Positions 1-64,000 of a DNA stretch of 64,000 nt are shown one piece after another. Under the pieces are notes generated by a model. The model did no database searches. It was not told where the DNA came from and saw only the letters and a list, made by a program, of their open reading frames with translations. This DNA comes from an uncultured Gammaproteobacteria bacterium. Lineage in GTDB: Bacteria > Patescibacteriota > Microgenomatia > 2-02-FULL-39-11. Position 1 is the first letter of the stretch, and every line of letters starts with the position of its first letter. Location of the stretch: positions 48,308 to 112,307 of the forward strand of contig CAYIFB010000001.1 of the NCBI GenBank assembly GCA_964362665.1, written 5' to 3'. The position numbers were made by a program, and so were the translations under genes.

Positions 1-2
1 CG

Positions 3-161
3 GATTCAAACGGCGTAAGGCAAAATGTTTCTGTCTGTTTCCTGCCTGAATCCAAATCTTTCTCTAATGATGCGAACTCTATTTATGGATCGAACGGAAT
101 TACAGCTGCAGGATGTCTAGGTACAGGTGGAACAACTGCATGTTATTGGTGTATTAAATAA
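3..161 (+). CDS. 3' end of an upstream ORF that runs off the window. The C-terminus is Gly/Thr/Cys-rich (…GITAAGCLGTGGTTACYWCIK*), and its stop overlaps the next ATG (TAATG).
   Basis: Manual translation of the frame ending at TAA 159-161. There is no stop between nt 3 and 159. Partial, so function unknown. Confidence 0.25.
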   Translation, partial: DSNGVRQNVSVCFLPESKSFSNDANSIYGSNGITAAGCLGTGGTTACYWCIK

Positions 162-2170
162 TGATGAGGCGGGTAATTAATTGGTGGGGATATATATTGA
201 TTTTGGTGATTATAGGAGGGGTATACCTCTATAGTCAAGTAAAGTCGATTTACGGAGGAGATGCGGGTGATCTGGTATCTGCGATAATTACACTGGGAAT
301 ACCCCACCCGCCAGGCTATCCTTTGTATACAATATTGGGAATAAATGCAGTCAAGATATTCCAATATTCTACAATGGCCTGGCGGGTGGGGTTAGTGTCT
401 TCTATTTCTTCTTTAATCTTTCTTTTAATTCTCTTTGATTCTTTATTTTATCTAACTCATAAAAAAATAATATCTTTAATTGCCGTACTAACTTTAGCCT
501 TCACATACCCCATTTGGTTATATTCGGTAACCGCAGAAGTTTTTGCCTTAAACAATTTAATAACGATTTCCCTAATCTGGACTTTTCTTCACTTATACAC
601 CGAAAAAAAGCAAAAATATTTATTATTATCTGCATTTTTATTCGGACTTGGTATATCTCATCATCATATTATTATTTTACTTATTCCTGCTCTCATATAT
701 TTATTATTTAAATCTGAGATTAGACTGACTTTCAGACTTATATTTAAGATTATAATCTTATTTCTTACAGGATTGACGCCTTATCTTTATGTATTTGTCG
801 CCAGTAAAAATACGCCTGAAGTCAATTGGATGGGGTCGCCAAATTTCTCCAATTTCCTTACATTGTTTACGCGAGCCGGATACGGGACATTCAGGATCGG
901 CAGCTTCACGGGATTTGATCCGCTTTCAAGAATATTAAACGTCTGGGCTCTCTTTGATTTTGCCTTCAAAGATTTCAGGATTGCAGGAATTGTACTAATG
1001 ATGTTCGGAATCTATCAGGCGTGGAGAAAACTCCGACGAATTTTCTGGTTTTTAACCATTTACTTATTAACTTACATATTTTTCATGTTCTACGCATCGT
1101 ATCCTTTAGTCGATAATTTTCTGGTGGCAACTTTTGAAAGGTTTGTCCAGCCTTTATATATAATTTTAAGCATTTTTATGGCCTTTGGCATGTGGTTTAT
1201 AACTGATTTCATATTAGATCATATTCCAAAAACTCTCGGAATTCATAAGTTGTCTAAGGTATTAATATATATGGAGTTAACTTTTTTTATATTACCTCTC
1301 GGTGTTTTTTTGATAAATTACCCAAAAATTTCAATTCTTAAAAATGATCTGACAGCTGAAAATTTAGCTTCAGATATCCTCGATACCCTTCCGCAAAATA
1401 GTATCTTAGTCTTATCGACTGATACCCCGCTTTTTGATACCCAGTATCTATATTACGCAAATAAAAAGAGACCTGATATAAAACTCATTCATCTTTCCAA
1501 GATGTATACACCCTTTTATCAGGATACGCTGAAAAAATATTATCCGGATATAAAATTTATTAACACTGCGGATTTAGACAGTCAAAAAATCATGACCCGT
1601 TTTATATTGGACAACTATGACCTGTTTCCGCTCTATTTTAAACAGGCATTAAAAATAGACGGCGGAAAGTTTATCCCTGAGGGGTTGTTATTCCGCGTAT
1701 ATAAAGACCAGGATATTCCCAAAGCCGAAGATACATTAAAACTTAACCAAAAGCTATGGCAGTCGTTTCACAATCCCCTTTCGGGGAGTTTAGGGAAGTA
1801 TCAGAATCTGATGCTCTCCGATGTTATAAAATATTACGCTTACGCCCATCAGGAATTCGGATTCTGGGCATCTAATCACATTTATCCGAAAGAAGCCGTT
1901 GAACATCTAGTAACTGCCGAAAAACTTTATCCTCAGGACAAGGACAGCTATACGATATTGGCTCAAGTCTACATTCTTGATAAAAAATGCGATTTGGCTG
2001 ATGATCAGTTAAATCACCTAATAGATCTTGAAAAAAATAGTTCTGAAGCGATTTATCTTAAAGCGATCAATTACTCAACTTGTTATAAAAATAAGGAGAA
2101 GGCCGAGTATTACCAGAACCTTTTTGAAAAGTCGAAACAAGATCAAGAAGTAAAATTAAAAAAATTGTAA
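161..2170 (+). CDS. Polytopic membrane protein, DUF2723/TMEM260-like GT-C glycosyltransferase N-terminal domain fused to C-terminal TPR repeats
   Basis: N-terminal motif GDAGDLVSAIITLGIPHPPGYPLY is typical of DUF2723, followed by many TM helices. The C-terminal ~200 aa is TPR-like (YAYAHQEFGFWASN…, LYPQDKDSYTILAQVY…). Confidence 0.5.
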   Translation: MMRRVINWWGYILILVIIGGVYLYSQVKSIYGGDAGDLVSAIITLGIPHPPGYPLYTILGINAVKIFQYSTMAWRVGLVSSISSLIFLLILFDSLFYLTHKKIISLIAVLTLAFTYPIWLYSVTAEVFALNNLITISLIWTFLHLYTEKKQKYLLLSAFLFGLGISHHHIIILLIPALIYLLFKSEIRLTFRLIFKIIILFLTGLTPYLYVFVASKNTPEVNWMGSPNFSNFLTLFTRAGYGTFRIGSFTGFDPLSRILNVWALFDFAFKDFRIAGIVLMMFGIYQAWRKLRRIFWFLTIYLLTYIFFMFYASYPLVDNFLVATFERFVQPLYIILSIFMAFGMWFITDFILDHIPKTLGIHKLSKVLIYMELTFFILPLGVFLINYPKISILKNDLTAENLASDILDTLPQNSILVLSTDTPLFDTQYLYYANKKRPDIKLIHLSKMYTPFYQDTLKKYYPDIKFINTADLDSQKIMTRFILDNYDLFPLYFKQALKIDGGKFIPEGLLFRVYKDQDIPKAEDTLKLNQKLWQSFHNPLSGSLGKYQNLMLSDVIKYYAYAHQEFGFWASNHIYPKEAVEHLVTAEKLYPQDKDSYTILAQVYILDKKCDLADDQLNHLIDLEKNSSEAIYLKAINYSTCYKNKEKAEYYQNLFEKSKQDQEVKLKKL

Positions 2171-4355
2171 GTCCTGAAAGTATTGTAATATTTTTTCCTA
2201 ATTCAAAAGATCGAGACCGATAAACAAAAGTTACATTATGTTGGCCTTTCTCCAAAGGAACTCCAATAAAGGTTAAATTTACATTATAAATCGGGATTTT
2301 GACATTATCGTCATAAGCAGACCACCCGGGGTAATTGTTATTATTCCACACAAGTATTGTTGGTTCAAGTGCGCTAACAACTACTTTTACACTTTGGTCA
2401 TTAACGATCAGATAATCTAATTTTGAATTAGTTTCTCTTGCGCTCAATTTATTATTAAGATTTATAATTTTGTCCTCTATAGCTATTTTATTTCGATCAT
2501 TCGACTCATATTTACTTAAATACATAAAAAAATCTTGCAGGGTAGTGACGTCTTGAGTTTCAGAGGATAGATAAAAATTATCGAGCGGATTCTCTAATTC
2601 ATAAACCAAAATTGAAGAGGTAGATATTGTTGCGGGGGCATTTATGGTGGTGATTAACCTGATATCCTGATCTTTAATTGGATATCCGGAAATCAAATAT
2701 TTTACGCCGGCTAATTTAAAGGCATTTTTTATACTATTATTTAAAGCAGCAGAATTTTTTTCACCATCGATTAATATATTTTTGGCAATATCTGTATAAA
2801 TTGTGATTCTTCTCGGAAAAAGTCCTGTAGTACTGTTGAATTGAGGAATATCAAAAATAAGATTATAGTTCGGATGTAAATAGTTAGTGAAAAAAACATA
2901 CGGTTCGATGTTTGTCCATCCTTTGTGTAAAAAAATATCATTCCATTTGAGGGAACTCCTCAGAGTGACGATTTTGTTATTATTTCCTTTTATAATATCG
3001 AGGACTTGAGGCTCTGTAATCCAAAGAGAAGCTTTACTGACTGGCGGATAGCGGTATGAAAACATGAATTCATCCGTAACGATAATCATTAAAAAAAGAA
3101 AATATAAGATATACACAAATAAAACTTTTTTTCTTGATCTGAAATAAATGAAAATATTTTCCAAAGTGATGGCGGATAGATATGTAAGAGAAATTATGGT
3201 AAGGATGAGGTAACGTGAAGGAACTCTAAAAAAATTGAAAGGCGGAAATGTAAAAATAAGATATAAAGGAGAATATTTACCGGTGATAAAAAGCAAACTT
3301 ACCAGTAAAAGTATCACAAATAATAGTACCCGTCGTTTTTTTAAGTAAAAAAGGCTGAAAAAAGCCAAAATTAAAGGAAGTAGGCCTAAATACGCCGTAT
3401 TTTCCCAAAAGATTCCCCAATCTTCAGAAAATCCGGGATATGTGCCAAGACCCGGAGAGCCGAATAAATAAGGCTTAAGGAAAGTTAGAAGATGTTTTGG
3501 CGGATAAGGGAAGGCTGTAGAATTTTCGAAGCTCAGTCCCCCGCTATGGGTTGATAGTTTTACGAGTTCCAAGGTAGGCAACAGCTGTATAGCTGATAAT
3601 AGAATGGCAAACACAAAGGATGTACTAAGGATTAAGATGCGTCTGAATAAATATTTATCTCTAAATCCCTTATATATGAGAAACTCGTATAAAATTAAAA
3701 ATAGAATGACAATAAAAAGCGATATAAAAAAGATAGTGACATAGCCGGCAAAAAATTGTTCGGCGGTAAGTAGTGACAGGAAGCACATATTTCTTAAGCT
3801 CGGCCGCCGCCAGACCCTAAAACATGAAGCCCAAAGGAGAGGCGTCAATGAAACTGTTTGGAGAAGATTCAGATGATTCAGGTGAACACTGAAAAATCCG
3901 GAGAAGGTTAGTATGGTGCTGGCAAGACTTGATGTCAGCGGGGAAAACTTAAACATTCTGAATAAATAATATGTGCCAATCGCCAGCAATATATAGGACA
4001 AAACATAACTTAAATTATAAGCATAAATAAAAGGCAGAAATTTAAAAAGAAGAAGGTTCGGTAGGTAAAAAGTCCCTATCTGGCCTTCTGCAAGAAGTGG
4101 AAATCCATTGGCTATTTTGTTTGTCCAAAGAGGCCACGTATCGTTCTTCAACGACTGACTCAGAAAATTTTTTAAGGGAAGATTATAGTTTAAGACATCG
4201 CTTTCCCCGAAATCCGGAATCATAAAAATAGAAGGTTGAGGGAAAAACAATCTGAAGAAAAATACGACAATCAGGATTAACGGGACGCTAATCGGAAGAA
4301 TTTTATGTATGAAAATGCCGATACTTGACATGAAATTAGCACTTTTATTTTTCAT
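2067..4355 (-). CDS. Large polytopic membrane protein, YfhO-like (GT-C-like membrane glycosyltransferase family)
   Basis: 762 aa with about 12 TM segments. The N-terminal region (…WPLWTNKIANGFPLLAEGQIGTFYLPN…) resembles YfhO-family motifs. It overlaps the previous ORF convergently by ~100 nt, so one C-terminus may be over-extended. Confidence 0.45.
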   Translation of the reverse strand: MKNKSANFMSSIGIFIHKILPISVPLILIVVFFFRLFFPQPSIFMIPDFGESDVLNYNLPLKNFLSQSLKNDTWPLWTNKIANGFPLLAEGQIGTFYLPNLLLFKFLPFIYAYNLSYVLSYILLAIGTYYLFRMFKFSPLTSSLASTILTFSGFFSVHLNHLNLLQTVSLTPLLWASCFRVWRRPSLRNMCFLSLLTAEQFFAGYVTIFFISLFIVILFLILYEFLIYKGFRDKYLFRRILILSTSFVFAILLSAIQLLPTLELVKLSTHSGGLSFENSTAFPYPPKHLLTFLKPYLFGSPGLGTYPGFSEDWGIFWENTAYLGLLPLILAFFSLFYLKKRRVLLFVILLLVSLLFITGKYSPLYLIFTFPPFNFFRVPSRYLILTIISLTYLSAITLENIFIYFRSRKKVLFVYILYFLFLMIIVTDEFMFSYRYPPVSKASLWITEPQVLDIIKGNNNKIVTLRSSLKWNDIFLHKGWTNIEPYVFFTNYLHPNYNLIFDIPQFNSTTGLFPRRITIYTDIAKNILIDGEKNSAALNNSIKNAFKLAGVKYLISGYPIKDQDIRLITTINAPATISTSSILVYELENPLDNFYLSSETQDVTTLQDFFMYLSKYESNDRNKIAIEDKIINLNNKLSARETNSKLDYLIVNDQSVKVVVSALEPTILVWNNNNYPGWSAYDDNVKIPIYNVNLTFIGVPLEKGQHNVTFVYRSRSFELGKNITILSGLTIFLILLLDLVSTFQKGSGNTRPSPYFYNKLSN

Positions 4356-4446
4356 GATTATTCTTTATATGAGTTAGTTTAAATAACTAAATGAATTGTA
4401 TTATATAATAATTTAAGAACGATGGTTTATTGGAAAAACTGTTAAG

Positions 4447-5676
4447 ATGACTAAACACACGGGTTTGTTCATATTTATTATTATATTGTTTGTTTACCTT
4501 TTTTTTGCCGGCAGATTTAAATTTTCCTTCCCGAAAACCAACCGCGATTATTTTACCAGACTCTCTTATTCTTTTTTACAGGGAAGGTTAGATATACCGG
4601 ATCCCGGATATACTCCCAATGATTTATCCTATTACCATGGAAAGTACTATCTTTATTGGGGCCCTGTACCAGCAATGCTTCTCATGCCGATAATTTATTT
4701 ACTAGGTACAAATGTAAGCGATATATTGTATACCGTACTGTTTGGTTCGATAAATGCCCTACTGATTTACCTTTTATTTCTGGAATTTCAGATATTTAAT
4801 AAATTAATTATATCTAAAAGCATTATTTTACTATTAACACTTTGCTTTTCACTCGGGACAATTCATTTCTATTTATCTGTTCTTGGAACTGTTTGGTTTA
4901 CATCACAAATTCTTACTTTAACCTTATATATCATTTCTTTATTTTTTTTATTTAAACACCTGAATAAAAGAAACTATTCATATGCGTTTTTAAGTATCTT
5001 TTTTCTTGGTGCGAGTACTCTAGGAAAATATACTTTCTTGTTGTCATTTCCTCTCCATTTTGGACTTTTGTATAAATACAACAGATTATCCTATTTAAAT
5101 ATTGTTAAGCTAATAATGGTATTTCTCGTATTTATCGTCATGACGCTCATCTATAACTATTTTAGGTTTGGTTCAGTATTTAGTAACGGACTTACTTACA
5201 TGCAGGTACATTCCCGTTTTTTTCAAGATTTACAAAATCTCGGTTATTTTAACATTAATTACATTTTCAGGAATATTTATTATTTATTTCTAATCCCTCT
5301 CCAGTTTAGGATTCAAAAACCTTTTATCCTTCCTGATCCGAACGGAAATAGTATTTTCTACACTACACCTATTTTTATTTTACTTCTTTACGGGGCTTTT
5401 AAAAAATATTTTTATGCGAGAAAACAGATGTTTTATTATTTAGGTATTACTGTATTATTGATGCTGCTGCCAGTGCTTCTTTATTATGGCGGTGGTTGGT
5501 ATCAATGGGGTTACCGGTATGCGCTGGATGTCTATCCCCTGCTCTTTTTACTTCTTCTACTTATAATTAATAAATATAGTAATAAAGTTATCTTTACTTT
5601 AGTAACTTTATCAATACTGATTAATTTATACGGTACTCTGTGGATGATGGAGTTTGCCAAACATGCTTATTTCTGA
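4447..5676 (+). CDS. Polytopic membrane protein, GT39/ArnT/PMT-like glycosyltransferase
   Basis: 409 aa, multi-TM, with a conserved-looking loop YYHGKYYLYWGPVPAMLLMP. Family assignment by eye only. Confidence 0.4.
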   Translation: MTKHTGLFIFIIILFVYLFFAGRFKFSFPKTNRDYFTRLSYSFLQGRLDIPDPGYTPNDLSYYHGKYYLYWGPVPAMLLMPIIYLLGTNVSDILYTVLFGSINALLIYLLFLEFQIFNKLIISKSIILLLTLCFSLGTIHFYLSVLGTVWFTSQILTLTLYIISLFFLFKHLNKRNYSYAFLSIFFLGASTLGKYTFLLSFPLHFGLLYKYNRLSYLNIVKLIMVFLVFIVMTLIYNYFRFGSVFSNGLTYMQVHSRFFQDLQNLGYFNINYIFRNIYYLFLIPLQFRIQKPFILPDPNGNSIFYTTPIFILLLYGAFKKYFYARKQMFYYLGITVLLMLLPVLLYYGGGWYQWGYRYALDVYPLLFLLLLLIINKYSNKVIFTLVTLSILINLYGTLWMMEFAKHAYF

Positions 5677-6463
5677 CATATTTAATTATATGAATTTAAT
5701 CATTATATTTTTACTCGGTTTATCCATCGGGTCATTTCTCAACGTCCTTATCGACCGGTTGCCTGCAGGCGAATCCATTTGGATAGACAGGTCGCATTGT
5801 GATAGTTGCCGTAAAACCTTAAACTGGTATGATCTTATACCTGTCATATCATTTATCATTCTCCAAAGAAAATGCAGGAATTGCCATAAAAAGATCTCCT
5901 GGCAGTATCCTCTGGTGGAGGCAGCCACAGGACTCTTTTTCCTTTTTACATATGTATCGATGATTCGAATCACTGGTACAGATTTAACTGTTCCACACTT
6001 AATTTATTATTTAATACTTGTGGCTAGTTTAATAGCAATTTTTGTAACAGATTTGAAATACAGGATTATCCCCGATCAGATTCTGATTTTTCTGACTATT
6101 TTGACCGTGGTATACCAGTTTATTTATTTTCCTCAGTTTATTAAAGATAATCTTATCTCAGGAATTATCAGCTTGTTATTTTTTTTAATGCTGGTCATTA
6201 TTACCCGGGGCAAAGGCATGGGACTCGGGGACGTCAAACTGGCATTTGTCATGGGCCTGCTTCTTGGATTTCCTAAAATAATAGTCGCGCTTTACCTGTC
6301 TTTCTTGACAGGGGCAGTTGTTTCGCTGATACTTATATTGATTCATAAAAAATCCATGAAAAGTACTATCGCTTTTGGACCTTTTCTCGTATTTTCCACC
6401 CTGACGACGATCTTTTACGGCAATTATTTCTGGCAACTTTTCCAAAAGATTTTTACTTTATGA
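5654..6463 (+). CDS. pilD: Type IV prepilin leader peptidase (peptidase A24, PilD-like)
   Basis: N-terminal TM helix followed by the tetracysteine motif CDSCRKTL…CRNCHKKISWQYPLVE. The multi-TM A24 domain carries GDVKL. It sits directly upstream of 7 pilin genes. Confidence 0.85.
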   Translation: MPNMLISDIFNYMNLIIIFLLGLSIGSFLNVLIDRLPAGESIWIDRSHCDSCRKTLNWYDLIPVISFIILQRKCRNCHKKISWQYPLVEAATGLFFLFTYVSMIRITGTDLTVPHLIYYLILVASLIAIFVTDLKYRIIPDQILIFLTILTVVYQFIYFPQFIKDNLISGIISLLFFLMLVIITRGKGMGLGDVKLAFVMGLLLGFPKIIVALYLSFLTGAVVSLILILIHKKSMKSTIAFGPFLVFSTLTTIFYGNYFWQLFQKIFTL

Positions 6464-6936
6464 GAAAACGCTTAAGCATAAAAGGCAATCAATATAAATT
6501 AAATTCAGGCTTTACACTTCTGGAGCTTATAATTGTCATGGTGATTATTGCCATTCTTGCGTCTGCTATCTGGGGAAACTTTTTTACATCTCTCACCAAA
6601 TCCAGAGACTCTAAGAGGAAACAGGATTTGGATCTAATCGCCAAATCTTTGGATATTTATTATAACGATAATAAAACATACCCCACTTCCCTACCCGATC
6701 CCGGTAATCCTTTTTTTAATCCAGTGGTGACAGGAGTATTATATATGCAGAAAATTCCGGCAGATCCTTCGTATCCTGATGCGACTTACTGCTATCCGAC
6801 AATTGCTGAAGGTTCAAATGCCTTTAAATTATATGCAAAACTGGAAAATTCACTGGATTCAAAAATCATACCTACTGTCTCCTGTAATAATGTAAACTAT
6901 AATTACGGTATTTCAAGTTCCAATACTACGCCATGA
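6460..6936 (+). CDS. Type IV pilin / pseudopilin (prepilin-type N-terminal cleavage/methylation domain)
   Basis: Leader plus G|FTLLELIIVMVIIAILA class III signal peptide. ATGA overlap with pilD stop. Confidence 0.8.
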   Translation: MRKRLSIKGNQYKLNSGFTLLELIIVMVIIAILASAIWGNFFTSLTKSRDSKRKQDLDLIAKSLDIYYNDNKTYPTSLPDPGNPFFNPVVTGVLYMQKIPADPSYPDATYCYPTIAEGSNAFKLYAKLENSLDSKIIPTVSCNNVNYNYGISSSNTTP

Positions 6937-7427
6937 GAAATAAATATCAAATAAATAAGAACGGTTTTACCCTGGTTGAGCTTCTGGTCGTTATTGGAAT
7001 TATCACCATGATTACGGCACTTCTTTTTCCCAATTTTATGGGAGCAAGGCAAAGGGCGAGGGACAGCCAGAGAAAAACTGACTTGAAGCAAATTCAGGGA
7101 GCGGTTGAGCTTTATAAATTGGACCAAAATCCTCCGGCTTATCCCAGCGGCAGTTATTTTGCCACGACCATGTGCCGAAAATGTTGGAGCTCAGCAGGAA
7201 GCTCAGACACTTGTCCTAACGGCAGTAATGTTTACATGAACAAGTTTTCCTGCGATCCCGGAACTAATGCCAATTCACCATATTTATATAATCGCGACCT
7301 AAATGATACATTAAAATATACGCTCACGGCTTGTCTGGAAAATCTGGTTGATCCCGACCGTGATCCAACTCCGGTTGCCGCTTGTGTAACCCCGGGGTAT
7401 GCGAGTTATACTGTAAATGAACCATGA
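6933..7427 (+). CDS. Type IV pilin / pseudopilin
   Basis: KNGFTLVELLVVIGIITMI prepilin motif. Cys-rich C-terminal domain. ATGA coupling. Confidence 0.8.
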   Translation: MRNKYQINKNGFTLVELLVVIGIITMITALLFPNFMGARQRARDSQRKTDLKQIQGAVELYKLDQNPPAYPSGSYFATTMCRKCWSSAGSSDTCPNGSNVYMNKFSCDPGTNANSPYLYNRDLNDTLKYTLTACLENLVDPDRDPTPVAACVTPGYASYTVNEP

Positions 7428-7831
7428 ATAATAAATTGAAACAGGGATTTACACTAATGGAACTTCTAGTGGTGATTTCGATCATTGCCATACTTGTAAC
7501 CATCGGCTTGACCAGTTTTTCTACCGCACAAAAAAAAGCCAGAGATTCCAAAAGAAAAAGCGATATCAAAGAAGTGCAAAATTCTCTGGAACAGTATTAC
7601 AGCGTCTGCGGATCTCAATACCCCGTCCCCACAGATTTTTATGCGCAAGGAATTGTTTGCAGTTTACCGAGCTTAGCGATTATGCCGACAGTACCAACCG
7701 ATCCGAGAGGAACGCCGCCTTATTATTGCCCAACACCGGCAGCTACAAATTGCACATCAACTGGGTATCAAATTTGTGCAAGTCTTGAAAGTGAAACTCC
7801 GGCAGCATTTTGTGTATCTAATCAGCAATGA
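7424..7831 (+). CDS. Type IV pilin / pseudopilin
   Basis: KQGFTLMELLVVISIIAIL prepilin motif. Cys pairs in the C-terminal domain. Confidence 0.8.
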   Translation: MNNKLKQGFTLMELLVVISIIAILVTIGLTSFSTAQKKARDSKRKSDIKEVQNSLEQYYSVCGSQYPVPTDFYAQGIVCSLPSLAIMPTVPTDPRGTPPYYCPTPAATNCTSTGYQICASLESETPAAFCVSNQQ

Positions 7832-8298
7832 TTACAATATCCAATATCCAATATCCAATTTCCAATTCAGAAAAAATTATTAAATCTGAAAAGTCCTGTG
7901 GTTTTACCATGATAGAAATTCTGGTGACTGCTACGATCATAGGACTTTTGTCTACCATCGGTATTAGTGGTTTCCAGGCTATTACCAGAAGCGGCAGGGA
8001 TGCCCTGCGAAAATCAGATCTGGAGCAAATAAGGTCAGCTTTAGAAATTTATAAGTCTGAAAACCAGAAATATCCCACTGTTTCTTCATGCAACGCAGTT
8101 TTGACGACTGATTATATCAATCCTTACCCTACAGATCCCAGTAAAACAACCTACAAATATTGTTACGTTCCAGCAGCGGAACCTGCTTTAACCTATAAAT
8201 TATGTGCTCATTTGGAGAATGGTGATTCCATTACGGATAATTGCGATAGCGGATCTAATTGTATAGGTAATTGCAATTATCAGTTGACAAACCCTTGA
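7828..8298 (+). CDS. Type IV pilin / pseudopilin with unusually long leader
   Basis: …KSCGFTMIEILVTATIIGLL prepilin motif preceded by a ~26-aa leader. The 5' end contains a 7-bp tandem repeat (CCAATAT)n. Confidence 0.7.
   Translation: MITISNIQYPISNSEKIIKSEKSCGFTMIEILVTATIIGLLSTIGISGFQAITRSGRDALRKSDLEQIRSALEIYKSENQKYPTVSSCNAVLTTDYINPYPTDPSKTTYKYCYVPAAEPALTYKLCAHLENGDSITDNCDSGSNCIGNCNYQLTNP
7833..7867 (+). repeat. Imperfect heptanucleotide tandem repeat (CCAATAT x3, then CCAATTT, CCAATTC) inside the 5' leader-coding part of a pilin gene
   Basis: Read directly: acaatat ccaatat ccaatat ccaattt ccaattc. Confidence 0.6.
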
Positions 8299-8816
8299 TG
8301 AAAATTTCAAAATTTTCCGGTTATACTCTCATCGAAGTTTTAATAAGTGTGGCGGTAATTTTTATAATTGTCAGCGTCACTTTTGCAGGTTATGCCCGCT
8401 TGAATCAAAGACAGACTTTGATTTCCGCCGGACAGACGATGAAAAATATACTGCGTGACGCACAATCCCGCGCCTATACAAGTGAGGTGGATTGCAGTGT
8501 CTGTAACTGCAGTGTTGGTTCTTCGATAAATTCGGTAGGATGGTATGCAGATTTTTCTCCCTCTGAACAAAAGATTTATGGAAATTGCGGAGATAATAAA
8601 GATTTTTCTGCTAAAAACTTTGGATTACCCGATGGAATTTCGATAAATGCTTCACCGGTGACTAAAATTTTATTCCGCAGTAGACCCTTGGGAGTTGATA
8701 ATCCAGTGACTGTCTGTCTGACATTAAATTATTTAACCAATAATTATTATAAAATTACCGTTGGACCAAGCGGGGAAATATCGGACAGCGCAGGTTTGGT
8801 GGATACATGTCCTTAA
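8271..8816 (+). CDS. Type IV pilin / pseudopilin
   Basis: FSGYTLIEVLISVAVIFIIV prepilin motif. Confidence 0.75.
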   Translation: MQLSVDKPLMKISKFSGYTLIEVLISVAVIFIIVSVTFAGYARLNQRQTLISAGQTMKNILRDAQSRAYTSEVDCSVCNCSVGSSINSVGWYADFSPSEQKIYGNCGDNKDFSAKNFGLPDGISINASPVTKILFRSRPLGVDNPVTVCLTLNYLTNNYYKITVGPSGEISDSAGLVDTCP

Positions 8817-8828
8817 AAAACTGTCAAA

Positions 8829-9311
8829 ATGAAAAAAATTTCCACTTATGCTATTTCTTTAAGTTCCGGACAGACTATTATTGAAGTTGTGATCGCTTTA
8901 TCCCTCATCATACTTTTTTTGTCAGGGGTGGTCATTGTGGAGCTCATTTCCATAAAAAATGTCCAGTATTCCCAGAATAAAAGTATTGCGACCTCACTTG
9001 CCCGACAGCAGATAGAGAGAGCCAGGGTTATCCGCGATTCTGTCGGAATCGGTGCCTTGGACACTTGTATGAATAATTGTTTCATCAATAATAATTTGAC
9101 TCCCGTACCTGTCAGTCCGACGGGCGTATATGGTCAGAACTTGAAACTGACCGCGGTTACTGAGTTTGATTGTCCGATTCCTGATGTCACAATTACCCCG
9201 ATGCCAACCTCATATAAAGCAGTTTCTACCGTGAACTGGGGGTCTGGAACAACCAACGTTACGCCTGCACCGGAACTTAGCGTCTCATCATGTATTACAG
9301 ACTGGAGATAG
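8829..9311 (+). CDS. Pilin-like protein (degenerate prepilin motif)
   Basis: SGQTIIEVVIALSLIILF hydrophobic N-terminus resembling the pilin methylation domain. Part of the pilin operon. Confidence 0.55.
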   Translation: MKKISTYAISLSSGQTIIEVVIALSLIILFLSGVVIVELISIKNVQYSQNKSIATSLARQQIERARVIRDSVGIGALDTCMNNCFINNNLTPVPVSPTGVYGQNLKLTAVTEFDCPIPDVTITPMPTSYKAVSTVNWGSGTTNVTPAPELSVSSCITDWR

Positions 9312-9312
9312 T

Positions 9313-9846
9313 ATGCGAAAATTTCACATAAAAAAATTTGGCTTTTCCATGATAGAACTTTTGGTGGTGGTGGCTCTGATTGGAATTATCGGCACGATTA
9401 CCACGCAGGTTTTTATCCTGGCACTCCAGACACAGGTGAAAAGTGAAATCATCAAGGAGGTCAAACAAAACGGCGATTACGCTTTGACGGTGATGGAATC
9501 TATGGTCAGAAATTCTACAGACATTCTTGCCGCTTCCTGTAACGAGACATCTCAACAGCTTTCCATCCAGAATGCCGACGGATATACTACAATCTTTGAT
9601 TGTACAGATGCCAATATATCATCCATCAGCGGTAGTCTGGAGCCACTTCCTACCGGGGCTCCTTTAACTAATTCCAAGGTAAAAGTTTCTGCTTGCACGT
9701 TTCGAGTCATCTGCCCTACCCCGCCGATCAACCCCAAATATGTCTATATCGAGTATACCGTCAGCCAGGCAGGGGCAGGGACAGGCCCCAAGGATACATC
9801 AAGCCTGAATTACCAGACCACGGTTTCTCTGAGGAATTATCAGTAG
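9313..9846 (+). CDS. Type IV pilin / pseudopilin (last gene of the array)
   Basis: KKFGFSMIELLVVVALIGIIGTI prepilin motif. Its last 102 nt are duplicated downstream at 10786-10887. Confidence 0.8.
   Translation: MRKFHIKKFGFSMIELLVVVALIGIIGTITTQVFILALQTQVKSEIIKEVKQNGDYALTVMESMVRNSTDILAASCNETSQQLSIQNADGYTTIFDCTDANISSISGSLEPLPTGAPLTNSKVKVSACTFRVICPTPPINPKYVYIEYTVSQAGAGTGPKDTSSLNYQTTVSLRNYQ
9744..9845 (+). repeat. Left copy of a perfect 102-bp direct repeat (3' end of the pilin gene)
   Basis: The identical 102-nt string ctatatcgagtataccgtcagccagg…gaggaattatcagta recurs at 10786-10887. The copies differ only at the next base (TAG vs TAA stop). Confidence 0.9.
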
Positions 9847-9848
9847 AA

Positions 9849-10565
9849 TTATTTCGAGACCTTTTTTTTGCCAAGTACTGCTGCATTTTTACGATAAAAT
9901 TGTTTCAAGTGATCGAGGGTGAGAGGTATAATCATTTTTGGCAGTTCCTTAAAAGTTTCGACAGTAAGATAGTCTGCAGATAGTATCCATTGGTTCGTTT
10001 CAAGCCGGAATTTAATTCTGCACCCTTCCATCAGATCCCAGACAGTAAATTTTTTCAGTAAAAAATAATAATCAACAAAATCTTTTACTGTTGCTCGTTG
10101 TTGAATAGTTGCAAATTTATTAATCGCGATATCAAGTAAACTATCAATAGCAAGTCCATTATAATCAATACCTTTCTCAACACGTTTTCCATAGTATTTA
10201 GAAAAATCGACTTTTAATTCGTATTGCGGAGAGAATCGCAGCAAACATTGATATAAAGAATCAAATGGAGATTTAACTTTAAATGTAAAATGATGCTTTT
10301 CACCTTGTTTTATTAACCACTGGAAAATAAATGGAATATCCAATGGTTCTTCTGTGAAGAAATCAAGATCTTCTGAATAGCGGTGATGAAGATAAAATGC
10401 ACTTAACGCAGTTCCTCCGGTAAAATAAAATTTTTTCCGGAAATACCCATCTCTGCTTACTTCATCCAATATGTTTTTTTGATATTTGGTGAGGATTTGT
10501 ACTTTCCCCATATTAAAAGTTCCAATAATAGTTTGCACATAGGAAATAGATGAAGTTTGCCCCAA
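9849..10565 (-). CDS. Nucleotidyltransferase, AbiEii/AbiGii-toxin-like (DUF1814-type). The real start is probably the internal ATG at 10511.
   Basis: Motif FYFTGGTALSAFYLHHRYSEDLDFF (GGTAL…DLD nucleotidyltransferase signature). Paralog of the 33343-33990 gene. Confidence 0.6.
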   Translation of the reverse strand: MGQTSSISYVQTIIGTFNMGKVQILTKYQKNILDEVSRDGYFRKKFYFTGGTALSAFYLHHRYSEDLDFFTEEPLDIPFIFQWLIKQGEKHHFTFKVKSPFDSLYQCLLRFSPQYELKVDFSKYYGKRVEKGIDYNGLAIDSLLDIAINKFATIQQRATVKDFVDYYFLLKKFTVWDLMEGCRIKFRLETNQWILSADYLTVETFKELPKMIIPLTLDHLKQFYRKNAAVLGKKKVSK

Positions 10566-10741
10566 TTTTTTTTAACCTTAGATAAGGAAATTTTCTCTCC
10601 CTTATCCGGGCCATAGTTTATCATCCTTTCCAGGATAAGCAGTCGGCCGCTGGCTGTCTTTTTCAGCTCCTTTATATCGTAATCCCAGATTAGTGCCATA
10701 TAGTGAAATTGTATCAGAGATGTGCTGTTTTGACAACTCAA
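10457..10741 (-). CDS. Small partner protein of the nucleotidyltransferase module (putative antitoxin-like). The likely start is the internal ATG at ~10699.
   Basis: Homologous to the 33149-33412 ORF (LIWDYDIKELKK / LNWNVDEKRFIK; RMINYG / QLINYG; KVKKNWGKL / EVKKAWPMI; LLELLIWGKY / LIEYILWEKLY). Overlaps the downstream nucleotidyltransferase gene in a different frame. Confidence 0.5.
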   Translation of the reverse strand: MSCQNSTSLIQFHYMALIWDYDIKELKKTASGRLLILERMINYGPDKGEKISLSKVKKNWGKLHLFPMCKLLLELLIWGKYKSSPNIKKTYWMK

Positions 10742-10785
10742 ATAATCTAACTTAATCTTCTACCTTGTAGAAGTTTAAAATGTTT

Positions 10786-10887
10786 CTATATCGAGTATAC
10801 CGTCAGCCAGGCAGGGGCAGGGACAGGCCCCAAGGATACATCAAGCCTGAATTACCAGACCACGGTTTCTCTGAGGAATTATCAGTA
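10786..10887 (+). repeat. Right copy of the 102-bp direct repeat. It encodes an orphan pilin C-terminal fragment (…YIEYTVSQAGAGTGPKDTSSLNYQTTVSLRNYQ*).
   Basis: Perfect identity to 9744-9845. Confidence 0.9.
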
Positions 10888-10935
10888 AATAGTCCGATTT
10901 GATTAAATAATCAAAGTATAATATACTATAGGCTT

Positions 10936-13900
10936 ATGCCTATAGAAACGGGTGTAAGTTTTGCGTTAAAGTCACTGGAAAGCCGTGAAGGGAGATCTAT
11001 CACAGCTGATGCCGTGTTAGCAGAGAAAAACCGCCTACTAAAGGTAGAAGGGGTAAATCCAGATTATCGAGGTGAAATACAAAGTGATAATGGTGAATAT
11101 TCATTTACAGATCCTCAGAAAATTACAGAAACTATCGAAGATTTAGTTTCTACTATTAATGCATATTCTAAGATATACCGCGATAATCATTCAAGAACAT
11201 CATTCGTCAGATTAAATGCCGCAGTAGTTGCCTTGGCTGAGATTCGGATTCTCGGACCAAAAACCCTCTACAGCTCTCAAAAACAACAGGAGGAAGGACA
11301 AGTCCGGAGCGTAGGAATCCAGAAAGAACAGGTTGAAGCCGCATTGGCAATTAAATCAATGGACTCAGCAGAAGTTCCAAGTTCTCAAGGTAAAAGCAAT
11401 ACCGATATTCCGATCGCCGCCGTCGCGCGCGCCTGCCTAACAGGAGAACGGGTCCATATTATGGTTCGTGATCCGCAGGCGAAAAGAAGAGACGCTGATA
11501 ATTTGAGGCGGCTGACGTCAGCTTTGAATTTCAATCTTGGAGTGATAGACAGGTCAGAACAAAATGCACAGCCAAAAAAAAGAATAAAAGAATTGGTATT
11601 TATGAGTGATGTGATAGATTTTGCCGCAGGTCTCAGCCAGAGTGAAAAGGAAGAATTCAAAAGACAGCGAAGGAAAGAAATAGATCAGCTGATAAAAGAA
11701 GTTAATTTTTCGCTCATGGCTGACGAGGATCAATCACCAGTTATAGTCGATGATAAAGCTCAACAAGATCCTGATATCATTATCGGCGATGACAAAGATT
11801 TTGTGTTCACCTCGATGACAGATAAACGTAAATTCGTCTGGGGTGAGAAAAAGACATGCGTGATTTGCGATGAAGGTGATCTTCCTTGGACTAAGGGAAG
11901 CAGCTATGAACAGGAGGATGAGGGTTTGTCTCCCCTTTCAGGATATCTGCCCGAATGGATTACATCCTGTGTGGTTGATGAGGTTTGTACTACCATGAGG
12001 AAGGACGGAAAAATCACTTCTGATGCCAATAATCAGCTTGATTTTGTCGATACTCTTGGCGACGAAACTTTGACAGAATATGAAAAACAGGTCAGACTCA
12101 GATTGGAGCTAGTTGCGAAAGACGGCACATTACAGAATCGCTACATGCAAATTTTAAGGAATAAAATAGCGGGTGAGTTTGAAGGGTTGATGAAAACAAT
12201 TCCTGTCCAAAAATACTCTAAAAAGCTTCGGGAAAGAAAGGCAAAATATTTTTTTACCTATGACAGCATGAGAAAACTTGTCAAAAAATACACCTATCAG
12301 GACGTATCAGCCCCAGCCGAATCTGAAAAATTGGATATTCTCCATCCTGCCGACCCCATCGCTTTTTATGATCATGCCTGGTTGACCGCTCAAGAGCTAA
12401 CTACAGGGCAGAACTATTCCCGCACTAATCAGGAAATTGTCATTATTGATCAGGAGACCGGACATCCCCTGCCCACCCATCAGTATTCCGGTTTGGTGGA
12501 TATGGCTGTCGATGTGAAGGAAGGAATCTGCAGTCTCAGATCCAGAACAGATGCTATCCGTGACAGGACAGGTTTTCAGATGTTTTTGCAGAGGAATTAC
12601 GGTAAAAGGCGTATATCTCTCGTTTCAGCTACTCTTGACCATATCCGCGATGAAGTGCAAGAATTTACGGGCGGAAAAGTGATAGATGTCGGTTATTGGA
12701 TAGGCCGTGAAATGTCGATTCCCCGGGTTGAAATATCAGAAGATTTTGGAATGGCCAGAAATAGATTACTGGAACTCATTCAGGAAGCTTCAATAGCTGG
12801 AAGACCGGTGGAAATTGTCTGTGACGATGATGAAGAGTTGGGAGTTTTAAAACAATTTTTTGAAGAATGGAATAACGAAGCAGAAAAATATCATGTAAAT
12901 GTAGTTACATCAAGAAGCGGTTTAGATCATGAAGAAATAGTGTTCGGTCTGGCTGGACAGCTAAACACCCTTACTTTAACTAATCCCCGCGGGGGCAGGA
13001 TGGTTGATATCAAGTCCTCCCCGGAAACCAATAATGCAGGCGGATTACTGTTGATTGTCTGGGGAGCTCTTAAAAATAAGGCGGTATTAAAGCAGGTATT
13101 AGCCCGTACTGCCAGAACTGGAGCTCCGGGAGAATCCCGCTGGATGGTTTATAAATATGGTGGAAAAGCGGCTCTGGAAAATAATCACACCGTGAAAAGG
13201 TACCCGAAAAACATTGAAGCATTAGCGTTACTACAAGATGGTCAAAGGTTGGATTATGACTATAGTTTGCTGGAGAGCATCCATCAGCGGAATAATCTGG
13301 AAGGCCAGACCTTGAGGCTTTTAACCTATGCTTATGATGAATTGAGATTCTCCATGTATAGTGAGGCCCGTCAGAGCCTAGAGCAAGCGATCGGAGACAT
13401 TGCTACACCGGGTTATATCAATGAATATATTAAAATAAGGTGGAACGATATGATAGATTTTATCGCCGATGATTACATTTCACGCTTATCAAGATACAGG
13501 ATGGACTCTATCGGTGATTTGTCAGTTGCCCGGGGATTGGTGATGGGTGAAACTATTCTGAGGCGGATGGCCGATAATTATTCAGGCATAGTATCGATTG
13601 ATACCAAAGATCTATATATCCGACACCCTGTAAGCGGTCGCGATCATTTAATTTCCACAAGCCACCGAAAGCGTTTATTACCGGATAGAGCCACTTTTTT
13701 AAGGTTTAAAGATGTTAGTGTTGTTGATACATCCGGACAGACACATTTCTTGGGAGAAATGCCTCAAGAAGACTCCGATACGAGTATTAGCGCTGGTATA
13801 TATTTTCCACAAAGTCCGCATAAGCTTTATATCCTGACAAGATCAGTAAAGCCTCTTTCCGGCTCGCAGGCCAAAGCAAGTTCTCGCGCTGGATACAGTC

Positions 13901-14070
13901 TAAGAGTTATGTCTTTTGACGACAAAGACCGGTTTGATGGAGACAAAGTTTTCACTGTTTCAGAGTCAGACATAGAGGAATTATTAGGGCATGCTTTCTA
14001 TCCACAAGATGCTCTCAAACAAAAAGCATTATTTAGCCAACTCAGGAAAGAGGGTTTACTTCCTGCTTGA
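10936..14070 (+). CDS. Highly divergent SecA-family paralog (SecA-like DEAD-motor fold) with apparently degenerate ATPase motifs
   Basis: By-eye alignment to SecA across several blocks: [21 protein letters not shown] aligns with [53 protein letters not shown] aligns with [40 protein letters not shown]…EF aligns with LAGMTGTA…EEF. [14 protein letters not shown]…[14 protein letters not shown] aligns with GRPVLVGT…[48 protein letters not shown] aligns with [35 protein letters not shown]. The Walker A region reads SSQGKS and the DEVD-box region reads FMSD. GC content is higher than in flanking DNA. Confidence 0.5.
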   Translation: [1044 protein letters not shown]

Positions 14071-14151
14071 CAAATTTATAGAAAAAATCTATGTTATTAA
14101 TTAATACTATAGAGACTTTACAAAAGACCTATAGCATGATATAATATATAA

Positions 14152-16449
14152 ATGGTAATACATGAAGCTGTTCAAGCAAGTATTACTCCAGTAACCAGAG
14201 ATATACTGATCGGTCCGATTAATCCGTCAGGAATTGCCTCAATTTCAGCTCCAAACTTACTTCTCAATTCACACGCACATGAGTCTCACAGACTCGATTC
14301 TCCTTTAAATCCCAATGGCATTGTTTTTGAAGGTTCTCAAACTAGATATGAAGAATTAAGAGGTGCAGTATCCGAAGTCCTTAGAGATATAGGCATCAGA
14401 GATGTGAAAGACAGGGAAGAGATGCTTCGAAGCTTTGACAGATTACACGAGGGAGAAGAAAAAGCTGTTGCAGACTTTCAGGCAGTACTTGGTGATTTTC
14501 AAGACGGGATAGTGGATCCTATTCTGGAGGGGCTAAAAGACGTTGCTGCATTTATTGACAAAGAGGCTCCCATAATACTTAGTCTTACAGGATTAAGTAT
14601 TGGAGCGTCAATGGCAGGATATTTAGCGGTCGATTATCTTAGAAGAAGGCATGATCATATCATCAAAAGATATCCTCAAGCTAGAAAAGCATTATCTCAT
14701 GTCAGAGGTAATTCTGTTTCTTTGCAACGATTAGCTGTGCTAACAGCATCATTTAGCGGACTATTAGCAGGATGCACTACTGGTATGGTTGTTGTAACAG
14801 CCAGCCAAACTGCGCCGGCGCCGGATGGTTCATCACCATCTCCCGCTCCGGTATCACCGGATAGGACTCTTACCCCGGCTTCAAACGCAACAGTAACCGC
14901 TCCGGACGCTACTCATACTCCCGAGCCTGCTCCTAATATTCCGCCACCGGAAGGGTACCAGCCTGACAGAATTTTGGGATCACAACAGATAGGTGAACCG
15001 TATACAGAAAACGGAGAATTTACCGATTCTGCAGAAAACTCTATCACCCTAGGACATAAATTTTCTGCACAGGATATAAGAGATATTATAAATAGCAAAG
15101 CTCCAAAGTATGGACTTGATGCAGTAACAGCAGAAAGCGTGTTGTCCGATATGGATTTTGCTCTAAACCACTCTTCAGCAGGCGGCCCGGACAGAGAGGT
15201 ATCTTTCGTCTTAAATACTACAAAGGACGAACAGGGTAATCCCCAATCAAAAGGATTCATTATTCTTACCTCAAATAACGGAAATAAAATGTGGATAGCA
15301 AAAGATTCAGCATTAGGAAGATTAAACCTCCAACCTAGCGTCACCTATGGATTGCAGGAATTCAGTTTTGGAAACTGGGTTGGCGGCGAGATTCCAGATA
15401 AAAAAAATACAGTTATCACAGAAATAGATTTAACTCCGTTTGGAGGAATAGGTAATGTAGATTTTGTATTCCAGAATGGAGAACTTTTTGCTTATATGGT
15501 TGTTCAAAACCAGACAAAGGGCGGATTAGTTATTTCCAATGTCTTTGATGCCCGAGAAACTGACCTAACAACACAGTGGAAATTTTTAGAATCATCCACA
15601 CCGGTTCCTGACCCAACGGTTGAACCTACTCCGACGGAAACACCCACTCCAACTCCTGAGCCAACACTACAGCATTTCTCTAACTCTCGATATATTAATG
15701 TTGCCAGTATTTCAAATCAAGTTTTTCAGCTCGATGCATATCCAAATTGGCTACAACAGGGAGATTACGTTTACTCCCATAGTATTGACGTCGGTTCTGA
15801 AACTATTGTTGAGCGTCTAAGTAGCTATCCCGGATTCGAAGGGGCTGTGGTTCATACAGTTGTAAATGGTCCTCCAAAAGGTGAAGGAAATCAACATGCA
15901 TTTATACTTGTTGAGCGTCTTAAAAATGCTCAGATAATCGGAGCTTGGGCAATCGAGAAATCATTTGAAGTCATAACAGCACCCCCAAAATTAATACATT
16001 CCGGGTTAGGTTCAAAGGATTATCCCGAAAATCCAATCGCGATGTTGTCCTCACTTGGAATGCACCTTCCAGATTATGAGTTTAGAGTGGTAGGAGGTAC
16101 TCGACTAATTTCAAATGGAGATGGAAACTACTATGTTGCGTTGTATAGAGTTAACCGCGATCAGTCAAACATAAGTGATCCTAGAAAAGTTCAAATAAAA
16201 ATTGGCGAAAAATACGGTTTACGTGAGGAGTTAATTTACGACGAACAAAACGCAAATAAACCAACAATACGATCTTTTCTCATTACATTCGATGGTAATG
16301 GTAATAAAACATATACGTTTATTGGTCAACTTCCATTAAGTGATGACATTATTGAAATTAAAGGTGACATGTCCTGGTTGGGTGCGTACACAGGTTATTA
16401 TACAAAAGGTCTTGAGGTTGTTGAAGGTGAATTAGAGATACTTAGGTAA
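14152..16449 (+). CDS. Membrane/surface protein: ~200-aa N-terminal region, one TM helix (with a lipobox-like LAGC), a Pro/Thr/Ser-rich linker and a large C-terminal beta-rich extracytoplasmic domain
   Basis: Hydrophobic segment LAVLTASFSGLLAGCTTGMVVVTA. Linker APAPDGSSPSPAPVSPDRTLTPASNATVTAPDATHTPEPAPNIPPPEGYQ. A second [23 protein letters not shown] linker. Same higher-GC composition as the SecA-like gene. Confidence 0.4.
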   Translation: MVIHEAVQASITPVTRDILIGPINPSGIASISAPNLLLNSHAHESHRLDSPLNPNGIVFEGSQTRYEELRGAVSEVLRDIGIRDVKDREEMLRSFDRLHEGEEKAVADFQAVLGDFQDGIVDPILEGLKDVAAFIDKEAPIILSLTGLSIGASMAGYLAVDYLRRRHDHIIKRYPQARKALSHVRGNSVSLQRLAVLTASFSGLLAGCTTGMVVVTASQTAPAPDGSSPSPAPVSPDRTLTPASNATVTAPDATHTPEPAPNIPPPEGYQPDRILGSQQIGEPYTENGEFTDSAENSITLGHKFSAQDIRDIINSKAPKYGLDAVTAESVLSDMDFALNHSSAGGPDREVSFVLNTTKDEQGNPQSKGFIILTSNNGNKMWIAKDSALGRLNLQPSVTYGLQEFSFGNWVGGEIPDKKNTVITEIDLTPFGGIGNVDFVFQNGELFAYMVVQNQTKGGLVISNVFDARETDLTTQWKFLESSTPVPDPTVEPTPTETPTPTPEPTLQHFSNSRYINVASISNQVFQLDAYPNWLQQGDYVYSHSIDVGSETIVERLSSYPGFEGAVVHTVVNGPPKGEGNQHAFILVERLKNAQIIGAWAIEKSFEVITAPPKLIHSGLGSKDYPENPIAMLSSLGMHLPDYEFRVVGGTRLISNGDGNYYVALYRVNRDQSNISDPRKVQIKIGEKYGLREELIYDEQNANKPTIRSFLITFDGNGNKTYTFIGQLPLSDDIIEIKGDMSWLGAYTGYYTKGLEVVEGELEILR

Positions 16450-16463
16450 TAAAGTGATTAGAT

Positions 16464-17528
16464 TTAATAACCAATAAAATGAAATAATTTTCTTGAAAAT
16501 GTATTGTAACCGAATTTCTTTGAATATCTGTACAGCGTGTTATGATCAAATGATGTTTTGAGAAGTATATTGATAGCATGTGAAAGAGCCTTAGTTGAAT
16601 ACTCATAGAAAAAAACTCCCGTTTTTGATGGAATAATGGTTTCTTTTAATCCTCCACTATAATGAGCGATCACTGGTATTCCGTGTGCCATCGCTTCAAT
16701 TGGTGCTATTCCGAAGTCTTCATTTTTTGCAGTCATTATAAATGCATAAGATGATGAATATAACTTATCAAGATCGGATTCAGGAACAAATCCTATAAAT
16801 TCTACATATTTGTTAGTATACTGATATAATTCTTTTAAATATGCTTTATCAATTCCCTTCCCGGCTATTTTTAAAAATATCTTCATTTTTGTAGCCGCAT
16901 GTATTGCTAGTTCTAGACCTTTTGTTCTGTCTAATCTTGAAACGATAAGAAAATATTTTGGTATACTTTTTATAATAATATTCTTTGGAATTCTAACTGG
17001 CGGATAAATAACAGTGGATTGGACTAAACATTTTTTAAATAGTATTTGTTGAGTATAACAAGAGTTGGCAACAATGTTTGTATTACCTTGAGTCGATGAT
17101 ATATAGAACTTTCTAAGGTAATTCGTATACGGTATATATTTTTGTAATCGTTTCTGAGGAGATAATCCAAAGATATTTTTCGGGATGCTGTGAATATACT
17201 GTATATGTTTGGGTCTTACAACTTTAATTGAATTTGAAAATAACGCGGAAGAACTTGATATGACGATATCATATTTCTCAAATGAATACTGTTTCCAAAT
17301 GAATGGAGAAATCATCTGAATTATCGACGTTTTACTCCTTGATAAAAATGGAAAAGGGAAAGTATGAATTCTATTTCGAGGAAAGTTAGAAAAAAACATA
17401 TTTAAAATAGAGTTATCTGCAAATGAGGTGTACAAATCAGCATTTGGATACATTTTAAGAAGAGATTGAAGCACTCGTTCAGCTCCACCAAATTCCAAAA
17501 GAGAATCATGAATAATAGCGCATTTCAT
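16464..17528 (-). CDS. Glycosyltransferase family 4 (GT-B, 'glycosyl transferase group 1')
   Basis: C-terminal motif EDFGIAPIEAMAHGIPVIAHYSGGLKETI. Confidence 0.75.
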   Translation of the reverse strand: MKCAIIHDSLLEFGGAERVLQSLLKMYPNADLYTSFADNSILNMFFSNFPRNRIHTFPFPFLSRSKTSIIQMISPFIWKQYSFEKYDIVISSSSALFSNSIKVVRPKHIQYIHSIPKNIFGLSPQKRLQKYIPYTNYLRKFYISSTQGNTNIVANSCYTQQILFKKCLVQSTVIYPPVRIPKNIIIKSIPKYFLIVSRLDRTKGLELAIHAATKMKIFLKIAGKGIDKAYLKELYQYTNKYVEFIGFVPESDLDKLYSSSYAFIMTAKNEDFGIAPIEAMAHGIPVIAHYSGGLKETIIPSKTGVFFYEYSTKALSHAINILLKTSFDHNTLYRYSKKFGYNTFSRKLFHFIGY

Positions 17529-17530
17529 CT

Positions 17531-18733
17531 TTAATTCAAAATCTGTTGCAATTTATTCTGTGTAGAGGATTCTAAGAAATGTTTTTCTAAGTATGCTAGT
17601 GAATTTTTTATAAGACTTTTTTGGAGATCTTTGTTTATAAGTAATTCCTGAATTTTTTCAGCAAATTCATATGCATTGTTTGCAATAAGAATTTCACGAT
17701 CATTATAAACTTTTAATCCCTCCAAGCCTTCTAAAGTTGATATGATGGGAATTTTGTGCGTCATAGCTTCGAGTATTTTCATTCGGATACCAGCTGAAAA
17801 TCTGATGGGGACAATGAATATTGAGGCCGATTTCCAGAATTTTTCTATATTATTTTTGTAGCCATGAAAAGTTACATTATGTAAATAGGTAAAATGCATG
17901 TCTTTTGATTTTTCACCTACAATTGAAATTTGAAAATTAATGTTTTTCTTAAGTAGAAGAGGATAAACGTTTTTGAGAAACCAGTATATTCCGTCTTTAT
18001 TTGGATGCCAATAAAGAGTTCCAACGAAGAGTATATTATTTGTTTTTCGTCGATCTGGTTTTCTTTGATGGGTTTTATGATAAATATAGGGTAGGTAAAC
18101 AAAAGGAGATAATTTATTATCAATTTGTTTGATTCTTTTTTTATTCTCTTCTGAAATTGCAATTATTTTATCGAATTTGGAAAATATTTTTTTTTCGTAG
18201 AATTTATATTTTATCCACTCATTAATAGCAAATAGTTTCCATATCAATGAATTATTATACAAAAACACTTTGTTGTATATCTGGCTATCAATATCTGCTA
18301 AAAAAAGAACTTTTAGTGCTTTTAAATTGGAAGGTAAATATTGTGTCATTGATAATTTGTCTATCCATATACAATCGATATTCTCTTTCTTAATGGTATC
18401 AATAATGTATTTACTCATACTTTTATTATAAAATTTACTTACTGAAAATGGTTTTTGGGAAAAGAGATTCATTAATAAATTAAATATTTTATTTATTTCC
18501 TCCAGGGTTGATTTTTTTGGGGATATAAGTGGGTTCACAATTGTTTTACCAATTCTGCACCCCATTATTTCTAAATACTTCTCAAATTTAAGTTTTTTCT
18601 CTGAATCGACAAAAGAAAATAAAATAATATTATGGTTAAGTTTTAATAATGTCGGTATAATAGCGTTATTATAAATATTACCTCCTGAATCTAATGGATA
18701 TGGAAGTGTTTGCGTAAGAAAAATAATATTCAT
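17531..18733 (-). CDS. Glycosyltransferase family 4
   Basis: GIRMKILEAMTHKIPIISTLEGLEGL motif. N-terminal GT4-type domain. Confidence 0.7.
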   Translation of the reverse strand: MNIIFLTQTLPYPLDSGGNIYNNAIIPTLLKLNHNIILFSFVDSEKKLKFEKYLEIMGCRIGKTIVNPLISPKKSTLEEINKIFNLLMNLFSQKPFSVSKFYNKSMSKYIIDTIKKENIDCIWIDKLSMTQYLPSNLKALKVLFLADIDSQIYNKVFLYNNSLIWKLFAINEWIKYKFYEKKIFSKFDKIIAISEENKKRIKQIDNKLSPFVYLPYIYHKTHQRKPDRRKTNNILFVGTLYWHPNKDGIYWFLKNVYPLLLKKNINFQISIVGEKSKDMHFTYLHNVTFHGYKNNIEKFWKSASIFIVPIRFSAGIRMKILEAMTHKIPIISTLEGLEGLKVYNDREILIANNAYEFAEKIQELLINKDLQKSLIKNSLAYLEKHFLESSTQNKLQQILN

Positions 18734-19987
18734 TTCAGATTTTTGAATTTATATATGAAAATACTTCAAATTAATAAATTCTATCATATAGTTGGTGGTG
18801 TAGATCGTTATTTTTTTGAAGTTTCAAATCTTTTGGAAAAGAAAAGTAATAAGATTGCCTATTTCTCGATGCATGACGAGATAAATAAGAATACCAAATG
18901 GTCTAAATATTTTGTTAGTTATGTATCATTTAAAAACATCAATCTTAATAATGGATTAAATGTAATTAGTAGAATGATTTATTCGCTTGAAGCAAGAAAA
19001 AAATTATCATATCTTCTTGATAATTTTACTCCTGATATTGCTCATGTTCATAATATTTACCACCAAATTTCACCCTCGATTATTTCTGAGCTTAAAAAAC
19101 GAAACATTCCAATTATCCACACAGTTGGAGATTATCATCTCATTTCGCCACATCATAATAATTTATTTCATAATGGAAATATCTGTGAAGTAACAAAAAA
19201 ACACAGGTATTATAACGCAATAATTCATAAATGTGTAAAAAATTCCTATATTGCTAGTTTCGTTGAAGTATTAGAACAATATATACATTGGGTTCTAGGA
19301 TTATATACCAAAAATGTTGATTATTATATTTCCCCTAGTACATTTCTTAAACATAAGCTTATTGAACATGGTTTTCCCGAAAGCAAATTACTGATTTTAC
19401 CCTATTTTATTGAATCAAAAAAGTACGATGTGAATTTTTCGAAAAAAAGTTATGTTTTGTACTTTGGAAGATTATCTCCTGAAAAAGGTTTACGTTTTCT
19501 TTTAACTGTTATGAAATTTCTTCCTCATATTCAGCTAAAAGTAATTGGTAAAGGGTCAGAAGGTGAAGTTTTAAAGATGATAGTGAAGAAAGAAAATATT
19601 CAAAATATTCAAATTATTGATCAGTTTATTCCAGAATATCTTTTAAGACGATTCCTTAATAAGAGTGCATTTGTTATTTTACCTTCTATATCTATGGAAA
19701 CATTTGGTATCTCTATTCTCGAGTCTTTTGCTTCTGGAAAACCTATTGTTGCGTCAAGGATAGGAGCGATACCTGAGACTATTAAGGATGGTTATAATGG
19801 TTTTCTTTTTGAATCTGGAAATGTAGATGATTGTGCTGAAAAAATAAGTAAATTATGGAATAATCCAACTTTATGTAAAAAAATGGGCAAAAATGCCCGA
19901 AAATATGTAGAAAAGAATTTCAGTTCTGAAGAGCATTATAAAAAGCTTATGAATATTTATAAGAAAGCCATTGAATTACATATATAG
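18710..19987 (+). CDS. Glycosyltransferase family 4
   Basis: ETFGISILESFASGKPIVASRIGAIPETIKDGYNGFLF motif. Confidence 0.75.
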   Translation: MRKKNNIHFRFLNLYMKILQINKFYHIVGGVDRYFFEVSNLLEKKSNKIAYFSMHDEINKNTKWSKYFVSYVSFKNINLNNGLNVISRMIYSLEARKKLSYLLDNFTPDIAHVHNIYHQISPSIISELKKRNIPIIHTVGDYHLISPHHNNLFHNGNICEVTKKHRYYNAIIHKCVKNSYIASFVEVLEQYIHWVLGLYTKNVDYYISPSTFLKHKLIEHGFPESKLLILPYFIESKKYDVNFSKKSYVLYFGRLSPEKGLRFLLTVMKFLPHIQLKVIGKGSEGEVLKMIVKKENIQNIQIIDQFIPEYLLRRFLNKSAFVILPSISMETFGISILESFASGKPIVASRIGAIPETIKDGYNGFLFESGNVDDCAEKISKLWNNPTLCKKMGKNARKYVEKNFSSEEHYKKLMNIYKKAIELHI

Positions 19988-20008
19988 ATAGTATATACAT
20001 TCATTATA

Positions 20009-21994
20009 GTGAAAAAATATATCCTTTTAATTTCAGTTTTGTTATTATTAATTCTTGCTCTAAAAATCTCCGTACCTAAGAAGTCAAACCTAAAATTATA
20101 CTGGTTTATTCCGGACGGCGTACGTGCTGAGCCTGATTTATTCAATATGTTTAAATGGGCTCAGGAAGGTAAACTTCCGAATATTAAAAAATTGATGGAC
20201 CGTGGATCATACGGTTATTCCTTCCCAAGCTTTCCCAGCCATACTCCGACCAATTTTGCTACTCTACTTACCGGATCTTATCCTGAGGTTCATGGAGTGA
20301 ATGACGGACCGATGCACATTTTGGGAAAGTCATTGGATAAAGTGGCTATAGGAGGGTTCCGGTCAGTGGCAAAAAAGGTTTCTCCCATTTGGAAGACGCT
20401 TGAAGAGGCAGGACTGAAAGTTGCCCTATTATCAATCCCTGGTTCTACCCCTCCGGAGATAAATAAAGGTGTAGTATTGCGTGGTAGATGGGGTGGTTGG
20501 GGAGCTGATTTTAATGCAATCAACTTTGAAACAAAAGGAAATCTTAGTCAAAGGATTCTTCAGGGGAGAGCTGTTCATTTATTTTATTTTGGTCCTGAAC
20601 TTACCCAATATATGGATGGAATTACTCCAAAGGATTGGGATAATCCTCCGAAAAGTTATTCGCCGGCGATGGAGGTAGTTTTGACAGGTTGGGGTAGTCC
20701 GGTATACGCATACATATACGATTCAAAGGACGATAAAATAAAAAATTATGACAAAGTGGCCTTTTCTCTTGATAAGAAGAATATAGTGGCCGATTTACTA
20801 CCCGGACAATGGAGTTCCTGGCAGCCAATTACACTGAAATGGAAAGCGGAAGATAAGGTAACGGATGTAGCTTCATTTATAAAAGTAACGGTTATTAAGC
20901 TTGATGGTGACGGATTTTTCCGGATAAGAGTAATTTACGATAATATGAATAAATTTATCACATTTCCTGAAGAGGCGTCAGATAAAATGGAGGCTTCAGT
21001 TGGTCCCATGGTTGATTTTGCTGATAACTATCCGGCACAGCTTATCTATTATCCGGAGGACAAAAAAACTTTTCAGGACGAGGCAGAAATGTCTTTTGAT
21101 TGGCACCAGAAAGCCGTTTCTGCCTTAATTAGCAATTTTTCACCGCAGGTGGTAATACACGATATCTATACTCCCAACCAGATGCTTACCAGCCGTTGGT
21201 GGATGGGTTATGTAGACCCCAAAAGTGCAAAGTATAAGAATGTATCAGATAGTGAGCGCCAGAAGCTTTGGGAAGAGGTACAGGGGATGTATAAACGTCT
21301 TGATGATATAGCAGGCGAAATCCTCAAAGTCGCGGATAAGGATACTTATGTAGTGTTCAGTTCAGATCATGGGGCGGTGCCCTTGGATCGAAGTGTGAAT
21401 TTAAATAATTTATTTGCACAAAAAGGCTGGTTGAAATTTACGATCAATCCGCAAAACGGCGAACCGATAATAGACTGGAAAAATACCAAAGTAATATATC
21501 TGAAAATGACACATGTTTATATCAACCCAGGTGGGCTTGTAGGCGATTATAAAAGGGCAAGCGGCATAGAGTATGAAAATCTGCGAAATCAGGTTGTCGA
21601 AGCATTGAAAAGCCTTCAGGATGATAATGGCGATAAACCTTTGACCCAGGTGGTGAAATGGGAGGAGGCAAAACAGTTTATGAGGCTTGATCCTGACAGG
21701 ATTGGAGATCTGGTTATAGCAAATGCTCCGGGTTACGGCTGGAATGAAGAAATGACCTCTGACCTTAAAATATTTTCTACATCACTTATATCAGGGTACA
21801 AACAGGCGATTGAATCAAAAGACGTTAAAGGTATGTGGACTCCATTTATCATATCAGGACCCGGAATAAAAGAGAATTATTATTTAGGGGATAAGCCTTT
21901 TGAGCAGATAAACCAATATCCGACCATTATGAAAGCTTTGAAGATAAAGATCCCCGATTTTGTTCAAGGAAAATCACTAAATGTCTTTCAATAA
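20009..21994 (+). CDS. Secreted alkaline-phosphatase-superfamily enzyme, nucleotide pyrophosphatase/phosphodiesterase (NPP)-like
   Basis: Signal peptide. FIPDGVRAEP…YSFPSFPSHTPTNFATLLTGSYPEVHGV resembles the NPP/AlkP metal-site region. SSDHGAVPL motif. Confidence 0.55.
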   Translation: MKKYILLISVLLLLILALKISVPKKSNLKLYWFIPDGVRAEPDLFNMFKWAQEGKLPNIKKLMDRGSYGYSFPSFPSHTPTNFATLLTGSYPEVHGVNDGPMHILGKSLDKVAIGGFRSVAKKVSPIWKTLEEAGLKVALLSIPGSTPPEINKGVVLRGRWGGWGADFNAINFETKGNLSQRILQGRAVHLFYFGPELTQYMDGITPKDWDNPPKSYSPAMEVVLTGWGSPVYAYIYDSKDDKIKNYDKVAFSLDKKNIVADLLPGQWSSWQPITLKWKAEDKVTDVASFIKVTVIKLDGDGFFRIRVIYDNMNKFITFPEEASDKMEASVGPMVDFADNYPAQLIYYPEDKKTFQDEAEMSFDWHQKAVSALISNFSPQVVIHDIYTPNQMLTSRWWMGYVDPKSAKYKNVSDSERQKLWEEVQGMYKRLDDIAGEILKVADKDTYVVFSSDHGAVPLDRSVNLNNLFAQKGWLKFTINPQNGEPIIDWKNTKVIYLKMTHVYINPGGLVGDYKRASGIEYENLRNQVVEALKSLQDDNGDKPLTQVVKWEEAKQFMRLDPDRIGDLVIANAPGYGWNEEMTSDLKIFSTSLISGYKQAIESKDVKGMWTPFIISGPGIKENYYLGDKPFEQINQYPTIMKALKIKIPDFVQGKSLNVFQ

Positions 21995-23567
21995 ATCTCT
22001 AACCAATCTACCCAAAATTACCAAGCTAGTTATTATTGGTATTGTTTTAGCAGGCTTTGGAACCTGGCAATTGTTTTTTTTAAAGACCGCATTAAATATA
22101 GATATACCAATGAAAGTTAGTAATATATTCTCAAACTCAATTCTTCCTGACGGATTCTGTAAAGACTGTAATGTAATTTTGATTTCTTTGGATACTTTGC
22201 GGGCAAAAAGTCTTCCCTGTTACGGATATGAAAAGGATACTGCTCCAAATTTATGTAATTTTGCCAAGGAATCATTTTTGTTTACGAATACTTATAGTCC
22301 GAGTCCAAAGACACTCGATAGTCATTTTTCAATTTTTACTTCTCTGTATCCCCTATCACATAAGATGACGGTTCCATTTTCCAGTAACCTGAGTACAAAG
22401 ATATTAACTATAACTCAAGTTTTAAAATCAAACGGTTATGATACTTTATATGCAGGTCCTCCTACTGACCCAAATTTGCCTTTAAAGCGCGGGTTGGGAC
22501 GAGATTTCGATACTATTATTGGAGCCGGTGATCCTGATGCCTGGATAAAAAGCATAAACAGCAGTATTGCTCAAAATAAAAAATTCTTTGCATTTTTACA
22601 TACTTATTGGGTGCATGAACCATATATACCGATAAGAGAAAACATAACAAAATATTATTCCGGTAATGTCGATAATTATATTTCGTGGGATCAATTATGT
22701 GAAAAAACATACAAAAAACTTCTCATTCTTCATCCAGAAAGATTTATATCTAGCATGGGATACAATAAGAAACAAATAAACTATTGTGAAAAAATTAAAA
22801 GTTATGGAAATGCGTATGCTTATTCTATGTCTAATGATGAACATGAACAATTTTATACTACTCAAATTGATTCTTATTGGAACGTTTTTGATTCAATCGT
22901 GTTAAACAAGAAAAAAGTGTATATGCAGGCATTGTACGAAACAAGAATCTATGAATTAGATCTGGAAATGAAAAAGTTTTTTAATTTCTTAGAAAACAAG
23001 AATTTGTTAAGTAATACTATCGTCATTATCACTTCTGATCACGGAGAAGAGTTTTATGAGCACGGAAACAGGTCACACGGATTTAATTTATATAACGAAG
23101 TGACAAAAGTACCGTTAATAATATATGTTCCCAAATCTAAAGGGCAAATGATTGATAAGTTGGCAAGCAGTATTGATATAACACCAAGTATTTTACACCT
23201 TCTCAATATCAAAGTCCCTTTACAGTTTTTAGGTATAAATCTTTTTTCAAAAAATGATAATGATTACATAATCAGTCAAAATTATAATATCCAAAAACAA
23301 TCAATTATTTCAAAAGATTGGAAATTACTTATAAATATAGATAATAAAGATAATAAAAAGACTCGGGAATTGTATAGTCAAAAATCAGATCCGGGTGAAC
23401 AAAATAATCTTGAGGAAATAAATAATACTATTGCTGATCAACTTGAACAGAGGTTAAATACGATTTTGTCAAAACAACCTGTTTATGAACCTGAAAAGAT
23501 TGACACTTTACCTACCTGGATAGACGAAAAGCAAAGGAAGAAGCTGATTGAGACCGGATATTTTTAG
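21981..23567 (+). CDS. Sulfatase-family (alkaline phosphatase superfamily) protein. It lacks a C/S-x-P-x-R formylglycine motif, so it is more likely a phosphotransferase/hydrolase than a true sulfatase.
   Basis: N-terminal TM helix. CNVILISLDTLRAKSLPCYGYEKDTAPNL and ITSDHGEEFYEHGNRSHG motifs. Confidence 0.6.
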   Translation: MSFNKSLTNLPKITKLVIIGIVLAGFGTWQLFFLKTALNIDIPMKVSNIFSNSILPDGFCKDCNVILISLDTLRAKSLPCYGYEKDTAPNLCNFAKESFLFTNTYSPSPKTLDSHFSIFTSLYPLSHKMTVPFSSNLSTKILTITQVLKSNGYDTLYAGPPTDPNLPLKRGLGRDFDTIIGAGDPDAWIKSINSSIAQNKKFFAFLHTYWVHEPYIPIRENITKYYSGNVDNYISWDQLCEKTYKKLLILHPERFISSMGYNKKQINYCEKIKSYGNAYAYSMSNDEHEQFYTTQIDSYWNVFDSIVLNKKKVYMQALYETRIYELDLEMKKFFNFLENKNLLSNTIVIITSDHGEEFYEHGNRSHGFNLYNEVTKVPLIIYVPKSKGQMIDKLASSIDITPSILHLLNIKVPLQFLGINLFSKNDNDYIISQNYNIQKQSIISKDWKLLINIDNKDNKKTRELYSQKSDPGEQNNLEEINNTIADQLEQRLNTILSKQPVYEPEKIDTLPTWIDEKQRKKLIETGYF

Positions 23568-23573
23568 TGTTAG

Positions 23574-24182
23574 CTAATTGCACCGAATTGAATTAAGAAT
23601 AGAATTATACTTTGGTTGATTTGCTTCATAAAATTTTTTCGGAGAAAATATTTCCAATTGGTATACTTTATTTTGTTTTTGGCAGTAGAAAAGAGTAAAT
23701 ATCCCTCTATATTCCGCTTGGTCATCTGTGCAGGCTCCGTAAGTCATACGGCTGTTTAAAAAATCTGAGAAATGGGTAATGTTTATTTCGTTTATCAAAT
23801 CAGATTTAATGTCGGGTTTGAATTTTTCATCACAGCTTATCGTATCGCTTATCTCCCCCGGATATGGGGAGCGGGTATTTTCAAACAGAGCTTTCATGCG
23901 CGTTATTTGTGCATTTATATATCTATCAGCCGTTTCCTGTTTTACATCTGACCTGATTTCAATTCTTAAATAATCCTGATTATGACTAAAGAGCGCTCGG
24001 TATACGCTTTTGGAGTCTTCATAAATATCTTTAAGATTAAATTTATCTATTTCTTCAAAATATAAACATTTGATTTTGGAACAGTAGGAATATTTTGTTG
24101 TTATCATAACTGATGCTACTATTATTAGTATGAATAGAAAAATGAATCTGAAATTCATAAGTATCCTGCTTTTTAGTTTCAT
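23574..24182 (-). CDS. Hypothetical membrane-anchored/secreted protein
   Basis: N-terminal hydrophobic segment, no recognisable domain. Its 5' end overlaps the divergent sulfatase ORF start, so one or both start codons are probably internal. Confidence 0.35.
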   Translation of the reverse strand: MKLKSRILMNFRFIFLFILIIVASVMITTKYSYCSKIKCLYFEEIDKFNLKDIYEDSKSVYRALFSHNQDYLRIEIRSDVKQETADRYINAQITRMKALFENTRSPYPGEISDTISCDEKFKPDIKSDLINEINITHFSDFLNSRMTYGACTDDQAEYRGIFTLFYCQKQNKVYQLEIFSPKKFYEANQPKYNSILNSIRCN

Positions 24183-25485
24183 TCTTGTTTACCTTTTATA
24201 TCTTATTATAAAGAATCCAGGCAAACAGACAATAAGCTGTCCTGACTGCAACGTTGTTTTTGTCTCATTTGATACTCTGAGAGCCGACCATCTTCATTTT
24301 ATGGGATATTCCAAAAATACCAGTCCGACTCTGGACAAACTTGCAAGTAACGGGTTTATATTTACAAATGCAGTCAGCGCTTCATCCTGGACGCTTCCGG
24401 CAACCATGAGTTGGTTTACCGGAGTGTATCCATCAGTTCACCAAATTTTAAATAAGTTTACTCTGAAAGGCCCTAACGAGCAGGAAATATCAAATCTTAA
24501 AAAATTATCTCCCGGTCTTTTGACCATGGCTGAAATATTTCAAAAAGACGGATATAAAACAGGAGGGTTTACCGGGGGTGCCGGAGTCAATCATGAGTTT
24601 GGATTTGCTGCAGGCTTTGATGAATATATAGATGATCAGGATTTTGCGGGATTTGAGTATTCTTATCCCAAAGCAGTTGAATGGATTAAGAAGAACAGGA
24701 ACGAGAAATTATTTGTTTTTTTGCACGGATATAATATTCATGGACAATATGTTCCGCCGGAAGGATATGATTTTCGTTTTCTCGACTTTACTTATAAAGG
24801 AAAACTTACAGGATCCAAAGAAGAACAGTTAAATTTGAGAGAAGAGGGTTTAGCGCAAGGTAAATTATTTTTGACTCAGGATGACGTGAGGTTTCTTACA
24901 GCACTGTATGATGAAAAGATAGCAAGGGCAGATGAAGAATTTTCCAAGTTTTATCAGGAGTTTAAAAAGTTGGGACTTCTGGAGAAAACAATCTTTGTCA
25001 TCACCTCAGATCATGGTGAAGAACTTTATGAGCACGGTCAGATAGACCATGGCCATAGTCTTTATCAGGAGGTTATCCATGTACCTCTTTTGATTATTAT
25101 TCCGGGAATTAAAGGTGCTTTAATTTCCCAACAAGTGAGGAGTATAGATCTTTTACCTACAATTTTAACCATAATTGGTGCGGGTACAGATCAAAAAATA
25201 TTTTCTCAATTTCAGGGGAAAAATCTTACTGATACGATGAAAGGAGATAATCTTAATCTTCAGGCGTTTTCCGAAACTGATTACCGGTATGCTGTTTTTA
25301 AAAGAGCGATAACATCAGCGGATAGCTGGAAGTATATAACAGACTTGGAAACATCAAATAATGAATTATATTCTCTGAAAAACGATCCCGGAGAAAAAAT
25401 AAATAGAATAGACACGAACAAAATTGAAAAAGATACATTACGCCTTACTTTGGAGGAAATAATCAATTCAAATAAACGTAAATAA
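24130..25485 (+). CDS. Sulfatase-family (alkaline phosphatase superfamily) protein, no CxPxR motif
   Basis: CNVVFVSFDTLRADHLHFMGYSKNTSPTLDKL and ITSDHGEELYEHGQIDHGHSLYQE motifs. Paralog of 21981-23567. Confidence 0.6.
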   Translation: MNRKMNLKFISILLFSFILVYLLYLIIKNPGKQTISCPDCNVVFVSFDTLRADHLHFMGYSKNTSPTLDKLASNGFIFTNAVSASSWTLPATMSWFTGVYPSVHQILNKFTLKGPNEQEISNLKKLSPGLLTMAEIFQKDGYKTGGFTGGAGVNHEFGFAAGFDEYIDDQDFAGFEYSYPKAVEWIKKNRNEKLFVFLHGYNIHGQYVPPEGYDFRFLDFTYKGKLTGSKEEQLNLREEGLAQGKLFLTQDDVRFLTALYDEKIARADEEFSKFYQEFKKLGLLEKTIFVITSDHGEELYEHGQIDHGHSLYQEVIHVPLLIIIPGIKGALISQQVRSIDLLPTILTIIGAGTDQKIFSQFQGKNLTDTMKGDNLNLQAFSETDYRYAVFKRAITSADSWKYITDLETSNNELYSLKNDPGEKINRIDTNKIEKDTLRLTLEEIINSNKRK

Positions 25486-25489
25486 CCTT

Positions 25490-27616
25490 TTACTTCAGTA
25501 GCGGACATGAGTTTCCAAACCACTTAAATTTGCATGGCCCTATATCGGTACTTAGGCCTAAAATATCAAGCTGAAACTGTAACAGAGGAATACTCAATTG
25601 CGGTTCTCCCTTACCCCGAAGTGTACTTCCGAATCCAATATTAAAATCCATTCCATTGGCATTTTTAAAAATAGACAAGTCGGTATTAATTGATTTTATA
25701 TTCCATAGTTTATTTCCGGTTGTTTTATCCATTTTTATATCCTGAATATTACTTATAAAAGCATTATAGTCCATTGCTACTTTTTCAGGGTTTGCAGGGT
25801 CTAATTGAATTCCAATACCATTATAGAGAATTACATTATTCTTAATAACCGTATTTTCATGTCTTGTTTTAAAAACCGTGGGATCATAATCGGCCACTCC
25901 TTCCGGGTTAGCTAAATTTATTCCGGTAGATGAATATCCCACTAAATTATTAAGAAATACATTATTATTTGCTTCAATTTGTCTTGGATAGACGTGTATT
26001 GCGTCTCCCGTATTATTCAAAATAATATTGTTGGTTAATTTAATACCACTGGCGTTACTGATAAATATCCCATGAGCATATCCTTTTCCATTATGTTTTT
26101 CGTCGCAATTTGAATATCCGGAATTATTTCTTATAATGTTTCCTGTAACAATAGTGTTGAGATATTTACCGCCAAAAAATTTCAGCCCGCCACAGGCAGA
26201 AATACTTTGACAAACATTTTCTATAACATTATTTTCAATATAAATATCACTTATTCTTCCGGCATCCTTTTCGTAACCAAACATGTGTATTCCGTACATC
26301 ATATCGTCGTGAATGTGATTATTCTTAATAAGTGATTTACTGATTTTGGTAAGGGATATATCCGGGGTAGTTGAAAGTAATGAATTGTTATTAAAGTCTG
26401 ATCCAATAATCTTTATATCAGTTATATTAGATGGATAGTTATTTTTACCATTTACCATTATGGAACTGTTTTCGATATTGCTAAATGTACTATTTAATAC
26501 TGTTACATTATTAATGACTGCGCTTTGTTCTACTCCATTAATATTAATTCCATTTTCTGAATATTCTATTTTTATATTCTGAATTTTGATATTAGAAATG
26601 ATATTGTTTGCTTGTGGATTTATAATTAACGCACTATATCCGCCAAAAAATCGGAACGTAAGACCGTTAATTTCAATATTAGATGCATTATTCAATTCGA
26701 TCCCATTTGATTGGTTACTTATCTCAATATTTAATTTCTGAGGTTTTTGATCTCCAAGTGGCCAAAGAAATAATCGTTTAGTATCTTGGTCATAATACCA
26801 CTCTCCAGGTGCATCGAGCAGTTTAAATCTGTTTTCTATGTAATATTTAGAATATGGGCCGATTCCCTTTTCATTTGAGCCAAAAAAGGAGAATCCGATA
26901 GGACCTTTAAAATAAAGTTTTCCGTTAATACTATCAAATGAATCTATTTCTTTGTTCCAGATAAAATTACCACATCTCGATCCTCCATCGACTATATGAA
27001 CAGTTGCTCCACTAAGGTAGGCTTCACCTTTTAAATGAATTTTATCAACGAGAACTTTATCGGATAATTCAGAATCAGATAATGACCACCAATTTTCGCT
27101 TATTCTCCCATTTACAGGTGGTATATAATTGGGAGATCTGGCCACGTTTAATTTTTTTACCGTAGCATCAGAGGCTATTTCATATAATAATTTTGGAATA
27201 AAATTTTCATTAAGCTTTGTATAAAATATTTTCGAATAATTACTACTAGGAATTTGAGAACAGGATTTATTATCGCATTCTTCCCAAAGATAATCAGATG
27301 ATGGAACTGATCCGGTGAGTATAACTGGTCCTTGAAGATTCGGATCAGCGGTTATTCGTAGTGGAGATTTATTTGTACCCTTATTATTTATAATTATGCT
27401 TTCACGGTACACTCCAGGCAACACAGAGATAGTTGTTCCGGAAGTCGCGGAGTTAATTGCTTTTTGAATTGTTTTAAATGGATTTAATTTTGAACCTTTA
27501 TTAATATCATTTCCAATTGGAGATACATATACTGTGGTATTATTTGATTGTTTTTGAGTATATATAAAAGTGACAACAAAAATAACTATTAGAAGAATAA
27601 ATAGCGTTTTCATCAT
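25490..27616 (-). CDS. Secreted right-handed parallel beta-helix repeat protein (pectate-lyase fold, carbohydrate-active or adhesin-like)
   Basis: Signal peptide. Repeated NN(I/V)xxN…G(I/V) beta-helix rungs (NNIILNNTGDAIHV, NNVFLNNLVGYSSTGINL, GNIIRNNSGYS). Confidence 0.6.
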   Translation of the reverse strand: MMKTLFILLIVIFVVTFIYTQKQSNNTTVYVSPIGNDINKGSKLNPFKTIQKAINSATSGTTISVLPGVYRESIIINNKGTNKSPLRITADPNLQGPVILTGSVPSSDYLWEECDNKSCSQIPSSNYSKIFYTKLNENFIPKLLYEIASDATVKKLNVARSPNYIPPVNGRISENWWSLSDSELSDKVLVDKIHLKGEAYLSGATVHIVDGGSRCGNFIWNKEIDSFDSINGKLYFKGPIGFSFFGSNEKGIGPYSKYYIENRFKLLDAPGEWYYDQDTKRLFLWPLGDQKPQKLNIEISNQSNGIELNNASNIEINGLTFRFFGGYSALIINPQANNIISNIKIQNIKIEYSENGININGVEQSAVINNVTVLNSTFSNIENSSIMVNGKNNYPSNITDIKIIGSDFNNNSLLSTTPDISLTKISKSLIKNNHIHDDMMYGIHMFGYEKDAGRISDIYIENNVIENVCQSISACGGLKFFGGKYLNTIVTGNIIRNNSGYSNCDEKHNGKGYAHGIFISNASGIKLTNNIILNNTGDAIHVYPRQIEANNNVFLNNLVGYSSTGINLANPEGVADYDPTVFKTRHENTVIKNNVILYNGIGIQLDPANPEKVAMDYNAFISNIQDIKMDKTTGNKLWNIKSINTDLSIFKNANGMDFNIGFGSTLRGKGEPQLSIPLLQFQLDILGLSTDIGPCKFKWFGNSCPLLK

Positions 27617-27732
27617 TTTAAATAGATTAGAATTTAAATTTATATTATGATTATATAATATTCTTAAGAAGCTGATAGTAGTATTAAATTTCTAAGTAAA
27701 TAGATTTTTATTAACATTTTATTATAATAAGA

Positions 27733-29469
27733 ATGTGCGGCATTGTAGGAAAAATATATTTTCATCCTCATACGATTCAAAAATCAAAAGAGAGTGTTCT
27801 TATTCAAAAGTCTCTTGAAAAACTGCACCATCGGGGTCCTGATGATAGGGGATATTATATAGATGAAAATGTTTGGTTGGGATCGACCCGGTTAAAAATA
27901 CTAGATCTTTCCCCTGCCGGACATCAACCTTTTCAAAACGAAGATAAAAGTTTGTCACTCGTATTTAATGGCGAGATTTATAACTGGAAAGAGATAAAAG
28001 TAAAGTTAAGAAAAAGACATAAGTTTATTTCGCACACAGATGCAGAGGTCTTACTGCATTTATATGAAGAGGAAGGAGTAAATTGCCTCAAATACCTTCG
28101 TGGTATGTTTGCCTTCGCCATTTGGGATAAAAAGAGAGGAGAGTTATTTATAGCACGAGACAGAATCGGGAAAAAACCGGTAAAATATTATTACAACGAT
28201 AAATTTTTTGTATTTGCCTCAGAACTGAAAGCATTTATTGATCATCAGGATGTTCCAAAAGAGATAGATTGGGAAGCTATTGATGAATTTCTTATCTGTC
28301 GATATGTTCTATCACCTAAAACCGGGTTTAAGAATGTCTACAAGCTTCCTCCGGGGCATTATATGAGAGTCATGTCTACTGGAGAAGTTGTGATTAAAAA
28401 ATATTGGCAATTAGATTTCAGTCAAAAATTAGCATTATCAGAGCAAGAATGGCAAAAGTTAATATATGATAAGTTATTAGAATCTGTCCGTTTACGATTG
28501 CAAAGCGATGTTCCACTGGGAGTACATTTATCAGGGGGAATTGACTCAAGTTTGATTACAGCTTTGGTAAGTTTGGAGTCAAAGAAACAAGTAACAACCT
28601 TTTCTATAGGATTCGAAGAATCAGAATACAATGAACTTCCTTATGCACAACTTGTGACAGATCGATACAATACAGATCATCATTCCATGATAGTTAGATC
28701 TGATGTAATAAATCTCCTTCCGCAATTGATTTATCAATACGAAGAACCTTTTGCCGATCCTTCGATGCTTCCCACCTGGTATTTGATGAGAGAAAGTAAG
28801 AAGTTTATGACAGTAGCGATAAACGGAGAAGGCGGTGATGAGAACTTTGCCGGGTATCCATGGTATTTGTTTACGAGCTTCAATAATATCATGAAAAGAT
28901 TACCTTTAAAAACACAAATGAGCTATATCTTTAAAAAATTATATTCAACAACAAAAAGAAAAGATTTTGATACCTTGGCAAAATATCTGCTATCAAAAAA
29001 AAATTTTTCAAATCTGGACGAACATCTTCACCATGATATAAGCCATTATTTACCGGATGATCTTCTTGTAAAAACAGATATTTCATCGATGGCACATTCT
29101 CTTGAGGTTCGCTCCCCTTTTCTTGATCAGGAATTTGTAGAGCTTTGTGCAAAAATGCCAGCAAATTTGAAGCTTCGGAAATTTCAAAATAAGTATATAC
29201 TAAGAAAAACAGCAGAAAAGCTTATTCCTAGAAAATGTTTCACGAGAAGAAAGCAAGGATTTTTACCTCCGCTTGATCGATGGTATAGAGGAGAGTTATC
29301 AGGATTTATAGCATCTCAGTTATTAGATAAAAAATTTCTTTCTTATAATATTTTTAAAAAGGAAAGTGTAATAAAACTTTTAACAGATCATCAAAATTGG
29401 TCATCTAATAACGCCTATATATTGTGGACGATATTATGTTTGAAAAATTGGTTAGATGAATGGTTTTAA
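27733..29469 (+). CDS. asnB: Asparagine synthase (glutamine-hydrolysing), AsnB family
   Basis: MCGIVG N-terminal nucleophile (Cys2). SGGIDSS PP-loop. Located in the glycan locus, as is common for AsnB-like amidotransferases. Confidence 0.8.
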   Translation: MCGIVGKIYFHPHTIQKSKESVLIQKSLEKLHHRGPDDRGYYIDENVWLGSTRLKILDLSPAGHQPFQNEDKSLSLVFNGEIYNWKEIKVKLRKRHKFISHTDAEVLLHLYEEEGVNCLKYLRGMFAFAIWDKKRGELFIARDRIGKKPVKYYYNDKFFVFASELKAFIDHQDVPKEIDWEAIDEFLICRYVLSPKTGFKNVYKLPPGHYMRVMSTGEVVIKKYWQLDFSQKLALSEQEWQKLIYDKLLESVRLRLQSDVPLGVHLSGGIDSSLITALVSLESKKQVTTFSIGFEESEYNELPYAQLVTDRYNTDHHSMIVRSDVINLLPQLIYQYEEPFADPSMLPTWYLMRESKKFMTVAINGEGGDENFAGYPWYLFTSFNNIMKRLPLKTQMSYIFKKLYSTTKRKDFDTLAKYLLSKKNFSNLDEHLHHDISHYLPDDLLVKTDISSMAHSLEVRSPFLDQEFVELCAKMPANLKLRKFQNKYILRKTAEKLIPRKCFTRRKQGFLPPLDRWYRGELSGFIASQLLDKKFLSYNIFKKESVIKLLTDHQNWSSNNAYILWTILCLKNWLDEWF

Positions 29470-30644
29470 TTAAAAATATGAACATAGCTCTTATTGTTTA
29501 CTCAAATTATTCAAGCGATGCCAGGGTGAGAAGATATGCAGAAGTTTTGGCAGAAGACGGTCATCTGGTTGATGTAATCTGTCTAAGGGAAAATTATATA
29601 CCCAAAGAGAAGAAAATAAGACTGATTCAATATCCTATCAGACGCATAAGGCGTGGAATATCTTGGTACGTTATTGATTATTTTATGTTTTTTCTATACT
29701 CGTTTTTTATTTTGTCAATAAATTATTTTTCTAAAAAATATAAAATTGTACACGTCAATAATATGCCTGATTTTCTAGTTTTTACCGCAATCGTTCCCAA
29801 AATTCTTGGAAGTAAAATAATTCTGGATATGCACGATCCCATGCCGGAATTATATATGTCTAAATTCCATGTGAATGATAATAATATTTTTGTAAGATTA
29901 TTGAAGATTGTAGAGAAAACAGCTTTTCTTTTTGCTGATAAAGTTATAACTGCAAATGATGTATTTCGACAGCTATTTTTATCAAGAAATGATATTACAG
30001 ATAACCATATAAGCGTGATCTTAAACTGCCCGGATAATAATATTTTTAATAATAATTTTAAAAGAATAATAAAGGATAAATATTTTAACGTAATCTATAT
30101 GGGAACAGTTGATGATAGATTCAGAATTGATTTGACTATTAGTACAATGCCAGTTCTTATCAAAAAAATTCCTAATATCCGATTGGTAATTATTCCAAAA
30201 ATTGAGGAAGAAGGAATATATTTTCAAAATCTGAAAAAATCGGTAACAGAGAAAAAACTTGAAAATTTTGTGATATTTAAAAAACCTTTACCTTTAGAAA
30301 AGATTGCTGAAGAATTAAAATCCGCTGATATAGGCATAGTTTTAGCGGATAATAATGTTTTTACCGATAAGATATTTCCGGTAAAATTATTGGAATTTAT
30401 TCAGATGAAAATACCTATTATTGCTACAAAAACAAAATTGCTAGGTAAATATTTTACTGATAAAGAAATATTTTTTCTCCCGGAGAATTCGGTTGATGAA
30501 TTTTCAAAAGCGGTGACTGCATTATTTAACAACCCTCGTTTGCGAGGTCAACTAACCACGAACGCCAATAAATATTTATTGGTTAATAATTGGCGAAATG
30601 AACAAGTGAAATATATTAAAATCGTACGAAATTTAATTGAATAA
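29460..30644 (+). CDS. Glycosyltransferase (GT-B, GT4-like)
   Basis: Two Rossmann-like halves. The C-terminal half contains the EX7E-like region (…LPLEKIAEELKSADIGIVL…KLLEFIQMKIPIIAT). Confidence 0.5.
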   Translation: MVLIKNMNIALIVYSNYSSDARVRRYAEVLAEDGHLVDVICLRENYIPKEKKIRLIQYPIRRIRRGISWYVIDYFMFFLYSFFILSINYFSKKYKIVHVNNMPDFLVFTAIVPKILGSKIILDMHDPMPELYMSKFHVNDNNIFVRLLKIVEKTAFLFADKVITANDVFRQLFLSRNDITDNHISVILNCPDNNIFNNNFKRIIKDKYFNVIYMGTVDDRFRIDLTISTMPVLIKKIPNIRLVIIPKIEEEGIYFQNLKKSVTEKKLENFVIFKKPLPLEKIAEELKSADIGIVLADNNVFTDKIFPVKLLEFIQMKIPIIATKTKLLGKYFTDKEIFFLPENSVDEFSKAVTALFNNPRLRGQLTTNANKYLLVNNWRNEQVKYIKIVRNLIE

Positions 30645-30660
30645 TATTATATATACTTGA

Positions 30661-32010
30661 ATGCAAAAGAAGTATTTTTATCTCGGGCTGATTTTATTTT
30701 TTTTAATTACCTACCTCTCTCCCGGCAAAGTCATCTATTTCAGTGCGTATCTCGTCAGCACTTTTTTTTTCTATTTGGCGACCAAAAAAATTACCGAGAG
30801 TTTGATTTATTCTCTGATATTATCTTTATTTTTTGATTCTAGTATTGGAGCGAGTCTGTTTGCTATGCAGCCTCCCGAATGGAATTTGGGATCGGGTTAT
30901 GCGATTACACCGACTACATTAATATTACTCTCATTAATACCTTTTTCATTTAACAAAACATTCAGTAAGTTAAAAGCGCCGGATATAATAATTGCGATAT
31001 TTTATTGTATTAGTGTTTTTAATGTTTTCCTATTCCCCTATCCCAATTCCTTTTTCGGTTTAATCGGAATTAGTGAGTTTGTACTTTTATATTATATTTT
31101 AAGGATACATGTGAAAATTGAGCAGTTTGATTTTATAAAAATTATCCTTCTTAGTCTTTTGTGTTTTCAGATAACGATTGCAACAATACAGATTGTCAGA
31201 GGTACTTCCGCCGGATTTTTAGCTGAATCATCAAATCTAGAGCGCCCATACGGATATACGGCCAGCGAAGATGTAAATATTTTCCGTGTACCGGGAACCT
31301 TCGGACATCCGAATTTTCTGGCTTCATTTCTTCTGTTGGGAGTTTCATTTGTATTATTTAGTTCCCCTAGTAGTATTTTATATCTAGGATTGGGTGCATT
31401 AGATTTGGTGGTATTAATCTTTACTTCCAGCCGTGCAGCCTGGTTTATCTTTATGCTTATTATTGCTTTTTGGATTTGGTATCAGTTAAAAATTCTAAAA
31501 AAATCGGATAAAATAAGAACCACTTTAACTATATTTATTTTAATTATTGTTTTATTAATTCCTTTTATTATTACCCGCCTCAACACATTACCGCAGGCAT
31601 TTGATCCAAATGGGTCTGTAGATGTGCGCTATCAACTTAATAATGAAGCAATTAACATCATTTCCAAAAATCCAATAACCGGTGTCGGATTAAATAGAGC
31701 GATAGAATTTTACAGTAATTTTTTTTCGCCGGATGCCCTTCTTAGTATTATTGATGGTAGTTTTTATAAAATACATAATACTATTTTGGAAATTAGCACG
31801 GAGATAGGGGTTTTTGGAGGAATTATATTTTTAGCATTTTTCTTTACCATTTTTAAAACCGGGCTGAAATATATTCATGAAAAAAATAATTTTAAAATAG
31901 CTGCAACGATGGGACTTTTTGGAGTATTTTGTATTTCACTTTTTAATCCTTTCTTTCACACCCCACAAATGCGCTATCTTTTCCTCCTCTCCGCGATGAT
32001 TCTGGCGTGA
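30661..32010 (+). CDS. O-antigen ligase/polymerase family membrane protein (Wzy_C-like)
   Basis: About 10 TM helices with a large periplasmic loop (…RVPGTFGHPNFLASFLLLG…) typical of the O-antigen ligase family. Its last ~70 nt are re-used downstream in two partial copies. Confidence 0.6.
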   Translation: MQKKYFYLGLILFFLITYLSPGKVIYFSAYLVSTFFFYLATKKITESLIYSLILSLFFDSSIGASLFAMQPPEWNLGSGYAITPTTLILLSLIPFSFNKTFSKLKAPDIIIAIFYCISVFNVFLFPYPNSFFGLIGISEFVLLYYILRIHVKIEQFDFIKIILLSLLCFQITIATIQIVRGTSAGFLAESSNLERPYGYTASEDVNIFRVPGTFGHPNFLASFLLLGVSFVLFSSPSSILYLGLGALDLVVLIFTSSRAAWFIFMLIIAFWIWYQLKILKKSDKIRTTLTIFILIIVLLIPFIITRLNTLPQAFDPNGSVDVRYQLNNEAINIISKNPITGVGLNRAIEFYSNFFSPDALLSIIDGSFYKIHNTILEISTEIGVFGGIIFLAFFFTIFKTGLKYIHEKNNFKIAATMGLFGVFCISLFNPFFHTPQMRYLFLLSAMILA

Positions 32011-32048
32011 TAGAAAAAACTAGTTATTTATGGTAAACTATTTTAAAC

Positions 32049-32318
32049 ATGAAGATAGTAAAAAAGGTATTTGAATACGAGTTACCCATAAAAGTCCAGA
32101 AAGAAAAAGACGGTTATATTGCCACTTGTCCGATCTGGAATGCTTGTTATGTTCAAGGAGATACCATTGATGAGGTAACGGCAGAAATTACCACAGTTGC
32201 CCAGGTGTTAATCGATATTTATAAAGAGGAAAATTTAGCTATTCCCCTAAAAAAGGTAAATGAACAATCCGTAAAAGAAAAATTCTCTTTCACCCTACCA
32301 GTGCTCGTATCTGCATGA
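32049..32318 (+). CDS. hicB: HicB-family antitoxin (UPF0150, RNase-H-like fold)
   Basis: EYELPIKVQKEKDGYIATCPIWNACYVQGDTIDEVTAEITTVAQVLIDIY matches HicB. Confidence 0.7.
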   Translation: MKIVKKVFEYELPIKVQKEKDGYIATCPIWNACYVQGDTIDEVTAEITTVAQVLIDIYKEENLAIPLKKVNEQSVKEKFSFTLPVLVSA

Positions 32319-32533
32319 AGATTCCACCTCTTTCCTATAGGGACGTAATACACAAAGCAAGAAAAGCAGGGTTCGTATTCAGAAGAGCAACTGGCGGGAC
32401 TCATGAAATTTGGTGGAATGAGAAGAAAAGGAAAACCGCAGTTATTCCTCACCATCATGAAATCCGTCCCGGAACCATTAGAAGTATTATCAAACAACTG
32501 GGGATAACCGATAAAGAATTCTTAAAATTATGA
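32315..32533 (+). CDS. hicA: HicA-family mRNA interferase toxin
   Basis: GFVFRRATGGTHEIWWNEKKRKTAVIPHHHEIRPGTIRSIIKQLGI matches HicA. ATGA overlap with hicB. Confidence 0.7.
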   Translation: MKIPPLSYRDVIHKARKAGFVFRRATGGTHEIWWNEKKRKTAVIPHHHEIRPGTIRSIIKQLGITDKEFLKL

Positions 32534-32574
32534 GAAATTCATATCCCTTCTTGCTGATCAACCAAATGAGGTAC

Positions 32575-32606
32575 TTTTTCCTCCTCTCCGCGATGATTCT
32601 GGCGTG
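32575..32606 (+). repeat. Second copy (3' portion, 32 nt identical) of the Wzy-like gene 3' end. A diverged upstream part begins at ~32538.
   Basis: ttttcctcctctccgcgatgattctggcgtga is identical to 31979-32010. Confidence 0.85.
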
Positions 32607-32608
32607 AA

Positions 32609-33019
32609 TTGATATGTTTTGAAGTAGTTGATTTAACTTATTTCACATGCCAGAATATACTTATGATAACAAAAAATGATCTAGGACAATTAAGGAAAGG
32701 TTTAGGGAAAGAAATTGGTGATTCGGCAAATAAACTGAAAGAAGAATTAAAAGCGGAAATCAATGCTTCAGCAAAAAGTCTCAGAAAAGAATTCAAAGAG
32801 GATATCGAAACCGCAGTAGTTCAAGTTATTAATGCAGTTATCAAACACACTGCCTCAAAAGAGGAGTTAAAGAGAGTTAAGGGAGAATTGAGTGAAAAGA
32901 TTGATACTATAAAATCAGAATTAAGTTCAGAAATAAAAGCCGATACTCCTACCCCGCAGGAATTTACAAGTCACGAAAAGAGAATAAGTAAATTGGAATC
33001 TGCTGTGTTTCCTTCTTAA
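32609..33019 (+). CDS. Hypothetical coiled-coil protein. The probable start is the internal ATG at ~32663.
   Basis: Lys/Glu-rich heptad-like sequence. No recognisable domain. Bounded by copies 2 and 3 of the Wzy 3'-end repeat. Confidence 0.35.
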   Translation: MICFEVVDLTYFTCQNILMITKNDLGQLRKGLGKEIGDSANKLKEELKAEINASAKSLRKEFKEDIETAVVQVINAVIKHTASKEELKRVKGELSEKIDTIKSELSSEIKADTPTPQEFTSHEKRISKLESAVFPS

Positions 33020-33066
33020 ATCCTTCTTTCACACCCCACAAATGCGCTATCTTTTCCTCCTCTCCA
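33019..33066 (+). repeat. Third copy (5' portion, ~47 nt with 1 indel) of the Wzy-like gene 3' end
   Basis: aatccttctttcacaccccacaaatgcgctatcttttcctcctctcc matches 31948-31995. Confidence 0.85.
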
Positions 33067-33148
33067 CTCTTATCTTAAGCCAGGAATGTACATTACCAGT
33101 ACGAACGTATAGTCATTTACCGGGAGAAAGTGATATACTTGGCTAATT

Positions 33149-33412
33149 ATGCTCAACTGGAATGTTGATGAGAAAAGGTTTATAAAAGAAGACCCGGAGG
33201 GGTATAAACGCTGGAGGATCGAACAACTGATAAATTACGGTCTGGATGGAGAAAAACTGGACAAGGATGAGGTAAAAAAAGCCTGGCCCATGATAAAAGA
33301 GAACATTGATCCGTATAAGCGCAGGCTTATAGAATATATCTTATGGGAAAAACTATACTTACTCCCACTCAACGGAAATTTCTGGAGTGCATCCAGAATT
33401 ACGAAGAGATAA
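33149..33412 (+). CDS. Small partner protein of the nucleotidyltransferase module (putative antitoxin-like). Paralog of 10457-10741.
   Basis: See the alignment under the 10457-10741 feature. It overlaps the downstream gene by 70 nt in a different frame, as in the first copy. Confidence 0.5.
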   Translation: MLNWNVDEKRFIKEDPEGYKRWRIEQLINYGLDGEKLDKDEVKKAWPMIKENIDPYKRRLIEYILWEKLYLLPLNGNFWSASRITKR

Positions 33413-33990
33413 CCCGCTGGTTTTATCTGACCGGTGGAACTGCTCTTTCGGAAGATATTGATCTGTTTTCTACAAGTGAAGTAGATGATAAGACTATTGA
33501 TAAATTTTTGGATGATATTCGTCCACAACTGCAAATTACTTCAATAAAAAAAGACCATATTTCAGGATTGTTCTTATATAAATTAACTTTTTCAAACGGA
33601 GAAACATTGAAAGTTGATTTTAATGAATATGCATTTGAACCAATTGAAAAAAGTACTAAAAATTTCGGGAAATTACAGGTAGACAGTTTCTACGATATAG
33701 CAGTAAATAAAGCCTATACCATATCGGGACGCTTTAAATCTCGTGATTTTATCGATCTCTATTTTATCCTCATTCGAGAGGAATTCTCTTTTGAACAAAT
33801 TCTTTCGCGTGTACCAGATAAATTTGGAGTGCAGATCGATTCAGTATTTTATGCAAGCCAACTTCTTCGGGCAGGTGATTTGCCAAAAGATTATCCCCCT
33901 ATGCTTGTCCCTTTTGAATTTGATGATATGGTGAAGTTTTTTGTGAAAGAAGCAAAACGATTGGGAAAAAAGGCTTTTAAGAACCCTTGA
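33343..33990 (+). CDS. Nucleotidyltransferase, AbiEii/AbiGii-toxin-like. Paralog of 9849-10565.
   Basis: WFYLTGGTALSEDIDLFS nucleotidyltransferase motif. Similar length and architecture to the first copy. Confidence 0.6.
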   Translation: MGKTILTPTQRKFLECIQNYEEITRWFYLTGGTALSEDIDLFSTSEVDDKTIDKFLDDIRPQLQITSIKKDHISGLFLYKLTFSNGETLKVDFNEYAFEPIEKSTKNFGKLQVDSFYDIAVNKAYTISGRFKSRDFIDLYFILIREEFSFEQILSRVPDKFGVQIDSVFYASQLLRAGDLPKDYPPMLVPFEFDDMVKFFVKEAKRLGKKAFKNP

Positions 33991-34014
33991 TTTCCGATCT
34001 TATTATATTTATAC
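33986..34014 (+). promoter_or_regulatory. Sigma70-like promoter candidate (TTGATT-17-TATACT) for the cassette-1 exported protein and peptide
   Basis: Read from the sequence immediately after the nucleotidyltransferase stop. The downstream ATG is at 34029. Confidence 0.3.
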
Positions 34015-34532
34015 TGAAGTTAGCGACTATGTATCGAACCCTAAAAATTCTATTTGTAATTTTGTTGGTTCTGACGATTACAGAAGCAGGATATTATATT
34101 TACGTATTAAAATATCCTATTAAACCAGCCCAAAATAACCCCTCATTAGCTCCAAGTATATCTTCCGATCAAAAAATTGACAGGAGTGCATATCTTTTTG
34201 ACCAGATTACAGCCTCTGATCCTTATCAGTTCGTAAAACACTTCGGTATGAATGATAATCAGAATTTATATTTAATTCTTGAGCAAAAAGGAATTGCACA
34301 GATAGATAAATCCGATGACGGTAAAGACATATATCTCACCATACAAAACGATCAGCATAAAAAAATCGTAAGCATTAATATAGTCAATTCCCTGAAAATT
34401 ACGAAGATAGTAAAGGGTGAAAAAACTCCGATTAGCAAGGACCAAATTAAAACCGGAGACAATATTCTTTATACCCTGAAAGGTGATTTAGTTGACCAGA
34501 AAAAAAGCAGTGGAGAAATTACAATCTTATGA
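33987..34532 (+). CDS. Cassette 1: membrane-anchored/exported protein. The probable start is the ATG at 34029 (MYRTLKILF…).
   Basis: N-terminal TM/signal anchor LKILFVILLVLTITEAGYYIYVL, then PIKPAQNNPSLAPSISSDQKI. The first ~50 aa are near-identical, at DNA level too, to the 36317 paralog. The C-terminal domains differ. Confidence 0.5.
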   Translation: MISDLIIFILKLATMYRTLKILFVILLVLTITEAGYYIYVLKYPIKPAQNNPSLAPSISSDQKIDRSAYLFDQITASDPYQFVKHFGMNDNQNLYLILEQKGIAQIDKSDDGKDIYLTIQNDQHKKIVSINIVNSLKITKIVKGEKTPISKDQIKTGDNILYTLKGDLVDQKKSSGEITIL

Positions 34533-34729
34533 GAAAAAATCCCTTTGCTCCTTATTGTAAGCCCAAAATTAATACGAAAAAGATCAACTTTCTTGTTATG
34601 TTTGGGCATTCATTTCCTGATGAGAACGGTTATCTAGCACAAGTTTGTGATTGTGGAGCGCCATGCTACGGCAATGTTATAGGGAGACCCTGTTATTGTC
34701 TGAATGGGACGGGGGGATGTTCTAGCTAG
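34529..34729 (+). CDS. Cassette 1: Cys-rich small peptide (candidate precursor or secreted disulfide-rich peptide), translationally coupled (ATGA) to the upstream gene
   Basis: 66 aa. Leader-like N-terminus KPKINTKKINFLVMF shared with the 36879 paralog. Core VCDCGAPCYGNVIGRPCYCLNGTGGCSS has 6 Cys, is Gly-rich and ends in C-terminal Ser-Ser. Confidence 0.5.
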   Translation: MRKNPFAPYCKPKINTKKINFLVMFGHSFPDENGYLAQVCDCGAPCYGNVIGRPCYCLNGTGGCSS

Positions 34730-34731
34730 GT

Positions 34732-35547
34732 CTAAGCACTGTTGTTTATCTTAAGTAATTCGCATATCTTTTCTTCATTTTTGGCAAAATAAAGAAGATA
34801 AAACCTCGGATTAGACTTGACGAAATTCATAATCGTCTTGATCTGACTTCTCATATCTTTTTCAAGACTCCATGTTTGGGCTGAAATTAGAGTGATAATT
34901 TTATTATTATTTTTCAACTGTATCAACCGGCAATCTTTTGCTTTACGCAGAAAATAAATGCTTTCAATAGGATATCGTTTAAAAGTTTTTTTGATCCATT
35001 TGTACTTTTCCACCACCGGTGATTGATAAAAATAGAAACTATTATTTTCCTTAATGATAATACCGCTTTCATCAACAAGGGGGATCGACTGTCTTCTCGT
35101 CAGATTTAAGATGGTCGATTTGCCGGCTCCGGAAGGGCCGACAAACACATGTGCTTTTCCGTCAATTTCTACAGCTGAACAGTGAAGAAAGAAACCATTA
35201 TTCTTTAAAAGAGCATTCTGAACGACGCGAAGTAAAAGCGTGATGAAGTGATTGATACTGATATGAAGATAGGTGAAAACCTTATTATTCTTCACATGAT
35301 AAAAAGCGAGAGTGAAATAAGGCAGTTTTAGCTTTTTTTGAAACACGTAAGGGGCAGAAGGTAAAAAGTTTATTTCTGTGAGGCATTTTTTGCCTCTTTG
35401 ACCTTTTACAATAAAACCCGCATAAATATTGTTAATTTTTTCCCGGATATTATTTACCGGATTTTTACCCTGCGTCGGGGCAAACTTCAGTTTGATGAGA
35501 AAACCTGCAATGTAAAAATACAAAACATTTTTTTTCATATACTTCAA
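34732..35547 (-). CDS. HPr-kinase-C-terminal-domain-like P-loop kinase (HprK-related / lasso-peptide-kinase-like)
   Basis: FFLHCSAVEIDGKAHVFVGPSGAGKSTILNL resembles the HprK active-site P-loop (G-x-SG-x-GKS). Convergent with, and 2 nt from, the peptide gene. Confidence 0.6.
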   Translation of the reverse strand: MKYMKKNVLYFYIAGFLIKLKFAPTQGKNPVNNIREKINNIYAGFIVKGQRGKKCLTEINFLPSAPYVFQKKLKLPYFTLAFYHVKNNKVFTYLHISINHFITLLLRVVQNALLKNNGFFLHCSAVEIDGKAHVFVGPSGAGKSTILNLTRRQSIPLVDESGIIIKENNSFYFYQSPVVEKYKWIKKTFKRYPIESIYFLRKAKDCRLIQLKNNNKIITLISAQTWSLEKDMRSQIKTIMNFVKSNPRFYLLYFAKNEEKICELLKINNSA

Positions 35548-35745
35548 GATTGAGAAGATATAAAAAATACAGTATTATCCTCTTGATATATGAATAAAAT
35601 CATCAGGATGATTAGATTTAAGCGTAAATTCTGTATTAAAGCAACTGGTAACAGCATGCTGCCTCTTCTTTTCTCGGGAGACGTATTATACCTAAAAAAA
35701 TTCACTTAAAGACGTCTGAAAAAACCTATATTCCCCTTTTTCTTT

Positions 35746-36228
35746 TTATATAATATTTAAGTCATCACCCAGCGGATGGTATTCGTCTTTGAGTAAATTT
35801 AAAATAGTGGTTTTTCCTGCACCTGAATTACCCAAGAAAACATAAGCTTTATGATTGATACATACTGAAGATGCATGCAGAAGAAATCCTCCTTCTTTTG
35901 CCAAAATGTCTTCGATAGCGTCGCGAAAAAGCAGGTTAAACTCCCCCAGATTCACGTGATAGTAAATTTCGCGATTATTGGAATCTATTTTTCTGCATGC
36001 CTTAAGGTAAATAAATTCATTTTCCCGGTAAAAGATACTGGGTTCACGAAAATCCACAAAGTGGATGATATGTAGAGGATTTTTTTTAGATATCGAAAAA
36101 TTCTTCAAATTAAAGATGACGTTTTCGATAAATTTCTCCCGATGCAGGATAAAAATGCTTTCATGAAACCTGAATTCCAGCACCATCCCTGCAATTTTGA
36201 AAAAATATGAAGAAGTCCCCTTGTTCAT
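35746..36228 (-). pseudogene. Truncated HprK-like kinase paralog (P-loop present, C-terminal ~110 aa missing or frameshifted)
   Basis: GFLLHASSVCINHKAYVFLGNSGAGKTTILNL, then a stop after …PLGDDLNII. A shifted frame just downstream translates …GEYRFFQTS…, which resembles the …YYGFQSP… block of the full-length paralogs. Confidence 0.5.
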
Positions 36229-36269
36229 AATTGTTAATGATACATCAAACGATAGTTTTTCATCAAAAC

Positions 36270-36298
36270 TTGACTAGAATCAATTTTGCGGATATTCT
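36270..36298 (+). promoter_or_regulatory. Sigma70-like promoter candidate (TTGACT-17-TATTCT) for cassette 2
   Basis: Read from the sequence. ATG at 36317. Confidence 0.3.
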
Positions 36299-36316
36299 TA
36301 ATAATAGATAGACATT

Positions 36317-36877
36317 ATGTATAAACTATTGAAAATATTATTCGTCTTATTATTGTTTCTGACGATTACAGAAGCAGGATATTATATTTACGTATTAAAA
36401 TATCCTATTAAACCAGCCCAAAATAACCCCTCATTAGCTCCAAGTATATCTTCCGATCAAAAAATTGAGCAGTTGAGAAGTAGCTCATCTATAGTTCCTC
36501 AAGTTACTCAAACAAACTTGCCAACCATACAGCCTCTCATTTCTTCTGATTCGATCACGTATCTTCAGAATATGAAGTTTGTGAAGAATAAAACAATTGT
36601 TGTCACCATCGAAGAGTCAGGATATGTTGATACTATTCAGCTTCAACCAAAGGGGAGTGCAACAGAATTAAAATTAGTTGATGAAAATGGAACCATAATA
36701 TCTGCAATTTCTAGGGATCTTGAATTTTGGAATAAAAATCTATTTAAAAAGATAGCAAACAGTGATGTTCCTTTCAGCATAACTGATCTTAAAAAAGGAG
36801 ACTTTATCATGCATTCATATCAAATGAACATAACAGACAATACAGATAATCATAAGTATGTAGTTATATCAAAATAA
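36317..36877 (+). CDS. Cassette 2: membrane-anchored/exported protein, paralog of 34029-34532
   Basis: MYKLLKILFVLLLFLTITEAGYYIYVLKYPIKPAQNNPSLAPSISSDQKI… The stretch 36360-36471 is ~100% identical in DNA to 34069-34180, then diverges. Confidence 0.5.
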   Translation: MYKLLKILFVLLLFLTITEAGYYIYVLKYPIKPAQNNPSLAPSISSDQKIEQLRSSSSIVPQVTQTNLPTIQPLISSDSITYLQNMKFVKNKTIVVTIEESGYVDTIQLQPKGSATELKLVDENGTIISAISRDLEFWNKNLFKKIANSDVPFSITDLKKGDFIMHSYQMNITDNTDNHKYVVISK

Positions 36878-36878
36878 T

Positions 36879-37085
36879 ATGAAGAATAAACAAATATATA
36901 AAAAGCCAGGTATCAAGGTTAAAAAAATTCATTTTAATGTTCTCTTTACCAATTTTAACGATAATTCTTTACTAGCACTAGTAGGACCGGGTCAACTATG
37001 TTGTGGAAATCCTGAACTCTATTGTCCTAGTTCCTGTAGTGGTGGTTGTAGTGTTTGTCCACAAGATGGGTACTGTGCATGCTAG
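36879..37085 (+). CDS. Cassette 2: Cys-rich small peptide, paralog of 34529-34729
   Basis: 68 aa. Leader KKPGIKVKKIHFNVLFTNF. Core GQLCCGNPELYCPSSCSGGCSVCPQDGYCAC has 8 Cys. Its start is 2 nt after the upstream stop. Confidence 0.5.
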   Translation: MKNKQIYKKPGIKVKKIHFNVLFTNFNDNSLLALVGPGQLCCGNPELYCPSSCSGGCSVCPQDGYCAC

Positions 37086-37900
37086 TTTTTAACCCTCTTT
37101 CCCATTAGAGTCACGAGCTTGTTTCCCTTATTAAATGAGAGAGAATAAAAATGATTGTGTCTTTGAATAAATGCAAATGCATTTTTTGTCGGCGGTTTCG
37201 TATGAGGGTCAAAAGTGAGAAGCTGTGCGGATAGAAGTGTTATTATTCTGGTAAGATCTTTGATCTTTGTTGTCCGGTAAAATTTTGCTTTGCGTAAAAA
37301 AAATATTCTTCCGACGAGATAATGCTGTTGAGTTTTTTTTATCCAGTCATTTTTTTCCCTGACTGGAGACTGGAATCCATAATATTTTTCTCCTATTTTT
37401 CTTACAATGAGGATGTCATCTGAAAAAGCCTGGAAACGCGGGTGTAAAAGTTTCATAGCCGTAGATTTTCCGCCCTCTGATTTAGCACAAAAGAGGAAAA
37501 GACTATTGTTTACGATTGATGCTGAAGTATGCAGAAGGAATCCGTCAGATCTTGAAGCAAGTGTTTGAAGTGCCGTAAGCAATATTAAATTAAACTGGTT
37601 TATGCTTATATGTTGGAATGAAAGAATTTTATATCTGTGTAATTTAAAAAAATGAAGCAGTCCTAAATTAGCATCTTTTGTTTTTCTCGTGAATATCGAT
37701 GGAAAATGTTGGAATAGATGAATGGTAAAATCTATTTTCGAAAGTTTCTTATTAGTTAGAAAAGCTGAATAGTGTTTTTTGATGTCATTCGATAGAGATT
37801 GATTTATCCAAGAGTCATGAATTTCTCTTTCTTGAGTAGGATTTAGAATAATCCTTATATTAAAGCCTCCGGTATAAAGGTCTATCCTCTGTGTTTTCAT
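37082..37900 (-). CDS. HPr-kinase-like P-loop kinase, paralog of 34732-35547
   Basis: GFLLHTSASIVNNSLFLFCAKSEGGKSTAMKLL. C-terminal block …YYGFQSPVREKNDWIKKT aligns with …FYFYQSPVVEKYKWIKKT. Convergent with the peptide gene, which overlaps its 3' end (ATGA-style). Confidence 0.6.
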   Translation of the reverse strand: MKTQRIDLYTGGFNIRIILNPTQEREIHDSWINQSLSNDIKKHYSAFLTNKKLSKIDFTIHLFQHFPSIFTRKTKDANLGLLHFFKLHRYKILSFQHISINQFNLILLTALQTLASRSDGFLLHTSASIVNNSLFLFCAKSEGGKSTAMKLLHPRFQAFSDDILIVRKIGEKYYGFQSPVREKNDWIKKTQQHYLVGRIFFLRKAKFYRTTKIKDLTRIITLLSAQLLTFDPHTKPPTKNAFAFIQRHNHFYSLSFNKGNKLVTLMGKRVKN

Positions 37901-39254
37901 GGATCGTATTATACCTCATACAACCCATTTTCTGATTCTGTTTCAGTGGTATACTTTCTCTGTTGTGACAGCGAACCATCTTCTTATTTTAAATAAGCTT
38001 CAGAAGAAACGGGCTTTCTGGCTTAAATGCGAGGGCATAAGCATGCTTCCGCTGCTTCGTCCCGGCGATATATTATTCTTTAAGAAAATCAAGTTTCATC
38101 AGACGAAGATAAATGAGATTATACTGGTAAAAAAGAGTAATAAAGAGATAGTCCATAGAGTTATTTATAAAAAAAACAATTATCTGGTTACTAAAGGTGA
38201 TCACAATCCTTTGTCAGACGGGAGGACAAATCCAAACGACGTTTTCGCGAAGGTAATCGCAGTAAAGAGAAGTAATAATAAATTCGATTTAGAAAGTTTA
38301 TATCTTTTCCAGTCAACTCTTTACTTTCAGGAAATAGTGAAGGTTAATAAAGCTTTCAGGAAAGAAAAAATTGCTTTTGTCTTTCTGAAAGGCCTTCCTG
38401 TACATCTATTTTATGAAAAAAAACATCCCCGTCGAATATATGCTGACAGCGATATTCTTATTGATCAGACTGATTACGAGAAAGTTGAAAAGGTTTTTAA
38501 GAGGAATGGATTTAAAAAAGTTGATGCTTCCTATTCTAACCTCCATAAACTATTAAAGGATAAACCCACGGAAGTAAGTTTTGTGAAAAAAGTAAATAAT
38601 TTTCCAGTAGTCTTTGACATCCATTTTGAGCCGGTATTTCTAATGAATCAGCTTGGGAAGCTTGATGCTTTGTATCCTGAGAAATTCATGAGGCAGTTGA
38701 CTAGTGATTTCTTACAGACGAAACTAGCAATAAAAGTACAAGGAGAACAATTCTTTATACTTGATATTTCCTACTTAATACTTTACTTAGCTTTGCATTT
38801 TTTCCATCATAACTATCGGGGAATATTCCGGTTACATTTTTTAGATCAGGTGATAAGATTTCGCGCCAGAGAATTAGATTTGGATAAATTGATATCGGAT
38901 ATTAATAAATATCAGGTGCAAAACTTTGTTTATCCGGTATTTTGGTTTTTACAGAAATACTACTCGACTCCGGGAGCCAGTCTGGTATTAAAAAGTATAA
39001 ATATCAAGTCTAAAGAGCTAAAATATATAAAAGAAAATATCTTAAATATCAATATTTTTGATGATGAGTCGAGGGTTCAGGCGGGAATTGCCAGATTTAA
39101 AAATATTTTTCAGCTCTCCCCTTCCCCGTTTTGGAAGAAACTGACACTTATCTTTAATCTGCAGATAATTTACAGCGTTTTCTGGGTTGGGTATTTGAAG
39201 ATTAAAAATTATCACAATTCCCGGAATTTTAATCCGTTTAATTCCGGACAATAA
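37899..39254 (+). CDS. Fusion protein: N-terminal SipW/Sec11-type (S26B) signal-peptidase-like domain plus C-terminal NTP_transf_5-like 'uncharacterised nucleotidyltransferase' domain
   Basis: Peptidase boxes CEGISMLPLLRPGDILFF (Ser), EIVHRVIY (His, ER-type) and TKGDHNPLSDGR. C-terminal domain IAFVFLKGLPVHLFYEKKHPRRIYADSDILIDQTDYEKVEKVFKRNGFKK resembles PF14907-type nucleotidyltransferases seen near lasso/HprK-related loci. The tail reads through a hairpin repeat. Confidence 0.5.
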   Translation: MDRIIPHTTHFLILFQWYTFSVVTANHLLILNKLQKKRAFWLKCEGISMLPLLRPGDILFFKKIKFHQTKINEIILVKKSNKEIVHRVIYKKNNYLVTKGDHNPLSDGRTNPNDVFAKVIAVKRSNNKFDLESLYLFQSTLYFQEIVKVNKAFRKEKIAFVFLKGLPVHLFYEKKHPRRIYADSDILIDQTDYEKVEKVFKRNGFKKVDASYSNLHKLLKDKPTEVSFVKKVNNFPVVFDIHFEPVFLMNQLGKLDALYPEKFMRQLTSDFLQTKLAIKVQGEQFFILDISYLILYLALHFFHHNYRGIFRLHFLDQVIRFRARELDLDKLISDINKYQVQNFVYPVFWFLQKYYSTPGASLVLKSINIKSKELKYIKENILNINIFDDESRVQAGIARFKNIFQLSPSPFWKKLTLIFNLQIIYSVFWVGYLKIKNYHNSRNFNPFNSGQ

Positions 39255-39298
39255 TATATAAAATTCCCGGAATTTAATCCGTTTAATTCCGGGAATTA
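39216..39298. terminator. Two tandem copies of a ~33-bp palindromic element (ccggaatt-N-aattccgg) between convergent genes. Candidate bidirectional terminator or regulatory hairpins.
   Basis: aattcccggaattttaatccgtttaattccgga (39216-39248) and aattcccggaatttaatccgtttaattccgggaatt (39263-39298). Both convergent ORFs end in …NSRN encoded by the palindrome. Confidence 0.4.
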
Positions 39299-39573
39299 AC
39301 TATAATTTTTTTCGCGAAAAGTTCTTTTTCCAGACCCAAGTAATCCTTTTGTGCTCGAATATTGGAGATTTTATATTTTTTTATCATCAGTTCGATTATC
39401 TCCTCCTTACTTAAACCCTTCTTGATTTTGTCAAAGATAAAAGAGGCTGTTTGGTTGAAGGTATAGAGCTGAGATTTCTCACCGTCAAAAATCGTAGTTT
39501 TATTTCCCAGTTTCTGGACGATAAAACCTTTGTTTATTTTATATTTCACCGTTGCGGATTTGGATGTTTTCAT
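39283..39573 (-). CDS. PqqD-family protein (RiPP recognition element / peptide chaperone-like)
   Basis: KGFIVQKLGNKTTIFDGEKSQLYTFNQTASFIFDKIKKGLSKEEIIELMIKKYKISNIRAQKDYLGLEKELFAKKII fits the PqqD pattern (hxxhxxgxxxhlxxxtgxhxxLNxtaxxIWxLldG…eihxxlxxxYdh…dvxxfhxxLxxxxhI). Confidence 0.6.
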   Translation of the reverse strand: MKTSKSATVKYKINKGFIVQKLGNKTTIFDGEKSQLYTFNQTASFIFDKIKKGLSKEEIIELMIKKYKISNIRAQKDYLGLEKELFAKKIIVNSRN

Positions 39574-39587
39574 CTAATATTTAAACA

Positions 39588-40415
39588 ATGAAAATAAAAA
39601 AACTTCTTTCCAGATACAAGACTTTGAATACGTTAATCGTTCTAACTCTACTCCTTCTTGGCTTTGCAATTCTTTATTTTCTCTACTACCGCCAGAGAAG
39701 TCAAGCATTTTTATATGCATCAGTCACTCTCATCAGACCGACTAATATTCCAATTAATGCGGCTTTTAATTGGGTGCCTTACTGGATTGCCAATTCCATC
39801 AATATAAATGACGTAGAAAAAAGCACTTTGGGAAGTCTTAACGCGATAGTTGTGGATAAAACAGCATATGAAGGTCAGGGGTACGGACAATATGTGTATT
39901 TACTTTTAAAAATTAACTCCGTCAAAGACAGATCGGGAGTTTATCTTTATAAAAATAAACCTTTGGTGGTCGGATCCATACTTGACTTAAAACTTAGTAA
40001 CACCCAAACACAAGCGATGGTGACTTATCTTGGTACAATGCCTCCCGTCTATAAATATAAGAAAATAATTTTGTCATTGAAAGGCAGGAGTTGGGAATCA
40101 TGGGTGGTGGACAGCATAAAAGAGGGCAGTGAAATCAAAGACTCCAAAGGGAAAACGATTGCTAAAATTATAGACTTGAAGTCAGGACCGGCGGAAGTCC
40201 GTTCTGATTCCTCTTTGGGGCAGGCAAAAGTTTCGTATGACCAGACTAGAAAAGATTTTACTATCAAGGCGGAAATGATTGTCCGTGATGATAATGGTAT
40301 ATATTACTTTGAAGAATTCCAAAAAGTTAAAGTTGCCGAAGGTCTGTATTTGACTTTTGCACAAAACAGCCTCTCACCTCAAATTTCATCGATTGAATCT
40401 GTGACAGATTTATAA
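39588..40415 (+). CDS. Hypothetical secreted/membrane-anchored protein
   Basis: N-terminal TM LIVLTLLLLGFAILYFLYY. No recognisable domain. Confidence 0.35.
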   Translation: MKIKKLLSRYKTLNTLIVLTLLLLGFAILYFLYYRQRSQAFLYASVTLIRPTNIPINAAFNWVPYWIANSININDVEKSTLGSLNAIVVDKTAYEGQGYGQYVYLLLKINSVKDRSGVYLYKNKPLVVGSILDLKLSNTQTQAMVTYLGTMPPVYKYKKIILSLKGRSWESWVVDSIKEGSEIKDSKGKTIAKIIDLKSGPAEVRSDSSLGQAKVSYDQTRKDFTIKAEMIVRDDNGIYYFEEFQKVKVAEGLYLTFAQNSLSPQISSIESVTDL

Positions 40416-40474
40416 ATTCATTTTTATCGTATTATTTTAATTCTCCACCGGTAATGCTAGTATAATTATTAACA

Positions 40475-42208
40475 ATGCTTTTTAATTTAGGTTTATTGTC
40501 CTTATTTTTTCTTCCTGTAATCGAATCATTCAGACGGGAGGCGGGATTATTTTTTCTCTGTCTGGGTGCCTTACTGCTGGCTTTAAATCCTCAACAATCC
40601 AAAAAAACTCAATTGGATTTTTCAGATCTTTTGTGGTTTATCTTATTGGTTGTTTTCAGCCTCTCATTATTTCATACCGCGTCCTACATCAGGAGTTTCA
40701 GCGAGTTTCTGCGCTATCTGTCATATTTTTTGATTCTTGTGTCAATTAAAAATCATCATGATCACACTAGTCTTTTAAAAAGTTTTTATTTACCCATGAT
40801 TGTAGTAAATTCCATAATTCTATCTCTTCTTAGCTGGTGGTATTTGATTCCGGTAGTTCACTTCTATACTCCTCCACCCTTAAATCTATATTTTGCCAAT
40901 TTCGGCCACAACAGACTTTCCGCCATACTTATTTTTGCCCTACCGATTACAGCAATATTTTCTACGCTAAGTTATAAGAAGAAATATCTTTATAAACTTT
41001 TAACAGTGTTTCTGTTTATCTCCCTGATTTTTACAGTTGCCCGCGGGGCATTTCTAGAATTGTCTTTTTCGTCACTCATCGTGCTTTTGTTATATTTTAA
41101 AAGAAATAGTGTAGATGCCCAAAATCCGGAGAAAAGACAATTGATGTCTTATGTGAGCTTTTTCAGCCTGATCACCATAATATTTCTGGTATTTAATTTC
41201 ATCTATTCAAATTTTTTCAATCCCTCAAACTTTCCTTTAAATATCCGCAATACTTATAAACCGGTTATGGGTGAATTAAGGCTTGAGTATATTCGGCAGG
41301 CGGTATCTGAATTTGCCAGACACCCGCTTCGGGGTACTGGACTTGATACTTTTGTATATGTCTCAAGAATTAATCAACTTCGTGGCAGTCAAAGTTCAGA
41401 TTATGTTCATAACCAATTTCTGGAAATTTTTACGGAAACAGGAATTTTTGGCGGTATTATATTTGCGGTATTAATGTGTTATTTATTGGTCAAATCATAT
41501 TCTCATAACAAGAAGTTACAGGGTCCAGATAAAATTTATCATTTGGCTGTAATGATTGGGCTTTTGGCGTCATACTTTTCTTCTCTCATTGATTACGATT
41601 GGCAGTACATCTCTATTTTTTTCATCTTATTCCTCGGTCTTATTCTGACATCCGATCATGAAGATCAGCCAAAATACGATATGCACCAAAATGGTTGGAG
41701 GATTTTTATATTTTTATATTTTCTGGCTTTTCTGGTCAAGTTTATTTTACTAAAAAACGTTCCTGAATATTCTAAGAAAATTGATCAGCTGATACAAAAA
41801 AACGAATTGGTTGCGGCAGAAAATTTGGCACTGCGATTTCATAAACTGGATCAAGGCGGCCAACCCGCGATTGTACGGCTTATTGAAATCTCACAAAAAT
41901 CAGGAAACGCAGAGAAGAACCATTATTGGAATGAACAGCTTATAAAAACCAGTCCTTATGATCAGGATTATACCCGCAGAGAAGATTTCCGCCTGTATCT
42001 CACAGACATGCAAAAAAAAGTTGTCCTTGGCAATGCGAATGATGCCATGAGTATTTTCAAGACATTAAAATCAAAATATCCGGATCTTTATCAGCAGATC
42101 AATAGTGACGCTTATTTAAATAAAATCATTCTGGCTCTAAATAATAATAATAATTCTGAGGCTTTGGAAATTTTCCAATCCTTAATTATTTCAGGTATGA
42201 AAATATAG
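40475..42208 (+). CDS. O-antigen-ligase-family membrane protein with C-terminal TPR-like soluble domain
   Basis: Multi-TM with a Wzy_C-like loop (…RHPLRGTGLDTFVYVS…HNQFLEIFTETGIFGGIIFAVLM). C-terminal ~170 aa helical repeats. Confidence 0.5.
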   Translation: MLFNLGLLSLFFLPVIESFRREAGLFFLCLGALLLALNPQQSKKTQLDFSDLLWFILLVVFSLSLFHTASYIRSFSEFLRYLSYFLILVSIKNHHDHTSLLKSFYLPMIVVNSIILSLLSWWYLIPVVHFYTPPPLNLYFANFGHNRLSAILIFALPITAIFSTLSYKKKYLYKLLTVFLFISLIFTVARGAFLELSFSSLIVLLLYFKRNSVDAQNPEKRQLMSYVSFFSLITIIFLVFNFIYSNFFNPSNFPLNIRNTYKPVMGELRLEYIRQAVSEFARHPLRGTGLDTFVYVSRINQLRGSQSSDYVHNQFLEIFTETGIFGGIIFAVLMCYLLVKSYSHNKKLQGPDKIYHLAVMIGLLASYFSSLIDYDWQYISIFFILFLGLILTSDHEDQPKYDMHQNGWRIFIFLYFLAFLVKFILLKNVPEYSKKIDQLIQKNELVAAENLALRFHKLDQGGQPAIVRLIEISQKSGNAEKNHYWNEQLIKTSPYDQDYTRREDFRLYLTDMQKKVVLGNANDAMSIFKTLKSKYPDLYQQINSDAYLNKIILALNNNNNSEALEIFQSLIISGMKI

Positions 42209-42251
42209 TGAAACATATTGACTTATCTCTTGTGTCTGATATTCTTAAAAT

Positions 42252-45200
42252 ATGACGCATAAAATAATTTCTGCGTTGGTTTTTGTATCGGTAATATTCC
42301 TCCTATTCTTTATCTCTATAAAAACATCGCCATTAAGCGAAGTATCTGCTGCTACCTACTGTCCAGCCTTGGTATCATATTATGTTGGTCCGACGGCAGT
42401 AGCACCGGCAGCCAGGATATCAGTCACCTGTAATTATGGAGTGCAATTGTCGTGTATTGGAGCTAAAAGCGCGCCAACTGACTATACAAATTGCAATTGG
42501 CTTGGTTTTGGGGGAAATAATAATGCGCGGTTTTCTTGTAAAGTTCCGGCTACAGGAGGATTATATACGAATAAATGCACACTATCCAGTGGTGGCGGTG
42601 ATGATTGCTGTGTCCAAAGTGATCCAGCTGGTTCTTATGAAGTTTGCTCGGAAACTGCCCCTTCAGGACTGAATGTAACTAACTTAACCAATAATTCGGC
42701 TACTCTCAACTGGACTCCGGGGACAGCTATTGCGGGATCGGTACAGAAGTTACGGGTGGGGGCAAGTGCAAATGAGGTAAATACCGGGTGTAATGGCGGA
42801 TACGATCCTCCACTTACTCCTGCGCCGACCTGTGTTATAAAATCAGATTTACCCTTGAATACTTCATCACAGAATACCGGAGCTATTTTGAATTCTAATC
42901 AACTATATTACTGGAGAGTAGTAACTTTTCAGAGCGCGGCATGTTACGTTGACAACAGACCTCCAGATCAAAGCTTTACGACGCTTTTAAATCCGACAAA
43001 TACTCCCATTCTAATACCTACGAAAACACCTACGCCGACGGTAACTCCTACTTCTACGCCTACTAATACTCCTACTTCTACTCCTACTAATACTCCTACT
43101 TCTACTCCAACCGCAACTCCTACCGTAACCCTTACCCCAACTCCTATTTTTACCTGCGGATTGACAGCCTGTCCTGACTTGACTTGTTCCAATCCAATAC
43201 CGGCAAATTGTACTATCTGTACTGATTTTCTTTGTACTCAGCCTACTATAGCGCCGACAAATACTCCTACCGTTACTCCAACAGTTACTAATACACCCAC
43301 CTACACTCCTACTCCTAGCAATACACCTACATCTACACCCACATTAACACCAACCATTACACCTACAAATACGCCGACAGTGACTCCTACGATTACCCTT
43401 ACACCGACCGTAACCCTTACCCCAACTCCTGTAGGAGGAAATTACTGTGGAGCAGGTTGTCCGGATTTGGACTGTGCCAATCCGACTCCAGCTGATGGAT
43501 GTTCCACCTGTACTGATTTTGTTTGTAGCTTGCAGCCAACTTCGACTCCTACTTTAACACCGACATTAACACCGACTTTTACCCCTTCTCCTACTCCGAC
43601 GAGTACACCTACTGATACTCCTACTCCGACTCTAACGGAGACACCTACTCCAACACCCACAGTTACCTTGACTCCGACACCCACTTTTTATAATGTTTAT
43701 GGCTGGATTTATACGGAAACAAATAATACTGTAATTAGAAATGAAGAACAAAACGAAGGATTAATTCCTAATTATACGGTGGACCTGACGGGAGATCAGA
43801 CTCTTTCCACAACTTCTCAAGGCTCTCCTATTGCCGGATTTTTAGCAAATTATATCCTAACGCCTCTTTATAATGGCATATTTCAGCTGGAAATGGTTAT
43901 CACTCCGACAGGCTATACACTTTATAAAGGACCTCCGGGAGCCACTCCTTCTCCTTATACCAACCCTAAAGTCGTTATTTTAGCCGGAGGAGACGCTATT
44001 GGTGATTTTCCGTTTATTACAATTACTCCTTACATAAGTCCAACAGCTACTCCGACTGTCACGCCGTCTTCTACCCCGCCTCCAATTTCGCCAACGCCTA
44101 CTTCGATCTGGACTCCTACACCGTCTGTCGGACCAGGAACACCAACACCTACAAACTACGTTTGTCAGACACTGCCGACACCCATTCTGAACGCGCCGGC
44201 AGAAAATCTATGCACCAATATCAAACCGACTTTCTCAGCATATGTCCTGGATCCGAACAACGATAATGTCTGGGGTCATTTCTATAGTACTGATACTATA
44301 TCGTTTGATAGGATCGGTTCAGTGGTAAATCCAAGCGGAGGTAATAGTACCTGGATACCTGACGGCTCTGTTCTTAACAGCTCGGGAGCTTATATGTGGA
44401 CGGCTTATACGGAAACATCTTCCTGTCCGCGCTCATTTGATGCTCCAGCTAATCGTTTAAACATGGATTATACGGCTCCTCCGAAACCTCAATCGCCAAG
44501 CTGTAGCCTGACTAGTCAAAATTATATTACCGGCCAATGTTCTTTTCATTGTAGTTGGAGTGCTGATCCGGAACCGACTCCGCAATCCTGCAGTGATACC
44601 AATGATTATCACCCTGTTTTCAGGACTGATCCGGGACCAGGAGCTTGGGATCCGGGTTGGATTGGTAACAGCTTATCTACTGATGTGACAACAGAGGTGG
44701 CCCAGGAATTGTATGCCAAAGTTACGGCAAGGGACGGTCTTGGTAACACTTCAGAAACTTCAGATGAGTCGGTAAGTGCGGTTTGCCCTGAAATTATTTA
44801 TTCCGTCTCTCCAACTCCCGGTGGTCCGACAGCAACTCCTACTGGAGGGGTTATTCCAACAGTCACTCTTACACCCACAGCCACTCCAACTCCAACCCCG
44901 GGTATTTGGACCCAGGTTTTCGGCGGAGATATTTATGAGCCGTCTCTTCTGCAAAGAAATGTACCTTCAGGCAAATACTATTTGAATAATATAGATGTTG
45001 TCCCAACTCCGGTGAGCGCCGGAATACTTTGGTCGACTTCAGGAGCTGGGGATTTCGGAAATGGCTTCTCATCTCCTACAAACTGGCAGGTAGGATCAAC
45101 TCTTTCCAATACTTTTAATTTTTCTTATTATTGGGAAGCACTCAAGAATAATCCCGCTGCAGTAAACGTGAATAGTACGGTGATTCTAAATCCTACCGCC

Positions 45201-45614
45201 GCAATTAATCTGTATAACGTCGGTGGTTCAGTTACCTTAGAGGCTAATAGTTTAATCTTACCGGCATCAAAAGTGGCCATCTTTTTGATTACCGGCACTT
45301 TGGAGATTAAAAATAATTTTACTATAGCCAGCGACGAATCAGTCGTTTTTGTCGTCAGCGGCAATATTGAGGTTGACCCTAGTGTGACCAGAATAGACGG
45401 GCTTTTTATGGACAGCGGATCATTTACAGTTGCAGCCGGATCCGATCAGCTTGTGGTCAACGGTATGGTTTATACTACAAATATGAGTTTAAACAGAACT
45501 CTTCGAAGTTTTACCACACCTGCCTATAAATTTATCTATCAGCCGAAATATGTGATTACATTATTGCCATACCTGGGAAGATCACAGGTTAATTGGCAGG
45601 AGGCGGCGCCATGA
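42252..45614 (+). CDS. Large secreted surface protein: FN3-like region, long Pro/Thr (TPT) linkers, a twice-repeated 4-Cys module (C-x2-CPDL-x-C-x-NP-x-PA-x1-2-C-x2-CTDF-x-C) and a C-terminal beta-rich domain. Candidate pilus-associated adhesin.
   Basis: Signal peptide. [15 protein letters not shown] repeats. Modules [32 protein letters not shown] and [32 protein letters not shown]. Immediately followed by a PilX-like gene and pilMNO. Confidence 0.5.
43006..43690 (+). repeat. Low-complexity (ACN-CCN)n tracts encoding TPT linkers, interrupted by the two Cys modules (~43147-43245 and ~43441-43535)
   Basis: Read directly (actcctacttctacgcctactaatactcct…). The antisense ORFs listed in the track for this region are artefacts of the repeat. 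Confidence 0.7.
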
Positions 45615-46423
45615 GAAAAAATTCCGGACAAATTGTTTTAATACTTGTTTTAATCACCGTGGTTGGGTTAACTATCGGATTATCCCTGATATCAAGAACC
45701 GTGACAGATGTCAGAATTTCATCGCAGATTGAGGAATCAGGTCGAGCTTTTTCTGCTGCAGAAGCCGGGGTAGAAAACGCCCTAAAAGTGGTAAATGTTT
45801 TTCCTACCGGAACAACCAAATCTGTAAATTTAAATAATGCAACGGCAGATTATTCGGTATCTGATATGGGAGGCGATAGTAGTCTCTATTCTTTTCCTCT
45901 AGTAGAAGCTAACTCTTCCCAGCTTTTATGGCTGGTGAATCATAACTCTGATGGAAGTTTAGGTACCAATTATTATGACATTACAGGTTCGATCGATATT
46001 TGTTGGGGTGCGGCTGGAAATAAATCAGCAGTAATTCTAAGTTTATATTACGAAACAGGTGGTGAATATAAAATAGCCAAAGCATCATTTGACTCCATTA
46101 CCCGCGGCAACCAATTTGCCATAGCAGATACTATAGGAGGGCCTTTTTGTGGTAGTTCTTATATTTACAAACATACGGTAAACTTCAACTCTGATTATGG
46201 GTTAAGTTCTGCCAATTTAATAGCATTAAGAATGACACCTGTTTATGAAAATACCTCAATCGGCGTAAAACCTACTGCACAATTACCAGTGCAGGGAAAC
46301 CAGGTAAATTCTGTAGGTAAATCCAGTACAGGGGTGGTTCGCAAGATTCAGGTCAATAAAAGTTATAATCTTCTTCCCAATTTGTTAGATTTCGCTCTTT
46401 ATTGTGAGACCAGTTGCCAGTAA
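45593..46423 (+). CDS. PilX-N-like minor pilin / pilus-associated protein
   Basis: N-terminus [27 protein letters not shown] resembles the PilX N-terminal domain. Overlaps the end of the 1120-aa gene. Upstream of pilMNO. Confidence 0.45.
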
Positions 46424-46458
46424 TGTAAAAAAATATAACCGTAAATAAATCTTTATTC

Positions 46459-46490
46459 TTGACAATATATTTTAAATTAGTGGATAATCA
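46459..46490 (+). promoter_or_regulatory. Sigma70-like promoter candidate (TTGACA-18-GATAAT) for the 46501 gene. It shows that the TTG start in the ORF track (46459) is not real.
   Basis: A perfect -35 hexamer, followed downstream by an ATG at 46501 (MNKKLLVL…). Confidence 0.35.
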
Positions 46491-46500
46491 TTGTAGAGAT

Positions 46501-46905
46501 ATGAATAAGAAATTATTGGTTTTAACTTTAATATTGATAATTGCAGGAATAATAATCGGTTATTTATGGCAGTCCGGTTTGTATAATAATAAAACTTACA
46601 TTCCGGAAGTACAAAATCAACTTAACCAGAATCTACTAACACCAACAACAATCTCGTCGGTAACACTAATCCCAACTCCAACTTATCCGCCTTACTCATT
46701 ACAGATATCTGACATCGATGAAACATTCATATATGTTAAGAATCAAAAAGGTAGCGTCAGGCTAAGTAAATCTAAAGTTAAAGTTTTTAAAAGGTCAGGT
46801 GACCAGCTAAATCCTGCTACATTAAATGATCTAAGGATCGGTCAAAATGTCACAGTAAATGTAATTGAGGCAGGTAAAGAGTCGCATATTATTATAGAAT
46901 CCTAA
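46501..46905 (+). CDS. Small membrane-anchored/secreted hypothetical protein
   Basis: MNKKLLVLTLILIIAGIIIGYLW signal anchor. No recognisable domain. Confidence 0.4.
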   Translation: MNKKLLVLTLILIIAGIIIGYLWQSGLYNNKTYIPEVQNQLNQNLLTPTTISSVTLIPTPTYPPYSLQISDIDETFIYVKNQKGSVRLSKSKVKVFKRSGDQLNPATLNDLRIGQNVTVNVIEAGKESHIIIES

Positions 46906-46953
46906 CCGCATAAGATTAATTGTATACTACTCATCCTTTACTTGTTTATCCCA

Positions 46954-46982
46954 TTGACTTTTTTCCCACTTCTGAAGATACT
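46954..46982 (+). promoter_or_regulatory. Weak sigma70-like promoter candidate (TTGACT-17-GATACT) upstream of pilM
   Basis: Read from the sequence. Low information content. Confidence 0.2.
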
Positions 46983-47006
46983 TAAATAGAGTGACTTATT
47001 TTTAAA

Positions 47007-48035
47007 ATGAGTAATATTTTAATTGGATTGGATATAGGGTCCAGTTCCATCAAAGCTACCCAAATTTCCAGAGATAAAAATACATCTATGCTGCTAGCGG
47101 CAGGTTATATTGCAACCCCTGTCCGTGATGTTTCAAGCATGAGTGAGCATGATGAACAGGATTTGGCCAACAGCATTAACCACCTGGTTCATGACATGAA
47201 AGTTTCAAATATAAACGTGTCAGCCTCCCTACCCTCCTCAAAAGTTATTACCCGGATCGTTGAGATGCCCGCTATGAATGATAAAGAGCTTGCATCGAGC
47301 ATTCAATGGGAGGCCGAGCAATATATTCCATTTCCATTGACTAAAGTGAAGCTTGATTATGCAGTGGTAAGTTCAAACTTAGAAACACAAAAGATGAATG
47401 TTCTTTTGGTTGCGGCTCCATTGAGTTTGATTGAATCATATATGCGTATCATTACTTTGTCCGGTTTAAATCCTGTTGCTTTAGAGACGGAAATTATGGC
47501 TATAGGAAGAAGTGTCAGTTTCAGTTTGCCGAGCGTTTCTGATGTTTTGATAGTATCAATAGGAGCAAATTCCACAGATATTGCCCTCATGCATGATCAA
47601 ATATTAGGTTATACCAAATCTTATCCGATTGGCGGAAACAATATGACTAGGGCGATTTCCGAGGAATTAGGATTTGAGATTGCCCAGGCAGAAGAATATA
47701 AAAAAACGTACGGCCTGGAGGAAGATAAACTGGAGGGAAAAATCGCAAAAATTATCTCGCCTTACATCAATAATTTGATTGAAGAAATGGAGAAAACAGT
47801 TGCCTTTGCCAAAAAAACATATGTGAAAGCAGAAATTTCCACCGTGATGATTACGGGTGCAGCTTCTAAACTGCCCGGATTGGTAATGTCGATCACTAAA
47901 AATTTAGGACTTGATTCCCAGTTAAGCAACCCGTTTATCAATCTAAATGTTGATCCGAAAATTCTTCCCAGACTGACAGAAGATGCGCCGATTTACACGA
48001 CATCAATAGGTTTGGCTTTAAAAGAAATAAGTTAA
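47007..48035 (+). CDS. pilM: Type IV pilus assembly ATPase-fold protein PilM
   Basis: ILIGLDIGSSSIKATQIS actin-like N-terminus. Size and position before pilN/pilO-like genes. Confidence 0.8.
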   Translation: MSNILIGLDIGSSSIKATQISRDKNTSMLLAAGYIATPVRDVSSMSEHDEQDLANSINHLVHDMKVSNINVSASLPSSKVITRIVEMPAMNDKELASSIQWEAEQYIPFPLTKVKLDYAVVSSNLETQKMNVLLVAAPLSLIESYMRIITLSGLNPVALETEIMAIGRSVSFSLPSVSDVLIVSIGANSTDIALMHDQILGYTKSYPIGGNNMTRAISEELGFEIAQAEEYKKTYGLEEDKLEGKIAKIISPYINNLIEEMEKTVAFAKKTYVKAEISTVMITGAASKLPGLVMSITKNLGLDSQLSNPFINLNVDPKILPRLTEDAPIYTTSIGLALKEIS

Positions 48036-48039
48036 AATT

Positions 48040-48612
48040 ATGGTCAAGAAAAATATAAATTTGCTGATTGAAAAAGAGTTGGATTCAGCTCTGGTTGCAA
48101 AATTAAAATTTTTTCTGCCGATCACTGCAGCTATTTCGTTTATTCTCTTTATCATTCTATTTGTTATTTCGATTTCTTATACTAAGTCAAATCTGGCCCA
48201 ATATAACGTACTAAATGCTGAAGTAAACCGATTGGAAAGTAAAATTGATGAAAAGAAAAATCTGGAAGGAGTATATACGCTAAGTTATATTATTTTAAAA
48301 ACGATAAGTGAAGTTCTCAATAATAAAGTTAGTTTCATGCCGATCTTTAATGAAGTAGTGAAAGTAAATTCCGATCATCTATCCGTAATGCAAGCTTCCT
48401 CTGATGAAAAAGGTAAAGTGAACATGGCTTTAACCGCATCATCATCAGCTGACCTGAACGATTTGGTCTCTTTTTTGCACGAGAAGGAAGATAAGGATAA
48501 AATTTTTTCCAATATGATAGCTAACGGCATTGTCAAGAATAAAAAGGGCGGATACGAATTATCTGTATCATTAAAAGCGGATGATTCACTTTACCATGAA
48601 AAAACCAATTAA
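48040..48612 (+). CDS. pilN: PilN-like bitopic pilus assembly protein
   Basis: Short cytoplasmic N-terminus, one TM (LPITAAISFILFIILFVISI), then a coiled-coil periplasmic region. Gene order pilM-N-O. Confidence 0.55.
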   Translation: MVKKNINLLIEKELDSALVAKLKFFLPITAAISFILFIILFVISISYTKSNLAQYNVLNAEVNRLESKIDEKKNLEGVYTLSYIILKTISEVLNNKVSFMPIFNEVVKVNSDHLSVMQASSDEKGKVNMALTASSSADLNDLVSFLHEKEDKDKIFSNMIANGIVKNKKGGYELSVSLKADDSLYHEKTN

Positions 48613-49327
48613 TTATTATTTATACAAATTAAAAAAATATGAAATAGTTGGAGCGTCGGCATTTGTTATTCTGGTGATTTTAGGCTTGTCAATTACCTTT
48701 TTATTGCCAAATTTCCGTAAAGCGCAGGAAATATATTATCAACAAAGGGAGCTACGGACACGATTGACAGTTCTTCGGAAAAAAGATGAATTATTGTCTG
48801 CGATCGATGGTAAGGTTTATCAGGACAATATAAATAAATTGACAAGCATCTTACCGGGATCTAAAGATTATGTTTCTTTGTTTAATACTTTTGATAATCT
48901 GCAGCTAAAAAGCGGGGTGACGATCTTAAAAACAGATTTGCAGTTCGGTACCATATCTACCGCATCAGGTAATCTAAAAAAAGATAAAACATCCTCAGCC
49001 TATCTCATACCTATAAAAATGGACATTATTGGAGATTTTGATCAAATAAATGCCTTCATCAATTCTCTGACAGATCTTTCAGGACGCATGATCACAATGA
49101 ATAAAATTTCATGGGGAACTAGCGTGGAAGGATTATATACCGTTTCTTTAGAAGGTAATAGTTATTTTTATCCGTTGCCTTCAAAGATAGGCGGAGTTGA
49201 TTCGCCGCTCAAAGAGACAAATGAAAAAGATCAAAAGATTCTTGATAAAGTTGCCAGCATTCCTTTCCAAATAGAGGAAGAAAACAACAGTTCTTTGCCT
49301 ATGGGTAAACAAAATTTATTCAATTAA
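48581..49327 (+). CDS. pilO: PilO-like bitopic pilus assembly protein
   Basis: One TM (VGASAFVILVILGLSITFLL) followed by coiled-coil/ferredoxin-like region. Synteny. Confidence 0.5.
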   Translation: MIHFTMKKPINYYLYKLKKYEIVGASAFVILVILGLSITFLLPNFRKAQEIYYQQRELRTRLTVLRKKDELLSAIDGKVYQDNINKLTSILPGSKDYVSLFNTFDNLQLKSGVTILKTDLQFGTISTASGNLKKDKTSSAYLIPIKMDIIGDFDQINAFINSLTDLSGRMITMNKISWGTSVEGLYTVSLEGNSYFYPLPSKIGGVDSPLKETNEKDQKILDKVASIPFQIEEENNSSLPMGKQNLFN

Positions 49328-49998
49328 GGCTTTTTTGCGTATTTTTTGGAATGACTTTTTCTCCAGCTCGTTATTTCCAGATGATTGCCTGACATTAGGA
49401 CTGACGGAACTTTATACTTATTATACACCGGTGGCCGGGTATATTGGGGTGCCTCTAATGAATTCTTATAGGAAAATGATTCGTTAAGAAGTGAGTCTTT
49501 ATTTAATACCCCGTCTACCAGACGGCACACAGCATCGCAAACGACCATAGCTGGTATTTCTCCTCCGGTTAAGATATACCTCCCTATTGAAACGGATTCA
49601 TCAATAAAATTTTTAATACGCTCATCAAATCCTTCGTAATGTCCGCAAACAAGTATAAGATGGTCAAGCAGACTGTATTTCTGGGCTAGAGGTTGTGAAA
49701 ATTGCTGACCTTTAGGATCAAGTAACACTACTTTTTCTTTGATGGATTTATTTTTATTTTTTAAGCTAACTGCAAGAATAGCTTTATGTAAAACATCTAC
49801 TTTCATGAGCATTCCCGCTCCTCCGCCGTAAGGCTTGTCATCTACTGATTTATGAGGATCAGTTGCGAAATTTCTTATATCTATAATTTGCAGATTAATT
49901 AATTTTTTTTGACGAGCGCGTCCCAATATGGATGAGTCAAATACAGGATGAAAAAAAGTGGGGAATAATGTCAATATGGTTATTTTCACGAAAATCAA
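49324..49998 (-). CDS. trmD: tRNA (guanine37-N1)-methyltransferase
   Basis: YGGGAGMLMKVDVL and ILVCGHYEGFDERI (SPOUT knot motifs). Confidence 0.85.
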   Translation of the reverse strand: MIFVKITILTLFPTFFHPVFDSSILGRARQKKLINLQIIDIRNFATDPHKSVDDKPYGGGAGMLMKVDVLHKAILAVSLKNKNKSIKEKVVLLDPKGQQFSQPLAQKYSLLDHLILVCGHYEGFDERIKNFIDESVSIGRYILTGGEIPAMVVCDAVCRLVDGVLNKDSLLNESFSYKNSLEAPQYTRPPVYNKYKVPSVLMSGNHLEITSWRKSHSKKYAKKP

Positions 49999-50225
49999 CC
50001 GACGTCTATGCGGATCTGCTTATTATTTTTTATAGCCCAGATTTTGGAGATATTTCTGATAGCTTGTATGATTTTGCCCTGTTTACCGATGATTTTGCCG
50101 ATGTCGTCCTTATCAGCCGAAATGATGTACTGAATATTTAGATCATCAATTTTTGTTTCCGTAACTTTCAAATCTTCTGGCTTCTGGACGATTAAAGAAA
50201 TTATATATTCAAGTATTTGTTTCAT
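49995..50225 (-). CDS. KH-domain RNA-binding protein (YlqC/UPF0109-like)
   Basis: IGKIIGKQGKIIQAIRNI GXXG KH motif. Conserved position between rpsP and trmD. Confidence 0.7.
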   Translation of the reverse strand: MKQILEYIISLIVQKPEDLKVTETKIDDLNIQYIISADKDDIGKIIGKQGKIIQAIRNISKIWAIKNNKQIRIDVG

Positions 50226-50452
50226 TTTATCAGCAATTTCCTGACAGACTGCGTCATTTGGGCACCATTTTTAATCCATTTTTCGAGGCCTTCCCTGTTA
50301 ACTTCAAGTGAGACAGGTTTAGACAAAGGATCATAATAACCTAAATTTTCCAAAACTTTACCGGATCTTTTGGTTTGTTGATCGGCAGCTATGATCCGAT
50401 AAAACGGTCTTGATTTTCTACCCAGCCTGGTTAATTTAATTTTTACCGACAT
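50222..50452 (-). CDS. rpsP: 30S ribosomal protein S16
   Basis: MSVKIKLTRLGRKSRPFYRIIAAD…GYYDP is nearly canonical S16. Confidence 0.9.
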   Translation of the reverse strand: MSVKIKLTRLGRKSRPFYRIIAADQQTKRSGKVLENLGYYDPLSKPVSLEVNREGLEKWIKNGAQMTQSVRKLLIK

Positions 50453-50467
50453 ATTGATTGCATTATA

Positions 50468-51172
50468 TTATTTTTTGTTCCAATTCTCAAGTGCATTGGT
50501 GGCAGCTGACTGTTCAGCCTCCTGTTTATTTCGGCCAACACCCGTGCCCCAAAGCTTCGAGTTGACATATACTCCCACCGTAAACTCTTTCGCATGGTCA
50601 GGTCCCGTTTCCTTCATTACCTGATAGAGGGGTGAATTTTTGGTGGTTTCCTGGACGATTTCCTGATAAGTACTTTTGGCATCTTTATAAGATTTATCCT
50701 TAATAATCATGGGTACCATGGGAAAAATAAGTTTTTCAATAATTACTTTAGTAGTTTTAAGACCTAAATCCAGAAAAATTGCCCCGATTAATGCTTCGAA
50801 AGTGTCAGCTAAAAGTGATGAGTTTTTTCTGCCTCCGCTTTCCTCCTCACCTTTTGACAGCTTTAGGTAAGTTCCGAGATTTAGATTTTGGGCAATTTTG
50901 GCAAGTGTCGTAGTCTTGACGAGTGATGAGCGCAGGTTGGTTAAATATCCTTCGCTGAATTTCGGATAAGTATTAAAAAGAAAATCGGAGACAATAAAAG
51001 ACAATACGGTATCTCCTAAAAATTCAAGTCGTTCGTTAGATTCTATTTTATTTTTAGTTTCATTCAAATAGGAACGGTGATTGAACGCTCGAATTAAGAG
51101 TTCTTCATGGGCAAATTTAATATTTAGCTGATTTAAAAGGTCACTGTATTTTCCCATATCAAATTTCATCAC
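50468..51172 (-). CDS. rnc: Ribonuclease III
   Basis: ERLEFLGDTVL RNase III signature. C-terminal dsRBD (…GPDHAKEFTVGVYVN…GVGRNKQEAEQSAA). Confidence 0.9.
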   Translation of the reverse strand: MMKFDMGKYSDLLNQLNIKFAHEELLIRAFNHRSYLNETKNKIESNERLEFLGDTVLSFIVSDFLFNTYPKFSEGYLTNLRSSLVKTTTLAKIAQNLNLGTYLKLSKGEEESGGRKNSSLLADTFEALIGAIFLDLGLKTTKVIIEKLIFPMVPMIIKDKSYKDAKSTYQEIVQETTKNSPLYQVMKETGPDHAKEFTVGVYVNSKLWGTGVGRNKQEAEQSAATNALENWNKK

Positions 51173-51479
51173 TGTATTGTTCGATAAATACTATTAGATC
51201 ACTGACAGTCGTAATGTGTTGTATATCGATATCATCAGGCAGTTGAAAATTATATTCTTTGGAAAGCATAGATAAAGCATCAATCACTTCGATATTGGTT
51301 AAATTAAGATCTTCAGATAAACTGGAATCCGAATTTATTATTTCAGGGTTTACCCCGAATTCATCTGACAATATTTTTTTGATTACCGCAAAATTATCAT
51401 GCATAATATTTTTTAAGAAGATCTCCCAATACTCCGTTGATGAATAACGGACTTGCATCTCCGCCAAAGGTTTTGGCAA
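51159..51479 (-). CDS. Acyl-carrier-protein-like small protein lacking the phosphopantetheinyl serine. The probable start is the internal ATG at 51404.
   Basis: Aligns by eye along its full length with ACP. …VIKKILSDEFGVNPEIINSDSSLSEDLNLTNIEVIDALSMLSKEYNFQLPDD…ITTV…I.FI aligns with ACP …[51 protein letters not shown]…ITTVQAAIDYI. The DSL Ser aligns with Asn. It sits in the ancestral acpP position upstream of rnc. Confidence 0.45.
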   Translation of the reverse strand: MPKPLAEMQVRYSSTEYWEIFLKNIMHDNFAVIKKILSDEFGVNPEIINSDSSLSEDLNLTNIEVIDALSMLSKEYNFQLPDDIDIQHITTVSDLIVFIEQYSDEI

Positions 51480-51762
51480 GTTCTACAGCTTCGTCTATGA
51501 TAACTTTAACAGGCTCACGCCTTTCAATCAAGAGTTCATATGCTGATAAACGGAGAATTGCCAGATCTATTTTAGCTATTTTATCTATGGGAAATTGTTT
51601 TGCAGACTCTCGTATATACTCGTCAATCTTCTCTAAATTTTTTTGTATTGATAATAAATCCTTATTACGTGGTATGTCAGATTTTGAAGAAAAACTTACT
51701 GCAAAAAGCGCTTTTACCAAATTGATTCGTTTTAGGTGCCTGGGATCGCTGGCGTTTTTCAT
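51397..51762 (-). CDS. nusB: Transcription antitermination factor NusB
   Basis: …RINLVKALFAVSF… and …IDLAILRLSAYELLIERREPVKVIIDEAVELAKTFGGDASPLFINGVLGDL match NusB conserved blocks. Confidence 0.8.
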   Translation of the reverse strand: MKNASDPRHLKRINLVKALFAVSFSSKSDIPRNKDLLSIQKNLEKIDEYIRESAKQFPIDKIAKIDLAILRLSAYELLIERREPVKVIIDEAVELAKTFGGDASPLFINGVLGDLLKKYYA

Positions 51763-51917
51763 TTATAAAATCCGCATTTAGGGCATATTCTGTGGGGTAG
51801 CTTGAGAGTCTTACATTTAGGACACTTATTTGGCTTGGTTAAAGTCACCTTTATATTTTCGTTCTCTCTCTTGCCTGATCTTCTTGTAGAATGCCTTCTT
51901 TTGGGTAGTGGTGCCAT
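51759..51917 (-). CDS. rpmF: 50S ribosomal protein L32 (52 aa, below the ORF-track size cutoff)
   Basis: Manual translation of the minus strand gives MAPLPKRRHSTRRSGKRENENIKVTLTKPNKCPKCKTLKLPHRICPKCGFYK*. This has the canonical L32 N-terminus (PKRR.S..R) and zinc-ribbon CPxC…CPxCG. The stop overlaps the nusB ATG (ATGA). Confidence 0.8.
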   Translation of the reverse strand: MAPLPKRRHSTRRSGKRENENIKVTLTKPNKCPKCKTLKLPHRICPKCGFYK

Positions 51918-51939
51918 AAATTATTAATAATTAATATGA

Positions 51940-53988
51940 TTAATCTGCCGGAACATATGATATTTTAGCCTGTCTCAATTTATCCTGCAAGGGGGGAAAA
52001 TTTAAAAGCGTGTTATTAGTAGCCGTCTTCTCGACTGCAGTTTTAGTCAGTTTCAACATATTCAAATCACTAAGATCGGCTATTTTAAACGGTAAAAAAC
52101 CGTGTTGTTTTGTTCCATGAATATTGCCCGGACCTCTCAAACCCAGATCATATTCAGCTAAAACAGGACCTTTATCTGATTTTTCCAAGCGTTTAAGCCG
52201 TTCCATAGATTTTGAATTAGTATTATCCGAGAATAAAAGACAATATGATTGATACTTTCCCCGTCCTACTCGTCCGCGCAGTTGATGAAGCTGGGCAAGT
52301 CCAAATCGGTCAGCAGCTTCAATTAACATCACAACTGCATCGGGAAAATCGATTCCCACCTCCACTATTGGGGTGGCCACGAGAATATGTATTTGTTTTT
52401 TTTGCATAAGAGACATCACTTTTTGACGGTCTTTACTTGAAAGTCTTGAATGTAATAATCCTAATTTCAATTCTGGAAAAATTTCATGTGTTAATCTCTC
52501 GAATTCTTTTTTGACGGCTTTAACTGTCGACAGACTTTCCGACTCTTCGATAAATGGACAGATGATAAATGCCTGCTTTGTAATTTTAAAGCTTTTTGAT
52601 TTCGAAAGAAGTTGTTGCTTCATCCAAAGGTATGCGGAATCTCTTTTAATCTCGGGAACCACCCAGGTCTTTATTTTTTTACGACCAACTGGCATTTCAT
52701 CAATAACTGACAGATCCAGATCTGCATATAATGTGAGAGCTAGTGTTCTAGGGATAGGAGTAGCCGTGAGGCTTAAAAGATGAGGTTTATTTCCTTTAAG
52801 CCGAAGTTTTGTTCTCTGGCTGACACCAAATCTTTGCTGTTCATCAATGACAGCCAATGCCAGGTTATTAATCTCGACTTTTTCTGCAATCAGAGCATGT
52901 GTGCCCACATAAATATCGGCATGATTCGTATCAGGATGATTATCTGACGTTAACAGGGCTATTTTTATGCCATAAGAGCTTAGAATTTTTTTTAAAGTCA
53001 TGAAATGCTGATTGGCCAGTAGTTCAGTAGGAGCCATCAAGGCAGATCTATAACCATTTAAATAAACTGCATACATGGCAATAGCTGCCACCACAGTTTT
53101 ACCCGATCCCACATCTCCTTCCAGAAGTCTGTTCATTGGATGAGAGTTGGATAAATCTGATAAAATTTTATCTGCCGACTTTTCCTGAGAATGAGTCAGG
53201 CTGAAAGGAAGGTTGGTGATGAAATCACTGATTTTTGGAGCAAAATCTTCTTTCTTTATCTGAAACTTTGTAGTTTCTTTAATGTTTTTTAATTTGACTA
53301 ATTTATGATGCATCTGAAATAAAAAAAGCTCATCAAAAGAAAGCCGTCTTCGGGCATCCTCAATATCAGTAGGATTACCAGGGAAATGAATTTTAAAGAG
53401 AGCTGATTTTAAAGAAAGTAATTGATAATCAGATAAAAATTGAAGCGGTAAATAATCTTTGATCTCGCTTAGAAAATTTGTAAGTATTGAATATAATCGT
53501 GACCTGATCCATTTTGAGGAAACACCTTTCGTTTCCGGATAAATTGGGGTTAACCGCCCGGTATGTATTAAAGACTTATTTGATATTACAAGCTCATATT
53601 CAGGCGATTCAAGTATTAATTTGAATCCGTAAGTTGTGGCTTCACCGGCGATGCTGACATTTAGGCCGGTTTTCAATATTTTGGTAAGATATGGCTGATT
53701 GTACCAAACGAGATCAATAGATCCGGTATCATCGCTGAGTACAGCTTTTTGAATTTTTTTACCGGATTTGGTAAAAGAGTTGGTCATTTTAGTAATTTTT
53801 CCAATAACAGTAATCCTCTCCCCGGGTTGAATCAGGTTGATTTTAGTGACGACTGAGTTATTTTCATAGCGGGCCGGAAGGTGATATAAAAGATCCTCGA
53901 TCGTATTTACCGATAATTTATTTAGCTTGAGACTATAAGCGCTGCCTACCATTCTTAAGGAGTCGACGCTTGACGTTAAATGGAGCAT
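51940..53988 (-). CDS. recG: ATP-dependent DNA helicase RecG
   Basis: N-terminal wedge/OB domain. Helicase motifs LLEGDVGSGKTVVAAIAM (Walker A) and VIDEQQRFGV (DEQQ). C-terminal helicase domain. Confidence 0.85.
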   Translation of the reverse strand: MLHLTSSVDSLRMVGSAYSLKLNKLSVNTIEDLLYHLPARYENNSVVTKINLIQPGERITVIGKITKMTNSFTKSGKKIQKAVLSDDTGSIDLVWYNQPYLTKILKTGLNVSIAGEATTYGFKLILESPEYELVISNKSLIHTGRLTPIYPETKGVSSKWIRSRLYSILTNFLSEIKDYLPLQFLSDYQLLSLKSALFKIHFPGNPTDIEDARRRLSFDELFLFQMHHKLVKLKNIKETTKFQIKKEDFAPKISDFITNLPFSLTHSQEKSADKILSDLSNSHPMNRLLEGDVGSGKTVVAAIAMYAVYLNGYRSALMAPTELLANQHFMTLKKILSSYGIKIALLTSDNHPDTNHADIYVGTHALIAEKVEINNLALAVIDEQQRFGVSQRTKLRLKGNKPHLLSLTATPIPRTLALTLYADLDLSVIDEMPVGRKKIKTWVVPEIKRDSAYLWMKQQLLSKSKSFKITKQAFIICPFIEESESLSTVKAVKKEFERLTHEIFPELKLGLLHSRLSSKDRQKVMSLMQKKQIHILVATPIVEVGIDFPDAVVMLIEAADRFGLAQLHQLRGRVGRGKYQSYCLLFSDNTNSKSMERLKRLEKSDKGPVLAEYDLGLRGPGNIHGTKQHGFLPFKIADLSDLNMLKLTKTAVEKTATNNTLLNFPPLQDKLRQAKISYVPAD

Positions 53989-54122
53989 AAATTTATCGTA
54001 AGAAAAACAAGGGAAGAAGCGATGTTGCTATCAAAGAAATGCTTGAGATGATGACGATAACCGTCCAAAGTTTTTTATGTTTTAGAAAAATATTCATATT
54101 AATAATTATTATTTATAAATAT

Positions 54123-55331
54123 TTAATTGATGATTGATAATTTAACAAACCTGTGTTTTCCATATTTCACGATCATTCCATTTTTTGGCGAAATTTTTTG
54201 TTGCGGGTTTAAATATTTTTCTTTGTCCATTTCTACCGCCCCTTCCTGAATTAATCTCTTTGCTTCACTTCTGCTGGCAGTAAATTTCAATAAGATCAAT
54301 AAATCGACGATAGTTATGTCGCTCGTGGCATTTAGGGTTACAGCAGGTATATCTCCTGTTAAGTTCTTATTCTGAAATGTGGCCTCAAAATACTCCTGGG
54401 CTTTTTTGGCATCGCGATCGCTATTTAACATCCCGGTCAGAGTGAAAGCGAGTTGTTTTTTATACTGCATAGGTTTATTTCCGGAGGCAAGATTGTTGCG
54501 GATTTCTTCTACTTCTTCCATCGGAATATCGGTGATATATTCGAAAGATTTGGCAATGACATCATCAGGTAAGCTCATAATCATACCATAAAGATCAGAA
54601 GGCTTTGCGGTTAAGGCAATTACATTGCCTTCAGTTTTTCCGATTTTTTTGCCTGAGGAATCGGTAAGCAGCGGAGTTGTTATAACAAATTTTTCTCTCT
54701 TGATCATTTCCCTTGCCAATTTTCGTCCGGCCAGCATATTAAAAGTTTGATCGGAACCGCCAAGTTCAAGATCTACTTTCATAGCGACAGAATCATACCC
54801 CTGCAGCAATGGATACAGGAATTCTCGGAAATTAATTTCATGGCCGAGTTTTTTTCTTTCCACATACATATCTCTTTCTTCGAGATATTGCAATGAAAAG
54901 TGACCTGCGATATTTAAGATGTCGATGAGATTTAATTTATTCAGCCAGTCGCTGTTGTAGAGAATTTCTGCAGCATTTTCGCCGGTAAATCTGACTATTT
55001 TACCAGCTTGCATCACATAGTCTTTAGCATTATTTTTAAGCTCCTCCACAGTGAGAAACTTTTCCCGGGTTCGCGCCTTTCCTGATGGGTCTCCTGCTTG
55101 TCCGGTACCATCCCCAATCAAAAAAATTACGTTATGGCCTAAATTTTGAAACTGGCGAAGCTTCATAAGTCCTGTCATGTGGCCGATATGAAGTTGTATA
55201 CCGCTGGGATCAAAACCCTGGTAAAGACGAAGTTTTTTCCCCGAGCGTAAAACTTTTTCCAAAGCCTCATAAGTCGGATATATTTTGTCTACGCCTCTGG
55301 TAAGGAGTTCATCAATCTTATCCATACGCAT
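54123..55331 (-). CDS. tyrS: Tyrosine--tRNA ligase
   Basis: YQGFDPSGIQLHIGHM (HIGH-type), KIGKTEGN (KMSKS-type variant), C-terminal S4-like domain. Confidence 0.85.
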   Translation of the reverse strand: MRMDKIDELLTRGVDKIYPTYEALEKVLRSGKKLRLYQGFDPSGIQLHIGHMTGLMKLRQFQNLGHNVIFLIGDGTGQAGDPSGKARTREKFLTVEELKNNAKDYVMQAGKIVRFTGENAAEILYNSDWLNKLNLIDILNIAGHFSLQYLEERDMYVERKKLGHEINFREFLYPLLQGYDSVAMKVDLELGGSDQTFNMLAGRKLAREMIKREKFVITTPLLTDSSGKKIGKTEGNVIALTAKPSDLYGMIMSLPDDVIAKSFEYITDIPMEEVEEIRNNLASGNKPMQYKKQLAFTLTGMLNSDRDAKKAQEYFEATFQNKNLTGDIPAVTLNATSDITIVDLLILLKFTASRSEAKRLIQEGAVEMDKEKYLNPQQKISPKNGMIVKYGKHRFVKLSIIN

Positions 55332-55403
55332 AATATATCATATTTACTGGGTGGACAGCCAGACTGGTTTGCTTGGAATTTTTCTTTTTGTTACACTACG
55401 ATT

Positions 55404-58058
55404 ATGGCTCATCGTTTCCACAGTAGGCGTTTAGATAGACTCAAGTATGGCAAACTATTTAAATTGAACTCTTATTCATGGAGACTTTTAAAAATTAAAC
55501 TTGTTAGTCATCTTACCTCTATAACCCTGATAACATTGGGTGTTTTAGTTTTTATCGCTGTAATATTGTTTTTTTGGTATTCCAGAGATTTACCTTCACC
55601 CGACAAAGTAAAAAGAAAAACAGGTTTTTCGACAGTGCTTTTGGACCGGACAGGCAAACCTATTTACGACATTTACTCCGATCAGAACAGAATTCCGATT
55701 TCATTCAGTGAATTCCCTGAAAGTCTGAAAAAAGCAACCATCGCCATTGAAGATAAAAATTTTTATACGCATCAGGGTTTTGACCCCAAAGGTATCCTTC
55801 GTTCTGTTTTTAATATTATTACCTTTAGGGGGTTACAAGGAGGATCGACACTGACTCAACAGCTGGTCAAAAATGTTTTATTATCCAGTGAACGGACGTT
55901 GCCCAGAAAAATAAAAGAATTTATACTCTCAATACAAATTGAAAGGAAATATTCCAAAGATGAAATTTTGCAGATGTATCTGAATGAAGCGCCTTATGGT
56001 GGAACAATGTGGGGCATAGAGTCGGCTGCCGAAGGCTATTTTGGCAAGCACGCCAAAGATTTAGACTTTCTGGAAAGCATCATTCTGGCAGGTCTTCCTC
56101 AAAGACCTTCATATTATACTCCATATGGCGCCAGTCCTAAAGCATATATGATTCGCGCGGAGGAAGTACTCAGGCGACTTCGGGAGGATAATATCATCAC
56201 ACAAAGTCAGGAGGCAGAATATAAGAGAAACCTGCCCAACGTGAAGTTCATTTCCAATAGCGAACAATCCCGTGCCTGGCATTTCGTAGAGTATGTCAAA
56301 AAGCAGTTAAATGAACAGTTTGGTGAGACCTTAATAGATAAATCCGGCTTAAGAATTACGACTACACTCGATTCAGAATTACAATCGACAACGGAAAAAA
56401 TCGTTTTTGAAGAACTGGAAAAACTGAAAGGGATGAGCGTCGGTAACGGAGCAACGATCGTGATCAATCCTAATACCGGTGAAATTTTATCCTATGTAGG
56501 GAGTAAAGAATACATTTCCAAAGACGAAACTTTCCAGGGTAAATTTGATGTGGTGAGTATGGGATACAGGCAACCGGGAAGCGCACTAAAGCCAATTACT
56601 TATGCTGCTGCCTTTAACAAAGGTTATACGCCTTCTTATCTTCTGATGGATGTAGAAACACATTTTCACGGAGGAGCCGATAACAAGGATTACATTCCAA
56701 AAAATTATGATAATAAATTCAGAGGCCCAGTGCAATTAAGATACGCCCTTGCCAATTCTGTTAATGTTCCCGCGGTCAAACTGACCGCCTTAACCGGCAT
56801 CAAAGATATCCTAAAAACAGCTTCTGATATGGGTATTACAACCCTTTCTCCGACTGATATAAACGAAAAAAGATTGGGACTTTCACTGACTCTTGGTGGA
56901 GGTGAAGTGAGGCTTCTTGATCTTGCCAGTGCATACGGAGTGTTTGCCACGGGTGGCATCAGACACGATCCGATTGTTATTTTAAAAATTACTGATTCAA
57001 ACGGAAAGACACTTTATGAATATAAACCAAGTGTTGGTAAAAGAGTGTTGAATGAAGATGTAAGTTTTTTGATATCCGATATTTTATCCGATAATGACAG
57101 TCGAAAAGAAGTTTTTGGTTTAAATAGCTATTTGTATATCCCTAGTCACGATGTGGCTGTCAAGACAGGAACGACAGATGATAAAAGAGATAACTGGACT
57201 GTAGGTTATACAACCTCAGCGGTTGTTGGAGTTTGGGTGGGTAATAATGATAATTCTCCCATGAATCCCAAATTAGCCTCCGGAGTTACGGGCGCAGCTC
57301 CGATTTGGAATCGGATTATCAGAGAAGTAATTAAGAAATATCCGGAAAAATCTTTTCATAAACCGGACAATGTCATAAATCTTGATATAGACGGATTTGG
57401 AGGCGGCCTTCCTCATGAAGGAAGACCGACCCGAAAGGAATATTTTATCAAAGGTACAGATCCCACATCGGTCGCATCTATTTATCAGAAACTAAAACTA
57501 TCGAAGGCAGATAATAAAAAATTAGCCAATTCTGTCGAAATTGCCACAGGTTCTTATGACGAAAAAGAGTTTATAGTTTTTCATGAAGACGACCCCACAT
57601 CCTTAAAAGGCAGCGAAAATATGTGGCAAAAAGGAATAGATGAATGGTTAAATACGCAAAATGATCCCACATATCACCCTCCAACTGATTCTTCAACGAA
57701 CAATGACAACCAGGTCATCGTGAGGATAAAAAATCCTCAGGATAAGGAGGAGTTAAATGATGAAAACGTAAATATTTCGGCCGATGCCAAAGCCGTCAAA
57801 GATATTACCAAAATGGAAATATATATCGATGATATCTTAAAAACCAGCGTCAATAATAACTTCTATAATGATACATTGCGTATGGACAGAGGTGTGCATA
57901 CTTTAAAAGTAAAGGCCATAGACCGCGAAAATCACAGCGGAGAATCTTCTATTATTATTGGAGTGAAGGTTCCGGCAGTTTTATCCCCTACCCTTAGTCC
58001 TACTGTGCCGCCACCCGTTCCTTCAGCAACGTCTCCGGTTGCGTCTCCTACGATTTAG
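55404..58058 (+). CDS. Class A penicillin-binding protein (bifunctional glycosyltransferase GT51 / transpeptidase, PBP1A-like) with a C-terminal Ig-like extension and Pro-rich tail
   Basis: TM anchor. GT51 motifs EDKNFYTHQGFD and GGSTLTQQLVKN. Transpeptidase motifs SALKP (SxxK), SVN and KTGTT. Confidence 0.85.
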   Translation: MAHRFHSRRLDRLKYGKLFKLNSYSWRLLKIKLVSHLTSITLITLGVLVFIAVILFFWYSRDLPSPDKVKRKTGFSTVLLDRTGKPIYDIYSDQNRIPISFSEFPESLKKATIAIEDKNFYTHQGFDPKGILRSVFNIITFRGLQGGSTLTQQLVKNVLLSSERTLPRKIKEFILSIQIERKYSKDEILQMYLNEAPYGGTMWGIESAAEGYFGKHAKDLDFLESIILAGLPQRPSYYTPYGASPKAYMIRAEEVLRRLREDNIITQSQEAEYKRNLPNVKFISNSEQSRAWHFVEYVKKQLNEQFGETLIDKSGLRITTTLDSELQSTTEKIVFEELEKLKGMSVGNGATIVINPNTGEILSYVGSKEYISKDETFQGKFDVVSMGYRQPGSALKPITYAAAFNKGYTPSYLLMDVETHFHGGADNKDYIPKNYDNKFRGPVQLRYALANSVNVPAVKLTALTGIKDILKTASDMGITTLSPTDINEKRLGLSLTLGGGEVRLLDLASAYGVFATGGIRHDPIVILKITDSNGKTLYEYKPSVGKRVLNEDVSFLISDILSDNDSRKEVFGLNSYLYIPSHDVAVKTGTTDDKRDNWTVGYTTSAVVGVWVGNNDNSPMNPKLASGVTGAAPIWNRIIREVIKKYPEKSFHKPDNVINLDIDGFGGGLPHEGRPTRKEYFIKGTDPTSVASIYQKLKLSKADNKKLANSVEIATGSYDEKEFIVFHEDDPTSLKGSENMWQKGIDEWLNTQNDPTYHPPTDSSTNNDNQVIVRIKNPQDKEELNDENVNISADAKAVKDITKMEIYIDDILKTSVNNNFYNDTLRMDRGVHTLKVKAIDRENHSGESSIIIGVKVPAVLSPTLSPTVPPPVPSATSPVASPTI

Positions 58059-60058
58059 ATCGACTTTAGTTTTATTTGGTAACGGGAAGACAGGAAACTT
58101 AGAATATCCTGTCGGATTCGTGTGGTATCATCGCTCGTGAGGTTTTGTTTGTCTCCCTGGTAATTAATTCTTAAAGTAGTAGTATTTTCAAAAATGTCTA
58201 TCAGGTTAATCTTAGTAATTTGGGGCGAAATTTGATAGATATTTTTTATGACCTCGCCCAGTTTTACATTTTCCGGGATAATTAAAGCCAAATCTTCGAT
58301 AACAGGCGGTTGTTTGGGAATTGGATGATATCTTTTAATATTACCCGCGAATTGTAAAAGCGGGTTCAGATTAATTTCGGAAATTGTCAAGGAAGTTTTA
58401 ATATTAAAATTAGATTGTATTTCCGAATTCAATATACCAACTGTTGCCAGTAAAGTGTTTTTTAAAACAAAACTTATACTTTGTTGCGGACTCGTGAATT
58501 GATGCGGTGTAATTTTTTGTTCAATATTTTCCAATCCAAAATCTTTAAATAATGCTTCAATAATGCCTTTTATTACAAATAAATTGTCACTTGCTGCCAG
58601 AACTAAAACAGGCATCTCCATAGGCAAATTATTTTTTTTGGGAAGGTAAATGTTGGCCAGCTCAAACAGGCGCAGTCGGTTCGTGAAATATTGATTGTTA
58701 CAGACAGAATTCAAAAGAGATGGAAAAAGAGATATTCTCATAAATTGAATATCACTAGTCAGAGGATTTGACACTTCCAGATGATCCTGGACTTTAAGCT
58801 TACTATCCACGATCATTTTTTCCGAGATAAAAGAATAACTATAAGTTTCGGTAAAACCCAAATACTTTAAAGAGTTCTTAATTTTATCTTCAAAGAGAAA
58901 CTGCTTTGACGGGTTTTGAACGGGAATTTTACCGCTCATAAGATTTCCCGGTAAATTAAAGTAACCGTATATTCTGGCAACTTCTTCGACCAAATCCTCC
59001 TTAATCTGAACGTCTGTTGCTCTAAAAGAGGGTGGAGTCACATATAAATTGTTATTCTTACTTTCGACCTGAAATTGAAGAGAGGTTAAAATATCGGAAA
59101 TTTCTTTATTTGAGTGATTTATTCCTGTTCTTTTGCTGATAAATTCAGTTGATATTTCAATACTTTTAATCTGAGGTTTGCGCGGATAGATATCTGTTAT
59201 CGCGCTGGCTATCTTAGCTTGAGAGGTATCCTGATAAAGTTTTATTCCCCGCAAGATAGCTGTTTCTACAAGCTGCGTATCCGGATTTTTTTCATTAATG
59301 GTAGCCGCCATAGTCCTGATACCGTACTTCATAGATGTCCTTCTGATACTGACAGGATCATTTGATTCGATAAACAAAATAATTCGTCTTGTTTCATCTA
59401 CTACAACACTATTTAAAGTGCCCATGATGCCCGGAAGATCTATAATTGTACCTGTTCCGTCGTCAATGATTACATCCTTCTCATCCAAAGTATATTTTTT
59501 TTCATCAAGTGTCGTAATGACTTCACCTTTTTTCGCCAATCTTAAAATTAAGGAATGTGTTTTTATGCGGTCGTAATCAAATGCATGCACAGGTTGACCA
59601 ATTTCGAGCATGACGTAATTGGTGATGTCTACGATATTATTTAAAGATCTGATTCCAGCCTGCTCAAGTCTTTTTCTTATAAATTCCGGAGATTTAGAGA
59701 CATTAAGATTATCTAAAACTACAGCCATAATACGGGAGCACAAATGATTTTTATCCTGGATGATGAGAGGAAGAGAAGAAATTGATGATTCGTTTTTAGA
59801 TGATAATTCAATTTTATTTAAGGAAGTTTTAAATCCCATTCGGGGTAATATGGCGTTAGCTTCACGGGCGATGCCGATGACTGAGGCCATGTCTACCCTA
59901 TTTGACGTTATCTCAATATCATAAACAAAATCCTGTCCGACTTGATTTAATTTTTCCACAGTCGGTCCGGATAAAGACAGGCTATCAGCAATCTGTCTGG
60001 GTGTAGCCTCAGTATTCAGGTATTCGCGAAGCCATGAGTCGGTAATTTTGATGTTCAT
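58055..60058 (-). CDS. pheT: Phenylalanine--tRNA ligase beta subunit
   Basis: Position immediately downstream of pheS. B3/B4 and B5-like regions. Short form (667 aa) without the N-terminal tRNA-binding domain. Confidence 0.75.
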   Translation of the reverse strand: MNIKITDSWLREYLNTEATPRQIADSLSLSGPTVEKLNQVGQDFVYDIEITSNRVDMASVIGIAREANAILPRMGFKTSLNKIELSSKNESSISSLPLIIQDKNHLCSRIMAVVLDNLNVSKSPEFIRKRLEQAGIRSLNNIVDITNYVMLEIGQPVHAFDYDRIKTHSLILRLAKKGEVITTLDEKKYTLDEKDVIIDDGTGTIIDLPGIMGTLNSVVVDETRRIILFIESNDPVSIRRTSMKYGIRTMAATINEKNPDTQLVETAILRGIKLYQDTSQAKIASAITDIYPRKPQIKSIEISTEFISKRTGINHSNKEISDILTSLQFQVESKNNNLYVTPPSFRATDVQIKEDLVEEVARIYGYFNLPGNLMSGKIPVQNPSKQFLFEDKIKNSLKYLGFTETYSYSFISEKMIVDSKLKVQDHLEVSNPLTSDIQFMRISLFPSLLNSVCNNQYFTNRLRLFELANIYLPKKNNLPMEMPVLVLAASDNLFVIKGIIEALFKDFGLENIEQKITPHQFTSPQQSISFVLKNTLLATVGILNSEIQSNFNIKTSLTISEINLNPLLQFAGNIKRYHPIPKQPPVIEDLALIIPENVKLGEVIKNIYQISPQITKINLIDIFENTTTLRINYQGDKQNLTSDDTTRIRQDILSFLSSRYQIKLKSI

Positions 60059-60062
60059 TATA

Positions 60063-61094
60063 TTAAAATTGTTCCAAAAATCTTATATCATTGCCGTACA
60101 TCAGTCTTAGATCGTCAATTTTCAGACCTTGTTTCATCATGTAGGTTCTTTCAACACCCCAGCCAAAAGCATACCCTGAATACTTCTCAGGATCGATTTT
60201 ACCGGCTCTCAGGACATTTGGATGAACCATACCCGATCCACCCAGTTCCAGCCAACCTTCCTTGCATAAGCGGCATCCTTGCCCTCGGCAGATATCGCAG
60301 GTTATATCAACCTCAAATGAAGGTTCAGTGAATTGAAAATGGAAGGGCCGCAGGCGAATTTTCCTTTCCGGACCGAAAAACATACGGGCAAAATATTCAA
60401 AGGTACCTTTCAGATGAGTTATATTAATATTTTCGTCAATCACTAGGCCTTCAAACTGATGGAACATCGGCGTGTGTGAAATATCCCAATTGGGCCGGTA
60501 ACATTTGGCTATATTTATCATTCTGATGGGAGGAGCTGCGGATTTTAGCATTTCCCTGACCTGACCGGAGGAAGTATGAGGAGACAAAAGCATTCTGCCG
60601 TATTTTGGAGAACTGGGAGCCTTGATAAAAAAAGTTTCTACATCATCGCGGGCCGGATGAAAGGCAGGAAAATTCAAACTTTCGAATGAAAACCAATCCC
60701 ATTCCACTTCACTATATCGTACCCGGGTAAAGCCAATTTTTTCAAAAATGGCAGAAATTTCCTTAATAGCCTCAGTGACCAAATGCAAATGTCCGATTTT
60801 GGGGTCTATGCCCGGAGCTGTCGCATCGATATTCGGATAATTATTACTTTGCTGTAGCAGGATTTTCTTTTTCTCGGAAAAGTTGGTCTCTAATTCTTTT
60901 TTTATATTATTTACGAATTTTCCAATTCTTGCTCTTTCCTTTATATCGATAGATTTTATGTTTATGATCAGTTGCGGAAATTCTCCATTTTTACCGAATA
61001 TCTTCAAGTAAAATTCAGTCAATTTTTCCTGAGAATTTATGACTTCTAAAGAACCAATGACAAATTGTTTGAGAGAAATTAATTTTTTTTCCAT
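60063..61094 (-). CDS. pheS: Phenylalanine--tRNA ligase alpha subunit
   Basis: Class II aaRS motifs: …FRPNWDISHTPMFHQFEGLV… (motif 2) and GWLELGGSGMVHPNVL…GYAFGWGVER (motif 3). Confidence 0.85.
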   Translation of the reverse strand: MEKKLISLKQFVIGSLEVINSQEKLTEFYLKIFGKNGEFPQLIINIKSIDIKERARIGKFVNNIKKELETNFSEKKKILLQQSNNYPNIDATAPGIDPKIGHLHLVTEAIKEISAIFEKIGFTRVRYSEVEWDWFSFESLNFPAFHPARDDVETFFIKAPSSPKYGRMLLSPHTSSGQVREMLKSAAPPIRMINIAKCYRPNWDISHTPMFHQFEGLVIDENINITHLKGTFEYFARMFFGPERKIRLRPFHFQFTEPSFEVDITCDICRGQGCRLCKEGWLELGGSGMVHPNVLRAGKIDPEKYSGYAFGWGVERTYMMKQGLKIDDLRLMYGNDIRFLEQF

Positions 61095-62344
61095 AATTTA
61101 AGATTTTTTTTATTACTTTTCCACCATGTCTCTATTTTATCAAATGACTTGCTGATTTCATCCGGAGACGATCCGAAAGAAAGTCGTAAATGGTATTCGC
61201 CATCAGGACCAAATCCGACTCCCGGTATGGTAACTACACCTGCTTCATAGAGTAACTTTTTGGCAAATTCGATGCTTTTTATGGGAAGATTAAAACGAGG
61301 AAATACGTAATAGGTCCCTCTTGGTTTAATGTAACTGAAAAGATCAGCTAAACGTTCAAGTCGTTCACAAATAAGGTCACGGTTTTGTTTTAACCATTTT
61401 TTATGATCTTTAACTACATCTTGCGGACCAGTCAAAGCTGCAATAGCCGCTTCCTGGGAAATATGAGGTGCGCAGACAATATTTGCGTCGTGAATTTTCA
61501 ATATATTCATGAGTAATTTTTTATTGGTATGAAGATAACCGATTCTCCACCCCATCATACCGTATTTTTTCGAAAGAGAACAGCACCTGATGACTCTGGG
61601 CCAAAGTTTTTTTATAGTAGCGATATTAAAATAGGAATAATCATCATAAACCAGAAAATCATATACTTCGTCAGTGATGACATATATTTTAGTAGCGGAT
61701 AAAATATCTGCCAGTTTCCTCAGGTCTTCTTCCAAAAACACCGCACCGGTTGGATTTTGAGGATTATTTAAGATTATGGCTTTAGTTTTATTACTGATAG
61801 CTTTTCGGATTTTATCAATATCCAGTCTGTATCCCATTTTTTTATCTTCTATCATCGGAACTGGTATAGGTTTCCCCCCGGCAATTGAAACTTGTTCACC
61901 GTTTGAGGAAAAGTACGGTGAGGGTAAAATAACTTCATCTGCGGGATTGACTAAAGTCAGCATGGAATAAAAAAGTCCGGCCATACTGCCCGGAGTAATT
62001 AAAATATCATCGGGAGAAGTTTCAATTCCAAGCAGATTTTGTGAAAGTGTGGCAACTATCTTACGCAGTTCAGGCAGACCGGTTAAAAGCGTATATTTAT
62101 CGATATCTTTTTTATTTTTTAAAACATTAATAGCATGCTGATGAATAAAATCAGGAGCAGGGTAAAAGGGAAGTCCTACACCAAGTGATATCACATCTTT
62201 GCCATTATTTTGTTCCAACGCCCCCAGGTACATCATTTCTTTAATGACAGACACACTGGTATTTTTAAGGCGTTCTGCTAACTCCGGCATATCTACGCTG
62301 TCGCCTGTCGTGGCCAGAACCGAATGACTGACTGTTTTATTCAT
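61079..62344 (-). CDS. PLP-dependent aminotransferase, class I/II (aspartate/aromatic aminotransferase family)
   Basis: CSLSKKYGMMGWRIGY (PLP-lysine SxSK region). NPxNPTG-like NPQNPTGAV. Confidence 0.75.
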   Translation of the reverse strand: MNKTVSHSVLATTGDSVDMPELAERLKNTSVSVIKEMMYLGALEQNNGKDVISLGVGLPFYPAPDFIHQHAINVLKNKKDIDKYTLLTGLPELRKIVATLSQNLLGIETSPDDILITPGSMAGLFYSMLTLVNPADEVILPSPYFSSNGEQVSIAGGKPIPVPMIEDKKMGYRLDIDKIRKAISNKTKAIILNNPQNPTGAVFLEEDLRKLADILSATKIYVITDEVYDFLVYDDYSYFNIATIKKLWPRVIRCCSLSKKYGMMGWRIGYLHTNKKLLMNILKIHDANIVCAPHISQEAAIAALTGPQDVVKDHKKWLKQNRDLICERLERLADLFSYIKPRGTYYVFPRFNLPIKSIEFAKKLLYEAGVVTIPGVGFGPDGEYHLRLSFGSSPDEISKSFDKIETWWKSNKKNLKLWKKN

Positions 62345-63486
62345 AAAGATAACTTGGTGTTTAAATATATTTGGTATTGATGAAAATTATCTGTTATTTC
62401 AACTAAAGTATCGCTGCCGAATTTTTCCAGAAAAGCTTTTACAATCACAAACGACAGCATTGCTTCAGAAATAACTCCTGCCCGGGGTATGACACATATG
62501 TCTGACCTTTCGACTAACGCCCTAGAAGGTTGAAGAGTTTTCAAGTCGACGGTATTTAAAGGATTTCCTAAGGTGGAAATCGGTTTATGGAAAACCCTGA
62601 CAATGATATTTTCTCCATTAGTAACTCCGCCTTCCAATCCTCCGGCCCGGTTTGTTTTCCTCTTTATATTGCCTCCTTTTAAAATTATCTCATCCTGGGC
62701 TCTTGAACCAAGTTCCGAAACATTTTCGATTCCTTCCCCTATCTCCACAGCTTTGACTGAAGGAATACTCATCAGTGACTGGGCGATCAACCCATCAAGT
62801 TTGCGATCATAGTGGACATAACTCCCAAGTCCGGGCGGAACATGAGAGGCGATAATTTCTATTACGCCTCCCAAAGTATCTTTGTTTACGGTAGCTTCAA
62901 TAATGGCTTGTTTCATCATATTTGATATTTTTTTATCAATGCATCTGACTTCAGGATTTGTCTTATCAACATTAAATACTTCAGAAAAATCCTGTATTTT
63001 GCTTTCGAGCCTAATTTTACCGATTTGTATAGTGTGGCTGGCAATAAGAATTTTAAATTCAGCCAGAAATTTTTTACATATTGCTCCAACAGCTACACGC
63101 ATGACCGTTTCCCTGGCGCTTGCCCTTTCCAGCACATTTCGTGCATCATCAAAATGATATTTGAGTGCTCCTGCCAGATCGGCATGACCGGGTCTTGGAT
63201 TAGTAACTTTTAATTCTGCCTGAGTTTTCTGCCAATTTTCATGATCAAGATTTTTAACGAGCAGGCTGATCGGACTGCCAATGGTTTTTCCGAAACGGAT
63301 TCCGGACAGAATTTGCACTTCATCTTTTTCAATTTCCCCACGACCTCCACGTCCCGCACCCAGCCGGCGACGATCGAGCTCATTTTGAATATCACATTCA
63401 GAGAGAGGTAAACCTGCCGGAATTCCTTCCAGTATTGCTACCTCTGCTTTTCCGTGCGATTCACCTGCTGTTAAAAACCTAAGCAT
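62341..63486 (-). CDS. aroC: Chorismate synthase
   Basis: MLRFLTAGESHGKA canonical N-terminus. …GRSSARETV-like RASARETVMRVAVGA. Confidence 0.9.
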   Translation of the reverse strand: MLRFLTAGESHGKAEVAILEGIPAGLPLSECDIQNELDRRRLGAGRGGRGEIEKDEVQILSGIRFGKTIGSPISLLVKNLDHENWQKTQAELKVTNPRPGHADLAGALKYHFDDARNVLERASARETVMRVAVGAICKKFLAEFKILIASHTIQIGKIRLESKIQDFSEVFNVDKTNPEVRCIDKKISNMMKQAIIEATVNKDTLGGVIEIIASHVPPGLGSYVHYDRKLDGLIAQSLMSIPSVKAVEIGEGIENVSELGSRAQDEIILKGGNIKRKTNRAGGLEGGVTNGENIIVRVFHKPISTLGNPLNTVDLKTLQPSRALVERSDICVIPRAGVISEAMLSFVIVKAFLEKFGSDTLVEITDNFHQYQIYLNTKLSL

Positions 63487-64000
63487 ATTTTTTTAGTTCT
63501 TCCTCCATTACCTCAACCGGTGCCTGAATTCCGGTAAACATTTTAAATTTTAACACAGCTTGCCAAAATAGCATTCTTTCCCCGGAGACAATTTTACAAC
63601 CGATTTTCTTTGCATTCTTTAGCAATTTTGTCTCACTGGGATTAGTAACGATGTCCATAACTACCAGTTTTTTATGTAATAATTTTATATCAACCACAGA
63701 ATCAGTATTATTTGGCTTCATACCAACTGAAGTTGCATTGATAATAATATCAGCATTCTTAATTTCTTCTGAAAGTGATTTTATGTCAGCTGATTTTCCT
63801 CCGGTTATACGTGCAAGGTTAGCCGCCTCCGCAAACGTACGATTTAATACCGTTAACTTACCCCCTGCGTCGCTGATGGCAAAAGCTAATGCTCTGGCCG
63901 CGCCTCCGGCTCCAATTAAAATGACATTTTTTTCGGATACAGAGATTGTTTCACTTAATGCCTTAACGCCTCCAAGACCGTCTGTGTTGCCACCGATTAG
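63479..64000 (-). CDS. aroE: Shikimate dehydrogenase, 5'-truncated by the window edge
   Basis: The frame is open to nt 64000. Manual translation upstream of the track ORF gives …SEKNVILIGAGGAARA…, a Rossmann NADP-binding motif. ATGA-type overlap with aroC. Confidence 0.75.
   Translation of the reverse strand, partial: LIGGNTDGLGGVKALSETISVSEKNVILIGAGGAARALAFAISDAGGKLTVLNRTFAEAANLARITGGKSADIKSLSEEIKNADIIINATSVGMKPNNTDSVVDIKLLHKKLVVMDIVTNPSETKLLKNAKKIGCKIVSGERMLFWQAVLKFKMFTGIQAPVEVMEEELKKYA

Follow-up and report, generated by a model that had tools for sequence, protein, structure and literature searches.

A toxin–antitoxin-like cassette inserted at the 3' end of a pilin operon, with a 103-nt duplication of the target, in a patescibacterial genome

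The locus described here lies within a 64-kb stretch of DNA, referred to below as the window, and comprises the last pilin-like gene of an operon, a two-gene cassette on the opposite strand and a SecA-like gene (Table 1). The pilin-like protein carries a prepilin N-terminal methylation motif (Pfam PF07963, E 6.8e-5; TIGR02532, E 1e-5) and its gene has orthologues in three of the related loci examined, designated L087, L088 and L089. In the same three loci orthologues of the SecA-like protein (88, 83 and 60% identical, respectively) adjoin the pilin operon, and no database record of the exact protein was found. A type IV pilus operon is present in the window.

Table 1 Features of the pilin–cassette–SecA-like locus (positions in the window)
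Feature	Position	Strand	Remarks
Last pilin-like gene of the operon, intact, 177 aa	9313..9846	+	Stop TAG at 9844-9846
Copy 1 of the direct repeat, 103 nt, closing the intact pilin gene	9743..9845		Exact match to 10785-10887
Inserted cassette, 939 nt	9846..10784	-	Missing from the empty sites of L087 and L089/L090
AbiEii-type nucleotidyltransferase, putative toxin, 220 aa	9849..10511	-	Pfam PF08843, PADLOC AbiEii
Conserved small partner ORF, putative antitoxin, 79 aa	10457..10696	-	Overlaps the nucleotidyltransferase gene start by 55 nt
Cassette's promoter-like site: TTGTCA and TACAAT spaced by 17 nt, the -10 hexamer preceded by TG	10708..10736	-	Consensus match 10/12
Perfect 7-bp palindrome, CTTCTAC ctt GTAGAAG	10757..10773		11 nt inside the promoter-side end of the cassette
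Copy 2 of the direct repeat, 103 nt, an orphan 3' piece of the pilin gene	10785..10887		Runs on into ancestral intergenic sequence
Ancestral intergenic region holding a promoter-like site that belongs to the SecA-like gene	10888..10935	+	Conserved in the empty sites of L087 and L089
SecA-like gene, 1044 aa, to the right of the target site	10936..14070	+	Weak SecA matches, well under family cut-offs

The pilin-like gene ends in a sequence that recurs exactly at a start-to-start spacing of 1042 nt, the two copies bracketing the insert; a search of both strands of the window revealed no third copy. An earlier note on this DNA had described a toxin–antitoxin-like module inserted at the end of the pilin operon between repeats of 102 bp. 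The insertion stands but the repeat is 103 nt long. Copy 1 consists of the final 101 nt of the pilin-like ORF and the TA of its stop codon, thus supplying the last 33 complete codons plus TA; the insert opens with a G, which makes this TA into TAG, so that the reading frame is preserved. Copy 2 is followed by A, giving TAA; no gene body lies upstream of it and the sole nearby start codon is out of the pilin frame, in keeping with the note's description of an orphan pilin fragment and of different stop codons beyond the two copies. The insert has a GC content of 33.5%, compared with 45.5% in the pilin gene. To the right, a promoter scan identified a promoter-like site for the SecA-like gene (TTGATT, 17 nt, TATACT at 10899-10927), which the insertion leaves untouched.

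Both genes of the cassette lie on the minus strand, as the note had proposed for a segment of ~940 bp carrying a small ORF and an AbiEii-like nucleotidyltransferase. The nucleotidyltransferase matches Pfam PF08843 with an E-value of 2.7e-13 (50.8 bits against a cut-off of 22.5), the best stretch covering only residues 23-58, and the PADLOC AbiEii model with an E-value of 3.7e-15 over residues 14-156. It keeps all of the residues that are invariant in a 24-sequence family alignment, for example GGTAL and S46, D48 and D50 of SEDLDF, and has 1,638 homologues, those with names being mostly from Patescibacteria. Its gene is convergent with the pilin gene, the two stop codons being 2 nt apart. In 153 of 161 loci the nucleotidyltransferase gene is immediately preceded by a small ORF of 60-109 aa. 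The 79-aa partner in the window belongs to no Pfam, NCBIfam or PADLOC family at threshold, is similar to DUF6922 only below threshold (5 of 12 members; lowest E-value 0.0024) and gave no significant profile match to the DUF6922 protein encoded at L088. We also considered, and rejected, its assignment as an AbiEi antitoxin with a winged-helix N-terminus and a C-terminal domain.

The cassette therefore resembles AbiE/MenT-type systems (AbiEii, DUF1814, PF08843) in having a toxin gene that scores above AbiEii thresholds and in forming an operon of two overlapping genes, the partner lying upstream, under a promoter of its own, but differs from AbiE in that the partner is a protein of 66-80 aa with a weak likeness to DUF6922 and not an AbiEi winged-helix regulator. 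AbiEi regulators are ~200-300 aa in length. Judged by its family and operon structure, the cassette is a putative toxin–antitoxin or addiction module. Its promoter-like site is the best consensus match in the region, with both hexamers kept in the nearest relative (L006). The palindrome at its promoter-side end is a possible operator; it is not kept in L006, which has two tandem copies of TGTGGTAACTA at the equivalent position.

Long exact repeats invite the suspicion of assembly error. The artefact would consist of an empty chromosome (pilin–repeat–SecA) and a separate 1-kb circle, or a segment belonging to another strain, mis-joined via the shared 103 nt; de Bruijn graph topology is the same for both situations, coverage is low (~5x) and in each of two assemblies a contig breaks off within a repeat copy after exactly 55 nt, which is the k-mer length. 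These two SPAdes contigs come from different groundwater samples from Hainich H51. ERZ1292641 (11,751 nt) corresponds to window positions 3325-10839 and contains the pilin body, the repeat and the cassette before ending 55 nt into copy 2, whilst ERZ1292627 (1,484 nt) corresponds to 11274-9791 and runs from the SecA-like gene through the repeat and cassette as far as the first 55 nt that it meets of copy 1. Positions 9223-10787 are also spanned by a Logan contig (ERR3858130). Each repeat copy is thus crossed in its full 103 nt, into unique sequence and along the integrated path, by an independent assembly, making an artefact unlikely. In addition, no pilin–repeat–SecA contig with this pilin allele is on record, and relatives share the architecture with diverged repeats, which an assembler cannot collapse. 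We consider a mis-join extremely improbable.

The note had suggested a search for the empty site in relatives, and such sites exist. In L087 (from Hainich H32) and in L089/L090 (from a Gottesmanbacteria genome) the last pilin gene ends in TAA and is followed after 47 nt by the SecA-like gene, with a single copy of the repeat sequence. The repeat can be aligned to one target copy at 83/103 positions in L087, 90/103 in L088 and 83/100 in L089. Around the L087 empty site homology continues to the left (pilin, 79% at the nucleotide level) and to the right (SecA-like gene, 89%), and the right flank beyond the TAA of copy 2 is identical to that of L087 and conserved in L089. These empty sites, each with one copy of the repeat, show that the cassette was inserted and its target duplicated. 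They also dispose of the converse possibility raised in the note, that of an ancient and immobile arrangement shared by all relatives with diverged repeats. The insertion is recent. At L088 the same site holds a different, decayed cassette comprising a DUF6922 gene and a truncated nucleotidyltransferase gene. No duplication accompanies this insert and no remnant of a repeat was found beyond a possible TAA; it is an independent second event at the same site.

Similar brackets occur elsewhere in the cassette family. Of 127 other loci, 8 have the cassette in a tight bracket of repeats 30 nt or longer, compared with 9 of 6,126 shifted control positions (0.15%; binomial p 2.5e-11). A test based on local alignment found brackets in 7 of 73 loci, whereas controls gave 1 of 217 when shifted and 0 of 73 when reverse-complemented (1/290 in total; Fisher p 7e-5). 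The bracketing repeats (37-145 nt when looser brackets are included) differ between loci in sequence, length and target gene, and in at least seven loci they correspond to the 3' end of the flanking gene, as with guaA in L023. That ~6% of family loci are tightly bracketed (more if larger spans are allowed) implies that most insertions either took place without duplication, as at L088, or have lost it. The window's own locus is the only one for which a clean empty site could be found: at L023 the closest guaA relatives carry other toxin–antitoxin genes or have non-syntenic neighbours. The repeat copies of L023 and L067, compared by eye, differ at few synonymous and non-synonymous sites, too few to separate the models discussed below.

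What moved the cassette? No integrase or transposase family was detected among window ORFs of at least 80 aa, bearing out the note on this point, and the window contains no tRNA and no Rfam match. Nor was an integrase seen beside the cassette in those relatives' loci that were inspected by eye. Under site-specific integration the cassette would be a small element that integrates, or a remnant that is moved in trans, and its attachment site would contain the 3' end of the target gene. The combination of an intact target and a displaced orphan 3' fragment is indeed that of islands and prophages which integrases place at gene 3' ends and which bring a replacement end with them (e14 in icd, islands at tRNA genes), and the 3' end of guaA is an integration target of genomic islands; one relative (L023) sits at this position and L174 has toxin–antitoxin genes at its guaA end too. 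Against this, in addition to the want of an integrase or a tRNA in the window, the insert is smaller than 1 kb, and the repeats change in both sequence and length from one locus to the next, with no conserved core, termini or element-borne attachment sequence across the family. Both copies in the window match the local allele at 103 of 103 positions, in a region where the nearest empty-site relatives differ by 13-20%, and this argues against a copy brought in by an element, which would normally be expected to differ. The note had entertained site-specific recombination at a conserved gene end; with no recombinase and no conserved end, we regard it as very unlikely.

A non-autonomous transposon, moved by a transposase that makes long and variable target duplications, fares no better. 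The precedents are IS1634 and IS1549, which generate direct repeats of 8-514 bp (PMC2266710), and the cassette is compact and uniform in size, with 893-985 nt in nine inserts. IS1634 and IS1549 are, however, autonomous DDE elements with terminal inverted repeats. The cassette has no DDE transposase in the window; terminal inverted repeats are absent from all nine inserts, that of the window included, end-to-end scores being equal to those of shuffled controls; and the ends are not conserved, the 5' boundary lying anywhere between ~30 and 115 nt before the small ORF. There is accordingly little probability in this explanation either. A gene for a Y1/RAYT transposase, with REP-like hairpins, adjoins the cassette in L006 and L094. 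As a candidate mobiliser it was rejected, being near only 4-5 of ~160 loci and absent from the window, as was an IS200/IS605–RAYT (Y1 HUH) element: that family does not make target duplications and one is present here. By eye, ~20 of 26 positions are alike between the repeat and the sequence for the RAYT N-terminus in L006, probably by coincidence.

The explanation that we favour, and think probably correct, is that a two-gene cassette extending from promoter to stop was inserted between the pilin stop codon and the promoter of the SecA-like gene with duplication of 103 bp of the target, that is, an insertion with long target duplication. The features by which Furuta et al. (2010) recognise such events are all four found here: repeats longer than 30 bp; alignment of both repeats to one empty-site sequence, with homology on both sides; an insert smaller than 20 kb carrying a complete gene system and no mobility genes; and a repeat that is not multi-copy (as judged within 64 kb). 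The first event would have been illegitimate, the ends of a fragment being joined to positions 103 bp apart, either across sister duplexes or at a staggered break with subsequent fill-in; alternatively, replication may have switched template, possibly aided by microhomology. The sequence TACTGAT is found 3 nt past the nucleotidyltransferase stop codon in both the window and L006 and is a possible junction microhomology. As no donor copy of the cassette was found, this proposal draws on one 79%-identical relative, L006. A search for a donor allele through other genomic contexts of the HicA cassette returned the same strain only. If only those insertions survive that spare both neighbours, the position at a gene end would follow, and addiction to the toxin would then resist loss of the cassette. 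The molecular route proposed here for the long target duplication is inferred.

Once the 103-bp repeats are in place, RecA could act on them to excise a circle of 1,042 bp, leaving the empty site behind, and the circle could re-enter by single crossover any cell with that pilin allele. Entry of this Campbell type is itself a rival account of the locus: a circle or linear fragment of ~1,042 bp, carrying the cassette and the pilin 3' end and derived from a sister cell or strain with the cassette already at its pilin locus, would have recombined by a single RecA crossover within the 103 bp. The geometry is exactly that of a single crossover, the two copies are identical throughout, and the repeat–cassette–repeat unit is the very substrate that would release such a circle. 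A recent Campbell-type entry with the same allele, or gene conversion, would account just as well for copies that match perfectly.

Another locus in the window, at a Wzy gene, lends this account indirect support. Here several small cassettes, many with toxin–antitoxin genes, stand in series, separated by copies of the Wzy gene end. Of the three copies of the gene end, the first and second differ at 12 positions, all of them in the first 33 nt, the last 32 nt being identical (Fisher p 1.4e-4), whilst the first and third match at 46 of 47 positions and are unrelated beyond. A crossover in an identical block between diverged alleles predicts just such a mosaic, and in the orphan copies the reading frame remains open, with conservative changes. 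For the Wzy locus Campbell-type reintegration is therefore the favoured reading.

As the origin of the pilin arrangement it is considerably less attractive. It presupposes an earlier repeat–cassette–repeat at the same gene and so cannot be where the arrangement began, and it explains neither how a cassette first gains a copy of each new target nor why many unrelated local sequences bracket the cassette's relatives. For this pilin sequence neither a circular nor a tandem form nor an empty allele came to light, all records of the exact protein being on filled contigs, and 103 bp is short for a RecA substrate. We therefore judge Campbell-type entry an unlikely account of the pilin locus, though the expected route of excision and re-entry for such a unit once insertion with long target duplication has formed it.

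The Wzy locus also invites a broader and more speculative view, to which we give rather little credence: that toxin–antitoxin cassettes of Patescibacteria (AbiEii/DUF6922-like, HicAB, DUF433/DUF5615, PIN, ParE) form an integrase-free cassette system. Rare illegitimate insertion would duplicate a stretch, some tens of bp to 150 bp long, at the 3' end of a host gene, and this portable gene-end copy would then serve as a recombination site at which RecA and natural transformation could excise, exchange and stack cassettes. Patescibacteria are assumed to be naturally competent. Arrays would grow downstream of a fixed host gene, with gene-end copies between the cassettes, and would be held by addiction. 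Were this true, the system would be a functional analogue of the integron, with a host gene end in place of attC and attI. The second locus shares with integron arrays small cassettes in series, a repeated separator and a fixed point upstream, but its separator is the 3' end of a neighbouring gene and not attC, and there is neither IntI nor attI, so that the likeness is one of resemblance only.

Insertion with long target duplication was reportedly described for restriction–modification gene complexes by Nobusato et al. in 2000 (Gene 259:99). Restriction–modification genes are flanked by variable target duplications of 46-423 bp, some over gene 3' ends, without mobility genes, and the hosts are mostly naturally competent species (Furuta, Abe & Kobayashi 2010, PMC2853133; see also PMC3874152). 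The pilin-locus cassette agrees with these in being a small addiction-type unit with no mobility gene, in having repeats far longer than transposon duplications that align to a single empty-site copy, and in the locus-specific and variable character of those repeats, which sometimes lie over the 3' end of a gene. It differs in its host, a member of the Patescibacteria, in the recurrence of the signature within one cassette family and in the serial gene-end copies between cassettes at the window's second locus. The cargo is different too, being a toxin–antitoxin-like pair with a nucleotidyltransferase and not a DNA-cutting enzyme. In the restriction–modification case the duplication was tentatively blamed on DNA cutting by the systems themselves, and the idea that self-made double-strand breaks drive insertion is not obviously applicable to such a cargo.

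In the literature searched, coverage of which was incomplete, we found nothing on toxin–antitoxin cassettes with long target duplications or on DUF6922; as far as we have found, then, integrase-free insertion with long target duplication is known for restriction–modification systems and new for toxin–antitoxin cassettes. How chromosomal toxin–antitoxin modules move without mobility genes has so far been poorly explained. The same signature, complete with an empty site, around a nucleotidyltransferase cassette and recurring in its family argues that the process belongs to the host and not to the cargo, with illegitimate joining, replication and transformation as candidates. The cassette family offers a set of natural replicates, including a perfect example that is evidently recent, older ones that have diverged and a site that served twice, and these could help to work out the mechanism. 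For genome annotation, orphan gene-end fragments beside small cassettes are best read as insertion scars. For the Patescibacteria themselves, insertion of this kind is a means by which streamlined genomes gain addiction modules without disrupting tightly packed neighbouring genes.

Between the last pilin-like gene and the SecA-like gene, a toxin-antitoxin-type cassette has recently been inserted without an integrase, duplicating 103 bp of target; the finding is well supported, and an empty site was found. The end of the pilin-like gene is repeated exactly and in direct orientation at a spacing of 1042 nt (see table), with no further copies in the 64 kb. The earlier note was right that the repeat is perfect but put it at 102 nt from 9744, where it is 103 nt from 9743. 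A promoter scan gave its top match in the region upstream of the small ORF in the cassette. Family searches found neither integrase nor transposase families in the window, bearing out the earlier reading; there is likewise no tRNA in the window and no Rfam match at the insertion site.

Features of the pilin/SecA-like junction and of the Wzy_C locus in the window
Feature	Position	Strand	Remarks
Pilin-like gene, 177 aa, intact	9313-9846		Prepilin methylation motif
Repeat copy 1	9743-9845		Pilin-like gene end, including TA of the TAG stop
Insert, 939 nt	9846-10784		Two minus-strand genes
AbiEii-type nucleotidyltransferase, 220 aa	9849-10511	minus	Pfam PF08843 E 2.7e-13; PADLOC AbiEii 3.7e-15
Small ORF, 79 aa	10457-10696	minus	Overlaps nucleotidyltransferase gene start
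Cassette promoter-like site	10736-10708		TTGTCA, 17 nt, TACAAT with TG; upstream of small ORF
Repeat copy 2	10785-10887		A next, giving TAA; no gene body upstream
SecA-like promoter-like site	10899-10927
SecA-like gene, 1044 aa	10936-14070
Wzy_C-type (O-antigen-ligase-like) gene	30661-32010
Wzy_C gene-end copies	31946-32010, 32543-32607, 33019-33083
Unit 1, Wzy_C locus			HicB-like + HicA pair; PF07927 E 5e-16
Unit 2, Wzy_C locus			136-aa ORF, coiled-coil
Unit 3, Wzy_C locus			Second, degenerate small-ORF + AbiEii cassette

Three public assemblies from Hainich well H51 groundwater hold the repeat-cassette sequence. A SPAdes contig of 11,751 nt reads from the pilin operon across copy 1 and all of the cassette, breaking off 55 nt into copy 2. 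From the other side, a 1,484-nt contig of another H51 sample starts in the SecA-like gene, crosses copy 2 and the complete cassette, and breaks off 55 nt into copy 1. The integrated path is thereby traversed through both repeat copies, with unique sequence on either side, and the arrangement is unlikely to be the assembly artefact that the earlier note had named as its possible undoing. An empty chromosome accompanied by a free circle would be expected to give a pilin-repeat-SecA junction; the exact pilin protein is recorded on filled contigs only. Two independent assemblies break near window position 11274: the 1,484-nt contig has its end there, and the SecA-like fragment P0122, although 100% identical, spans only 89% of the protein. 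This points to variation between strains, or to a repeat, in the SecA-like gene.

Orthologues of the SecA-like neighbour are found at 88%, 83% and 60% identity. The pilin gene lying directly before the SecA-like gene, as the earlier note proposed to look for, is present in L087 (a locus from Hainich well H32), where the last pilin gene, its TAA and 47 nt lead to the SecA-like start, and in L089/L090 (Gottesmanbacteria GCA_001779235.1), with the same spacing and, in L089, a TGA stop. The repeat sequence is single-copy at these sites (identity 83/103 in L087 and 83/100 in L089), and the 47 nt 3' of the stop are identical in L087 to window 10888-10935 and conserved in L089. Because the empty sites hold one copy, sequence comparison puts the window at 1,042 nt more than the ancestral state, made up of the cassette and a duplicate of the 103-nt target. 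Neither neighbouring gene was harmed: the pilin ORF is completed by the upstream copy, the first base of the insert making TAG of TAA, and the SecA-like gene is still joined to its promoter-like site. In L088, the 83% relative, a different, plus-oriented, decayed cassette (2056-2553; a true DUF6922 gene and a truncated nucleotidyltransferase remnant) lies within the same few nucleotides, showing that the junction has been hit twice, independently. No long duplication was detected at the L088 insert, at most a repeated TAA. The simplest reason for the repeated hits is that insertion is tolerated only within the ~10 nt that separate the stop codon from the -35 hexamer.

The SecA-like protein itself matches SecA weakly and below threshold (SecA_DEAD E 4e-4; 30-49 bits against NCBIfam SecA/SecA2, with cut-offs >700), and in Gottesmanbacteria-like genomes its gene has a conserved place right behind the pilin operon. 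The protein is possibly a divergent ATPase tied to the pilus system.

The nucleotidyltransferase has 1,638 homologues, the named ones mostly from Patescibacteria, and 160 loci carrying relatives were fetched from genomes and metagenomes. As the small ORF recurs directly upstream in 153/161 loci, the two form a conserved two-gene operon, putatively of toxin-antitoxin type. The small ORF is a conserved family (alignment A2) with sub-threshold similarity to DUF6922; a bona fide DUF6922 + AbiEii pair occurs in one fetched locus (L009). A canonical AbiEi/AbiEii system was rejected because the partner is not AbiEi. Many homologues lie on contigs of just ~0.9-1.5 kb, roughly cassette size, which may reflect the short median contigs of the collection; frequent assembly breaks at cassette-flanking repeats would have the same effect.

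Bracketing by direct repeats is a trait of the cassette family. Tight brackets (repeats of at least 30 nt) surround the two-gene unit in 8/127 usable loci, whereas control positions shifted within those loci gave 9/6,126 (p 2.5e-11), and an independent local-alignment test gave 7/73 against 1/217 shifted and 0/73 reverse-complement controls (1/290 together); additional loci have looser brackets enclosing an extra gene. The repeats are locus-specific (37-145 nt, 80-99% identity) with abrupt starts and ends. Seven loci or more have the 3' end of a long neighbouring gene, such as guaA (L023) or a 499-aa gene (L067), as one of the two copies. Bracketed inserts vary little in length (893-985 nt), and no terminal inverted repeats or conserved ends were found among them. 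Y1/RAYT transposase genes adjoin only 4-5 of the ~160 fetched loci and are absent from the window. Site-specific recombination at a gene end, one of the two routes put forward in the earlier note, is disfavoured by the lack of an integrase in the window and by repeats that differ between loci. IS1634-like enzymes make long variable repeats (PMC2266710); transposition of this kind was rejected, there being no transposase in the window and no terminal inverted repeats. The nearest relative, L006 (80% aa; 79% nt over 10701-9839), has TACTGAT behind its nucleotidyltransferase stop, in register with the TACTGAT of the window, which is the first 7 nt of the repeat there; this one comparison hints at a junction formed at microhomology.

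Insertions have landed repeatedly at the 3' end of guaA, the GMP synthase gene (L023 1724-2716; L174 1605-3770). L023 carries the cassette with a 50-nt guaA-end duplication (4 differences: 3 synonymous, 1 stop), and in L174, a 78% relative, guaA is followed immediately by a distinct AbiEii pair and a PIN/MazE pair. On a Hainich H41 contig (L094 2805-5470), an 826-aa surface-protein gene has its 3' end duplicated over 48 nt (85%), bracketing a 2.6-kb island of a RAYT/Y1 transposase, a small-ORF + nucleotidyltransferase cassette and a MazEF-like pair, the units of which are separated by three REP-like hairpin copies (GGCCTTTTCGAGGTTSAACCTCGAAAAGGCC). In an un-normalised comparison of the fetched loci, all chosen for carrying such a module, other segments bracketed by direct repeats are also rich in toxin-antitoxin genes (AbiEii x4, DUF433/DUF5615 x2, PIN x2, MazE and ParE).

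At a second locus in the window the terminal 65 nt of the Wzy_C-type gene form three direct repeats, separating three units (31946-33990) whose order recurs in a 33.6-kb contig of another assembly. The copies are mosaic: copies 1 and 2 have 12 differences, all in the first 33 nt, the last 32 nt being identical (Fisher p 1.4e-4), whilst copies 1 and 3 match at 46/47 over the first 47 nt and are unrelated thereafter. In both orphan copies the reading frame is still open, with conservative changes. Exactly this pattern would arise from a homologous crossover between diverged alleles within the identical block, and the gene-end copy seems to have acted as a recombination site at this locus. In another H51 sample (L179 2121-2811) gene calling splits the second nucleotidyltransferase gene (window 33343-33990) into ORFs of 107 and 136 aa; this older cassette seems to be decaying to a pseudogene in part of the population.

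Next to this locus lies a tandem segmental duplication (33987-37085), in which paralogous membrane-protein genes (33987-34532 and 36317-36877) with a common 163-nt 5' repeat (88% identity) are each followed by a Cys-rich peptide ORF of 66-68 aa and lie near minus-strand ScmC-like P-loop genes. With the NTP_transf_5/Peptidase_S24 (37899-39254) and PqqD-like (39283-39573) genes beyond, it looks like a peptide-modification (RiPP-type) cluster. Further on, long 12-nt-period arrays of ACN/CCN-rich codons (43014-43688), which would encode Thr/Pro-rich repeats, lie in an ORF (42252-45614) whose 1120-aa product weakly matches ice-binding-like proteins at its C-terminus. The product is probably displayed on the cell surface, the repeats serving as a linker of low complexity.

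The window structure agrees in every particular with the 'insertion with long target duplication' of Furuta, Abe and Kobayashi: repeats >30 bp, a short insert holding a complete system and no mobility gene, and one target in an empty-site genome that aligns to both repeats (PMC2853133). This was described for restriction-modification genes, mostly in competent species, with repeats of 46-423 bp, some overlapping gene 3' ends (PMC2853133), and a later review names it for restriction-modification systems only (PMC3874152). New here are the cargo, of toxin-antitoxin type, and the phylum. Its describers suggested that double-strand breakage by the restriction-modification system itself was perhaps involved (PMC2853133); unlike such systems, the nucleotidyltransferase toxin has no such activity to offer, and for this reason we infer a host process. 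A DNA fragment could be joined illegitimately at target positions that lie 103 bp from each other, either on sister duplexes or where a staggered break is later filled in; alternatively, a replicative template switch could lead out of the target and back. Selection would then clear events that harm a neighbour, and addiction would oppose cassette loss. The other route in the earlier note, Campbell-type integration, cannot account for the initial copy at any new gene, but is plausible as a secondary route because the two repeats would let the unit leave as a circle of 1,042 bp and re-insert by single crossover; it is possibly the proximate origin of the perfect copy in the window. That such insertions amount to an integrase-free cassette system using duplicated gene ends as recombination sites we consider rather unlikely. 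Their recurrence across the family, together with the serial gene-end copies at the second locus, makes this a useful system for studying such insertions.

Follow-up and report, generated by a model that had tools for sequence, protein, structure and literature searches.

Two gene pairs in the stretch of DNA analysed here (64,000 nucleotides, hereafter the window) each join a short gene to an AbiEii-like nucleotidyltransferase (NTase) gene by a long out-of-frame overlap. This raises the questions of whether such overlaps are genuine, what maintains them, and whether the pairs are toxin-antitoxin (TA) modules. The genes are as follows.

10457..10699, minus strand: copy A small-protein gene, putative antitoxin (80 aa; ORF call and homologues)
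9849..10511, minus strand: copy A DUF1814/AbiEii-type NTase gene, putative toxin (220 aa; PF08843 E=2.7e-13)
10457..10511, minus strand: copy A dual-coding overlap of 55 nt, from the sequence of both ORFs
33149..33412, plus strand: copy B small-protein gene (87-aa ORF; 226 homologues)
33343..33990, plus strand: copy B AbiEii-type NTase gene (215 aa; PF08843 E=1.6e-5)
33343..33412, plus strand: copy B dual-coding overlap of 70 nt, from the sequence of both ORFs

The copy A small protein reads MALIWDYD...LLIWGK-YKSSPNIKKTYWMK, with its stop codon at 10459-10457. The first-pass annotation had paired the two copy A genes correctly but begun the small gene at 10741, an upstream TTG of the same ORF; the start is most likely the ATG at 10699, because homologues begin M-x-x-I-W-D-Y-D. 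The NTase gene runs from its ATG at 10511-10509 to 9849, and its codons 1-18 correspond to tail residues W63-K80 in the small-gene frame. In both copies alike the NTase start is offset by +2 (= −1) relative to that frame.

Copies A and B are diverged paralogues, with a likeness far beyond chance: the small proteins share 41% identity over 46 aa (E=6e-8) and the NTases 32% over their full length (E=5e-27). These E-values and the PF08843 matches agree, and bear out the earlier proposal of a two-gene AbiEii-like module present twice in the window. Against PF08843 (AbiEii) the NTases of copies A and B score 50.8 and 25.4 bits, where the Pfam gathering cutoff is 22.5. PADLOC AbiEii models match both (E=3.7e-15 and 1.1e-6, respectively), and PF08843 is carried by all 120 of the 120 NTase homologues among the matches listed. 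NTase A has 1638 homologues of 217-220 aa, starting MGK. Its close relatives in a metagenome scan came from only 5 loci, and viral contigs gave two marginal partial matches only, with no sign of phage carriage.

DUF1814 proteins have motifs I (hGG/S), II (DxD) and III and a DUF1814-specific motif IV (PMC7450476). The present NTases belong to DUF1814 both by profile score and by their four conserved motifs, and the GGTAL...S-E-D-(L/I)-D motif is found in both copies. Invariant in the NTase alignment (A1) are G32, G33 and T34; S46, D48 and D50; D102 (KVDF); and D123, K132...R139, D144 and D147. Both copies have the S46-x-D48 element, in which the Ser precedes the first catalytic Asp by two residues. 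The copy A NTase has all of these residues and every conserved motif intact, so that the copy A module looks functional.

To judge from their sequences, the small proteins are a real family, so far unannotated. Homologues of the copy A protein number 482 and are mostly 79-82 aa long, those of copy B are mostly exactly 87 aa, and the family as a whole spans 63-90 aa in 250 clusters at 50% identity; the pair occurs mainly in tiny uncultured Patescibacteria/CPR. The small proteins had no match in Pfam, NCBIfam or PADLOC and none to AbiEi/COG5340. Searches of PDB sequences with small-protein profiles gave nothing at E below 0.1, AbiEi and MenA1 being absent even among the chance-level matches. An AF2 model of the copy A protein (pLDDT 83) has four helices, the tail at 65-80 being of low confidence, and Foldseek found no fold match to it in the PDB. 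The missing database match and the four-helix model uphold the earlier remark that the small partner is much shorter than AbiEi and without a helix-turn-helix (HTH). Two rare homologues, one case each, are extended: P0367 has an N-terminal HTH_11 before the small domain, and in P0446 (282 aa) the small protein is fused in frame to the NTase. A structure model of small protein and NTase concatenated as a single sequence reached a pLDDT of 34.

One candidate domain was considered and rejected. Weak matches to DUF6922 (PF21956) occur in 18 of 27 small proteins of the clade holding copy A (clade A; best E=0.0024), where they cover the N-terminal W-D-x-D...I-L-E-R-x-I-N-Y-G segment. Copy A scores 12.6 bits against a gathering threshold of 27, copy B has no match, and a set of 81 diverse members of the family gave 0 matches at E<=0.01. 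We found no mention of DUF6922 in the literature searched.

When prokaryotic genes are annotated with long overlaps, a wrongly placed start is often to blame, and a mis-called NTase start had been among the readings offered earlier. We compared about 85 related loci, with 82 small-gene/NTase pairs. Of 90 related NTase matches, 84 have the small gene immediately before them, and the two genes overlap in 77 of the 82 pairs, by 4-103 nt. The junction is always ATGG, in which the conserved C-terminal Trp codon of the small protein shares its TG with the NTase ATG; the NTase frame relative to the small gene is −1 in 69 pairs and +1 in 13. Were the true NTase start downstream of the small-gene stop, with no real overlap, the in-frame TTG at codon 15 of the copy A NTase might serve, but initiation there would still leave an overlap of 13 nt, and neither copy has another in-frame ATG in the N-terminal part. 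Moreover, nearly all of the 82 pairs have the NTase ATG precisely at profile position 1, T8 and Q11 are invariant, and the protein sequence of residues 4-18 (I-L-T..Q..I-L-D/E) is kept also in loci with an overlap of just 4-25 nt. A start-site artefact is thus barely credible: the homologues share the same ATG and conserve the overlap-encoded residues as protein, by which evidence we take the NTase start to be genuine and the overlap to be no annotation error. The first-pass annotation had named two findings that would speak against its reading, a lack of coding conservation in the small ORFs and NTase homologues starting downstream; the conservation is strong, and the starts stay at profile position 1.

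The out-of-frame overlap is present in both copies (55 and 70 nt) and kept in homologues, as had been suggested. The part of this suggestion that holds family-wide is the ATGG junction and not the length of 55-70 nt. In the two deep clades holding copies A and B the small ORF continues for 52-55 or 58-88 nt; this long tail is specific to certain clades, most of the family having a truncated one or none, and a neighbour-joining (NJ) tree places short-overlap subclades nested within clade A.

Where members of the family have the long overlap, this overlap is conserved and under selection. In clade A the small-gene frame is open for at least 52 nt in 17 of 27 loci, against 4.9±1.9 expected from synonymous resampling with the NTase protein sequence kept (2000 runs, maximum 14 open loci). 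Codon entropy at conserved residues is 0.54 bits inside the overlap and 1.32 outside it in clade A (P<1e-4), and 0.49 and 1.07 in clade B (P=3e-4), P-values that are optimistic as the loci are phylogenetically related and clade B comprises 5-8 sequences only. With the frame required open, simulated tail identity was 0.27±0.02 in clade A and 0.33±0.04 in clade B, where 0.48 and 0.61 were observed, and conservation of the tail peptide S-x-P...[FY]-W exceeds what the NTase sequence by itself accounts for. With synonymous codon choice restricted and the tail peptide conserved to this extra degree, the stretch is under selection that goes beyond the NTase protein. In the NTase I-L-T motif Leu is encoded by CTC (22) or CTT (4) where the small frame continues, and the codon is TTA (6), CTA (3), CTG (3) or an Ile ATA (1) where that frame stops at it; CTC accounts for only 7% of Leu codons elsewhere in these genes. 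One synonymous Leu choice therefore sets the overlap, CTC or CTT giving at least 52 nt and a stop through TTA, CTA or CTG giving 19-25 nt.

How this selection is to be read is less clear-cut. The usual origin of long overlaps is stop loss followed by run-on to the next stop (PMC10666635), and the tail could be a neutral by-product of such an event, its small ORF running to a chance stop and its conservation imposed by the NTase. This reading would suit a tail that is predicted to be disordered and that most of the family, like several subclades nested in clade A, lacks or has in truncated form. We nevertheless find it improbable, given that resampling with the NTase protein kept falls so far short of the observed number of open frames, that simulated tail identities are much lower than the real ones, and that the rare codons CTC, ATC, ACC and xTG are fixed at several separate overlap positions. 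Because it is repeatedly truncated within clade A and absent from most of the family, the tail is dispensable. That the overlap of 52-88 nt is truly dual-coding, with a functional antitoxin tail (for example toxin-binding, active-site-occluding or a degron) that the Leu codon repeatedly toggles, retuning toxin translation and neutralisation, is a tentative proposal, to which we give less than even weight.

RNA-level readings bear on the same codons, with one predicted element in copy A:

10490..10510, minus strand: predicted weak hairpin over the NTase start, UGGGGA (10510-10505) with UCCUCA (10495-10490), about −5.4 kcal/mol

RNA structure, and not the tail peptide, might drive the synonymous constraint if this hairpin masks the NTase start until translation of the small ORF opens it. 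Most clade-A loci with a long overlap have this predicted 6-bp stem (UGGGGA with UCCUCA 9 nt downstream), and their start region pairs with a probability above 0.9 compared to about 0.7 in shuffles. The stem holds both of the synonymous positions with the strongest bias (I6 ATC and L7 CTC), and there is one compensatory change, in locus L008. However, the stem is weak at about −5 kcal/mol, covariation is nearly absent, and there is neither family-wide enrichment (0.64 vs 0.62) nor conservation in clade B. The biased T8 ACC (Pro), L15 xTG (Trp) and KK-x-[FY]-W motif outside the stem also go unexplained. We consider such a structure unlikely to be the main driver, but the codon constraints in clade A could partly reflect RNA-level selection. 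Far less probable still is programmed −1 frameshifting at the junction (G_GGA_AAG in the copy A small-gene frame) to yield a fusion of small protein and NTase. Most pairs have the NTase in the −1 frame, a canonical X_XXY_YYZ heptamer falls exactly at the junction in copy A and most of clade A, and P0446 is a natural in-frame fusion; yet the heptamer arises automatically when the same bases encode both W-G-K and M-G-K, and is not conserved (TGG GAA AAA in copy B; TGG CCC AAA or TGG AAA AAA in other clades). We rejected it as a family mechanism on the occurrence of the heptamer in part of the family only, the +1 pairs, the lack of a downstream stimulatory structure, and the occurrence of a fused ORF in 0 of 86 loci.

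Both pairs are preceded by promoter-like sequences.

10708..10736, minus strand: copy A, TTGTCA-17-TG-TACAAT, the −10 box ending 8 nt before the small-gene ATG
33110..33139, plus strand: copy B, TAGTCA-18-TG-TATACT, the −10 box ending 9 nt before the small-gene ATG

In 50 of the 82 loci an extended −10 box ends 6-7 nt before the small-gene ATG. Judged by promoter position alone, this suggests a leaderless or near-leaderless operon mRNA; the boxes of the window, ending 8-9 nt before the ATG and not at the 6-7 nt of the family, point against it. A Shine-Dalgarno scan found no enrichment before either gene over the intragenic background, and an SD-like motif was absent upstream of 55 of 82 NTase starts, as in that background. 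The operon would be transcribed from the extended −10 promoter into an mRNA with little or no leader, from which the small protein is made first. NTase translation may be subordinate to that of the small gene, because the NTase start, usually without a Shine-Dalgarno sequence, falls within the small ORF that is being translated. With short overlaps termination-reinitiation would be possible. Reinitiation efficiency drops steeply with distance (PMC10666635), and in long overlaps, with the stop 52-70 nt away, toxin output should be lower and the antitoxin in excess.

The genomic setting of the two copies, and one change within copy B, are given by the following features.

9736..9845: direct repeat copy 1, 110 nt, the true 3' end of the pilin-like gene 9313-9846
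10778..10887: direct repeat copy 2, 98% identical to 9736-9845
33019..33083: third and most diverged copy of a 65-nt repeat, just upstream of copy B (repeat comparison)
33444..33453, plus strand: junction of a 27-nt in-frame deletion in the copy B NTase gene (DNA alignment with the related loci L087 and L088)

The 110-nt repeats bracket a 1042-bp unit carrying copy A, an arrangement confirmed in an independent assembly (L086). The 65-nt repeat derives from the 3' end of gene 30661-32010, its other copies lying at 31946-32010 and 32543-32607, so that both modules adjoin duplicated 3' ends of host genes. These are signs of cassette-like insertion at both copies, and lend partial support to the earlier claim of insertion hotspots and mobility, through the 110-nt repeats round copy A and the 65-nt repeats before copy B. 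The module is located beside another TA module, HicBA, among cassette-like repeats, and the distribution of the pair is patchy and multi-copy. The copy B NTase keeps the conserved motif residues; its motif I-II spacer, between GGTA and LSEDID, is 9 residues shorter. This deletion, which the first-pass annotation did not mention, is unique to copy B, being found neither in 7 clade-B relatives nor in the nearest relatives L087 and L088. Flanked by two CTYTCRGAA (L-S-E) repeats, it would be a recent repeat-mediated event. The copy B NTase is probably inactivated, a dead toxin beside an intact partner, and therefore at least one copy may no longer work as an addiction module.

Several known systems resemble this pair in part. 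AbiE likewise is bicistronic, with an upstream partner and a PF08843 NTase that has motifs I-IV and a PADLOC AbiEii match. Its partner AbiEi (COG5340) is a protein of ~200 aa with a winged HTH and a C-terminal antitoxin domain, whereas the present partner has 63-90 aa and no HTH; the present NTases (~218 aa) are short beside AbiEii, which is typically about 70 residues longer. MenA1-MenT1 of Mycobacterium tuberculosis (Rv0078B-Rv0078A) also combines a DUF1814 NTase with a very short helical antitoxin upstream. MenA1 has 68 aa and no DNA-binding domain (PMC10435456), and its C-terminal part is disordered and dispensable for neutralisation (PMC10435456, PMC11375011). In MenT1 (T39-x-D41) and MenT3 (S78-x-D80) a regulatory Ser/Thr phospho-acceptor lies two residues ahead of the first catalytic Asp (PMC11375011, PMC7450476), and S46-x-D48 of the present NTases occupies the position of the MenT1 one. 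MenA1 is, however, a V-shaped two-helix protein, unlike the predicted four-helix domain, and it (PDB 8AN5) was recovered neither by profiles A2 and A4 at E<=10 nor by Foldseek against the PDB. MenT1 and the present NTases are superfamily-level relatives only, the PDB profile search not having reached MenT1, and the conserved ATGG junction and dual-coding tails belong to the present subfamily, not to MenAT1. The closest solved structure by sequence is JHP933 of Helicobacter pylori (jhp0933; 4o8s/4ok0, E~7e-7), whose gene is partially overlapped by its upstream neighbour jhp0932 (PMC7450476). In its Campylobacter plasmid relatives the upstream partners overlap by 38 and 8 nt. JHP933 and these relatives differ in hosts and context (conjugative plasmids, plasticity zones), and the JHP933-like and Campylobacter upstream partners, at 110-131 aa and an hhalign probability of 0.1%, were rejected as small-protein homologues.

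On balance we favour, as likely though well short of certain, a bicistronic TA-like module in which a DUF1814 (AbiEii/MenT) NTase has an unannotated four-helix small partner instead of the ~200-aa AbiEi, and whose toxicity and neutralisation we infer. The NTase would act like MenT/AbiEii by nucleotide addition to tRNA 3' ends, and binding of the small protein to the NTase would neutralise this toxin. From its upstream position, the HTH_11 homologue and the fusion we infer an antitoxin-like role for the small protein. Like MenA1 and MenA3, the small protein may in addition trigger auto-phosphorylation of its toxin, at the invariant Ser (S46-x-D48-x-D50), antitoxin-induced auto-phosphorylation of Ser/Thr being known (PMC11375011). 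It is unlikely, in our estimate, that the pair is no TA system at all and that the NTase is instead a defence effector or a harmless enzyme that modifies RNA or small molecules, with the small protein as obligate subunit, specificity factor or regulator. The small protein does resemble no known antitoxin, the NTases are short, and some DUF1814 proteins have no antitoxin link (PMC7450476); but the small gene coming first with tight coupling, the patchy multi-copy distribution, the HicBA neighbour and cassette-like repeats, and the decay of a toxin beside an intact partner are all typical of TA systems.

DUF1814/MenT/AbiEii toxins are actively studied, block translation via tRNA modification and have strikingly diverse antitoxins. 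To our knowledge, almost nothing is known experimentally about TA biology in Patescibacteria/CPR. The TA-like module adds a large unannotated family of small partners (~250 clusters), mostly from that group, and is a clean natural case of a validated long out-of-frame overlap with selection measurable in both frames. As a single synonymous codon sets its length, the relation of overlap length to coupling and to the toxin:antitoxin ratio is testable by a few point mutants. If the dual-coding tail, the Leu switch and the leaderless mRNA are all true, they would amount to a new antitoxin family and a new DUF1814 expression logic, centred on CPR. We also observe that gene callers miss the small ORFs or misplace their starts (66-aa versus 80-aa calls, N-terminal extensions), which leaves the small-protein family under-annotated.

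The two gene pairs of the window, copy A and copy B, each join a putative antitoxin of about 80 residues, here the small protein, to a putative toxin, an AbiEii/MenT-type nucleotidyltransferase (NTase). Coordinates, frames and the homology of both proteins bear out the first-pass annotation that the pair is present twice with an out-of-frame overlap.

10699 to 10457, minus: copy A small gene (start ATG 10699, stop 10459-10457), 80 aa
10511 to 9849, minus: copy A NTase (ATG 10511), 220 aa
10457-10511, minus: copy A overlap, 55 nt
33149-33412, plus: copy B small gene, 87 aa
33343-33990, plus: copy B NTase, 215 aa
33343-33412, plus: copy B overlap, 70 nt

The NTase start is offset from the small gene by +2 (= -1) in both copies. 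The open frame of small A reaches upstream to TTG 10741, and we place its start at ATG 10699 because homologues begin M-x-x-I-W-D-Y-D. The small proteins share 41% identity over 46 aa (E=6e-8) and the NTases 32% over their full length (E=5e-27). The finding is genuine and the overlap is biologically meaningful. The module is of a known kind, DUF1814 NTase toxin-antitoxin-like, and the new element is the small partner family. What stands out most is selection that can be measured in both frames, with a one-codon switch, together with a conserved, predicted leaderless layout and a large family, centred on CPR bacteria, that lacks annotation.

Both NTases exceed the Pfam gathering score of PF08843 (AbiEii/DUF1814) and match the PADLOC AbiEii models. 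Among the 1638 homologues of NTase A, the best 120 all carry PF08843, align to 97-100% of the query and have lengths of 217-220 aa. Residues invariant in an alignment of 28 sequences (G32-G33-T34, S46-x-D48-x-D50, D102, D123, K132...R139, D144 and D147) match the four DUF1814 motifs (PMC7450476), and sequence comparison finds a single solved relative, H. pylori JHP933 (4o8s/4ok0, E~7e-7). MenT/AbiEii toxins add nucleotides to tRNA acceptor ends (PMC7450476, PMC10435456), and a similar activity is expected here by homology.

The small proteins had no match in NCBIfam or PADLOC, and their only Pfam matches, to DUF6922, fall below threshold (12.6 bits; cutoff 27). Weak DUF6922 matches occurred in 18/27 small proteins of clade A, the deep family clade that holds copy A (best E=0.0024), and in 0/81 diverse family members at E≤0.01. 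Even so, the small proteins are a real family. Most of the 482 homologues of small A have 79-82 aa and a subset has 66-68 aa, and most of the 226 homologues of small B have 87 aa exactly; exhaustive searching with a profile gave 250 clusters at 50% identity. From 52 sequences AF2 gave a confident model (pLDDT 83), with helices at 9-12, 16-29, 39-44 and 53-64 and low confidence in the tail from residue 65 on, the tail being the C-terminal part encoded inside the overlap. Foldseek found no relative of this model in the PDB (best E=4.3), and profile searches of PDB sequences gave no match at E<0.1, with AbiEi and MenA1 absent even from the chance-level matches. Thus the small partner is not AbiEi and has no recognisable HTH, as had been proposed from the sequence alone. 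Three rare architectures were seen in the family: P0367 (139 aa) has an N-terminal HTH_11 followed by the small domain, P0446 (282 aa) has the small domain in frame with a full AbiEii NTase, and P0405 (210 aa), with an N-terminal half from the small protein and a C-terminal half from the NTase, is a deletion remnant.

We fetched 80 loci with the NTase profile from one-genome-per-species bacterial assemblies and added 5 from metagenomes. The hosts of the 80 are mostly Patescibacteria (Microgenomates/Davies-, Levy-, Roizman-, Gottesmanbacteria and others), with single loci labelled Elusimicrobia, Nitrospirota, Acidobacteria, Bacteroidota and Promineifilaceae. When both HMMs were run over all stop-to-stop ORFs of the loci, a small-protein homologue lay directly upstream on the same strand in 84/90 NTase matches, and none of the 90 had both proteins in one ORF. 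Overlap was seen in 77 of the 82 analysable pairs, by 55 nt (11 pairs), 13 nt (10), 19 nt (8), 52, 22 or 16 nt (6 each), 4 or 70 nt (5 each) and at most 103 nt, with the NTase in frame -1 relative to the small gene in 69 pairs and +1 in 13. The junction is universal: the small-protein end L-L-(I/L)-W-(G)-K and the NTase start M-G-K are encoded by the same bases (...ATA TGG GGA AAG read as ATG GGG AAA G...), so that the invariant Trp codon and the NTase start codon have TG in common.

A long overlap could also arise from a mis-called NTase start, with the true start further downstream, or the small ORFs might not be conserved as coding sequence at all, and the first-pass annotation had left room for both. 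The conservation of the small family upstream of the NTase disposes of the latter. As for the former, the ATG falls at profile position 1 in almost all of the 82 pairs, and loci whose overlap is as short as 4-25 nt still conserve the NTase residues that the longer overlaps encode (I-L-T..Q..I-L-D/E; T8 and Q11 do not vary), which implies that this N-terminus is translated and rules out a mis-called start.

Clade A comprises 27 loci, 17 of them with overlaps of 52-55 nt, and short-overlap subclades (4, 13, 19, 22, 25 and 37 nt) are nested within it; clade B, which holds copy B, is separate and comprises 8 loci with overlaps of 58-88 nt, and a third small group also has long overlaps (52 and 103 nt). 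When NTase synonymous codons were resampled at the codon frequencies found elsewhere in these genes (2000 runs), the small frame stayed open for ≥52 nt in 4.9±1.9 clade-A loci (maximum 14), compared with 17/27 observed. Codon entropy at conserved residues was 0.54 bits in the overlap and 1.32 outside it in clade A (permutation P<1e-4), and 0.49 and 1.07 in clade B (P=3e-4); the loci in all these tests are related, though at ~50% protein identity saturation of their synonymous sites is expected, and clade B is small. The favoured overlap codons are rare elsewhere (I6 ATC 18%, L7 CTC 7%, T8 ACC 24%, L15 TTG/CTG 28%) and in the small frame read S-S-P and [FY]-W. Tail peptide identity was 0.48 in clade A and 0.61 in clade B, against 0.27±0.02 and 0.33±0.04 in simulations whose frames were forced to remain open, and the pattern S-x-P-x(4-5)-[FY]-W is common to both clades. 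The open-frame, entropy, rare-codon and tail-identity tests all point to selection on the long overlap. The switch is the Leu of the NTase I-L-T motif, since the next Thr codon begins with A: CTC (22 cases) and CTT (4) permit read-through of the small frame, while TTA (6), CTA (3) and CTG (3) make a stop there, giving the 19-25-nt overlap class. In one locus it is the Ile codon, ATA, that makes the stop.

RNA structure could explain part of the codon bias at I6 and L7, as a hairpin predicted in most clade-A long-overlap loci (UGGGGA/UCCUCA, about -5.4 kcal/mol) would mask the NTase start. The hairpin is weak, however, shows no family-wide enrichment (0.64 against 0.62 in shuffles) and is not conserved in clade B, and it leaves the biased positions outside its stem unexplained.

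Scanning the 50 nt upstream of the small gene in the related loci (L001-L085), we found an extended -10 box (TGnTAnAAT) ending 6-7 nt before the small ATG in 50/82 loci; the distance is 8 nt in copy A and 9 nt in copy B. This position predicts an mRNA that would be leaderless or nearly so. SD-like motifs before either start are no commoner than at random intragenic positions, making the NTase start an SD-poor AUG buried in a translated ORF. In E. coli and Haloferax experiments termination-reinitiation drops steeply with distance and is almost gone at 38 nt, and in genomes -4 and -1 overlaps prevail while long overlaps are usually without coupling (PMC10666635). From the buried start and this steep decay we infer two expression regimes: in short-overlap members NTase translation would be coupled to that of the small gene, and in long-overlap members, including both window copies, toxin translation would be damped.

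The copy B NTase lacks nine residues (L-S-E-F-Y-L-K/H-H-R in relatives) between motifs I and II that are present in 7/7 clade-B relatives and kept in its nearest relatives, L087 and L088 (~82% DNA identity). The 27-nt gap is flanked by two CTYTCRGAA repeats, a setting typical of slippage. The G-G...D spacer is shortened from 14 to 5 residues, a loss that, judging from the pol-β fold, should abolish the helix holding the catalytic aspartates in position. Copy B is thus probably a dead toxin.

The case for the small protein as antitoxin is circumstantial. It comprises the upstream gene position, the near-obligate synteny, the N-terminal HTH_11 of P0367, which echoes the AbiEi layout, the physical partnership implied by P0446, which carries both proteins in frame, and the decay of the copy B toxin beside an intact partner. 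The closest functional precedent is MenA1, which has 68 aa, no DNA-binding domain and a disordered, dispensable C-terminus (PMC10435456). MenA1 and MenA3 both induce auto-phosphorylation of the Ser/Thr that precedes the catalytic Asp by two residues (PMC11375011), and the residue at the equivalent position in this family, S46, is invariant. On conjugative Campylobacter plasmids, AbiEii NTases of the JHP933 type lie downstream of partners of 110-131 aa that are unrelated to the small protein. These pairs also overlap, by 38 nt (L091, 876-2097) and 8 nt (L092, 822-1959), so overlap with an upstream partner recurs in distant DUF1814 branches.

Both copies had been placed in insertion hotspots and read as mobile. 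The repeats at 3' gene ends around copy A and upstream of copy B support this in part; carriage of the module by phage was unsupported in viral contigs.

9736-9845 and 10778-10887: direct repeat around copy A, 110 nt, 98% identical
30661-32010: Wzy_C/O-antigen-ligase-like gene, its last 65 nt (31946-32010) repeated downstream
32049-32318: HicB-like gene, weak Pfam match
32315-32533: HicA, E=5e-16
32543-32607: second copy of the 65-nt repeat, after hicBA, 82% identity
33019-33083: third copy, after the 136-aa ORF 32609-33019, 75% identity
34018-34180 and 36306-36468: further direct repeat, 163 nt, 88% identical

What is repeated over 110 nt is the 3' end of the pilin-like gene upstream (9313-9846); the two copies bracket a 1042-bp unit holding copy A, an arrangement seen again in L086, an independent 1484-nt ENA contig from Hainich groundwater. 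The unit looks like a cassette inserted at a gene 3' end with target duplication, possibly by a Campbell-type or site-specific mechanism. The 65-nt gene-end copies are increasingly diverged along an array with small cassettes between them, copy B being the last unit. Just upstream of copy B is the HicB-like/HicA toxin-antitoxin pair (32049-32533; 4-nt overlap); in L087 and L088 hicBA abuts the small-B gene, with no 136-aa ORF between. The 163-nt repeat covers the beginnings (5' portions) of ORFs 33987-34532 and 36317-36877, encloses two ORFs on the minus strand (34732-35547, P-loop-like, and 35746-36228), and may mark another insertion in the same hotspot. Repeats also occur at module borders in 2/12 other loci examined: 44 nt bracketing the module in L011 (2728-2771/3671-3714), and 56 nt in the promoter region common to two tandem NTase modules in L004 (1764-1819/2758-2813), whose upstream module has no recognisable small gene. 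Taken together, the repeats support cassette-like insertion at gene 3' ends.

Beside copy A, the only annotation of a 1044-aa ORF (10936-14070) is a SecA_DEAD match that is weak and below threshold (E=4e-4). Elsewhere, a 1120-aa ORF (42252-45614) contains long runs of degenerate repeats with a 12-nt period (42987-43688) that encode Thr/Pro-rich linkers, and a related stretch lies at 15625-15669 in ORF 14152-16449.

Follow-up and report, generated by a model that had tools for sequence, protein, structure and literature searches.

A possible integrase-free cassette array of toxin-antitoxin modules built on the duplicated 3' end of a wzy-like gene in a groundwater Patescibacteria genome

How toxin-antitoxin (TA) and small defence modules move outside plasmids, phages, transposons and integrons is poorly understood, and the question is sharper for Patescibacteria, with their tiny genomes and few recognisable mobile elements. 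TA cassettes are a common cargo of chromosomal integrons, and in the Rhs/CdiA polymorphic toxin loci displaced gene ends accumulate downstream of the gene, each with its partner gene, as a record of past replacements. A further mode, known as "insertion with long target duplication", has been described for restriction-modification gene units (Nobusato et al. 2000; Furuta, Abe & Kobayashi 2010, PMC2853133). The duplicated target exceeds 30 bp, often spans stop or start codons and has been found mostly in naturally competent species (PMC2853133), and a review describes this mode solely for restriction-modification genes (PMC3874152). In E. coli, duplications of 109-950 bp also arise by single crossover of circles with partial homology (PMC3240628).

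The locus described here lies in a Gottesmanbacteria-like Patescibacteria genome from groundwater, within a 64-kb window (the whole stretch of DNA that was analysed), and its features are collected in Table 1. On balance, though with limited confidence, we read it as a cassette array that formed on a duplicated gene end without an integrase. Its anchor is an intact Wzy_C/O-antigen-ligase-like gene, hereafter wzy, whose product is 88% identical to its homologue P0002 and at most 45% identical to those of Gottesmanbacteria. A first, sequence-only reading had described three copies of the 3' end of this gene, and both a repeat finder and self-BLAST of the window show that the copies are real and that the coordinates given were correct to within 1-8 nt. 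The repeat finder returned a single three-member family, in which units 2 and 3 score 82% and 75%, respectively, against unit 1 as the reference. In the self-BLAST, positions 31979-32010 are identical to 32576-32607 (32 nt, 100%, including the TGA stop codon, E 2e-10), and 31951-31992 are identical to 33024-33065 (42 nt, 100%, E 2.5e-16). The first 33 nt of unit 2 have diverged yet remain in frame, and its last 32 nt equal those of unit 1 up to and including the stop codon. Units 1 and 3 match at 46 positions if one 1-nt deletion is allowed and diverge thereafter, and the stop codon position of unit 3 reads CAG. The left boundary is common to all three units (ATCC, within 1-2 nt, at the same wzy coordinate), and the right boundary common to units 1 and 2 is the stop codon.

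Table 1. Features of the wzy and pilin loci in the 64-kb window
Feature	Position	Strand	Basis
Pilin-gene 3' end, left copy of a 103-nt perfect direct repeat	9743..9845	+	
Inserted AbiEii-type cassette (nucleotidyltransferase 9849-10565, small ORF 10457-10741)	9846..10784	-	Pfam, PADLOC AbiEii
Pilin 3' end, right copy, followed by native downstream sequence as in empty sites	10785..10887	+	
wzy: Wzy_C / O-antigen-ligase-like membrane protein gene, 449 aa, intact anchor	30661..32010	+	Pfam Wzy_C E 7e-19
Repeat unit 1, functional last 65 nt of wzy (..NPFFHTPQMRYLFLLSAMILA, then stop)	31946..32010	+	
HicB-HicA toxin-antitoxin cassette, starting directly after the wzy stop codon (hicB 32049-32318, hicA 32315-32533)	32011..32542	+	Pfam
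Repeat unit 2, relic wzy 3' end (PFLLINQMRYFFLLSAMILA, then stop)	32543..32607	+	
Small coiled-coil gene segment (promoter-like site 32633-32661, ORF 32675-33019)	32608..33019	+	
Repeat unit 3, relic wzy 3' end with a diverged, allele-like tail (..LFLLSTLILS)	about 33020..33083	+	
AbiEii-type two-gene cassette (promoter-like site 33110-33139, small ORF 33149-33412, nucleotidyltransferase 33343-33990)	33084..33995	+	Pfam and PADLOC AbiEii

The order behind wzy is thus unit 1, HicB-HicA, unit 2, the coiled-coil gene, unit 3 and an AbiEii module. That the copies delimit the modules is correct for HicB-HicA and the coiled-coil gene, which are bracketed, but not for the AbiEii module, which has no closing copy on its right. 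Neither the repeat finder nor self-BLAST reports a fourth unit to the right of this module, which counts against the array reading; a candidate after the AbiEii gene (33993-34015) showed weak resemblance only and went unreported by both. An extension of unit 3 upstream into 32990-33018, prompted by a frame-shifted match (GICCVSFLNP vs GVFCISLFNP), was rejected because these positions code for the coiled-coil protein's own C-terminus, a stretch also conserved in L004, a distant relative. Further short-range direct repeats in the 64 kb are just the pilin repeat and one pair of paralogous gene starts.

It is scarcely credible that the three units are an artefact, whether of a metagenome mis-assembly that strings strain variants serially or of chance resemblance in AT-rich sequence. 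The coverage given by the contig names, about 3-5x, is low and assemblies frequently break at these repeats, but three independent assemblies are concordant, the unit copies are non-identical and each has unique flanks, their matches in BLAST reach E-values of 2e-10 and 2.5e-16, and the same architecture recurs in contigs of several unrelated projects and sources. Hainich contigs from two other samples match the window at no less than 99.95% (L001 over 33.6 kb, L002 over 2.1 kb), and the shorter one covers units 1 and 2. Exact-protein look-ups for the source population gave contigs of the same arrangement only, and no strain variants without the cassettes.

The same window holds a second insertion, at a pilin gene, which is clean. 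Its two repeat copies are identical over 103 nt in self-BLAST and are confirmed in context by three further contigs (L114, L115, L116), and the left junction lies inside the stop codon, between TA and G. Two relatives (L117 and L119) carry the empty site, with a single repeat copy and without the AbiEii cassette. Thus, the earlier interpretation of the pilin case as an insertion that duplicated the gene's 3' end is well founded. In a third relative (L118), the pilin site is occupied by another cassette, of DUF6922 type and without the long repeat. In addition, the lineage of the pilin cassette (79% nucleotide identity) is also found in L123 at an unrelated target, where both the repeat, of 32 nt, and the cassette ends are different.

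The region behind wzy varies among relatives as well. In L121, the interval between wzy and the peptide/ScmC cluster holds other cassettes (MNT/HepT and MNT) and the downstream cluster is the same; in L122, L120 and L003, no cassettes stand behind wzy, but the downstream genes differ. These comparisons support the proposal that the flank of the wzy gene end is a variable hotspot for addiction-type cassettes, whose presence and absence differ between relatives. No syntenic empty site for the wzy locus was found among the relatives, which counts against the array reading, and five distant wzy loci (L004-L008) contain no wzy relics. One of these distant loci, L004, bears on the coiled-coil gene, which the first reading had listed among the segments delimited by the copies. 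A homologue 45% identical in sequence lies there directly upstream of wzy, with the upstream region conserved, and the family is rare, with matches in 22 representative clusters among 1.84 billion. This link to wzy in L004 sets the gene apart from typical mobile cassettes, and the stretch from unit 2 through the coiled-coil gene to unit 3 could reflect a rearrangement of the locus rather than the gain of a cassette.

To what extent gene-end-flanked cassettes occur elsewhere was surveyed at 54 testable homologous AbiEii loci with a repeat threshold of E<=1e-4. Tight flanking direct repeats were found at 10 of the 54, against 3 of 221 control positions (Fisher p = 7e-6), and two of the three control matches are themselves repeat-flanked TA cassettes. 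The pattern is general for AbiEii-type and other TA cassettes and is met at many other loci in related bacteria. Detectable repeats accompany about a fifth to a quarter of AbiEii cassettes, a fraction that counts against the array reading. The flanking repeats are locus-specific, each different from the others, and range in length from 18 to 110 nt. For example, the repeat in L109 is the 3' end of RecG with its stop codon, and that in L097 is the 3' end of a dockerin protein gene. Three-copy arrays are present in L044 (DUF433/DUF5615 plus AbiE), L056 and L121. In the L121 array, three copies of the 5' end of a methyltransferase gene share their unit boundaries and delimit PIN/Phd and ParE/Phd cassettes. 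This mirror image on a 5' end, together with repeats of intergenic sequence at some other loci, does not bear out a restriction of the phenomenon to gene 3' ends.

The closest known parallel to these loci is the insertion with long target duplication of restriction-modification genes. Both involve a small addiction-type unit without a mobility gene, direct repeats of more than 30 bp that are copied from the target, vary in length and often span the stop or start codon, a single-copy empty site in relatives (here at the pilin locus), and bacteria that are transformable or presumed so. Measured against the 30-bp definition (Furuta 2010), the wzy units (65 nt, including perfectly matching stretches of 32 and 42 nt) and the pilin repeat (103 nt) are long enough, and the inserts, at 0.4-0.95 kb, are well within the 20-kb limit, with no integrase, transposase or other mobility family in the window. 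A single-copy empty site exists for pilin (L117, L119), whereas at wzy the relatives L003, L120 and L122 are free of cassettes but differ in their downstream genes. The cargo is different, consisting at the two loci of HicBA, the AbiEii-type pair and the coiled-coil gene and more widely of TA modules (HicBA, AbiEii-type, PIN/Phd, MNT/HepT) in place of restriction-modification genes. Moreover, the hosts belong to the Patescibacteria, several cassettes are stacked into arrays by reuse of the units, and the orphan copies are allelic relics.

The last of these differences is apparent from how the units diverge. Between units 1 and 2, the 12 mismatches are confined to the first 33 of the 65 positions, with none in the remaining 32 (P = 9e-5), and the identity blocks of units 1/2 and units 1/3 overlap in a common 14-nt core, TTTTCCTCCTCTCC. 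The relic units retain the reading frame and conserved residues, and differences between copies in the wzy and L121 arrays prefer third codon positions (23/44, p = 0.007). Judged by these patterns, the unit copies look like diverged alleles, unlike randomly decayed duplicates. The block-wise identity and the allele-like relics suggest that diverged donors or allele turnover were involved, and the one left boundary in all units points to a single founding duplication, followed by recombination between units. The earlier suggestion that each insertion event left a new partial duplicate is not supported on this account. It would be very improbable, in particular, that separate insertions each made their own target duplication by staggered cuts in the same genome, with neutral decay afterwards. 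The fresh pilin case, at 103 nt and 100%, does fit a simple target duplication, and the restriction-modification precedent has been put in such terms (PMC2853133), but mismatches of 0/32 vs 12/33 (P = 9e-5) are unlike uniform decay, the reading frame is kept, the differences are biased to third codon positions, and the unit boundaries are identical in all copies.

The 14-nt core raises the question of a site-specific recombinase. The claim that the array has neither integrase nor attC is supported: the scanned window ORFs of at least 90 aa contain no integrase or transposase families over the 64 kb, no Phage_integrase or other recombinase match such as intI turned up among them, and no attC-like palindromes or inverted repeats occur within or around the units. 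An alignment of the copies had been proposed as a way to find a conserved core site, and it does yield TTTTCCTCCTCTCC in the wzy units, but no motif is common to the repeats at 15 or more other loci, nor is there a conserved cassette terminus or junction motif. The cassettes are not DNA transposons as usually defined, since the window has no transposase, the cassette ends have no terminal inverted repeats and the repeat length varies; nor do they resemble site-specific integrative elements, as they encode two small proteins only and have no common core. A recombinase of the tyrosine, serine or Xer type, acting in trans to join circular cassettes at the core, would parallel integron cassettes or the integrative elements that target gene 3' ends. 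The identity blocks switch exactly at the core, as they would in attL/attR hybrids, and the array architecture fits. Nevertheless, we give this explanation very little credence: no such recombinase was found in the 64 kb, the core, a run of pyrimidines, has neither dyad symmetry nor an attC-like hairpin, the repeats at the other loci have no motif in common, the same cassette lineage has different ends at different loci, and no tRNA genes lie at the repeats. A tRNA-like target had been considered when the L102 repeat resembled a T-arm, and was rejected, as ARAGORN finds a tRNA at no repeat.

How such an array could arise by host recombination can be outlined in three steps. A self-contained module with its promoter and TA genes would have entered at the wzy stop codon by illegitimate recombination, with duplication of the last 65 nt of wzy, so that the gene would stay intact and a spare copy of its end would lie behind the insert. 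The pilin locus, with its perfect duplication, illustrates this step while still fresh. With two 65-nt units present, ordinary homologous recombination between units could then take over: units could cross over unequally, circles released by recombination between units could integrate through a single crossover, or imported DNA with units at its flanks could recombine at both ends, probably following natural transformation. Modules would be gained and exchanged, and the expressed wzy allele would be replaceable up to the crossover inside unit 1, leaving orphan units that preserve older or foreign alleles of the wzy end (a foreign 5' half in unit 2, a foreign tail in unit 3). Finally, inserts flanked by direct repeats are easily deleted, but a cell that loses an addiction module is killed; such modules would thus persist, and this would account for the repeats seen around TA modules. 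Type IV pilus genes are encoded in the window, and natural competence has been demonstrated in Saccharibacteria (PMC10633639).

One may argue that the relics are displaced gene ends left by one-sided (homology-facilitated illegitimate) recombination. An imported, diverged 3' part of wzy with its neighbouring cassette would recombine homologously inside wzy, and its far end would be joined, by an illegitimate event, to a point some 65 nt ahead of the resident stop codon. The resident end would stay behind as a relic, and each relic would be followed by its own former neighbour. This explanation accounts for relics that resemble diverged functional alleles and predicts no fourth copy, and none is seen; the L118 pilin-site cassette without a long repeat could be the donor state, and short microhomologies occur at the junction of the coiled-coil gene with unit 3 and at the right pilin junction. 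Such recombination is documented in naturally transformable bacteria, but its usual reported outcome is deletion, not duplication (PMC3240628). Furthermore, two independent illegitimate joins would be needed at the same wzy coordinate within 1-2 nt, the same coincidence of boundaries would have to hold for the three methyltransferase 5' copies in L121, and between relatives that share both flanks two-sided recombination, which leaves no repeat, should dominate. We regard displaced ends as unlikely, though less so than the other alternatives to the array.

Returning to the array, three other systems resemble it in part. As in Campbell-type integration, a homologous segment is duplicated on both sides of the insert, the copies are hybrids with a crossover point, and host recombination functions suffice. 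In contrast, the homology here is very short (18-110 nt), the circle is hypothetical, and integration of this kind cannot alone explain the first arrival at a new, unrelated target. The array is loosely integron-like in its architecture, in that a repeated element divides a linear series of small cassettes, most of them with a single function, and this part of the earlier comparison stands. The likeness stops at the machinery, with no intI, attI, attC hairpins or core common to loci; the cassettes have promoter-like sites of their own, and what is repeated is the end of an adjacent gene of housekeeping type. As with the orphan modules of Rhs/CdiA loci, displaced gene ends collect behind an intact gene and record replacements. 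Here, the relics are 21-codon membrane-tail fragments without a toxin domain, and the genes between them are autonomous TA pairs, not immunity genes.

These comparisons suggest that TA and small defence modules behave as minimal mobile units and that host recombination alone can stack them into arrays; entry appears to take place at the very ends of conserved genes, which stay undamaged, and to leave a duplicated gene end behind. We put forward, tentatively, the broader idea that Patescibacteria might run an integrase-free counterpart of the integron. A duplicated gene end, 3' or 5', would serve as the landing pad for homologous recombination, and, following DNA uptake, diverged lineages would acquire, stack and exchange self-contained TA or defence cassettes there; post-segregational killing would guard against repeat-mediated deletion, and the orphan repeats would form a layered record of anchor alleles. 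If true, the mode known from restriction-modification genes extends to classical TA pairs and is linked to natural transformation. The duplicated gene end would also provide a simple signature for recently gained cassettes in metagenomes, and relic copies could be used to date or trace allele replacement in surface-glycan genes.

Some observations on the individual genes may be added. The genes hicB and hicA overlap by 4 nt, and HicA_toxin is matched at 59 bits (cut-off 27), with a weak match of the partner to HicB_lk_antitox at 19 bits, below the cut-off; with a HicA toxin domain and an adjacent HicB partner, the pair is a predicted HicAB type II TA system. The coiled-coil ORF matches no Pfam family above the cut-off, and a tBLASTn search of phages with its protein gave no match. 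NCBIfam searches returned no matches and Rfam one sub-threshold chance match, and GC content, tried as a sign of foreign origin, was non-discriminating. An IS200-like Y1 transposase adjoins AbiE cassettes in L035 and L123, but a role for it was set aside, since this family makes no target duplication and the window has no member of it. Both nucleotidyltransferases in the window match the AbiEii toxin (Pfam PF08843, PADLOC), and the one at 33343-33990 lacks nine near-invariant residues present in all eight of its nearest homologues, so this toxin gene has probably decayed. The partner is a protein of 70-95 aa with no match to AbiEi, the transcriptional-regulator antitoxin of AbiE systems; related partner proteins match DUF6922, and the small ORF at 33149-33412 is homologous to the partners of this nucleotidyltransferase in more than 50 loci.

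The sequence-only reading had recognized three copies of the wzy 3' end, and self-BLAST of the window confirms them as three 65-nt units (see table) sharing exact blocks of 32 nt (TGA stop included, E 2e-10) and 42 nt (E 2.5e-16). Apart from these, short-range direct repeats in the 64 kb are confined to the pilin repeat and two paralogous gene starts. The three units start from one wzy coordinate (ATCC, within 1-2 nt), and the stop codon that closes unit 1 also closes unit 2. In frame, unit 1 reads PFFHTPQMRYLFLLSAMILA, unit 2 PFLLINQMRYFFLLSAMILA and unit 3 FFHTPQMRYLFLLSTLILS. The 12 mismatches of unit 2 against unit 1 are confined to positions 1-33 (P = 9e-5), unit 3 matches unit 1 exactly as far as ..CTCTCC and diverges beyond, and the two identity blocks overlap in TTTTCCTCCTCTCC. 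When the wzy units are pooled with an array in a relative's contig (L121), 23 of 44 inter-copy differences lie at third codon positions (p = 0.007). Because the mismatches are block-wise, the frame is kept and third positions are favored, the orphan units resemble terminal parts of other wzy alleles, fused where crossovers occurred, rather than randomly decayed duplicates. Such block-wise, codon-aware divergence contradicts separate staggered-cut duplications followed by neutral decay, which we consider very unlikely. The source population belongs to the Hainich groundwater Patescibacteria, with relatives labelled Candidatus Gottesmanbacteria, and the wzy locus recurs at 99.95% or better in two additional assemblies of other samples, so mis-assembly is excluded; artefact or coincidence is scarcely credible.

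Coordinates of the repeat units, cassettes and neighboring features
Feature	Position	Description
Unit 1	31946-32010	last 65 nt, working end of the Wzy_C (O-antigen-ligase-like) gene
Unit 2	32543-32607	copy of wzy last 65 nt
Segment between units 2 and 3		412 nt; promoter-like site and 114-aa coiled-coil ORF
Unit 3	33020-33083	copy of wzy last 65 nt
Last cassette, after unit 3	33084-33995	~910 nt; small ORF and AbiEii-type nucleotidyltransferase (33343-33990)
32-nt exact block	31979-32010 = 32576-32607	units 1 and 2
42-nt exact block	31951-31992 = 33024-33065	units 1 and 3
Pilin repeat	9743-9845, 10785-10887	last 103 nt of pilin gene, perfect copies
Pilin cassette	9846-10784	939 nt, AbiEii type, minus strand
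Surface-glycan locus	14152-42208
Paralogous clusters	33987-39573	two to three, in tandem
Identical gene starts	34069-34180, 36357-36468	112 nt, 100% identical
Hairpin-forming sequence	39205-39294	two tandem 45-nt copies
1120-aa protein gene	42252-45614	12-nt-periodic repeats at 42987-43688
L121 array	2545-4300	methyltransferase gene starts
Cassette with Y1 transposase, L035	3933-5762
Cassette with Y1 transposase, L123	873-2632
Repeat, L078	3944-3961, 4864-4881	around AbiEii cassette
Repeat, L086	4727-4762, 5658-5693	around AbiEii cassette

The serial cassettes read into this array hold for the HicBA and AbiEii modules and not for the coiled-coil ORF. A HicB-HicA pair (HicA clear by profile match, HicB weak) starts directly after the wzy stop codon, and 9 nt separate the hicA stop from unit 2. 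Unit 3 starts at the stop codon of the coiled-coil ORF, a homologue of which (45% identical) lies directly upstream of wzy in a relative (L004), with a similar upstream region that begins right behind the preceding stop codon; its family is very small (22 of 1.84 billion representative clusters). We treat this ORF as a wzy-linked gene caught in the array, not a typical mobile cassette. The AbiEii-type toxin, farthest from wzy, is probably decayed or inactivated, since nine residues present in all eight nearest homologues (AEFYLHHRL, just ahead of the catalytic S-E-D-x-D motif) are missing. Repeat search and self-BLAST of the window found no fourth unit after it.

Between wzy and the peptide/ScmC cluster that also lies downstream in the window, L121 (wzy 41% identical) has a 273-aa gene plus a repeat-flanked block containing MNT/HepT and MNT modules. 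The wzy flank carries no cassettes in three other relatives, L122, where an NTP_transf_5 gene directly adjoins wzy, L120 and L003; none of the three provides a strictly syntenic empty site, and no wzy relics were seen in five distant relatives. The surrounding surface-glycan locus (glycosyltransferases, AsnB, wzy, phosphodiesterase/sulfatases and a beta-helix protein) is strongly reshuffled between the window and L004, L003 and L122, with the order glycosyltransferase, coiled-coil gene, wzy, AsnB in L004 and a beta-helix gene adjoining wzy in L003.

At the pilin locus, perfect 103-nt repeats flank the cassette and the left junction falls within the pilin stop codon. Relatives with pilins 90% (L117) and 78% (L119) identical have a single target copy and no cassette, the pilin stop being followed directly by the same downstream promoter and 1044-aa gene, which upholds the proposed insertion with a 3'-end duplicate. 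In a third (L118, 82%), a different cassette, a DUF6922 gene and, by eye and with no family match, an apparent N-terminal part of a nucleotidyltransferase, occupies the same spot in opposite orientation and lacks a long repeat. By published criteria, the pilin locus qualifies as an insertion with long target duplication.

The nearest known parallel is the insertion of restriction-modification units with long target duplication. These carry no mobility genes, have repeats of more than 30 bp, often across stop or start codons, show empty sites in relatives and come mostly from competent species (PMC2853133); in a later review, this mode appears for restriction-modification systems only (PMC3874152). 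Our literature search turned up no such case among toxin-antitoxin modules or in Patescibacteria.

The hotspot and serial-cassette idea proved largely right and more general than first proposed. A search at E <= 1e-5 gives over 3600 homologues of the nucleotidyltransferase, the few named sources all being Patescibacteria-group lineages, and 80 loci were retrieved for repeat analysis. With loose geometry, 17 of the 69 loci that could be tested have flanking direct repeats. Tight geometry and E<=1e-4 give 10 of 54 loci, compared with 3 of 221 for random control positions drawn from them (Fisher p = 7e-6), and two of these three matches are themselves repeat-flanked cassettes (an AbiEii module in L055, MNT plus NYN in L059). 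The repeats differ from locus to locus and are therefore target-derived, for example from the 3' end of RecG, stop codon included (L109), from that of a dockerin protein gene (L097) or from the sequence just behind a PEP carboxylase gene (L044). Three-copy arrays delimit two cassettes in L044 (DUF433/DUF5615 plus AbiE) and L056, and L121 has a mirror-image array, in which three copies of a methyltransferase gene's first ~78 nt lie ahead of the intact gene, all beginning at ATG with allele-like differences and delimiting ParE/PhdYeFM and PIN_3/PhdYeFM modules. In L123, a cassette 79% DNA-identical to the pilin cassette has an unrelated context, a different 32-nt repeat and different ends. No conserved termini were found among the AbiEii-type cassettes compared, which reach from 25-80 nt ahead of the small ORF, TATAAT-like box included, to 0-90 nt beyond the toxin stop.

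All window ORFs of at least 90 aa were Pfam-scanned or covered by precomputed annotations, and none matched an integrase, resolvase or transposase family; no attC-like palindrome was found in the searched region, and no tRNA or Rfam family at the repeats. Thus, the reported lack of integrase and attC is borne out within the window, and the "loosely integron-like" likeness lies in architecture only. That a trans-acting recombinase uses the 14-nt core of the wzy units is highly improbable, as no such enzyme was found among these ORFs and no motif is common to the other loci. One-sided recombination displacing the resident gene end at each event is weakened by the identical unit boundaries and seems unlikely. 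We lean towards a founding illegitimate insertion with duplication of the gene end, after which homologous recombination between units would add and exchange modules and allow replacement of the expressed wzy allele as far as a crossover within unit 1. This mechanism would account for the shared boundaries, hybrid copies, missing recombinase and arrays. The serial-insertion claim thereby keeps its cassette hotspot, with a mechanism that is probably recombinational rather than site-specific and with allelic relics instead of fresh partial duplicates. Single crossovers of circles with partial homology create such duplications (PMC3240628), natural competence is demonstrated in Saccharibacteria (PMC10633639), and type IV pilus genes are present in the window. 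Post-segregational killing may plausibly help to keep repeat-flanked inserts, and this would account for the pattern turning up around addiction modules.

In two unrelated loci, L035 and L123, the AbiEii-type cassette has an IS200-like Y1 transposase gene as its direct neighbor, and the L035 flanking repeat contains a strong hairpin (CGGCCTTTTCGAGG..CCTCGAAAAGGCC) in three copies. L078 and L086, from different metagenomes, have nearly the same repeat (..GGTTATAATTTTGTAAATGGTTCTCCGC..), probably because related genomes inherited one target site. Contigs with AbiEii homologue matches are mostly only 1-3 kb, and other assemblies of the window's own loci (L114-L116) end inside repeats, hinting that such cassettes commonly fragment metagenome assemblies.

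Downstream of the wzy array, each paralogous cluster comprises a ~180-aa membrane protein, a Cys-rich peptide of 66-68 aa and a convergent ScmC-like P-loop protein (PF27840); genes for an NTP_transf_5 protein and then a PqqD-like protein follow, and the region looks like a RiPP-type peptide locus. Two paralogous genes that have otherwise diverged share the 112-nt identity in their 5' parts, suggesting that the duplicated clusters recently underwent gene conversion with each other. The tandem hairpin copies (CCCGGAATT..AATTCCGGG) lie where the NTP_transf_5 and PqqD-like genes converge. Further on, the 1120-aa protein has long Pro/Thr-rich repeats and a weak ice-binding-like C-terminal domain, and its gene adjoins PilX-, PilM- and PilO-like genes.
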